Below, piece after piece: positions 1-37,582 of a stretch of DNA of 37,582 bases. The position numbers and the translations under genes were made by a program. The stretch comes from Malassezia furfur (lineage: Eukaryota). The notes beneath the pieces were generated by a model that was not told where the DNA came from, searched no databases, and was given only the letters and a program-made list of their open reading frames with translations. Each line of letters opens with the position of its first letter. Position 1 is the first letter of the stretch. The stretch is taken from NCBI GenBank assembly GCA_052055015.1, contig JBQJIT010000064.1. The stretch is one strand, 5' to 3'.

Positions 1-2
1 CT

Positions 3-1613
3 TGGGAGCACGTCGTCGAGGACGACGTCGACCAATACTGGGAGGCGCAGCGCGGCACGATCGCGCGCGCGCGCGACCCGCAGTTCTGCCGGCATGGCGA
101 CAAGGGCATGTGCGACTACTGCATGCCGCTGGAGCCGTACGACGCTGGGTACCACGCGTCGCACAACATCAAGCACCTGTCATTCCACGCATACCTGCGC
201 AAGCAGAACATCTCGGCGGGCGCGTCGTCTGCGTCGACGTTTGTGCCGCCGCTCGAGGAGGCGTCGTATGCCGTGCAGGTTCCGTGCCCGTCTGGGCAAC
301 ACCCGCCGTGGCCCGCGGGCGTGTGCACCAAGTGCCAGCCGTCGGCGATCACGCTGCAGCGCCAGCCATACCGGATGGTGGACCACGTCGAGTTTGCGAG
401 CCCCGCGCTGATCGAGCGCCTGCTCGACATCTGGCGCAAGACGAACGTGCAGCGCTTCGGCTTCTTGATCGGGCGGTACGCGCCGTACACCGAGGTGCCG
501 ATGGGCGTCAAGGCGGTCGTGGAGGCGATCCACGAGCCGCCGCAGCAGGGCGAGGTCGACGGCCTGTCGCTCGGCATCCCGTGGGCGGAGCAGGCGGACG
601 TGGAGCGCCTCGCGCAGCAGTGCGGCCTGCAGATCATCGGCATGGTGTACACCGACCTGGAGGCCGCGGACCCCACGCACACGGATGCGCGCAAGGCGGG
701 CCTCGTGGCGTGCAAGCGCCACATGCACAGCTTCTTCCTGTCCGGCGCCGAGGCGCTCTTTGCCGCGCAGCTCCAGTCGGCGAACCGCGCCGCGAGCCGC
801 TTCAGCCGCTCGGGGCACTTCAATAGCCGCTTCGTCACCTGCATCCTCACGGGCAACGCCGAGGGCGTCGTCGAGGTCGCCGCGTACCAGGTGAGCGAGC
901 AGGCGATGGGCATGGTCGACGCCGACATGATCGAGGCGAGCGTCGAGCCGACGACCGTGCGCGTTAAGCCGAGCGAGGGCACGCGCTACGTGCCCGAGGT
1001 CTTCTACCGCTACAAAAACGCGTACAACATCGACGTCAAGGAGAGCGCCAAGCCCACGTTCCCGGTCGAGTACCTCCTCGTGAACGTCACGCACGGCTTC
1101 CCCACCGCGCCGAACCCGCGCTTCCTCTCCGAGTCGTTCCCGATCGAGAACCGCCCGGGCGTGCACGACCAGGACATGGGCGCCGTGTGCCGCGCGCTCA
1201 CCACGCTGGACGCGGGCTCCCTGCTCCCGGGCGCCGACGCGACGCAGCACGACGCACGCACGGCGCTTGTGCGCTTCCTCAGCGACTGGCACCTCCTCGC
1301 CTTCCTGCAGCACTCGGGCGTGCTGCGCGACGACGAGATGCAGTGCGTGTGCGACGTCGCGACCTCTCATAGCACGGGCGCCCCGCTCGACGCGCTCCTC
1401 GCGACGAGCGGGTGGAGCACGCTCGTGACGATCGCCGCCGAGCACGCGGCGGCCCACGCGGCGGCCCCCGCCGAGGCTGAGGCGCCGCACGCGGACACCG
1501 TTGGCGACGGCGGCGACGGCGCGCCCGCCGAGGGCATCGCGTGTCCGCACTGCACGTTTGTCAACCCGCCGGGCGCGTCCGACTGCCAGGTGTGCGGCTT
1601 GCCTCTACACTAG
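3..1613 (+). CDS. NPL4: Nuclear protein localization protein 4 (Cdc48-Ufd1-Npl4 cofactor), 5'-truncated by the window edge
   Basis: The frame is open from base 3 (WEHVVEDDVDQYW...FCRHGDKGMCDYCMPLEPYD). It has both zf-NPL4 motifs (CxH..MCDYC; CPSGQHPPWPAGVCTKCQPSAITL), the MPN-like core (FGFLIGRY, VEAIHEPPQ, IGMVYTDL, FPIENR) and a C-terminal NZF finger (CPHCTFVN...CQVCGLP). Confidence 0.96.
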   Translation, partial: WEHVVEDDVDQYWEAQRGTIARARDPQFCRHGDKGMCDYCMPLEPYDAGYHASHNIKHLSFHAYLRKQNISAGASSASTFVPPLEEASYAVQVPCPSGQHPPWPAGVCTKCQPSAITLQRQPYRMVDHVEFASPALIERLLDIWRKTNVQRFGFLIGRYAPYTEVPMGVKAVVEAIHEPPQQGEVDGLSLGIPWAEQADVERLAQQCGLQIIGMVYTDLEAADPTHTDARKAGLVACKRHMHSFFLSGAEALFAAQLQSANRAASRFSRSGHFNSRFVTCILTGNAEGVVEVAAYQVSEQAMGMVDADMIEASVEPTTVRVKPSEGTRYVPEVFYRYKNAYNIDVKESAKPTFPVEYLLVNVTHGFPTAPNPRFLSESFPIENRPGVHDQDMGAVCRALTTLDAGSLLPGADATQHDARTALVRFLSDWHLLAFLQHSGVLRDDEMQCVCDVATSHSTGAPLDALLATSGWSTLVTIAAEHAAAHAAAPAEAEAPHADTVGDGGDGAPAEGIACPHCTFVNPPGASDCQVCGLPLH

Positions 1614-3748
1614 GCTACGGCAGGGCTCGTAGGCGACGTAGCCGCTTTTCCAGGGCGCCGGCGCACGCGGCGCTGTGCGGCCTCCTCGCGCGCCGCACGA
1701 CTCGCGGCGCGCCGTGCATTGCGCGCATGCGTAAACGTGCGCACCGCCGCGAGGCGCGCAGGGATCCGCTCAAAGCGCAGCCACTGCAGCGCGTCCAAAT
1801 CGCGCTCCACGCGGGCGGCATGCGCCGTGAGCGACGCGGCGAGCGCGGGCGCCGTCTGGGCGTGCGCCTCGGCCGCCGCACGCGCGGCGTTCGCCTCGAT
1901 CGCACGCAGCAGCAGCACGCGGTCCAAGCGCGCGCGCACCCACACGAGCTGTGTCGAGGCGCGCCGGCGCGACGCCAGCGACACCACGGGGTACACCATC
2001 TCGAGCGACACCCCCACGCTCGGCGGCACAAACGCCACACGCGCCGCCTCCTCCGCGGTGGCGACATGCGCGAGCGGCATCGCACGCAGCGGCGCATCGG
2101 CGCCGTCCGCTGCCTTCCACGCACACCGCGCCTCGTACACGGCCGCGCCCACCTCGTCCGCACTCGCGTCCAGGCCGGGCGCATCCACGTGCAGCGCACG
2201 GCACAGCAGCGCGACCTGCGCCGCGTACCGGTCCACACAGTCGTCCAGGACGTAGCGCGCCACGCTCATATAGTCGCCCCGCATGCGCCGCTCGATCTCG
2301 GTGTGCAGGTCGTGCTGCGTCGAAAAGCCCACGGGCTCGTCCGAGGACGTCATGCGCGACAGCAGCGAGCGCCGGCGCGGGACGAGCGCCGCAGCGAGAA
2401 AGAGGGTATCGGCGGCGGTGCATGCGTGCTTCAGCAGGATGCTAAACGTCTTGGCATTCGGCGGCACACTGCGCACATCGTGCGACGCCGCAGGGCGCAC
2501 CACCACACCAGCATCGGCAGCCGGGTCGGTCTCGGCACCGGCGTCCGCAGCGTCGTCGGCGGGCCCCGTCGGGAGCGCCTGCGTCATACTCTCGTACGCC
2601 GACACCATGTTGGACACGGTCGCGTGCTCGCCCAGCGCCATCAGCACCGTGTTGAGCGTCTGCGTCGTCGGCGTGCACGGCTGGACAGGCTCACCGCGGT
2701 CGGCATCGGGCGTCACAACGTCCACGCCAAAGCCGGTGCGCAGCAGCGCCAGCAGCGCGGGCAGCTGCCCGGTGATACGCAGCACGCGCGCAGCAATGTC
2801 GAGCGTCTGTGTGCTGGGACGCACCGCGCGCTGCTGCATCTCCTGGATGAGCGAGGTGGCCTCGCGCGCCGTCTGGTGTGCAAAATGCTGCACCGTCTTG
2901 ACCGCGTCGCCGTCGCCCGCTGTCGCCTGAGCGCGCTGGCGCGCGTGCGGCGTGGGGTTCAGCATGTAGCCGTACGCCTGCTTCAGCGCTTGCATCTCGC
3001 GCTGCGCGTGCGCAAACAGTCCGCGGAACAGCACATTGTACGTGTCGCAGTCCGGCGTCAGCTCGGGCTCCGACGCACACCGCGCACGCATCTCGTCGAG
3101 CAGCACCTTCATCTCGGGGAAATGGCCGCCATGCGCAAGCGCCTCGAGCGCTGTGTGGTAGTCGCTTAGGCGCACCGCGCGCGGCTCGGCGTGCATGTTC
3201 TGCAACAGCGCCTGGACGCGGCTCAGGTAGACGCGCGCGTCGGACGCCGAGAGCGGCACATGGGGCGCGGGCGGCGCAAGCTCCTGCGGCGTCGACAGGT
3301 CGAGCGGCGCATCAGATGCACCGCCATCGCGCTGCGCACGCGCACGCAGCGCACGCAGCCGCGCGCGCTCTACGAGGTAGGTGGTGTACGGCGCGGCGTG
3401 GGGAACCAGCGCTTGTAGCACCTCGCGGTGCTCGGCGGCACTCAGCATGCGCGGCACACGAACCGAGCCGTCTTTCAGCTCCTGTGGACGGTCGTGCATG
3501 GCCTCAATGTACAGTGCCCACACGCGATCGGCTGCGGTATGCTCGGAGGTGTGCAGCAGATCGAGCAGCTGCTGCGCCGGCTCGCGGTTCGCCGTGGCCG
3601 CACACGCCGGCGACGTGACAAAGGTACGGCGCTGCTTCAGTGCACCGGTGTGCGCTGGCGCCAGCGGCCGGAGCGCGCTGCGGCGCGTGCGGCTCACGCT
3701 CGCCCAGGCTCGCACGCTTCGCATTCGTAGCACGAAGAAGCGCGCCAT
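1610..3748 (-). CDS. Putative mitochondrial pentatricopeptide-repeat (PPR-like) protein
   Basis: The first true ATG of the 1610..4003 ORF is at 3748 (MARFFVLRMRSVRAWASVSRTRRSALR...), an Arg-rich, acid-free presequence-like N-terminus. PPR-type segments: PDCDTYNVLFRG, PTTQTLNTVLMAL, PNAKTFSILLKH, LSDYHTALEALAHGG. Confidence 0.72.
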   Translation of the reverse strand: MARFFVLRMRSVRAWASVSRTRRSALRPLAPAHTGALKQRRTFVTSPACAATANREPAQQLLDLLHTSEHTAADRVWALYIEAMHDRPQELKDGSVRVPRMLSAAEHREVLQALVPHAAPYTTYLVERARLRALRARAQRDGGASDAPLDLSTPQELAPPAPHVPLSASDARVYLSRVQALLQNMHAEPRAVRLSDYHTALEALAHGGHFPEMKVLLDEMRARCASEPELTPDCDTYNVLFRGLFAHAQREMQALKQAYGYMLNPTPHARQRAQATAGDGDAVKTVQHFAHQTAREATSLIQEMQQRAVRPSTQTLDIAARVLRITGQLPALLALLRTGFGVDVVTPDADRGEPVQPCTPTTQTLNTVLMALGEHATVSNMVSAYESMTQALPTGPADDAADAGAETDPAADAGVVVRPAASHDVRSVPPNAKTFSILLKHACTAADTLFLAAALVPRRRSLLSRMTSSDEPVGFSTQHDLHTEIERRMRGDYMSVARYVLDDCVDRYAAQVALLCRALHVDAPGLDASADEVGAAVYEARCAWKAADGADAPLRAMPLAHVATAEEAARVAFVPPSVGVSLEMVYPVVSLASRRRASTQLVWVRARLDRVLLLRAIEANAARAAAEAHAQTAPALAASLTAHAARVERDLDALQWLRFERIPARLAAVRTFTHARNARRAASRAAREEAAQRRVRRRPGKAATSPTSPAVA

Positions 3749-3799
3749 CGATCGCCACGTGCGATCACGTAAGCTGCCTGTGCGCGGCGCACCACCACG

Positions 3800-6700
3800 A
3801 TGGAGGACCGCGCTGCGAAGGCCGCGCGCGCGCGGAAACAGCTGCGCCGGCACCAGGAGGCGCAGCGCAAGAAGCTCGAAGAGGCCCAGGTAGAAAAGGC
3901 ACCGGAGCTGAGCGTCGCCGCAGGGCCGCCGCCAGGGCCGCGGCGCGCACAGGCACCGCCTAGCGCCGCACCACCGCACGGTGCCCCACACCCTGACACC
4001 CATGCGCCCTCCGGGGCGCCGGCGCCACCCGATGGACCGCGTACACAGGGTGCGTCAGATGTGCACGATACGCCACATGCACCACATGCCGCGTCGCCCT
4101 CTGCGCCGGCGCATACGGCCGGGACCGTGGGTACCGACCCCACACGAGCGGATGTGCCAACGTTCCCGGGATCGGCACCGACGCACGACACCGACGCGTC
4201 CACCGAGACAGCAGAGAGCCTGTTTGGCGAACCACCTACTGGCGCGTTCGATGCGCTTGCGCTCGACCTCGCGCCTTCGGCTCCGGCTGCGCCGGCTGCG
4301 CCGGCTGCGCCGGCCGCGCCGGCCAAGGACGTCGCTGGGGCACACGGGTCGGGCGCCGCTGCCCCTGCGGCCGACGAATCGACCGAATACGCCGACCACT
4401 TGTTTGGCGCAGCACCGTCCCAGTCAGTGCCCGATGTATTTGCCCCAAGTGCTCCCAAGACCACTTCGGTGTCCCACACCGTCGACGCGCACGACCCTTT
4501 TGCGGCGTCGGCACCGCAGCCGGAGCGCAACGATGTGTCCTATGGCGATACCGACGACCTGTTTGGCCCCACCTCTCACACACCCCTGCCCTCGCAGGAG
4601 CGTCGGCCATCTCCTGCACCTGCGACCGGTGCACCGCCATCGGACATGGAGCCGTTTGCTGACGACGCCGCGTATGCACCGCAGCATGAAGCAGCATCCG
4701 ACGACCGTGCGCCGCATGCCGAGGCGGATGACCTGTTTGCGCCGAGCACGCAACCATGGTTCGCTCCGCAGGATGCACAGACCGACGCTCCACACGATCC
4801 CGAGCCCTATGCGCCGCAGGGTACAGATTCTTATGCGCCGCAGGGCACAGATTCCTATGCGCCGCAGGACACGGATTCCTATGCGCCGCAGGACACGGAT
4901 GTCTATGCGCCGCAGAGCGAAGATGCCTATGCGCCGCGGGGTATCGATGCCAACGCTCCCCAGGATGTCGACGTCTATGGGCCCCAAGGCAACGATACCT
5001 ATGCCCCCCAGGACTCCGAGGCCTATGGACCGTACGACGCTGAAGGCTTTGTCCCCCAGGATGCGTATGCACCGTATGACGCCGAGGGCTACGCACCCCA
5101 GGACTCCGATCCGTATTCTCCGCCCAAGGAGGCTTCTGCGAAGGCGGATACCGACGCTCCTACCGACGAAATCGACTGGCTGACGTCGGAGCCGAGCGAT
5201 GCGCCTGACGCGGAACAGGCCTCGGACGAACCACGTGCGCCAGAGCCACACCGCGACTCGTCGGCGACGGACTCGTACGAAACCGATGCGTTGTTTGGCG
5301 CCCCGCCGGGTCCGGGCGATACGACGGGTGCGTACGATCCATTTGCCATGCCGACCGCGCCGTCTTCGACCAAGCAAGGCGCTGCGGGAGCGCAAAACGA
5401 TGCGCCGTCGGCCGCGGAACTCGAGACGTATGCACCTGCAGACGATCTCTTTGGCCCAAGTGGCACCGACTGGTATACTTCCACCGAGCCGCGTGCAGTG
5501 GAGGCGACCGCGCCGACCGACCAAGAATCGAGCGATGTCACAGATGCGGGAGCTTTTGCGCCTGCAGACTGGCTCACCGAGTCGACGCAGACGCTGGCGC
5601 CGCTGGAAGAAGAGCCTGAGGAATCACCTCATGAACACGAGGTATCTGAGGAGGCTGCCGGCACGCAGCCGGAGCCTGAAGCGGCGCCGGATGCGGCATC
5701 TGAGGCAGCCCCAGACGCGGTACCTGACCGGGCCGCCGACATGGCGCCCGAGCCAGCGCCCGAGCCAGCGCCCGAAACGGCATCCGATCCAGCACCCGAA
5801 CCGGCCCATCCGCAGAGTCCTCCCACGGACGTCTTCGAGACCGACCGGTATGCACCGCCTGCCTCTGCGTCGTCGGCCGTGGACCTCTTTGGCGCGGACG
5901 AGTCGGGCGATACTACCACACACGACCTCTTCGCAGCACAGGCCGAGGCGGAAGGCGATTCGCGGTTTACGCTGGGCGACTCGGCGTTCCTGGACGAGGC
6001 GTCACGGTCCATTACCTCGTCGTACACGGAGCAGTCGGAGGGCGATGCCGACAAGCTGCGCACTGCGCAGCGCACGATTGTCTCGCTCGAATCCGAGCGA
6101 CGCAAGCTCATGGACTCGGTACGTCACGCGACTCACACAGGCCAACGACGCGGCATCGCGCATCTCGACACTGGTTGCCACTGTGAATGCAACACAGGAG
6201 GCACTCGCTCAGGCTCAGCGCGAAAAGGAGCAGCTCTCGACGCAGTGGCAGCGCGAAAAGGAGCAACTCACCACACAACTTGCGGCACTCCAGGCGCGCA
6301 CGCGCTCGCCGGACACGTCGATGCGCGCCGAGGTCGAGACGCTGCGCGCCGAGAACCGCACGCTGCGTGCGGAGCTAGCGCACCCCTCGACGGACGCCGG
6401 CGCCGATCTGCAGGCGGCACGTGCGCACATCCGCAAGCTCGAGGCGGAGCTCACCAAGGAGGCGGCGCTGACGCACGCTGCGCAGCGCCGCATCCGTGAG
6501 CTGGAGATGGACGAGGGCACTCTGAACCGGCGCGTGGTGTCGAATCCCGTGCTGCCGAGCGGCAAGGTGCACCGGCGGAGCGCGACGGCCGCGTACGTCG
6601 CCACGCCGCGGCTTTCGACGCTGTCCGAGCAGGAACCCATGCCGCTGCGGCGGCGCGCCCCGACCGAGGACGTGCGGCGGCCGACGCGTATGCGGGACGA

Positions 6701-6959
6701 AATTACGCCCGAGCAACGCCACCGGCGGCGCGAGAGTTTGCAGATGCTGCGCGCGCGCATGGACGAGGCCGAGGGTGCGGCTGCAACGGCGCCCGTGCAG
6801 CGGCTCCCGTCGAGCACCCTGTCGATCGTCGATGCGCCCGGCGCCGTGACGAGCGCCGTGCAGGACGAACGCCGCGGCGCACGGAGCCAGACGCGCCAGT
6901 TCTCGCAGGATGCGCTGCTATTTTGTTCGTCGTGTCGGGGGGATCTGATCATTGTATAG
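3800..6959 (+). CDS. Large acidic low-complexity plus coiled-coil protein, candidate Bug1/GM130-like golgin. Exons 3800-6118, 6141-6959
   Basis: ORFs 3800..6499 and 5199..6959 join in frame through the 22-nt intron 6119-6140 (GTACGTCACGCGACTCACACAG), giving ...KLMDS|ANDAASRIS.... Basic N-terminus DRAAKAARARKQLRRHQ, heptad-like region after the intron, C-terminus FCSSCRGDLIIV. The golgin assignment is inference. Confidence 0.7.
4282..4323 (+). repeat. 9-bp coding microsatellite (GCCGGCTGC)n encoding APA repeats
   Basis: ctccggctgc gccggctgc gccggctgc gccggccgc gccggcc, read directly. Confidence 0.8.
4808..5122 (+). repeat. 24-bp coding minisatellite (YAPQ[G/D]TDS-like octapeptide): about 6 well-conserved plus about 7 degenerate units
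   Basis: TATGCGCCGCAG recurs at 4808, 4832, 4856, 4880 and 4904, with TATGCGCCGCGG at 4928. Diverged 24-nt units continue to about 5122. Confidence 0.9.
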
Positions 6960-7139
6960 GGTGTAGCGCACTATGCAATACGCCAAGCGGTACAATACAC
7001 AGGGGCTTGGGATGGAAGGAGACGACGTGCGCCTACGGCCTCGAGCCGCGCGCCGTGCATCATCCACGCTATGCATGCGTCACAGGGCAACAGGGGTCAT
7101 GTCTCGTGAGCCCGTGGGCACAGCCCACGGCTGTGCAGG

Positions 7140-7859
<720 letters not shown>

Positions 7860-8081
7860 TCAGCAAACGACCTCAAACGCCCCGTCCGCGCCTGCGTGCC
7901 TACCTCGCCAGTACGCCGGCCGAGACAGACACTAAAGCTTTTTTTTTAGGGGCGCACGCGCCCGCTGACCTCGGCCGAAACCCCGCGCGCATCGCACCTC
8001 CACCCGTGCAAATTCTAGGCGCTGCACGGCGCAACATCCACCCAGGCGCGCACGGTAGATACCACGCCGCGCTCGCACGCT

Positions 8082-8149
8082 CCATTGGCTGTGCGTCCGC
8101 GCAGACTTGGCATCGTGTGCAGATGGTTGAGTAGGCCCTAGTATATATG
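8082..8149 (+). promoter_or_regulatory. Putative TATA element (TATATAT, 8142-8148) with an upstream inverted CCAAT (ATTGG near 8084)
   Basis: The motifs are read directly in the longest divergent intergenic region, followed by a long pyrimidine-rich, ATG-free leader. Function is inferred. Confidence 0.5.
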
Positions 8150-8560
8150 GGAACGCGCCGCGCACGGGCATACTCTCCGGCCGTCTTGTGCTGGCTCCTA
8201 GCTTGCTGACCCTCTCGCTGCTAGCCTGGCGCTACAGCTTTCCTTCCCCTTTCCCAACTCTCACACACTCACTCCCTTCCCTTACCGTCGGGCTGGTCCC
8301 TGTGGTGTTTCTTTTTTTGCATCCTCCCCTTCCCTGTCTTTTCCCTGACCCCGTCGCATCGGCTTGGAACACCCAAGCTACTTCCTTGCTTCTGTTTCGT
8401 GTCCAAATTCTTTTGCTCGTCCTCCCTTTCCCCCCCTTTGCTATCCCCTTCCTTGTCTCCACTCACCTCCTCCCCCGCTCTCTGCTTCTCCCTTTTCAGC
8501 ATTGGCCGCTCTGCACGCTCCATTCGTCTGTGCGCGCATCTTTCCTAGTAATTAGGAACC

Positions 8561-9862
8561 ATGCCGTGGGCCTCGATGCTCTACAACCTCGACTTTCTTC
8601 CCGGCTCCAAATCGGCTCCGGATTTTTACGCGCCGCAATGGGACCCTTTTGCTAAGCAACCGGAACGCGTCCTCGCACCTGCGCTCATCTCTCCCGATGA
8701 GGGCGCTGAGAGCTCCGAGACCGAGTCTGGATCGGACCCCGAGACCGACAGCGACGACGGTGTTACCGAGACCCCGGCGGCCCCGGTAACCCCACCTCGT
8801 TCTACGTGTTCGCATACCAGCCAGCACACGGCGTCCCCCACCACGGAGCCCAACCTGGATGGCTCGCCCATTCAGTACACGCTTCCACAGCGTCCCGGGA
8901 TCGCCGTGACACGGAACCGCTCGTGGGCGCACCGCAGCGCCGCAGCTGTGCGGCTGTCAGCACGGCTAAGTGTGCATCGAGCACGAATTCCGGCTAATTT
9001 GACGCCCATCACCAACGATGGACTTCACCTTCCGGACCACCAGCAAACCGAGACGGTCTCGCAGAAGCCGCGTTCGGAAGATCGGATTCGTGCGGCACAG
9101 CGGCTGTTTCATGCGCTGAAACAATCGCCGCGTGCTGATGCGGCGGGCAGCGCACAGACCAAGGCGCCCCACTCAGAGGTGCGCTCGCGCGTATCGCTGC
9201 TGCACGGCCTCACTACGCAGGCGCACCGTCGGAACAGCGAGCCACAATGTGCACAGGATATGGTTTTGCACAATGCACACATGCCCCAATTTGTCCCTAC
9301 CATGCATGGGACACAGCAGTGTGTGATCGCGACACAGACCAATACTATTGCTCTTGTGATCACGCCGCCCTCACCTCGCCCTGACCATGGAGAAGGGTTT
9401 AAGCCGGACGTCACAGGCATCCGTATTTCTTCGCATCGTGCGCAAGAATCGGCTGTGCCGGTTCCTAAATCGCCGACCCTCCAGCCGCCGGCCTTTGAGC
9501 TGGCGCCGGGTCGTGCACGCCAAATTGAGCGGCGACGTCAAGAAGCCGCGGAGCGGCTCGCAACCCAACGTGCTCAGCACAATCGTGTAGGTGCCTACAC
9601 GGCGACCATTACGAAAAAGGCCCCGCTTCCTCCTGCCAAGCCTGCACAGACGAGCCCTGGTCGGCCGTTCCTGGGTCCGGTGCGACCTGCGCCGCTGCTG
9701 CCCAAAGAAACTACGCAACAACCACATCGAGTCCCAATCGTGTCGTCTGGTGCATCGCTATCTACGTGCAAGTATGTACCGCCTGGCCGTCGCCGTTGCA
9801 TGCCAGGGCAGGTCTTACATCCTCCGCTTATCGCGCGCGTAGCGCGCCCGCTGGGAGAATAG
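8561..9862 (+). CDS. Hypothetical Ser/Pro/Thr-rich, probably disordered protein (433 aa)
   Basis: Uninterrupted ORF in a lower-GC segment with ACCATG start context, and the first ATG after about 400 nt without one. No recognised domain. Confidence 0.7.
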   Translation: MPWASMLYNLDFLPGSKSAPDFYAPQWDPFAKQPERVLAPALISPDEGAESSETESGSDPETDSDDGVTETPAAPVTPPRSTCSHTSQHTASPTTEPNLDGSPIQYTLPQRPGIAVTRNRSWAHRSAAAVRLSARLSVHRARIPANLTPITNDGLHLPDHQQTETVSQKPRSEDRIRAAQRLFHALKQSPRADAAGSAQTKAPHSEVRSRVSLLHGLTTQAHRRNSEPQCAQDMVLHNAHMPQFVPTMHGTQQCVIATQTNTIALVITPPSPRPDHGEGFKPDVTGIRISSHRAQESAVPVPKSPTLQPPAFELAPGRARQIERRRQEAAERLATQRAQHNRVGAYTATITKKAPLPPAKPAQTSPGRPFLGPVRPAPLLPKETTQQPHRVPIVSSGASLSTCKYVPPGRRRCMPGQVLHPPLIARVARPLGE

Positions 9863-10053
9863 TGACGCACCTCCACTCGGCGCCCGTGCCCCGCCGCACG
9901 CCGAGGGCGTGCAGTGTATAGCAACCTCCACATAGCACTCACGTGCAAATCATCTCTTACTATACAGGATCACGTGTCACCTGTGTCACGGCTGCAGCCA
10001 CCGTCCTTCGGCTCGTGTCCTCACCACACAGCAACTTCTGTTCTAGTGTCGTC

Positions 10054-10629
10054 ATGGTGAGTAACGCAGGGGACGGGGTGTTGCTGGTCTTCGCACCTCA
10101 CTGCTTGTAACATGCCTGTGCAGTTTGTGAGATGAGAGCACAACAGACGACGTGCTTTACAGAACGACTTGGACGCGGACATGTTTGAGCATTGAACGAA
10201 GAGTGCTACCTCTGCCTCGTCCCTCCTCTTCGCGCGATGAAACATATACTAACGATGCAGCCCAAGGTTCGCACTCACGATCTCCACAACAAGTCCAAGG
10301 CGGACCTGCTTTCGCTCCTCGACGAGCTGAAGGCTGAGCTCCTCCAGCTCCGTGTCCAGAAGGTGGCTGGCGGCGGCTCGAGCAAGCTCGGCCGCATCAA
10401 CACGGTGCGCAAGAACATTGCTCGCACCCTCACGGTCATCAACCTCAAGCAGCGCGCGAGCCTGCGTGAGTTCTACAAGGGCAAGAAGTACCAGCCCCTG
10501 GACCTCCGCGCCAAGAAGACCCGCGCGCTCCGCCGCAAGCTCACCAAGCACGAGCAGAAGAAGGTTACCGAGCGCCAGCACAAGAAGAACGTGCACTTCG
10601 GCACCCGCCGCTACGTCATCAAGGCGTGA
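10054..10629 (+). CDS. RPL35: 60S ribosomal protein L35 (uL29). Exons 10054-10056 (ATG only), 10261-10629
   Basis: ATG|GTGAGT...TACTAAC...GCAG|CCC gives MPKVRTHDL...[16 protein letters not shown]...[13 protein letters not shown]...[27 protein letters not shown], the L35 signature. Intron 10057-10260 is 204 nt. Confidence 0.96.
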
Positions 10630-11114
10630 ACTTGTTTTACGTCTTTGCTCACATACCTGGCATCTTCTTTACCCGGTGCACATTGTGCATGTCGCAATGT
10701 AGTTTGTACCCTGCCGACAGCGGCATGATTTTGGTAGCCTAGCTACTTTCAAAAGGAATTAGCACACGAACCAACTGCGATTTCCAGACTCGGCGCCCCC
10801 TATCAAGGTAGACGAACGTGCGCGACGTCTGCGTCGTGATGGAACGGGGGCGGTTATGAGAGAAGTAGTCGAGACATTGGCCGCGCGCCCGCATCCAAAA
10901 CGCGCGCATCCAAAGGACATGCCAATGCGCGTATCACGAGAAAGAGTACGTCGTTTCTACAAGCAGCGAATGTAGCATGGGCTGCGTGCAATGCTCATAC
11001 ATCACCACCCATCTATGACGACGCGGGCGCAAAAGATGCAGATGGTCCCGGACCATCACTGCCTCCTCCGCGGTTTCCTTGTATAATGCAGCTGTTCAGA
11101 GCAAATAGAGGCCA

Positions 11115-11462
11115 TTACGCGCCGCCGCTGTTGTGTTAGAGGGTTTATTTGTCGTGCACATACACAAGCTGGAGGAATGCGCGAAACAGCGCACAAATGT
11201 CAGTACTTGTTCATATACGCGTAATAGGACATACAATGTTGTTAATGGGGATATGGATCAGTTTCACAAGGTAGCCAATGAAGCCCATCACGAGGAAGCC
11301 GACACCGACGGCACGGCACATCTGAATGTACTCTGGCATAAGTCACACTTATTGCGCAAACGCACCCTTGCGGTCCGGCTTCGTACACCGGTTCAAGAAG
11401 TGCACACCCTCGTGCACGAACGACACAGGGAGATCGACAATGTCACGGATCCGCTCCGACAT
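11115..11462 (-). CDS. SSS1: Sec61 translocon gamma subunit. Exons 11462-11366, 11332-11235, 11168-11164 (5 nt), 11127-11115
   Basis: Spliced product MSERIRDIVDLPVSFVHEGVHFLNRCTKPDRKEYIQMCRAVGVGFLVMGFIGYLVKLIHIPINNILVGGA, the canonical SecE/Sec61-gamma sequence. Introns 11333-11365 (33 nt), 11169-11234 (66 nt) and 11128-11163 (36 nt). Confidence 0.93.
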
Positions 11463-11568
11463 GGCGCTACGATATGGAGCGAGCGGCGCGGCGCCTGCGC
11501 TAGCGATTTGATCACGTGACGCTTCGGCGCGAAGCCTTGTTCTTCCCAGCATGTGGACGACGAGTGGG

Positions 11569-12015
11569 ATGCGCAGTGCCCTGTTTGCGCACGCCGCGGC
11601 CGCGCCGATGCGCGCACCAAAGGTGAACATGCCGCGTCTTGGGCTCCGTCTCCTTAGTACGGAATCTAGTACCCAGCCCGAGATGCCTGAGCCTCAGCTG
11701 CGGACGCCTGTTCCTATCCGATACCCCTACTTTGTCAACCGCGTGGGCGTGAACCAGTTCAACCTGCCCGTATATGCGGATGTGCGCAATGCCGGATCGC
11801 GTACTCTTACTATGATCCGTAAAGTTGAGGGTGACGTTTCGGCGCTGTGCCGCGACCTGTTCGAGGACTTTGGATGGGGCGACCCATTCGACAAGATGAA
11901 CCCGGATGCCGACAAGTTGGTCCGCCTTACGACCCAGGCTGGCTCCAAAAAGATTGTTATTCACGGGCACTGGACACGCGACATCAAGGCATGGCTTGAG
12001 GAACGTGGATTCTAA
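11569..12015 (+). CDS. IMG2: Mitochondrial ribosomal protein mL49 (Img2)
   Basis: PYFVNR...NLPVY...TMIRKVEGD...IVIHGHWTRDIKAWLEERGF matches the L49/Img2 family, with a presequence-like N-terminus. An alternative ATG lies at 11551. Confidence 0.88.
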   Translation: MRSALFAHAAAAPMRAPKVNMPRLGLRLLSTESSTQPEMPEPQLRTPVPIRYPYFVNRVGVNQFNLPVYADVRNAGSRTLTMIRKVEGDVSALCRDLFEDFGWGDPFDKMNPDADKLVRLTTQAGSKKIVIHGHWTRDIKAWLEERGF

Positions 12016-12074
12016 TTGTGTCGCTCACGGTTCAAAACATACCCGACGACTGATGGTTGCGATGCGCGCCGAGC

Positions 12075-12844
12075 CTACGTACGCTGTGCAGGGAATAGCT
12101 TGGAGACTTGCACACGGCGTGCGACGCCGAATGCGATGGCGAATGCGACGATGGAAAGGACGATGGCCAGGGGCGTGGAGGTGACTTTGCGTCCCCAAAT
12201 GGTGTTCCACAAAGCCAGCATGATCTCCACGACGAGCAGTGCGCCAACGGCATACCCGGACATTCTTGCGTCAGTCAGGATACATACCTGTGGTATTTCC
12301 AGAGGCCCTTTGCTCTGGCCGTGGATCCATACGCTTTTCCGTTGGCCCATACGGTCGACATGCCAAACAAGGCTTGAACCCAGAGTAGGACAAACAAAAG
12401 TGCACCCAGGATCCCATGCAACGAAATAAAGTGCTTTGCTCCCGGCTTACCGTGTGCATGCCACATGACCCACACACCTGCCGTCAAGAGCGGGAGCCCC
12501 AGACCAAGTACGAACACTTGATGCGCATACAAGCCCATCTTTTTGGTAGGCGGTGTATCGGTCGGCTGGAGCACCAAAATTCCTTGCAGGAGGCACAGTA
12601 GTCCCATAGACACGAGCAATGGGTGATACAATGGTGGGGGTACGTGCCCTCCCGTGGAATAGAGAACGAGACACCAGATGCTTGAGACTAGGCCGACGCC
12701 GCCTGCCTGGACCCAAGCTGCACGCCCGCCGAGATTCCCGGCAAGAAAGGCATCCCATGATGGCGTGGTCTCTGACCCCTCTTCTGCGTTGACTAGGCGC
12801 TCGTGTTCGGCATCGGCGGCCGACGTAGGTATCAGCGCAGACAT
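12075..12844 (-). CDS. Cytochrome b561-domain membrane protein. Exons 12844-12288, 12264-12075
   Basis: About six hydrophobic segments with heme-ligand-type histidines (YHPLL, AHQVF, HFISLHG, WKYHRMSG). The 23-nt intron 12265-12287 (GTATGT...ACTGACGCAAG) restores KYHR-MSGY. Confidence 0.85.
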
Positions 12845-13040
12845 GCTCGCTCGCACCTGCAACGCGCGCTCAAGCCACTCAGCACGCGCTGATTACGGTT
12901 CTCCACCTGGGCCAAACGGGGGCATTTCTGCATGACATTACAAACGGGGCAGCGGCGGGCGGCCGAACACGTGCCGCCGTTTTCGCCCACAGACAGCCGG
13001 TCCGCGCCTGCGACAAACCTGAATCTCCCGAGACCAGACC

Positions 13041-13564
13041 ATGTCGTTCCTGCCTAGCCGTCTGTCGCTGACTGCCCGCGCCACGCTGCGCACTGTTTCT
13101 CGTGCTACCCAGCCTATGGCTGCGCGTACGCTGACCACCTCGGTGGCTCGTTTCGCCGAGCACCCCCCTATCATTCAGGGCTCGGGTGCGCCCGCCGGCT
13201 CGACGCCCACCGACGAGGACCAGAGCACCGGTCTTGAGCGCTTTGAGCTGTATGGCAAGCTCGAGGGTGTGGATGTGTTCGAGCAGGAGCCGCTGCCTGC
13301 GGACCGTCTCGGCACCATGAAGGACCCGATCAAGGTCCGGAGCATGGTATGTTGATAGCGCGTGACTGACAACAACAGTACCACGAGCACCACATCGGCT
13401 GCACTGGCTTCCCTGCTGAGTCGCACGAGACGCTCTGGCTGAACATGAGCCTCGAGAAGGAGCACACTCGCTGCCCCCGCTGCGGCAGTGGTACGTACCC
13501 AAGTGCACTGACGACAGTCTACCAGCTCGAGTACCTCGGCGAGCCCGTGAACCACCACCACTAA
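13041..13564 (+). CDS. COX4: Cytochrome c oxidase subunit 4 (COX5B family). Exons 13041-13346, 13379-13490, 13518-13564
   Basis: PTDEDQSTGLERFEL, GTMKDPI, IGCTGFPAESHETLW and the zinc motif RCPRCGSVY, with a mitochondrial presequence. Introns 13347-13378 (32 nt) and 13491-13517 (27 nt). Confidence 0.95.
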
Positions 13565-13986
13565 ACTGCCTCGCGCTGCTGTATACTCCGTTTGGCACAA
13601 CTCGGATGTGTCGTCCCGTAGCTCGTAGGGAGGGGTGGGACTCTTTGCCGTTCCGCAACACCGATTACCATTGCTACTCGACTTGTCGAAAGACATACCG
13701 TACCCGCTCGCGCGAGTCCGCCGATCGGCAAGGGCCGCGACGTCTGCGATGTACAACAAAAAGGGGCCGACGGGGATGATGGATAGCTAAGGGGACGAAA
13801 GACTATAGGGGACAAGAGACATATCGAGTACAAATGGCGGCGTGCGCCGTAGCAGGCCAAGTGATGACAAGAGTTCGGATCAAACGAGAGTCGTGCGAGG
13901 CCCGCGGGGGCGGCAAGAGTCTAGTCATATGCGAAAAGAGGGGCAGATCCGAAAGACAGCACACACATTACACGCGGGAAGGACCC

Positions 13987-15243
13987 TTAGAGCATCTGGA
14001 GGTAGTTGCTCGGCACGATGCCGAGCTCGCCGTTTGGCCGGTAGGCCTGCCACCACTTGCCCGACGAGTCGACAATCTCGAGGATGTCGCCCTTGTTGAA
14101 CGAGATCTCGGTAGGGTCGTCCTCGCTTGCCTTATACGAGTACAGCGCCTCGGCGCGCTGCAGACGCGGCGCAGCGCCCTCGGGCACCCCACCGGTGCCG
14201 ACGCCAGCAAACCCAGTAGACGGCGCGGTCTGCGACACGTTCGAGTACGTCGTCTCGTTGCCCACGATCGGGGGCGCCAACGAGCCGTCGCCCGCGTACT
14301 GCGGCGGGTAGGAGCCCACGGCGCTCGAGTCGAGACCGCTGGTCGGCACGTTCTGCACCATGCCCGACGCGCTTGGCGCCATGCCCGACGCGTTCGGGGC
14401 CATGCCGGCAGCCGAGAGGTTCGAGGCCTGCGACGGCACCGACTCGGGCATCACCGAGTTGTCCACCGCGCGGATCTGCGCCGCGGACGGGTCGACCGAC
14501 GGCGAGTGCGCCACGACGCCCGTCGGCACACCCATGTTGGCCGCGTGCGCGGTGGGGTCCATGTTGACGTTGGTAGCGCCGCCCGAGAGGTTCTGCATGC
14601 CCTGCGTGGTCTTGTTCTTGCCGAGCGAGAAGCGGTTGCGCAGTCCACCGAACGCGCCCGTGGCCGTGTTGCCGAGCGACGACACGCCACCCGTGACGTT
14701 GTTACCGGCGTTGGTCGCGGCGTTGGTCATGCCGCTGATGCCGCCGCCAATGCCCGGCACGGCACCAAACGAGGCGCCCGACGGCTTGCCGCCGGTAACA
14801 GCGCTCTCGGTGCTTTCCGCGTAAGTCAGGTACAGGAGCCAGACCACTGCGGCGATCGAGTAGATCAGGTAGCCGGCACCCATGCCCTGCATGTCGCCGT
14901 CGTCGCTGTACAGGCCGAGATCGGCGCCAAGCACCGACATCACAATCGCGATGATCAAGAAAGGAACGAGGAGCGGCTTGAAGAAGCCCACGGAGCCGAC
15001 AGCGATAAGGAAGCAGATCGCGATGACCAGTGCGAGGTCCACCCAGGTGGTGAACCAGACGTGGTGCAGGTGCAGATGGTCCCGCGATTCAGCCACACAC
15101 TGCGAGACGAACGAGGTGAACCAGCCGATCACGCCGAGAAGGGCGCCGCCGCCGAGAATGAGTGTGCCGATGGCATTTCTGGTGTGAGTTGCGGCGACCT
15201 ACTTTCCGCTGACGCGGTCAAGACCCGGGATTCCACGAGCCAT
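13987..15243 (-). CDS. SHO1: Tetraspan osmosensor/signalling adaptor with C-terminal SH3. Exons 15243-15203, 15178-13987
   Basis: Four N-terminal hydrophobic helices, a Gly/Ser/Ala linker and an SH3 domain ([37 protein letters not shown]...[11 protein letters not shown]). The 24-nt intron 15179-15202 carries an in-frame TAG. Confidence 0.92.
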
Positions 15244-15491
15244 CTGGGAGAGACAGAGGACGAAGGAGCGAAAACGGTCGCGACAGAGCCCTCTCACGGA
15301 ACGCTACCGCGACTCCTGCGAGGGCGCGCGCGCCCGGGAATGCGATTTGCCCAAGAATGCAGCTCGCTGCAGGGAGCTGCACGCAGTTCTACTCCATCCA
15401 CTCTTGGGTCACCGTCCACTCCCTTGGCGCGCCACCGTCACGTGGCTACCACTGACCCCCGGCGAAGGTGGAGGGCAACGCACACGCCGCG

Positions 15492-17642
15492 ATGGCCGAC
15501 CGCGCACGGCTGCTCGAGAGCCGGTATGGCGACCAGACCCATCATACGCGCGTCGCGGGGCCCGACACCATCGCGGCCGCGAAGAAAAAGCGCGCAGAAC
15601 AGCGGCGTGCAGCAGTCCGTGCGCTGCAAGGCGATGAGGACGAGGATTTCATCCCCCTCAGCGCCCCACGCGCCGCGTCGCGCGCCGTGACCACCGCTGC
15701 CGACGCGTACCAGGGGCCGCACCCGCACTCGGGCCTGCAGCGCGAGGAAGACGACCTAGGTAGCGGCGAGGACGAGCATGCCGAGTTCACGGGCGCGACC
15801 GAACGCATCCCGCTCGGTCGCGATGCCGAGCGACGCCGCAAGCAGGAACAGCGCCGACAGATGCGCAGCCTGATTGCCGAAGCGACAGGCGCACCGGATG
15901 AGGAAGAGGACATTGCGATAGTGGTGCGTGAGCCGCCGCGCCGCGCCGCACCGACGGCACCGTCAGGCGCCGCAACGATGACGATCCACGAGCCGGTGCC
16001 GATGGAGACCGACACGGTATTGGTGCGCGACGAGGATCCCGAGGAACGCGAGGAGCAAGAGGCATGGGAGCGTGCACAGCTCAGACGTATGGACATGCCT
16101 GGTATGCGTGTCGAGCGCGAGGAACGCGCGCCATCGCCGCACCGCGCCGCGCCGGTACCGCTCACAGCGCCGGTGCCGACGCCGACGTCGTGCCTGGCGC
16201 GGCTGCAGGCGCAAATCACCTCGCTCGATGCGCGTGCCACAGAGGAGCAGGAGCATCGCGACGCCACGCAGCGCGCGCTCGACGCGCTGGAGCACGACGA
16301 GGCGGCGCTCAAGCGCTCCGTCGAGGCCGCCGAGGCCAAGTCGGCGTGGTTTGCCGAGCTGGACGCATTTGTCGAGACGTTTGCGGCATTCTTGGACGTC
16401 AAGATGCCGCTTCTCGACACGCTCGAGCACAATGCGCTCGGTCTGCTCGTTGACCGCAAGGTATCGAGGCAGCGCGCGCGGTCGCTGGCCCTCGAGGACG
16501 CCCTGGCGCTCTTCCACGGCGTGTCGGATGCCACACTGTGGCTGCCGCACGGCGACGATGAGAGCCGGCCGATCAATGCGGACGGCGACGGGACTTCGCC
16601 CGTGCGCACCGCGCGCCGCGCGCTGTGGGACGCTGTGCCGGACACGAGCGACCAGCGCCTCGCGCCCGCTGAGCGACAGCTCTTTCTGGCCGGGCGCTCG
16701 GAGCTTGCCGAGGACGTCGCGCGGCTCTTGCGCGATACACACGCGCCCGAGTTCCGTAGCCCACTCGCGGCCGACGACACGGGTGCCTGGCACCCGCGTT
16801 CGCTGGCGGCGCGCTTCCAGGCATGGCGCACGGCGTACCCCGCGGAGTACGACCTGGCATGGGGCGGCTTGGCGCTTGCCAATGCGTGGGAGTTTTTCGC
16901 GCGCTACGAGCTAGTGCAGTGGGACCCGCTGTGGTGCACGAACCGCACGCCGGGCGAGACAGAGGTATGTCTCCAAGGCCCACGCGCCGGCCTCGAAGGC
17001 TTCGCGTTTGAGCACGAGATCACCGCGTACGTCGACGCCGACCCGCGCGACGCGCAAAAGGCGCGTGGTGGTGACAGCGAGGCGAGCGCGACGCTTGTGT
17101 CCAACGCCGTGGTCCCGCGTCTCGTCGCCGTCGCGGAGCAGGCGTACGACGTGTGGAGCGAGATTGAGACGGCGTCGGCGCTCGTGCTTGTCGAGCAGGT
17201 ATCGTACCTGATTGACCCGACCGGCTGGCGCTTCCAGTCGCTGGTGCGTGCGTTCTTGGCGCCGTTTGCCGCGCACGTCGAGCTACTCGCCACGGCACTG
17301 CGCGCGCCACGCACGGCGCCGGGCGCGCCGATGCACCCTGACGTGCCCGCGGCCCGGGCGTTCGTCGCGCGCGAGGTGACGACGCTCGCGCTGAACCTCG
17401 GGCGGTGGGGCATGTACTACCACGGGCCGCAGGCGCTGCCCTGGAGCGCGAGCGAGCGCGGCGCATACGACACGCTCGCCGATCGCCTGCTCGGCGAGGT
17501 GCTGTGGCCGATCGCCGTGGATGCAGGCGCGTGGGGCGGGCGCGAGGCGGCGCAGGGCCTCGTCGCGCGTTTTCCGCTGCACGTGCTGCCGTCCGACGTG
17601 CGCGGGCGCTGGGAGGCTTTGGCCGCCAAGGATACCCTATAG
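15492..17642 (+). CDS. NTR2/GCFC (PAXBP1/GCFC2-like) spliceosome disassembly factor
   Basis: REEDDLGSGEDEHAEFTGATERIPLG, EAWERAQLRR, a coiled coil, and RFQAWRTAYPAEYDLAWGGL..WEFFARYELVQWDP, which resembles the GCFC domain. The start codon is uncertain. Confidence 0.78.
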   Translation: MADRARLLESRYGDQTHHTRVAGPDTIAAAKKKRAEQRRAAVRALQGDEDEDFIPLSAPRAASRAVTTAADAYQGPHPHSGLQREEDDLGSGEDEHAEFTGATERIPLGRDAERRRKQEQRRQMRSLIAEATGAPDEEEDIAIVVREPPRRAAPTAPSGAATMTIHEPVPMETDTVLVRDEDPEEREEQEAWERAQLRRMDMPGMRVEREERAPSPHRAAPVPLTAPVPTPTSCLARLQAQITSLDARATEEQEHRDATQRALDALEHDEAALKRSVEAAEAKSAWFAELDAFVETFAAFLDVKMPLLDTLEHNALGLLVDRKVSRQRARSLALEDALALFHGVSDATLWLPHGDDESRPINADGDGTSPVRTARRALWDAVPDTSDQRLAPAERQLFLAGRSELAEDVARLLRDTHAPEFRSPLAADDTGAWHPRSLAARFQAWRTAYPAEYDLAWGGLALANAWEFFARYELVQWDPLWCTNRTPGETEVCLQGPRAGLEGFAFEHEITAYVDADPRDAQKARGGDSEASATLVSNAVVPRLVAVAEQAYDVWSEIETASALVLVEQVSYLIDPTGWRFQSLVRAFLAPFAAHVELLATALRAPRTAPGAPMHPDVPAARAFVAREVTTLALNLGRWGMYYHGPQALPWSASERGAYDTLADRLLGEVLWPIAVDAGAWGGREAAQGLVARFPLHVLPSDVRGRWEALAAKDTL

Positions 17643-17652
17643 ACAGAGATAC

Positions 17653-19634
17653 CTACGTGAACCGCCAGGAGGCGCGTGCATCGGTGACCATCCGGCGTGC
17701 CTGCGCGGAGCCGACGAGGCGCTCGAGGCGGAGCAAGTCGTACTTGCAGTAGAGCACCTGGACGGCGATCTCGCTCGGGTCCGGCACCTCTTCGTCGTCG
17801 CTGCGCTGACTGAGCGCGGCGTTGATCAACTCGGGGTAGTACGATGCGTGCTCCGGCGGCGCATAGAAAACGATCGTGCGTGCGCCGCGCAGCAAGTACC
17901 GCCGGTAGAAGTGGAAGCGCTCGGTGACGAGCAAAAAGCTCTTTTTGCCCGCAAAGAACGACTGCCGCGCCCGCGACACGTCCTTGTTCGAGGAGTACTC
18001 AGAGAGCGTCGCGTATGTCAGCGTGCCGGCCTTGCGGAAGTGGTCCTCGACGCGGACAAAGTCAAAGTACGACGGGATGACGATCATGGTATGCGTCGCA
18101 CTCACCGCCGACCGCTCGAGGTGCGGCAGCGTCTTTTGCACAAACAGGTGGAGGCGCGCGTCGGCCTCGCCCTGGGCGTTGGCACACTCGAAGCGCTGGA
18201 AGGTCTGGCGCATGCCCGGGACGACGGTCGCGATCGACGCGTCCTCCGCAGACACCGTCGTGGTGGTGCGCACGCGCCCGGCGACGTTCTGCAGGTGGTG
18301 GAACAGGGTACGGAATTCGGGCGCGTCGAACGATGAGAGCAGGATCGACTGCCGCAGGTTCCGTGCCTGGTCGTCCAGGTACCACGGCTTGACGCGCGAA
18401 AAGTCGGTATCGTGCGCCTGCTTCGGGATGGCATTCAGGCGCTCGAGCACGAACTGCGTGAGTAGGGTGCGGCGTACCTTGACGTGGTCCCAGTTCTGCA
18501 TGAGCATCACGTCCATCTGGTCCACCAGGACAAGCTCAATCGAAGAAAGGTAGTCGGATTCGCTGCGTCAGTGCACCGCCACGTACTGCTCCTTTTCGAT
18601 CAGCAGACGCAGCCCCAGCGGGCTCGCCACGATCACGTCGCTCTCGAAAAACGCGCTGTACAGCTTGAGCGTCTTGCGCGTGAGCTTCACGCCCAGCTTG
18701 AAGTTGTCGTCAATGTTGCCCGCAAACGTCTTGCGGTGGTCCGCGGGGTACCGCGACGCAAACTGCGGGTCCGCCAGCTTGTCCACGGCGTTCGGCGGGA
18801 GCGAAAACTCGGTCTGGAAGCGCGCCTTGTGCTCCACCTGGTCGCACGCCGACACGTCGATCAGGCGCTGTACCCACGCCTTGGCCGAATTGCGGAAGGG
18901 CACGAGGAGCAGCACCTTGGGGCGCGTGAACCCTTGGTCGCGCAGCTCGGGCAGCTCGTCGTCGTGGCCGTCGGCCTTCGCCGCTGCGGCCGCCTTGGCG
19001 AGCCGCTCGTTGTCTTTGAGGATGCGCTGGCGCGTGCGCGCAACATGGCTCATGGCGTGCATGGCAAGCACCGAGCGCAGCCCGTCGTGCTCGTCGAGCG
19101 CAACGCGCGCGTCCCACACGTCGACGTAGCGCCCGACCAGGTCGATCCACTCGCGGTGCGCAGGCGACACCGGCCCGTATTTCGCCTTGAACGCGTTCCA
19201 GATGCGTGCATGGGGCTGTGTGAGAGCGTGCAACGTACCCGTGCTGCGGCGTCACTCTGCTTCTTCCGCACGGCGCGCACCACCGACGCGCCGCCCAGCA
19301 GCGAGACGTGCTCGGGCGCGGTCCAGTGGATGTCGCGCGTATCGATGCCGGCGAGGTCGGCGCTTTCGGCGCCGAAGTGGGTATGAAAGGCGTCCGCAAC
19401 GTCGCCGGCCACCTCGTCGTCCGAGTCGGCAGCGGCCTGCGGCTCGTCGACGGCGGTCGGCTCCTGCGCTGCCGCGGGCGCACGCTCCGTGCGCTTCTCG
19501 ACCGACGGCGCGGGACGACTCGAGACGCGCACACGCTTAGCGCTCCGCTCCTGGTCGTCGTCGTGCCGCAGGTGCGTCGCAGAGACGTTCAGCAAGGTCT
19601 GGAGGCGCACATGCGCCCGGTTGTCCGACCCCAT
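17653..19634 (-). CDS. UTP25: U3 snoRNA-associated protein 25 (DEF). Exons 19634-19239, 19215-18587, 18562-18478, 18453-17653
   Basis: LRDQGFTRPKVLLLVPFR, FAGNIDDNFKLGVK, SDVIVASPLGLR, DYLSSIE, MQNWDHV, DTDFSRVKPWYLD, IPSYFDFVRV and TERFHFYRRY. Introns 19216-19238 (23 nt), 18563-18586 (24 nt, in-frame TGA) and 18454-18477 (24 nt, no stop). Confidence 0.95.
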
Positions 19635-19647
19635 GCTGGCCGATGGC

Positions 19648-19672
19648 AAAAATTTTGAGACCTCCACACGTG
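19648..19672. promoter_or_regulatory. RRPE-like AAAAATTTT (19648-19656) and CACGTG (19667-19672) in the 70-nt UTP25/LSG1 bidirectional promoter
   Basis: Motifs are read directly. RRPE is the established ribosome-biogenesis promoter element of budding yeast, and both flanking genes are Ribi genes. Confidence 0.55.
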
Positions 19673-19704
19673 ATTCTGCGTCGAGGTCGACGTCTTGCCA
19701 CAAG

Positions 19705-21732
19705 ATGCCGATGCCTGTATCGAAGAACCGCGTCGGTTTGGGACATGCGATCCTGAACCGGCGCGCGAAAGAGGTGCGCGAGCAGCCCAACTCCGAGTAC
19801 CACACCACCGACACGCATATCGGGCGCGGGAAGAACATGCGGCTGCACTCGGTCACGCACGAGGGCGACCTCGAGGACTTCCTCAACACCGCCGAGATGG
19901 CCGACGCCGACTTCACCGCCGAGCGCCGCAGCAATATCCAGGTGATCTCGACCCCGAACGACTCGCGCACGCGGCACAACCCCTACCTGCTGACGTCGCA
20001 GCAGGAAGCACAGGTGCTGCAGTCGCACCGCCAGAACCGCGACCGCCTGCGTGTGCCGCGCCGCCCGCCGTGGGACGCGCACACGACGCCCGCACAGCTC
20101 GAGCGCAGGGAGAAGGACTCGTTCCTCGAGTGGCGCCGCGGCCTCGCCGAGCTTCAGGACGGGATCGGGCTGGTACTGACGCCGTTCGAGCGCAACATCG
20201 AGGTGTGGCGCCAGCTTTGGCGTGTCGTGGAGCGCAGCCAGCTGCTTGTACAGATCGTGGATGCGCGCAACCCACTGCGCTTCCGCTGTGAGGATTTGGA
20301 ACGCTACGTTGCGTCGATACCCGCCAACCCAGCCGACATGGCCGCCGTCGCAGACGACCCGAGCTTCCGCGGGCCGCGCAAGACGCTGCTGCTGATCAAC
20401 AAGGCCGACCTGCTCACCGAGGACCAGCGCCGCGCATGGGCCAACTACTTCACCGAGCTCGGCGTGACCTTTGCGTTCTTCAGCGCCGCGGACGAAGCCG
20501 CCAAGCAGCTTGCCAAGGCCCAGCGCGACGCGCAGTTTGCGGCCGCAAAGGAGGACGAGGAGCACGCAAAACACGAGGCAGAGGCAGACGATGCAGCCGA
20601 CGATGCGCCTTCTGCCGCCGACGACGCGGCCGACGCACCGGTCCAGGCACGTACGCCCGACGTCGGTGACGCAGCGGGCGCCGCCACCGACGGTGCCGAT
20701 GCCACGGCCGATGCCTCTCATGTGCCCGACGCGGACGAAGACCCCGCGCACGCCGCGCCGGTGGGCTCGCTCTCGCTCGCCGACCGCGACCCCGCGCGCA
20801 TCCTCAACGTGCTCGAGCTCGAAGACCTGTTTGTGGAGGTGGCGCCGGACCTGTCCCTGTTTGCGCGTGACGCCAGCGCCGAGGACCCCGGCGTGCCCGA
20901 GAAGCTCACTGTGGGCTTGGTCGGCTACCCCAACGTGGGTAAGTCGTCGACCATCAACGCGCTGCTGGGCGAGAAGAAGGTGTCGGTCAGCGCGACGCCG
21001 GGCAAGACGAAGCACTTCCAGACCATCCACCTGTCGCCCACGACCATCCTGTGCGACTGCCCCGGTCTGGTGTTCCCGCAGTTCACCACGACGCCGGCAG
21101 ATCTTGTGTGCGACGGCATTTTGCCCATCGACCAGATGCGCGAGTACACGGGCCCGGCCGAGCTGGTGGCGCAGCGCATCCCCAAGGACATCATCGAGGC
21201 GGTGTACAACATCCATATCCCCACGGTCAGCGAGGACGAGGGCGGCACCGGCGTCCCGAGCGGGCTCGAGGTGCTGTCTGCATATGCGGTCGCACGCGGC
21301 TTCGTGCGCCAGGGCCAGGGGAATCCAGACGAGTCACGCGCAGCTCGCTATGTACTCAAGGACTACAACAACGCGCGTCTGCTGTTTGCGCACCCGCCGC
21401 CGGGCGTGGACGCGGACGTATTCAACGCCGCGTCGCGCGAGCAGATCCGCGCACACTACGCGGGCCGGCGCATCCACGCGCAGCCGGAGCCGGCCGCTGA
21501 CCCGCGCGACCGGCCGGTGACCGCGTCGCAGTCCAAGACGGGCTCGGTCGACAACGCCTTCTTTGGCGGCGGTCCGTCGGCGGCAATGAAGATCATGGGC
21601 CGCCGCCATCTGCCCGGTGTCGGCCGTGTGAACCCGGATGGGACGGTGAGCGAGACGCTCAAGGGCAGCTCCAAGAAGCACCACAAGGGCAACAAGCGCA
21701 CCAAGCAGCGCTCGGGCGCTGGCTATGCCTAA
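19705..21732 (+). CDS. LSG1: Large subunit GTPase 1 (circularly permuted GTPase)
   Basis: TPFERNIEVWRQLWRVVERS, QIVDARNPL, NKADLL (G4), GYPNVGKSS (G1), TPGKTKHFQT, DCPGLVFP and PDESRAARYVLKDY. ATG at 19705 (or 19711). Confidence 0.96.
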   Translation: MPMPVSKNRVGLGHAILNRRAKEVREQPNSEYHTTDTHIGRGKNMRLHSVTHEGDLEDFLNTAEMADADFTAERRSNIQVISTPNDSRTRHNPYLLTSQQEAQVLQSHRQNRDRLRVPRRPPWDAHTTPAQLERREKDSFLEWRRGLAELQDGIGLVLTPFERNIEVWRQLWRVVERSQLLVQIVDARNPLRFRCEDLERYVASIPANPADMAAVADDPSFRGPRKTLLLINKADLLTEDQRRAWANYFTELGVTFAFFSAADEAAKQLAKAQRDAQFAAAKEDEEHAKHEAEADDAADDAPSAADDAADAPVQARTPDVGDAAGAATDGADATADASHVPDADEDPAHAAPVGSLSLADRDPARILNVLELEDLFVEVAPDLSLFARDASAEDPGVPEKLTVGLVGYPNVGKSSTINALLGEKKVSVSATPGKTKHFQTIHLSPTTILCDCPGLVFPQFTTTPADLVCDGILPIDQMREYTGPAELVAQRIPKDIIEAVYNIHIPTVSEDEGGTGVPSGLEVLSAYAVARGFVRQGQGNPDESRAARYVLKDYNNARLLFAHPPPGVDADVFNAASREQIRAHYAGRRIHAQPEPAADPRDRPVTASQSKTGSVDNAFFGGGPSAAMKIMGRRHLPGVGRVNPDGTVSETLKGSSKKHHKGNKRTKQRSGAGYA

Positions 21733-21776
21733 AATACGTAGTGGAGGTAGGCCCCTGCACCCGACGCCGCTTTCCG

Positions 21777-23615
21777 ATGCCCCCTGCGCACTTGCCGTGC
21801 GTGGGCCGTGCGGCGCACTTCACGAGCCTCGCAGCGCTCGATGCGGCGCACGACGAAACGAAGCAGGCGCCGCGCCCGTCTGCTGTGCCGCTGCGCACGC
21901 TCGGCGACCGCCCACGCCTGCTCGTCTGCCACGACTTCCAGGGCGGCTATGCCGAAGACGCACACGCACAGGGCTACACGTTTGAGCACTGGGCTTATAC
22001 CGACCTCTTTGTATACTTTTCGCACCAGCGCGTCTCACCGCCGCCCGACGCCTACGTGTTCGCCGCGCACCGCCATGGGACACACATTCTCGGCACGCTC
22101 ATTTTCGAGTGGGACGAGGCGCGCCCAGATCTGCGCCGCCTGCTTGACGGCCCGAATCCGCGCCGCGCGCACATCCGTGAGCCACTGTCGCGGCACTATG
22201 CAGATGCACTCATTGACCTCGCAAGCGCGCGCGGATTCGACGGCTACCTCATCAATGTCGAAGTTTCGCTCGACGTGCGCGAGGGCGACAATGAGTACCT
22301 GCGCAGGTCAGACGCGATGCACAACGCCGCGCGGATGCGGCAGTGGGTCGCGTACCTGCGCGCCGAGGGGGCACGCAGGCTTCCACACTGGCACGTCGTC
22401 TGGTACGACTCGGTGACCTACCCCCATGGCCAGCTTGCGTGGCAGGATGTGATGAGCCCCGCCAACGCGCCCTTCTTCCGTGCCGCCCAAGCCGGTTTCA
22501 CCAACTACACCTGGGTCAGCAAGGACTGCGACTACACCCAGCCGCACGCGGCACTGCAGGCCAGTGCGCGCACGGCCGATGCGCTGCAGTTTCCGCGCTC
22601 AAGCGTCTACACGGGGATCGACGTGTTTGGGCGCAACTGTTTCGGGGGGCACGACACCTGGAAGGCACTCGAGATGATCGGGCCCAAACGTCTGCGCGAC
22701 GACGCTCGGCACCTCGGCCTCAGCATCGCGCTCTTTGCGCCGGGTTGGACGTGGGAGCACAACGCGCCGCAACAAGGCGCACGGACATGGGACGACTGGT
22801 GGGCCGACGACTGCCGGCTGTGGCTCGAAGGCCCGCGCGCAATCGCGCGCCACTTTGCACCGCAGCCCGTGCGCTTTGTCGGGCAGTTCCGTACGAATTT
22901 TGCCATCGGTGCGGGACATGCGTGGTTTGTGCGTGGCGAGCAGGTGGATGCCAGCGCATGGACCGACGAAAGCGTCAGTGCGCCCAAACCTGATCTCGCG
23001 TGGCCAAGTGTACAGTACGTGTGCGATGCACAGGGTGAGCGCATCAATGTGCGCATCACAACGTCACTGGTGCCCGCGGCATGGAGCGGCAACGTGGCGC
23101 TCCGAGTGGCCCTGCCACGCGACGCACGGGCTCTGTGTATTCCTCTGCTGGCCCTCGACGTGTCCAAAGCGTATGCAGAGGCGACGGTGCGCGTGTATGT
23201 ATATGGCGCGGTGCCGGTGCGTGTGTGCCTCCTCTCCCCCACGCTGACGCTCCTTGCGAGCGACGAGCAGCCCGGGCCGAACGGATGGCGGCGCTACACT
23301 GCTAGGACTGCGCTGCCTGTTGGCGTCGTGCACCTCGGATTTGCGGCACAGACCGATGCCGCCGTCGAGCTGCGCATTGGGCAGGTCGACGTCGAGGCGG
23401 CACCAGCCGACGAAGTGTACGAGGCGACGCGCACCGGTGATGCAGCGCAATGGCCCGCATTCTCGTCCGAGGGGTATGAGCTATTTTCGCTAGGAGACGA
23501 GTCGGCGTGGCTCGGTACGGTACATGCACCGTCTGCTGTCCTCCCAGCCGGCATGGGGATGGTCGAAGTGCGCCGCATCGGTGCGTGGACAGAAGAGTCA
23601 GTAGCCTACGCTTAG
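21777..23615 (+). CDS. Cytosolic endo-beta-N-acetylglucosaminidase (ENGase, GH85)
   Basis: LLVCHDFQGGY, FVYFSHQRV, AHRHG..LGTLIFEW, catalytic GFDGYLINVE, VWYDSV, FTNYTW, GIDVFGR and SIALFAPGWTWE. No signal peptide is evident. Confidence 0.93.
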   Translation: MPPAHLPCVGRAAHFTSLAALDAAHDETKQAPRPSAVPLRTLGDRPRLLVCHDFQGGYAEDAHAQGYTFEHWAYTDLFVYFSHQRVSPPPDAYVFAAHRHGTHILGTLIFEWDEARPDLRRLLDGPNPRRAHIREPLSRHYADALIDLASARGFDGYLINVEVSLDVREGDNEYLRRSDAMHNAARMRQWVAYLRAEGARRLPHWHVVWYDSVTYPHGQLAWQDVMSPANAPFFRAAQAGFTNYTWVSKDCDYTQPHAALQASARTADALQFPRSSVYTGIDVFGRNCFGGHDTWKALEMIGPKRLRDDARHLGLSIALFAPGWTWEHNAPQQGARTWDDWWADDCRLWLEGPRAIARHFAPQPVRFVGQFRTNFAIGAGHAWFVRGEQVDASAWTDESVSAPKPDLAWPSVQYVCDAQGERINVRITTSLVPAAWSGNVALRVALPRDARALCIPLLALDVSKAYAEATVRVYVYGAVPVRVCLLSPTLTLLASDEQPGPNGWRRYTARTALPVGVVHLGFAAQTDAAVELRIGQVDVEAAPADEVYEATRTGDAAQWPAFSSEGYELFSLGDESAWLGTVHAPSAVLPAGMGMVEVRRIGAWTEESVAYA

Positions 23616-25201
23616 CTGGACACTGTCTTGGCGCGCTTGGCCTTTTTCTTCGCCGGCTCGCTAGGTGCGCGCACAAAACAGCACACAAAGAATCCATTGG
23701 AGGCCTCAACGTGCACGGTGCCGGGCGGGACGTCGACGGCACCGCCGGGTGTACACCGCACCATAGACTCTGCGCGAACCTCGTCGCCCCCACACGCCGC
23801 GGGGCGTCCGCGCTCAGGCCACGTCGGCAGCACGTCGGATCGCGGTGCCAAGCGCCAGCGACCTTGCTTCGCCTCGTCGGATGCAAGTACTTTGCATACC
23901 ACTGCCTCGTTCTCTTCCTCATGGATCGAGCACGTCGAGTACGTGAAGCGCTCCAGACCCGGAAACGTCATCGCATGCCGGATCATGTGCTCCTGGAGCG
24001 AGGCCAAATTGGCGAGGCGTGTCGCAAGCGCACTGCCCTTTTCGACGGGGTCGACCTCTTCCACATTGTCTTGCTCGTCGTCCTTGCCTGAGAGATAGTC
24101 TAATCGGTTCACGATTCCGCTGCCCGAGCAACTGGGGTCCAACAGCATGTACTGGATCGCGCCTTGCTCGCTCGGCTCCAACGAGAGAAAATCCAGCTTC
24201 TTGGGATACACGTTGCCATGTTCGCGCGCAAGGCATCCCGCGCGGCTCAGCATGCGCACAAGCGTCGCATACCGCTGCGGCGCACGTTCCAAAGCCGTCA
24301 ACTGCGTCAGTCTCGTTCACGCACCGATCCACGGCCCTGCATCAGCGCACTTAGGTGGCTCGTCTTGTTCCCTGGCGCAGACGTCGCGTCCATCGCCGTC
24401 ACTTCGGTGGCCCCATCGCGCAACGGGTTGAGCACCGCCGCGGGGAAGCAGCTTGCTAGGTCCTGCAAGATCAGCGTGCCGTTCTTGTACAGCTCCGTTT
24501 GCATCAGACGCGTCGTCGCCTGGGGATGGAACGCGAAAACATGGTCCACATGGCGCGACCGGACAAACACAGATCTGCGTTAGTCGTCCAACGTACTCTT
24601 TCTCAATGGTGTCCGTCTCCTCCAATGTCCATCCCTGCTCCGTCAGCGCTTGAATAACGTCGACCGGCGTCGCGCGCAGCGTATTTACACGGCACCAGCG
24701 GGGTATACGCGCCGCGATGCGGCGTTCTTCGGCGCCACTGCGCAGTTCCTCGGGATGTGACTTGCCCATCCTCAACTGGATACGCACAAGCTCGGCATGG
24801 AGCTGCGACCGGTGCCGCTCCAGGCGCTCGCGCGGCGGCCAAGCCTTGGCGGCCTGGATGCCGCGTGAGGCAAATAGCAGGTCATGCACGAGTACGAGCA
24901 AGATGCATGAGGCCAATGTGGGGGCAGGAGGAGGCAGCGCGCCCTTGGTACGGTTCAGCGGGCTCGCTGGCCCGAACCACTTGGGCTCGCGCGCCGCGAT
25001 GTCGACCTTGGCCAGGATGATCTGCAGCGTCGTCCGAAACGAGAGCGTGTTTACGACGAGCGCCAGGATGCGCTTTGCATTGCCTGCTGCGCGTGCATCG
25101 TCCTTTCCTTCGCCTACCTTGGCGGTGATGGCCTTGATGGAGCCGCGGCGTGCAAGAATGTCCTGCAGCGCACGGCCCGCTTGCACGTAAAAATCGGCCA
25201 T
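23612..25201 (-). CDS. RCM1: 25S rRNA m5C methyltransferase (NSUN5/Rcm1 family). Exons 25201-24597, 24574-24325, 24301-23612
   Basis: [44 protein letters not shown] and [12 protein letters not shown]. Introns 24575-24596 (22 nt, GACTAAC branch) and 24302-24324 (23 nt). Confidence 0.92.
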
Positions 25202-25259
25202 GCTGGACGTGCGCCGAAAAAAGCGATCGGGCCCCGATCGTGGGTCGCACGACACGTCG

Positions 25260-26550
25260 ATGGTGGTGGATACCAAGTTGTACGACGTGCTGGGCGTCGC
25301 GCCCGACGCGACCGACGCCGAAATCAAGAAGGCATACAAGAAGCAGTCGCTTGCGAATCACCCGGACAAAAACCCCGGCGATGAGAACGCGCAAGTGCGC
25401 TTCCAGGAGGTCTCCGCGGCCTACGAAACGCTCTCGGACCCCGACGAGCGCGCCGCATACGACCGCTACGGCGAGGGTGGCGACCCGCGCGGCGGTGCGC
25501 CGGACATGGACGACATTTTTGGTATGTTTTGCGGCTGACGCAGCGTCGATGTTTGGCGGTCCCTCGTTTGGATTCGGCGGTCCTCCGCCGCCACGCCGTG
25601 CGCAAGACGCCGTTATTCCCTACACGGTCTCGCTCGAGGACCTGTTCAATGGCAAGACGGCACACTTTGCGCTTGAAAAGAACGTGGTGTGCTCGCACTG
25701 CCACGGCACAGGCGGCAAGCCCGGGATGCAGCCAAAAGACTGTGTGACGTGCGGCGGCAAAGGCCGCGTGCTTGAGCAGCGGCAAGCCGGGAATGGCATG
25801 ATTGCGCAAAGCATGGCCCAGTGCAGTGAGTGCAAGGGAACCGGCAAAAAGTTCCGCGAGAAGGAGGCGTGCAAGAAGTGCAAGGGCAACCGCACGGTCC
25901 CGGTCAAGACGCGTCTGCGCCTCGAGATCCCGCGCGGCGCGTACGACGGGCAGCATATCGTCTTTGAGGGCGAGGGCGATCAGCTGGTATGTGCACTCTA
26001 CTTACGCAGCCGGACACGAAACCCGCGTCGGTGATTTTCGAGCTGAAGCAGACGCCGCATGCGTCGTTCGAGGTGCGCGGCATCGACCTGAGCGCAACGG
26101 TGCGCATCAACCTGCTCGAGGCACTGCAGGGCTTCTCGCGCACCGTCCTGACGCACCTGGACGGCCGCCGTCTGCGTGTGACCAAGCAGCGCGGCGATGT
26201 CGTCCGGCCTGGCACCGTGGACGTTGTGCGCGGGGAGGGAATGTACGACCCGCGTATGCGTGACCGCCGCGGCGATCTCTATCTCAAGTACGAGATCGAG
26301 TTCCCGTCAAACGAGTGGGCTCGCACGGTGGACGAAACGGTATGCATGATGACTGACACAGGCGTTGCGCGAATTGCTGCCGCCCAAACGCGAGGACCTG
26401 CCCGAGGAAGAGGACGTCGTGGTGGACGATATCCGTGCCACCGCGGGCAACCTGTCCGAATTCGGCGCCAACGACCGGATGCGTGCGCCCGAGGAGGACA
26501 CGTACGACAACCCGGGTGGAGAGCCCAACGTCCAGTGCGCTCCGCAGTAG
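25260..26550 (+). CDS. Type I Hsp40/DnaJ co-chaperone (Ydj1/Xdj1-like). Exons 25260-25521, 25544-25986, 26010-26339, 26362-26550
   Basis: J domain with HPDKN, G/F region, four CxxCxGxG-type repeats, and C-terminal CaaX (VQCAPQ). Introns 25522-25543 (22 nt), 25987-26009 (23 nt) and 26340-26361 (22 nt) each restore the frame. Confidence 0.93.
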
Positions 26551-26615
26551 GCAGACCTCCACATTCCAAAAACGCACCCAGACTAGTCATAGCGCACACG
26601 TTATCGAGCATTATC

Positions 26616-28052
26616 ATGGGTGAAGACTTTACGAAGAAGAAGCTCTGGGGCGGCCGCTTCACGGGCGAGACCGACCCCGTGATGCATGCATTCAACGAGT
26701 CGCTCTCGTATGACAAGCGCATGTGGGCGCAGGACATCCGCGGCTCGCAAGCGTACGCGAAGGCGCTCGTTGGCTGCAAGGTGCTTACGGCGGAAGAGGC
26801 CCAGACCATCTGTGATGGACTCACCAAGGTCGGCGAGGAGTGGCGCACAAACTCGTTCCAGGCGCAGCCCGAGGACGAGGACATCCACACGGCGAACGAG
26901 CGCCGGCTCAAGGAGCTGATCGGGCCTGTTGCCGGTAAGCTGCACACGGGCCGCAGCCGCAACGACCAGGTCGCGACGGACATGCGTCTGTGGCTGCTGG
27001 ATGAGCTGGACGAACTCGAGTCGCTCGCGACCGAGCTCGTTCATGTCATGGCCAAGCGCGCGCGAGAGGAGGTCGACGTGCTCATGCCTGGCTATACGCA
27101 TCTGCAGCGTGCGCAGCCGATCCGCTGGTCGCACCTGCTCCTGTCGCATGCAACCTACTTTGCATACGACGTGGAGCGCCTGCGTGCGCTGCGTGCGCGT
27201 GTGTCGATGCTGCCGCTCGGTGCGGGGCCGCTGGCCGGCAATCCGTTCGCTGGCCTGGACCGTGCGGCGCTCGCCAAGGACCTCGGCTTCCAGACTGTGG
27301 GCCCCAACAGTATGCACAGCGTTGCTGATCGCGACTTTGTGATTGAGACGCTGATGTGGTGCTCGCTCTTCTCTGTGCACGCGAGCAAGATTGCCGAGGA
27401 CTTGATCATCTACTCGAGTGCCGAGTTCGGTTTCGTGCAACTCAGTGACGCATACAGCACGGGCTCTTCGATCATGCCGCAAAAGAAGAACCCCGACAGC
27501 CTCGAGCTGCTGCGTGGAAAGAGCGGTCGCTTGTTTGGCAACCTGTCGGGCTTTATGATGTCGCTCAAGGGTATCCCGTCTACGTACAACAAGGATCTGC
27601 AGGAGGACAAGGAGCCCATGTTTGACTCGGTCGACACAGCGCTCGCTTGCATCAAGATCCTGACAGGCGTGGTGAGCACCATGTCGGTACGTAACTCACC
27701 CTCGGGCTGACGCAGATCAACGCGACCAAGATGCGCGCGGCACTGACGACTGACATGCTCGCGACCGACCTGGCTGACTACCTGGTCCGCAAAGGCGTAC
27801 GTCTCCATGCTCACCGCCCAGATTCCCTTCCGCGAGACGCACCACATTTCCGGGTCGGCCGTCAAGCTTGCCGAGGACCGCGGGTGCGAGCTGTCCGACC
27901 TGACGCTGGAGGATTTCCGCACGCTGCACCCTGCATTCGAGGCGGATGTGAAGGACGTGTGGGACCCCGAGCAGAGTGTCGAGCGCCGCAACGCGATCGG
28001 CGGCACGAGCCGCCGTGCGGTGCTCGAGCAGGTGGAGAAGCTGCTGGCCTGA
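26616..28052 (+). CDS. ARG4: Argininosuccinate lyase. Exons 26616-27686, 27716-27796, 27822-28052
   Basis: [54 protein letters not shown] and [16 protein letters not shown]. Introns 27687-27715 (29 nt) and 27797-27821 (25 nt). Confidence 0.97.
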
Positions 28053-28154
28053 GCGCGCGCGGTGCGCAGGCACAGCCACGTGGCGTACTCTCGAACGTTC
28101 GGAGGCCAAACACGTGGAACCCCGAATTCGCGCACAGCTTGTCTAGTAGACGTG

Positions 28155-29837
28155 ATGAAGTCGATCCAAGGAGTGACTGCGAGTGCTGTTGCCCTCATGG
28201 TGCTGGCGAGCGCGCCCGCTCCCGCCGCTGCGAAGCGGGAGGTGACGTTCGAGCCGAGCACCATCAAGGGCCTGTTCGTGGAGCAGTTTACTCCAGGCTG
28301 GGAGAAGCGCTGGTCCCCCTCGCGCTCGAGCAAGCTGCAGCGCGGTGAGGAGGAGTTCAAGTACGAGGGTGAGTGGCGCGTCGAGGAGCCGAACGTGTTC
28401 CCTGGTATCAAGGGAGACAAGGGTCTTGTGCTCAAGAGCAAGGCGAAGCAGCACGCGATCAGCACCAAGCTGGACGAGCCCATCACCTTTGATGGGACGA
28501 AGCCGTTCGTGGTGCAGTACGAGGTCAAGATGCAGAACGGTCTGTCGTGCGGTGGTGCATACATCAAGCTGCTGCGCGCCGGTGAGGGCGACATCAACGC
28601 CGAGGAGTTCTCGGACAAGACGCCGTACACGATCATGTTTGGCCCTGACCGCTGTGGTCCGACGAACAAGGTGCACTTTATCTTCCAGCACAAGAACCCC
28701 ATCACGGGCGAGTTTGAGGAGAAGCAGCTTGTGAGCACGCCCAACCCGCGTGTGTCGAAGACGACGACGCTGTACACGCTGCAGATCAACCCCGATAACA
28801 CCTTCTCGATCGCGTTGAACGAGGAGCCGAGCGTGAACGGCACGCTGTTCGACTCGTTCGAGCCGCCGGTGAACCCGCCCAAGATGATCGACGACCCGAA
28901 TGACTCGAAGCCCGCCGACTGGGTCGACGAGCCTGAGATCCCTGACCCCAAGGCGAAGAAGCCTGCGGACTGGGACGAGAATGCGCCGGCGATGATCCCT
29001 GACCCCAACGCGAAGAAGCCGACCGACTGGTACGAGGATGAGCCTGTGACGATCCCCGACCCTGCTGCGGAGAAGCCCGAGGAGTGGGACGACGAGGAGG
29101 ACGGCGAGTGGACGGCACCGATGGTGACCAACCCCCGCTGCCTGGACGCGGCGGGCTGCGGTGAGTGGACGCCTCCGATGATCTCGAACCCGGACTTCAA
29201 GGGCAAGTGGACGCCGCCGATGATCCCGAACCCCAAGTACAAGGGCGAGTGGGCGCCTCGCAAGATCCCGAACAAGAACTACTTCGTGGACGAGCACCCC
29301 AACCGGTTTGCGCCGATTGGCGGTCTCGGCTTCGAGCTGTGGTCGATGGACAACGACATCCTGTTCGACAACATCTACATTGGCAACGACCCCGCCGAGG
29401 CGCACGAGTTTGCGCGCGAGACGTTTAGCGTGAAGCTCCCGCTCGAGAAGGAGGTCGAGTCGGCGGACCTGCTCAACGACATTGAGTACGAGACGGGCCA
29501 CCGTTCGCTGCCCAACATCTTCGAGCGTGTCGTGTACCAGATCCGCCGCAAGACGGAGGTGATGATTGGACGCCTGCAGTACGAGCCGGACAAGCTCCGT
29601 GTGCTGCGCCAGTCGTACGTGATCGTCGCGTTCTGGGGCGCTGCCGTCGCATCGGTCCTGGGTCTGCTCGGCGTTCTGGGCTCGATGCTCAGCCGCCGCA
29701 GCGCGCCGCGCCCGGTCGCTCCCTCCAAGAAGCAGGATGAGCCGTCCACGGCCGCCACGGTCGACGCGACCGAGGCCAAGTCGACGGGCGTGCAGCAGGC
29801 CACCAAGGTGACCCGCCGCACCGCCGCGCAGGAGTAG
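28155..29837 (+). CDS. CNE1: Calnexin
   Basis: Signal peptide, [28 protein letters not shown]-domain repeats (IPDPxAxKPxDWDE; GxWxPPMIxNP), GFELWSM and a C-terminal TM helix. Confidence 0.96.
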
Positions 29838-29874
29838 GAAGATTGTAGCACGTGACCGCTCACGTCCGACCAAC

Positions 29875-32443
29875 ATGCTTCGGTGTTGGCTCGCGCTCGC
29901 CGTGGGAGCGCTGGGCGTGGTAGGGGGTGCGCATCCACAGAAGCGCACCTACGACACGCACCACTACTATGCGGCAGAAATTGTGCCGCGCGGCGCGTGT
30001 GCGGGCGTGACACCCGAGCACGTCGCCGCGGCGCTCGACGCCGAGTTCGTCGAGCAAGTGGGGGCGCTGCCGCACCACTGGCTGCTCAAGCACGAGAAGG
30101 GCGATGCACTCGCGCGGAGGTCTGTGTATGCAGAGGTTCCCGAGGCACAGGACCCTGTGCTCACGCGGTATGCGGCACTGCGGCGCCGCGCGGCGCCGCA
30201 CACGAAACGGTGTTCCGGTGCGTCATGCGTGTCGGAGGCATGCATCGCCGACGCCTTGCGCGACGTCGAGCGCCAGGTACCCCGCCAGCGGCACAAACGC
30301 GACGTTATTTATGATCCGGCGGCAATGCGCGACGAGTACCCCGAGCTGCGCAAGCCCGTGCCGGTGACCGAAGCATGGATGCGCCCGGCCAGCGGCGCCC
30401 ATGCGGCGCGTGCGCCCGTGCCGCTCAACGTCAGCGCCAAACTGCGCGACGCATTCTCGATCGAGGATCCGCTATTTTTCCAGCAGTGGCACCTCGCAAA
30501 TGTCAAGGACCCCGGGCACGACATCGGGCTTGGCCAGATCTGGTACAATGCGACGGGGCGGGGCGTGACAGTGTCGCTGCTCGACGACGGGCTCGACTTT
30601 AACCATCCCGACATCAAGGCCAACTTTGTACGTGTGCCGCTGACCCCAGGACGAAAAGGGCTCGTACGACTTTAACGACCATACGCCGCTGCCCGAGCCG
30701 CGCCTGTCCGACGACCAGCATGGCACGCGATGTGCGGGCGAAATTGCGGCGGTGCGCAACGACATGTGCGGCGTCGGCGTCGCGCCCGACGCGCACGTCT
30801 CGGCGGTGCGCATCCTGAGCGGTGCCATCACCGATGCAGACGAAGCCGCGGCGCTCAACTTTGCGTACGACACCAACTCGATCTACAGCTGCAGTTGGGG
30901 TCCGCCGGACAACGGTAAGAGCATGGATGCGCCCAAGGGGCTGGTGGCCAAGGCGCTGCTCAATGGCATTTACAATGGGCGCAACGGCAACGGGAGCATC
31001 TACGTGTTCGCTGGCGGCAACGGCGGTGCGAGCGACGACCAGTGCAACTTTGACGGCTACACCAACTCGATCTATACGGTGACCATCGCTGCAGTCGACC
31101 ACCTCGGTCACCACCCATACTACTCGGAGATGTGCAGCGCAATCATTGCGTCGAGCTACAGCTCGGGCGGCGGCCAGGCGATCACCACAACCGACATTTC
31201 GCGCGATGGTGCGCCGCAGTGCACGTCGCTGCACGGTGGTACAAGTGCTGCGGCGCCGCTGGTCGCGGGGATGCTTGCGCTCGTGCTGGAGCTGCGTCCC
31301 GAGCTGACGTGGCGCGACGTGCAGCATGTCCTGATCGCCGCCGCGGAGCCCATCAACGCCGAGGACCCCGACTGGGAGACGAACGGTGTGGGGCGCAAAT
31401 TCTCTCACAAGTACGGCTACGGCGTGGTGCATGCGACGCGCCTGCTCGCCGTCTCGCTCGCACACAAACTAGTCCCACCGCAGGCATGGCTCGAGACGCC
31501 GCAGCACAACACGAGCACGCCGCGCCTCGAGTTGAACCAGACGAGCTCGGTGCCGATCGAGGTGACGTCCGCGATGCTGGAGCAGGCGAACCTCTTGTCG
31601 CTCGAACACGTTACGGCCACCGTCTGGATCGAGCATGACCGCCGCGGCGACGTGCAGGTTGAGCTCTTCTCGCCGCACGGGACACGCAGCGTGCTGGCGA
31701 GCCCGCGGCGCTACGACTCGGACGGCAACGGGTTCCCCGGGTGGACGTTTATGTCGCTCAAGCACTGGGGTGAGGACATGCTCGGCACCTGGCGCCTCCA
31801 AGTGTCGGACCATGCTGATGCACAGCGCGAGGACCGGCTGCCGGCCAACTTTACGGGGTGGTCGCTCACACTGTGGGGTGCCGCGCGCGACGCAAGCAAG
31901 GCCAAGCCGTGGGACTTCCCCGAGGGCTCCGAGGAGCATAGCCTGACGCTCTCGGGCGCGCCGAGCAGCACCGTGCTGCACCACCCCGCGGTGACGCCGA
32001 CCAACACGCTCACGCTCAACAAGCCCACCCACGCGCTCCCCGACGACCACCATACGCGCCCGGGCGAGACACACCAGTCGTTCGGGAGCCAGGTGCAGAC
32101 GCCCGAGGCGGACACGGGCTACCTCGCGGGCCTGACGCGGCACTCGACATGGCTGGCGGTGGCTGCCGGTGTTGCGTTGGTAGTGGGCGTGGGCCTGCTA
32201 CTCTACTTCTACCGGCGGCTTCGCACGATGCGGCGCTACCAATACCTCCCGAGCGACGAGAACGAAATCCGGCTGGGCACGCTGCCCACCGACGTCCAGG
32301 CGCGTGACCTGTACAACGCCTTTGCGCTGGACGACGATGAGCTCGACGGCGATGATGAGCTCGACGGCGACGATGCGGATGCGAAAGATGAACAGGCGCT
32401 CGCCCCCCCTTCGTACATATCTACATCACAAGAGCATACGTAG
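29875..32443 (+). CDS. KEX2: Kexin, subtilisin-like proprotein convertase. Exons 29875-30627, 30650-32443
   Basis: Signal peptide, prodomain ending RHKR, catalytic DDGLD / HGTRCAGE / GGTSAAAP, P-domain, TM helix and acidic tail. The 22-nt intron 30628-30649 joins ANF|DEKGSYDFND. Confidence 0.96.
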
Positions 32444-33655
32444 CATCCCCAGCACGGCATTGATCGCCAGACCGACCATCACCGCGAAATGGGTATGGGC
32501 CGAGAACACCACCAGCTCGTCGCGCCGCGCGAGACGCCGCGCGTGCGCGTCGGGCACCTCTTCGTCGTTCTCCTCCTCCTCCTCGTCGGGCAGCGGTTGC
32601 GCCTGCCGTGCCGTCAGCAGCGCCGTCAGCAGGTTTGCTGTTTGTTGCGCCTCTTCGCGCAGCTGCGCGTCGTTTTCGGTCGCGGGGCCCGGCGTCGGCC
32701 GGTTGCGAAAGTCGGACAGGACGCGCGCCACACTCCACAGCTGCTCGGTCTGCTGCTCCTCCTGCGGCGACGGCGCGCGCGGCCAGCGGATCGGCTGGAT
32801 CTCGTACGCGAAAAAGAGCGGCAGGATCGGGTAGAAGAAACCGAGCAGCAGGCCTTGGAGCAGCGAACTCTGTGCCGACGAGTGCCGGCTCTGCATCAGC
32901 GCTTCGGGCGTCTCGTCCATATTGTCGATCCACTGCTCCTCAAGCGTGTACGCCAGCTCGTCCTCCTCCTGGCGCCGGATCAGGTCGCCACTGCGTGCGA
33001 GCGACAGCCCCGAGCGCTGGTGGAAGTGCTCGCGCATCACCTGCACATCGAGCGCCGACATGCCCGCCGTATACTGCAGCCGGTCAAACCCGCGCGGCTC
33101 AGATGTGCGCGTGGGCGCCGCCGTGCGGTCCGCGTCGTCCGCGCCATCGTCGTCGCCGACGGCCCCCACCGAGCACTGCAGGTACACCGTCGAGAGGCGC
33201 AGTACGTCGGTCGCAAATGCATGCTGAAAGAGCAGCGCAGACTCGTCGTGTACGTCTCCCGCACGCTGCTTGCCCCACTGCTTGCTGTTCATAGTCTGCG
33301 CTTGGACGCGCTGCAGGGTATAGTGCGATGCGTCGCGGTCTTCTTTTTGGAGCAGGACGTGCTCCCACGTCGCCTCCTCGTCATCCGCTGCCTTGGTCTG
33401 AGCGAGTGTGTCTAGGTAGGGCGCAAGTACCAGATCGTTTGGCAGGATGCGCCCAAAATGGATCAGGCGGAGCCGCCGGCCCTGGCGCAGTGGATCGTGC
33501 GCACGGAGCGTCGTTTTCAGGTCGCGCACCGTTTCTTGGTACAGCGACTGCCAGTTGTGTCCTTGGCGTTCGTATATGAGGTCTAGATGTGCATCGTCCG
33601 AGTGGGCGTCCGTGAACCGCACCACCAGCGGGCGCAGACACAGCGTGCCCGACAT
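32426..33655 (-). CDS. DSC3: DSC E3 ubiquitin ligase complex subunit 3 (DUF2407)
   Basis: Ubiquitin-like N-terminus (LVVRFTD...LRLIHFGRIL), YLQCSVG, PRGFDRL...LEEQWID, and two C-terminal hydrophobic segments (LLQGLLLGFFYP; FAVMVGLAINAVLG). Confidence 0.85.
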   Translation of the reverse strand: MSGTLCLRPLVVRFTDAHSDDAHLDLIYERQGHNWQSLYQETVRDLKTTLRAHDPLRQGRRLRLIHFGRILPNDLVLAPYLDTLAQTKAADDEEATWEHVLLQKEDRDASHYTLQRVQAQTMNSKQWGKQRAGDVHDESALLFQHAFATDVLRLSTVYLQCSVGAVGDDDGADDADRTAAPTRTSEPRGFDRLQYTAGMSALDVQVMREHFHQRSGLSLARSGDLIRRQEEDELAYTLEEQWIDNMDETPEALMQSRHSSAQSSLLQGLLLGFFYPILPLFFAYEIQPIRWPRAPSPQEEQQTEQLWSVARVLSDFRNRPTPGPATENDAQLREEAQQTANLLTALLTARQAQPLPDEEEEENDEEVPDAHARRLARRDELVVFSAHTHFAVMVGLAINAVLGMLRMLL

Positions 33656-33770
33656 GCTGCAAGGCGCACGACGCGGGGATTGTTGGCGGCAGCGGAGATG
33701 TGCCCTAGGGGGGTCACCTCCACCGGACCGGTTTCGTCTCTCTCCCCCCCCTTGACCCTCTCGGCACTTG

Positions 33771-34278
33771 ATGCCCTACTCGGCGATCCCTACTGTGCTC
33801 GGCGTGGGCACCGCCGGACTGCTGCTGTATGCGGCCAATGCCGCATTTAAGGACCAGACGCAGTTCATGGTGGCCAAGATGGACCGCGACATCGACGCAT
33901 TTGACCGCGTGAGCGAATTCGACAAGGCGACCGGCGCGCGGCGGACGCCGTCGTTCGCCTCGGCATACCAGCCGACGGGCCCGTCGTTCTGGGAAGAGGT
34001 GAAAGGCCGCTGGAATGTAAGTTTTTGTGTACACTGACCGGCAGCACCATCTCGTGAGTGCGATGCACAAGATGTGCGACGCCAACCCGCTGTCGACGAC
34101 CGACAGGACCGACGCGGACTCGTCGTACGTGTCAGACGACACCCGCACGGCGGTGCTCGATGCGCTGCACTCGCTCGCGCCGCACGCGCCCGACGCGCAG
34201 CCCAAAATCGGCATTCTGCACCGCAAGTACGGCGACGAGAACACGCACTACCTCGGGCAGGGCGCGTCGCTGCGGTAA
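33771..34278 (+). CDS. Small membrane protein, MICOS Mic12-like. Exons 33771-34016, 34045-34278
   Basis: N-terminal hydrophobic GxxxG helix and the FWEEVKGRWN motif. The 28-nt intron 34017-34044 (GTAAGT...ACTGAC..GCAG) joins ORFs 33768..34037 and 34027..34278. The family call is tentative. Confidence 0.6.
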
Positions 34279-34461
34279 TTCGGTTCATAGAAGCTAGCGA
34301 GCGCCTCCTCGATGCACCCATGCGTACCCCTGTGCCGCGTGCCGGCGGCGCCGCGTGCCGAACGCCGCGGCGGTGGCCGGGGTAATTTTGCAAATCTTTT
34401 TGAACGCGTCGGGTCCGGCGCGTCGCTTCGCTTCGTGGGTTTGCTCTTGTGCGATTCGGCG

Positions 34462-37400
34462 ATGGACGCGGAGTCAAAGCGGTCGCCCACGCCGCCGAGT
34501 GCGGCATCGATGAGCGAGGATGAGCAAGAGCAGGTGCCTGTGGCCGACACGCGGGCCGAGCGCCGTGCTGCACAGAACGAGGGGCTGGACAACAGCCGTG
34601 CACAGATGAACAAGCAGAAAACGGTCGACAGTCTAAAGCGGTTCAGCTACCTGCTGGGCCAGACCGAGCTGTTCCAGCACTTTATCGATATCAAGAAGGA
34701 CCGTGATCCCGAGTTTGCGCGGCTGGTGGACGAGTCTGCGAAGCGGCGCTCCGGGCGGGGTGGCAACAAGCGCAGCGGTGGCTCGAGCGACGGGCGGCGA
34801 CGCATGACGGAGCGCGAGGAGGACGAGGAGCTGTTGCACAACGAGGAAGAGGACGAGGAGGATGCGTTTGTGTTCAACGAGTCGCCTGCCTACGTCAAGG
34901 GCGGCACGATGAAGGAGTACCAGATCCAGGGCCTCAACTGGCTCATTTCGCTCTACTACAATGGTATCAATGGCATTCTCGCGGACGAGATGGGTCTCGG
35001 CAAGACGTTGCAGACGATCTCGTTCCTGGGCTACCTGAAGTACTACCGGAACACGTCCGGCCCCCACCTGGTCGTGGTGCCCAAGTCAACGCTGGACAAT
35101 TGGGTGCGCGAGTTCCACCACTGGGTGCCTGGCTTCCGGATCATTACGTTGCGTGGCAGCAAGGAGGAGCGGCAAGAGGTGATCCAGGAGCGGCTGTTGC
35201 CGCAGGACTTTGATGTGCTGGTGACGACGTACGAGATGTGCCTGCGGGAAAAGTCGTCGCTGAAGCGCCTGTCGTGGGAGTACATTGTGATTGACGAGGC
35301 GCACCGCATCAAGAATGCCGACTCGATGCTGTCGCAGATCGTGCGTGCGTTCAACTCGCGCAGCCGCCTGTTGATCACCGGCACGCCGCTGCAAAACAAC
35401 CTGATGGAGCTGTGGAGCCTGCTCAACTTCTTGCTGCCTGACGTGTTCTCGAGCGCCGACGACTTCCAGGCGTGGTTCCAGGGCAAGGACGACGGCGGCG
35501 AGGCGCAAGAGAGCGTGGTGCAGCAGCTGCACAAGGTGCTGCGCCCCTTTTTGCTGCGCCGCGTCAAGTCGGACGTGGAGCACAGCCTGCTGCCGAAGAA
35601 GGAGATCAACGTGTTTGTCGGCCTGTCCGACATGCAGCGCAAGTGGTACAAGTCGCTGCTCGAGAAGGACATCGACGCGGTGAACGGTGCGATCTCGAAG
35701 AAGGAGGGCAAGACGCGCCTGCTCAACATTGTGATGCAGCTGCGCAAGTGCTGCAACCACCCGTACCTGTTTGACGGTGCCGAGCCGGGGCCGCCGTTCA
35801 CCACCGACGAGCACTTGGTGGACAATGCGGGCAAGATGGTGATCCTCGACAAGCTGCTGCGCAAGATGAAGGAGCGCGGCTCGCGTGTGCTCATCTTCTC
35901 GCAGATGAGCCGCATGCTGGACATTCTCGAGGACTACTGCCTGTTCCGCGAGTACCCCTACTGCCGCATCGACGGCAGCTCGATGCACGAGGACCGCATT
36001 GCGGCGATCGACGAGTACAACCGCCCGGGCAGCGACAAGTTTGTCTTTTTGCTGACGACGCGCGCCGGTGGGCTGGGCATCAACCTGACGAGTGCCGACG
36101 TGGTGATCCTGTTCGACTCCGACTGGAATCCGCAGGCGGATTTGCAGGCGATGGACCGCGCGCACCGCATCGGGCAAAAGAAGCAGGTGTACGTCTTCCG
36201 CTTCGTCACGGAGAACGCGATCGAGGAGCGGATCCTGGAGCGTGCCGCGCAAAAGCTGCGGCTCGACCAGCTCGTCATCCAGCAGGGCCGCACACAGAGC
36301 CAGGCGAAGGGCGCCGGGCAGATGAAGGACGACCTGGTGGACATGATCCAGCACGGCGCGGAGCGCATCATCAACGCCAAGGAGTCGATGGAGGTGCAGG
36401 ACGACATCGACGAGATCATTGCGCGCGGCGAGGAGCGTACGGCGGAGCTGCAGCGCAAGTACCAGCAGTTCACCAGCCTCGACGAGCTGACCAACTTCAA
36501 GGGCGAGTCGGGCACCGCGTACGAGTTCGAGGGCGAGCAGTTCGGCAACAAGCGCAAGGCGGGCACCGGCATTTGGATCGAGCCGAGCAAGCGCGAGCGC
36601 AAGCAGAACTACTCGATCGACAGCTACTACCGCGACGCGATGCGCACGACCGCCAAGCCGGCCGCGCCCAAGGCGCCGCGCGCGCCCAAGCAGGTCACCA
36701 CCGCCGAGTGGCAGTTCTACCCGCCGCGCCTCGTCGAGCTGCAGGAGCGCGAGACGGCAGCGTACCAGCGGAGCATCGGATACCAGGTGCCGAAGCCCGA
36801 GGCCAAGGACGGCGACGAGGCCGCCGCCGAGGCGCAGCGCGCCGCGGAGCAGAAGCGCATCGACGAGGCCGAGCCGCTCACCGAGGCCGAGCAGGAGGAG
36901 AAGGAGCGCCTCGCCACGCAGGGCTTCAGCGACTGGAACCGGCGCGACTTCCAGCAGTTTGTCAAGGGCGCCGAGAAGCACGGCCGCGACGCGTACGCCG
37001 CAATCGCCGAGGAGATCGGGCTCGGCGAGAAGTCGGAGGAGGACGTGCGCGCATACTCGCAGGTGTTCTGGGCGCATGTCCACGAGCTGCACGACGGCGA
37101 CCGCATTGTGCAGCGCGTCGAGGAGGGCGAGACTAAGCGCCAGAAGCTGCAGCACAATGAGCGGCTGCTCCGCCGCAAGATTCACTCCTACGCCGAGCCG
37201 CTGCACCAGATCAAGCTGACCTACAACCAGGCCAAGGGCAAGGCGTACTCGGAGGACGAGGACCGCTTCCTGCTCGTGCGCCTCGCCGACTACGGCTTGA
37301 GCGGCGACGACGTGTACGAGCGGATCCGGCACGATGTGCTGTACAACCCCGACTTCCGCTTCAACTGGTTCATCAAGTCGCGCACGCCGCAGGAGCTCGC

Positions 37401-37581
37401 GCGCCGGTGCAACACGCTGCTGCTGCTCGTCGTGAAGGAGGAGGAGGAGTTGGACGCGTCGCGCGCCGCGGCCAACGCAACCAAGACGAAGAGCAAGAAG
37501 CGCAGTGCATCCGAGTCGCGCACCGCGTCGCCCCGCACCGCGTCGCCCCGCCCCGCGGGCGCCCGTAGCAAGCGCAGGTAG
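34462..37581 (+). CDS. ISWI-family ATP-dependent chromatin remodeler (Isw1/Isw2-like)
   Basis: DBINO-like RFSYLLGQTELFQHF, GILADEMGLGKT, DEAH, QLRKCCNHPYLF, QAMDRAHRIGQ and HAND-SANT-SLIDE (GFSDWNRRDF; YSEDEDRFLL; FRFNWFIKSRT). ATG at 34462. Confidence 0.96.
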   Translation: MDAESKRSPTPPSAASMSEDEQEQVPVADTRAERRAAQNEGLDNSRAQMNKQKTVDSLKRFSYLLGQTELFQHFIDIKKDRDPEFARLVDESAKRRSGRGGNKRSGGSSDGRRRMTEREEDEELLHNEEEDEEDAFVFNESPAYVKGGTMKEYQIQGLNWLISLYYNGINGILADEMGLGKTLQTISFLGYLKYYRNTSGPHLVVVPKSTLDNWVREFHHWVPGFRIITLRGSKEERQEVIQERLLPQDFDVLVTTYEMCLREKSSLKRLSWEYIVIDEAHRIKNADSMLSQIVRAFNSRSRLLITGTPLQNNLMELWSLLNFLLPDVFSSADDFQAWFQGKDDGGEAQESVVQQLHKVLRPFLLRRVKSDVEHSLLPKKEINVFVGLSDMQRKWYKSLLEKDIDAVNGAISKKEGKTRLLNIVMQLRKCCNHPYLFDGAEPGPPFTTDEHLVDNAGKMVILDKLLRKMKERGSRVLIFSQMSRMLDILEDYCLFREYPYCRIDGSSMHEDRIAAIDEYNRPGSDKFVFLLTTRAGGLGINLTSADVVILFDSDWNPQADLQAMDRAHRIGQKKQVYVFRFVTENAIEERILERAAQKLRLDQLVIQQGRTQSQAKGAGQMKDDLVDMIQHGAERIINAKESMEVQDDIDEIIARGEERTAELQRKYQQFTSLDELTNFKGESGTAYEFEGEQFGNKRKAGTGIWIEPSKRERKQNYSIDSYYRDAMRTTAKPAAPKAPRAPKQVTTAEWQFYPPRLVELQERETAAYQRSIGYQVPKPEAKDGDEAAAEAQRAAEQKRIDEAEPLTEAEQEEKERLATQGFSDWNRRDFQQFVKGAEKHGRDAYAAIAEEIGLGEKSEEDVRAYSQVFWAHVHELHDGDRIVQRVEEGETKRQKLQHNERLLRRKIHSYAEPLHQIKLTYNQAKGKAYSEDEDRFLLVRLADYGLSGDDVYERIRHDVLYNPDFRFNWFIKSRTPQELARRCNTLLLLVVKEEEELDASRAAANATKTKSKKRSASESRTASPRTASPRPAGARSKRR

Positions 37582-37582
37582 T

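Follow-up and report, generated by a model that had tools for sequence, protein, structure and literature searches.

Introns of 22 to 25 nucleotides with yeast-type splice signals in a genomic locus of Malassezia furfur

Results

The window analysed here, a stretch of 37,582 nucleotides from Malassezia furfur (GenBank contig JBQJIT010000064.1), contains a population of very small introns, mostly of 22-33 nt. With a probability of roughly 0.88 by our own estimate, these are ordinary introns of the major type (U2-dependent, GT-AG) in a yeast of the M. furfur clade, apparently reduced to little more than their signals. When an intron is taken out, the frame of a conserved protein becomes continuous again, and the definition is across the intron itself; the excision of these introns and the efficiency of their splicing are predicted from the sequence. 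The genus Malassezia, as named in an earlier note on this DNA, agrees with the nearest proteins, which come from M. furfur and M. brasiliensis.

The earlier note had listed 13 introns of 22 to 25 nt, and their coordinates and ends proved right throughout: on the strand given for them, 13/13 segments have GT as their first and AG as their last two letters, both strands being used (about five on the plus and eight on the minus strand). Five of them are 22 nt long, four 23 nt, three 24 nt and one 25 nt. The rebuild of the whole window resulted in 22 introns, all with GT...AG ends, comprising in addition to these lengths one intron each of 27, 28, 32, 36 and 66 nt and two each of 29 and 33 nt. The claimed median of 24 nt and the absence of introns below 22 nt were reproduced in this set (median 24, mode 22, minimum 22, 0/22 below 22). 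A further intron 5′ of RPL35 (3′ end near 10260) was left out of the 22 and, when counted, gives the 23 introns of the earlier note. Regarding the length modulo 3, the 22 introns fall into classes of 8/7/7, an even split at small n that is the expectation for non-coding inserts. At least one of the eight introns with a length divisible by three (18454-18477) is free of stop codons. In Paramecium, stop-free introns of such lengths are depleted, and a depletion of this type is not visible in the small number of introns of the window.

The GC content of the rebuilt introns ranges from 42 to 68%, that of the window DNA is 65%. In DNA of this composition it was misleading to derive the phase from the longest open frame to each side (e.g. 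at 24302), and homology together with a codon-usage map was used instead. The frames of this map change at introns whose length is not a multiple of three. For comparison at the DNA level, a syntenic region from a second Malassezia species (L001) was used.

In the gene for UTP25 on the minus strand, three short introns were found. At intron 1 (19216..19238, 23 nt) the frame switches, and the spliced reading ...AAR|PHARIW corresponds to a continuous SRPHARIW in the L001 DNA and in other Malassezia proteins. Intron 2 (18563..18586, 24 nt) would be translated into eight residues including a stop, an insert which is absent from 12/13 homologues, and the Pfam profile UTP25_NTPase-like runs from 1-172 and 177-266 at this point. 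Reading through intron 3 (18454..18477, 24 nt) adds eight residues that are absent from 13/13 homologues. The tblastn search ran straight through both 24-nt introns, and the spliced and read-through forms were aligned instead. As intron 3 has a length divisible by three and no in-frame stop, its retention would yield a viable isoform with an eight-residue insertion. All three UTP25 introns are precisely absent from the L001 DNA.

In the cytochrome b561 gene, the 23-nt intron at 12265..12287 (minus strand) joins WKYHR|MSGY, which aligns without gap in 15/18 homologues; of the remaining three, two read through an intron at the junction and one is truncated there. L001 carries an intron at the same position, with a length of 33 nt. 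For SHO1 (15179..15202, minus strand, 24 nt), the intron follows a first exon of 41 nt, and the spliced N-terminus fits the MARG... N-termini of homologues from other Malassezia, Ceraceosorus and Sporobolomyces; intron retention leads to a stop after one codon. The NSUN5/RCM1 gene on the minus strand has a 22-nt intron 1 (24575..24596), where the Pfam profile NSUN5_fdxn-like is divided into 1-32 and 46-78, the second half being weak (E 0.022), and a 23-nt intron 2 (24302..24324), where Methyltr_RsmB-F extends over two ORF pieces with 9-36 and 34-158.

Three introns on the plus strand interrupt the gene for a YDJ1-type DnaJ protein. The J domain is encoded in another frame than the zinc-finger domain, and the switch is confined to 25500-25594; intron 1 (25522..25543, 22 nt) is located there in the variable G/F region, and thus without continuity at residue level. 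For intron 2 (25987..26009, 23 nt), residue 146 of exon 2 aligns to position 324 of 7zhs_A and residue 1 of exon 3 to position 326, and on 1nlt_A the flanks are residues 136 and 138. Splicing of intron 3 (26340..26361, 22 nt) results in the end ...NVQCAPQ*, a CaaX box, and in the unspliced form the frame continues for 456 codons, into the argininosuccinate lyase (ASL) gene. The latter has two introns on the plus strand. Intron 1 (27687..27715, 29 nt) has its junction at 354|355 of 1k62_A: residue 139 of exon 1 aligns to 353, residues 4-27 of exon 2 align to 358-381, and residue 1 of exon 2 is projected onto 355. At intron 2 (27797..27821, 25 nt) exon 2 ends on 381 and exon 3 begins on 382 of the same chain, and Pfam ASL_C2 runs 2-15 and 14-69. 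The kexin gene KEX2 is interrupted by a 22-nt intron (30628..30649, plus strand) with exon 1 ending on residue 76 of 2id4_A and residue 3 of exon 2 on 79, i.e. with a junction at 76|77.

A gene for a coiled-coil protein restricted to Malassezia, extending from an ATG at about 3800 to a stop at 6957-6959, has a 22-nt intron at 6119..6140 (plus strand; GTACGT..ACTCAC..ACAG), where the coding frame switches. Proteins of M. psittaci and M. yamatoensis align as ...LMDS|ANDAA... precisely at 6118|6141, and a protein of a relative (P0122) translates through a 24-nt in-frame version of this intron.

The longer introns of the window were found in CDC42, SSS1, COX5B and a small gene, besides the first intron of ASL. 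CDC42 (minus strand) has a 29-nt intron 1 (7739..7767) after a first exon of 16 nt, with the Pfam Ras profile beginning at position 3 in this exon piece, and a 33-nt intron 2 (7635..7667), at which the same profile is divided into 3-25 and 25-160 over two ORF pieces. The second of these is located at the same codon in L001 and is 30 nt long there. For SSS1 (Sec61-gamma, minus strand), intron 1 (11333..11365, 33 nt) is preceded by a weak Pfam SecE match (profile 2-20) at the end of exon 1, and the alignment of exon 2 with Sec61-gamma chains begins at residue 34. The further structure of this gene is a model with a micro-exon between intron 2 (11169..11234, 66 nt; GTATGT..ACTGAC..first AG) and intron 3 (11128..11163, 36 nt; GTATGT..TCTAAC..ACAACAG). 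The modelled C-terminus reads ...NNILVGGA*, and fungal chains of 70 residues have five residues after NNI. COX5B (plus strand) has a 32-nt intron 1 (13347..13378), with Pfam COX5B 15-77 and 79-128 over two ORF pieces, and a 27-nt intron 2 (13491..13517), where the read-through ORF has 60 residues over 50 profile positions; the spliced reading is ...CPRCGS|VYQLEY...HHH*. In a small gene (33771-34278) a 28-nt intron (34017..34044, plus strand; GTAAGT..ACTGAC..CGGCAG) was placed by a frame switch with coding signal on either side, a basis without homology.

The claim of the earlier note that the introns are needed to restore conserved proteins is thereby borne out for all 13 of its introns by support that does not depend on the splice motif, at different levels: residue-exact for about nine, domain- or terminus-level for 15179, 24302, 24575 and 26340, and by frame logic only for 25522. 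The weaker-supported junctions are 24575-24596, with its half-domain of E 0.022, 25522-25543 in the variable G/F region, and 6119-6140, for which homologues come only from Malassezia-like sources and some of these are themselves predictions.

Frameshifts from assembly or sequencing, or coding insertions, might be mistaken for introns. The eight introns with a length divisible by three, one of them stop-free, would be compatible with such an origin, and the public protein predictions of relatives do read through equivalent segments. However, errors would not bear GTAYGT...CTNAC...CAG in 13/13 cases, and the inserts are precisely missing at these points in the DNA of the relative and in distant homologues. 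In addition, the length differences between species are not multiples of three with the flanks still in frame, and the motif is enriched over shuffled sequences (see below). We therefore consider this explanation extremely improbable. The shortest intron with coding support in L001 is 22 nt long. Two shorter motif matches in this locus, of 21 nt and 16 nt, were rejected as introns, the coding scores being negative on both sides.

The 13 short introns are uniform in their signals. Their 5′ hexamers are GTAYGT-like, and their 3′ ends are CAG in 12/13 and AAG in 1/13. The adenosine of the motif (R)CTNAC, which probably represents the branch nucleotide as judged from its sequence context, is located at intron position 16 (one intron), 17 (six), 18 (four) or 19 (two). 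Between this predicted branch A and the 3′ end the distance amounts to 5 nt in 9/13, 6 nt in 3/13 and 8 nt in 1/13. A pyrimidine tract is absent, and there is no space for one. The geometry that the earlier note had described, with the branch A at 16-19 and no pyrimidine tract, was thus recovered by computation. The signals and the geometry are uniform across all 22 rebuilt introns, including those of 27-66 nt: GTRNGY at the 5′ site is found in 22/22 (GTAYGT in 16/22), as is a CTNAY branch motif with use of the first AG downstream, where for the nine introns added to the 13 the motif itself was part of finding them.

The frequency expected by chance was estimated by a loose motif scan on both strands in comparison with 200 dinucleotide shuffles. 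For lengths of 22-24 nt, 13 matches were obtained vs 2.7 expected, and for 22-33 nt there were 26 matches vs a shuffle mean of 11.1 and a shuffle maximum of 21. Between 14 and 21 nt, one match was found vs 4.2 expected. This match, of 18 nt, lies within the KEX2 intron as a nested alternative and was rejected as an intron.

These signals also bear on the question of whether the segments could be removed without the major spliceosome, either by an endonuclease and ligase of the IRE1/HAC1 or tRNA type or by the minor U12 spliceosome. The unusually small size is the sole point for it, but both the ends and the motif between them are characteristic of the major spliceosome, and the introns of 27-66 nt carry identical signals. 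No AT-AC intron and no ATATCC-type 5′ site is present among the 22 rebuilt introns (0/22), nor does any of them combine the U12-type ATATCC-type 5′ site with a TCCTTAAC branch. Rfam detected no structured RNA family in the window, and hence no snRNA gene here. Excision of this kind appears even less probable to us than an origin from sequence errors.

Discussion

The short introns of the window have a layout consisting of a budding-yeast-like GUAYGU, six to nine free nucleotides, a strong (R)CUNAC, another five to eight nucleotides and CAG. About 14 of 22 nt are signal, with the first AG past the predicted branch being used and no pyrimidine tract being involved. The lower edge at 22 nt may be the sum of two minimum distances, one from the 5′ site to the branch (A not before position 16) and one from the branch to the 3′ site (5 nt), and would most likely reflect the closest placement of lariat and 3′ site that the catalytic centre allows. 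Early recognition over such a spacer would be unlike that in the S. cerevisiae A complex and would have to be sequential or else more compact, a requirement that would also hold for ciliates. As a floor, 22 nt is suggestive, based on 22 introns and one relative locus. If this edge holds genome-wide, both of these minima would become measurable quantities of a fungal spliceosome.

The earlier note had proposed that U1 and U2 could hardly bind these introns together and that assembly would consequently be modified, which is a plausible structural inference. The spliceosome of this lineage would then follow a changed assembly route, for example one that is U1-independent, strictly sequential (U1, then U2) or based on direct recognition by the tri-snRNP, because U1 and U2 would not fit on sites 6-9 nt apart. 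The spacer between hexamer and CTNAC is indeed just 6-9 nt in the 13 short introns, and by arithmetic a 22-nt intron leaves only about 5 nt between the U1 and U2 duplexes. According to a modelling study on the S. cerevisiae A complex (PMC12350175), linkers shorter than 42 nt break the chain, as calculated for a construct in which a zipper stem was docked, and a U1-less spliceosome is present in the red alga C. merolae (PMC10158995). However, the content of the window says nothing about snRNPs. Stentor, with introns of 15-16 nt, retains all snRNAs, and of the proteins the three core ones of U1 and almost the full set of U2 (PMC9505925), so tiny introns alone do not imply loss or rerouting. Furthermore, the 5′ sites are strong and of U1/U6 type (with the GTAYGT share given above), which argues for retained U1-type recognition. 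Altogether, we regard a changed route as doubtful.

Also tentative, and in our estimate rather unlikely, is the proposal that the M. furfur clade has a normal-looking fungal spliceosome that works at a hard limit of 22 nt, set by minima of 16 nt from the 5′ site to the branch A and 5 nt from there to the 3′ end, with an early assembly unlike the textbook A complex. Early assembly would have to differ because the U1 and U2 duplexes lie so close to each other. If true, splicing of minimal introns, so far approached only in ciliates and parasites, could be studied in a model yeast that can be cultured and transformed and that has tiny introns with strong signals by the thousand.

Among known systems, the ciliates are similar in several respects. 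The introns of Paramecium (about 25 nt), Stentor (15-16 nt) and Nyctotherus have narrow length distributions near a physical minimum, as those of the window may have, and share with them the GT-AG ends, a branch A placed shortly before the 3′ end and the lack of a pyrimidine tract (PMC9505925, PMC8997360, PMC5014332). Likewise, the puzzle of fitting snRNPs is the same for ciliate introns of 15-25 nt (PMC9505925). In contrast, ciliate introns are AT-rich with a weak branch consensus, whereas those of the window are GC-richer and have strong yeast-like GUAYGU and CUNAC signals. Introns below 30 nt have also arisen independently in microsporidian, nucleomorph, dicyemid and myxozoan lineages with reduced genomes (PMC13644364). 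Microsporidia have few introns and a reduced spliceosome (PMC10158995). These lineages are parasites or endosymbiont remnants, whereas Malassezia yeasts can be grown in culture and transformed, and their introns number in the thousands. In the 2026 survey of lineages with introns below 30 bp (PMC13644364), Malassezia is not listed. The genus is absent from such recent lists, yet its tiny introns carry strong signals of the yeast type and it is open to genetic work. S. cerevisiae uses near-identical signal words (GUAUGU, a UACUAAC-like branch and YAG) and also the first AG after the branch, but its distance from 5′ site to branch amounts to tens to hundreds of nucleotides compared with 16-19 nt in the short class of the window.

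Within the genus, very short GT-AG introns are known. The annotation of M. sympodialis ATCC 42132 comprises 5350 introns, on average 30 bp long and 99% supported by RNA-seq (PMC5389616, Table 2), and the size distribution is plotted in Figure S8 of the same paper. In M. restricta KCTC 27527 the introns have a mean length of 37.2 and a median of 30.0, and the gene finders were run with a minimum intron length of 20, then 15. A review likewise mentions "very short introns". The introns of the window are thus ordinary for the genus and perhaps somewhat shorter here, the sample (n=22) having a lower median than these published sets. The earlier note itself was aware of short introns in Malassezia, but the novelty it claimed was overstated, since a mean and a median of 30 had been published. 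The discovery is accordingly modest, the phenomenon being contained already in annotation statistics of the genus. In the literature searched, neither the geometry of the branch site nor a minimum intron length was described for Malassezia: a bioRxiv preprint on fungal spliceosome complexity does not mention the genus, PMC8476143 treats M. sympodialis only as intron-poor, and PMC3560662 contains nothing on nuclear intron length.

A practical consequence concerns annotation. In public databases, the predicted proteins of close relatives read through the introns described here or start inside them. In read mapping, the default settings of aligners such as STAR may likewise take gaps below about 21 nt for deletions. 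Gene finders run at their default minimum intron size will, in view of the read-through seen in relatives, predict many Malassezia proteins wrongly.

Evidence for the short introns

The earlier note had proposed 13 introns of 22-25 nt in the window. All of these segments (13/13) lie at the coordinates given there, start with GT and finish with AG on the coding strand, and their lengths were found as claimed: 22 nt in five cases, 23 nt in four, 24 nt in three and 25 nt in one. As long open frames arise by chance in DNA this GC-rich, simple frame logic is unreliable, and independent evidence was therefore sought for each junction. When ORF pieces delimited by stop codons were scanned with Pfam, and again with relaxed settings, single domain profiles proved to be divided between neighbouring pieces at the claimed intron sites. 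This applies to UTP25_NTPase-like in UTP25 (profile positions 1-172 and 177-266 on either side of intron 18563-18586), to Methyltr_RsmB-F (9-36 and 34-158; 24302-24324) and NSUN5_fdxn-like (1-32 and 46-78, the second half being weak with an E-value of 0.022; 24575-24596) in NSUN5/RCM1, to DnaJ_C in the YDJ1-type DnaJ gene (4-55 and 61-152; 25987-26009), to ASL_C2 in the argininosuccinate lyase gene (2-15 and 14-69; 27797-27821) and to Peptidase_S8 in KEX2 (1-24 and 30-288; 30628-30649).

Searching single exons against solved structures rendered several junctions residue-exact. At DnaJ intron 25987-26009, exon 2 reaches residue 324/325 of 7zhs_A and exon 3 sets in at 326, and on 1nlt_A the junction lies at 136 and 138. 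The first KEX2 exon extends to residue 76 of kexin (2id4_A), with residue 3 of exon 2 matching residue 79. The exon junctions of argininosuccinate lyase (introns starting at 27687 and 27797) fall between residues 354 and 355 and between 381 and 382 of human ASL (1k62_A).

Further support came from homologues (a slash marks the junction). When spliced and read-through forms of UTP25 were aligned with 13 homologues, the 24-nt segments 18454-18477 and 18563-18586 each appeared as an insertion of 8 residues, missing from 13/13 and 12/13 homologues, respectively; in the one deviating case, an annotated protein from M. psittaci, the equivalent intron has been translated. At the cytochrome b561 intron (12265-12287), 15 of 18 homologues show a gapless WKYHR/MSGY, two read through the intron at the same point and one is truncated there. 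The spliced Sho1 N-terminus (MARG...SGK/NAIG, intron 15179-15202) agrees with MARG-type Sho1 N-termini of other Malassezia, Ceraceosorus and Sporobolomyces. For the coiled-coil protein gene restricted to Malassezia, proteins of M. psittaci and M. yamatoensis align as LMDS/ANDAA exactly at the junction of 6119-6140. Spliced DnaJ terminates in CAPQ, a CaaX box; unspliced, its frame continues for 456 codons into the next gene. The weakest case of the 13 is 25522-25543, located in the variable G/F region of DnaJ. Here, J domain and zinc-finger domain are read in different frames, which requires a switch somewhere within 25500-25594. A codon-usage map trained on confident genes of the window also shows frame changes at those introns whose length is not a multiple of three. 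Taken together, Pfam profiles, structures, homologue alignments and spliced termini support the claim that intron removal restores conserved proteins, and the 13 introns are confirmed as real.

Motif statistics point in the same direction. Matches to a permissive motif (GTRNGY followed by CTNAY and then, within 12 nt, by the first AG) were counted on either strand of the window and set against 200 dinucleotide shuffles. Matches of 22-24 nt numbered 13 against an expected 2.7, and those of 22-33 nt 26 against a shuffle mean of 11.1 and maximum of 21. Between 14 and 21 nt, a single match was observed with 4.2 expected, and this one is an 18-nt alternative nested within the KEX2 intron.

Comparison with a related locus

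With an alignment of Malassezia UTP25 as query, a scan of metagenome contigs yielded a locus of another Malassezia species (L001; 60% GC, 62% protein identity) that is syntenic with the window over the GTPase, UTP25, NTR2, SHO1, b561 and CDC42 genes. Its UTP25 (10001-11947, corresponding to 17656-19634 in the window) is uninterrupted at all three intron positions (19216-19238, 18563-18586 and 18454-18477) and corresponds there exactly to the spliced form of the window. At the same codons of b561 and CDC42, introns are present in both species with different lengths, 33 nt in L001 versus 23 nt in the window and 30 nt versus 33 nt. The segments might alternatively be coding insertions or errors in the sequence, but neither would be expected to come and go at exact codon boundaries or to differ in length by amounts not divisible by three; introns show both features. 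The two species thus differ in intron presence, the three UTP25 introns being found in the window only.

Intron anatomy and a possible lower length limit

In total, 22 introns were rebuilt, with a median of 24 nt and a minimum of 22 nt. Beyond the 13 short ones, they measure 27, 28, 29 (two), 32, 33 (two), 36 and 66 nt, and length classes modulo 3 are even (8/7/7). All 5' sites conform to GTRNGY (GTACGT 8, GTATGT 8, others 6). The branch words are ACTGAC (8), ACTCAC (3) and GCTGAC (3), the rest conforming to CTNAY, and 21 of 22 introns end in CAG. In the 13 short introns, the presumed branch A is at position 16-19, a free spacer of 6-9 nt follows the 5' hexamer, and the last G lies 5 nt beyond the branch A in nine, 6 nt in three and 8 nt in one. 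There is no room for a pyrimidine tract, and in the shortest introns the signal occupies about 14 of 22 nt. The geometry had thus been described accurately. With values of 0.42 to 0.68, intron GC tracks the local GC content.

Very short introns are already known for the genus and have close parallels elsewhere. For M. sympodialis, 5350 introns with a mean of 30 bp are tabulated, 5271 (99%) of them supported by RNA-Seq (PMC5389616, Table 2; size distribution in its Figure S8). M. restricta introns are given a mean of 37.2 and a median of 30.0 (PMC9241646), its annotation used a minimum intron length of 20 and then 15 (PMC6473144), and a review on Malassezia mentions 'very short introns' (PMC7426719). 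Compared with these two species, the window median of 24 lies below the published figures, which is only a hint given 22 introns from one 37-kb window. Where a 2026 survey names lineages with introns below 30 bp, it lists ciliates, Microsporidia and Dicyemida and not Malassezia (PMC13644364); in the relevant part of a fungal intron survey, M. sympodialis is covered solely as intron-poor (PMC8476143). Literature searches yielded no description of branch geometry or minimum intron length in Malassezia.

The proposed floor at 22 nt is suggestive: the minimum holds in the window and among the introns of L001 with coding support on both sides, although the sample is too small to settle it. Motif matches of 21 nt and 16 nt in L001 are without support of this kind.

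Splicing mode and early assembly

The analysis drew on the window sequence, homology, the literature and a single related locus from metagenome data. The introns carry major-spliceosome signals in their budding-yeast version, and the 22-nt and the 66-nt introns share these words. Ordinary U2-type splicing by intron definition would be the simplest reading, with the adenosine of CTNAC probably serving as branch nucleotide and the branch set as near to both intron ends as the machine permits. The edge at 22 nt would then result from adding two minimum distances, 16 nt between 5' end and branch and 5 nt between branch and 3' end.

By arithmetic from this geometry, the U1 duplex (to +6) and the U2 duplex (from about 5 nt before the branch) lie about 5 nt apart on a 22-nt intron. 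Modelling on the structure of the S. cerevisiae A complex found that the 5' site, the branch and a docked zipper stem cannot be bridged by a linker shorter than 42 nucleotides (PMC12350175), from which we infer that a budding-yeast-like A complex would be unable to form on the short introns of the window. An altered assembly route may follow, whether through binding in sequence, through greater compactness of the complex or by other means. However, Stentor, which splices introns of 15-16 nt with the branch A at position 10-11, has kept every snRNA, the core proteins of U1 and nearly all those of U2 (PMC9505925); small size by itself is therefore not evidence that the machine has changed. A spliceosome lacking U1 has been described, though in an alga whose introns are of unremarkable length (PMC10158995). 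Malassezia could offer a tractable yeast model for minimal-intron splicing.

Consequences for annotation

Several predicted proteins of relatives (P0003, P0122, P0145, P0146, P0190 and P0193) mishandle the equivalents of 18563-18586, 6119-6140, 15179-15202 and 12265-12287. Short introns are translated in the UTP25 of M. psittaci and in two b561 homologues, P0122 reads through a 24-nt in-frame version of 6119-6140, and the M. brasiliensis Sho1 prediction begins inside the equivalent of 15179-15202 (MAHTRN...). Such annotation errors stem from the tiny introns, and since public predictions read through or start within them, our results are of practical value for annotation. On the plus strand, 25968-27707 forms one unbroken ORF covering the 3' portion of DnaJ together with most of the argininosuccinate lyase gene. 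Only the 22-nt intron 26340-26361 moves DnaJ into the frame ending in the CaaX box, with a stop at 26548, and a naive ORF caller would merge both genes.

Gene content of the window

The 37.6 kb are GC-rich (56-71% per 2 kb) and densely packed with fungal housekeeping genes. The nearest proteins to the translated exon pieces are from Malassezia, in agreement with the earlier note. A UTP25 exon has 95% identity to the M. furfur CBS9595 protein, and Sho1 has 85% to M. brasiliensis and 99% to one further record. Judged by these identities, the source organism belongs to the M. furfur clade. Between CDC42 and RPL35, about 2 kb (7900-10100; GC 0.56-0.61) carry no coding signal in any frame of the codon-usage map, no Pfam match above noise and no Rfam match.

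All but three of the 27-66 nt introns are in the small housekeeping genes CDC42, SSS1 and COX5B, in the less GC-rich region 7100-13600; outside it, 22-25 nt introns occur in GC-rich genes. The intron preceding RPL35 (10100-10262, plus strand) ends with a perfect TACTAAC branch word and CAG. Known from its 3' end, it stands outside the 22, is longer than the rest and is probably the 23rd intron of the earlier note. In SSS1 (Sec61-gamma; 11128-11234, minus strand), exon 2 ends with ...IHIPINNI at residue 65/70 of fungal Sec61-gamma chains. A candidate 5-nt micro-exon (11164-11168) between the 66-nt and 36-nt introns adds the missing five residues, LVGGA, followed by a stop. Unrelated tails result if one intron of 107 nt is assumed or only the first 3' site is used, and SSS1 seems to require the micro-exon.
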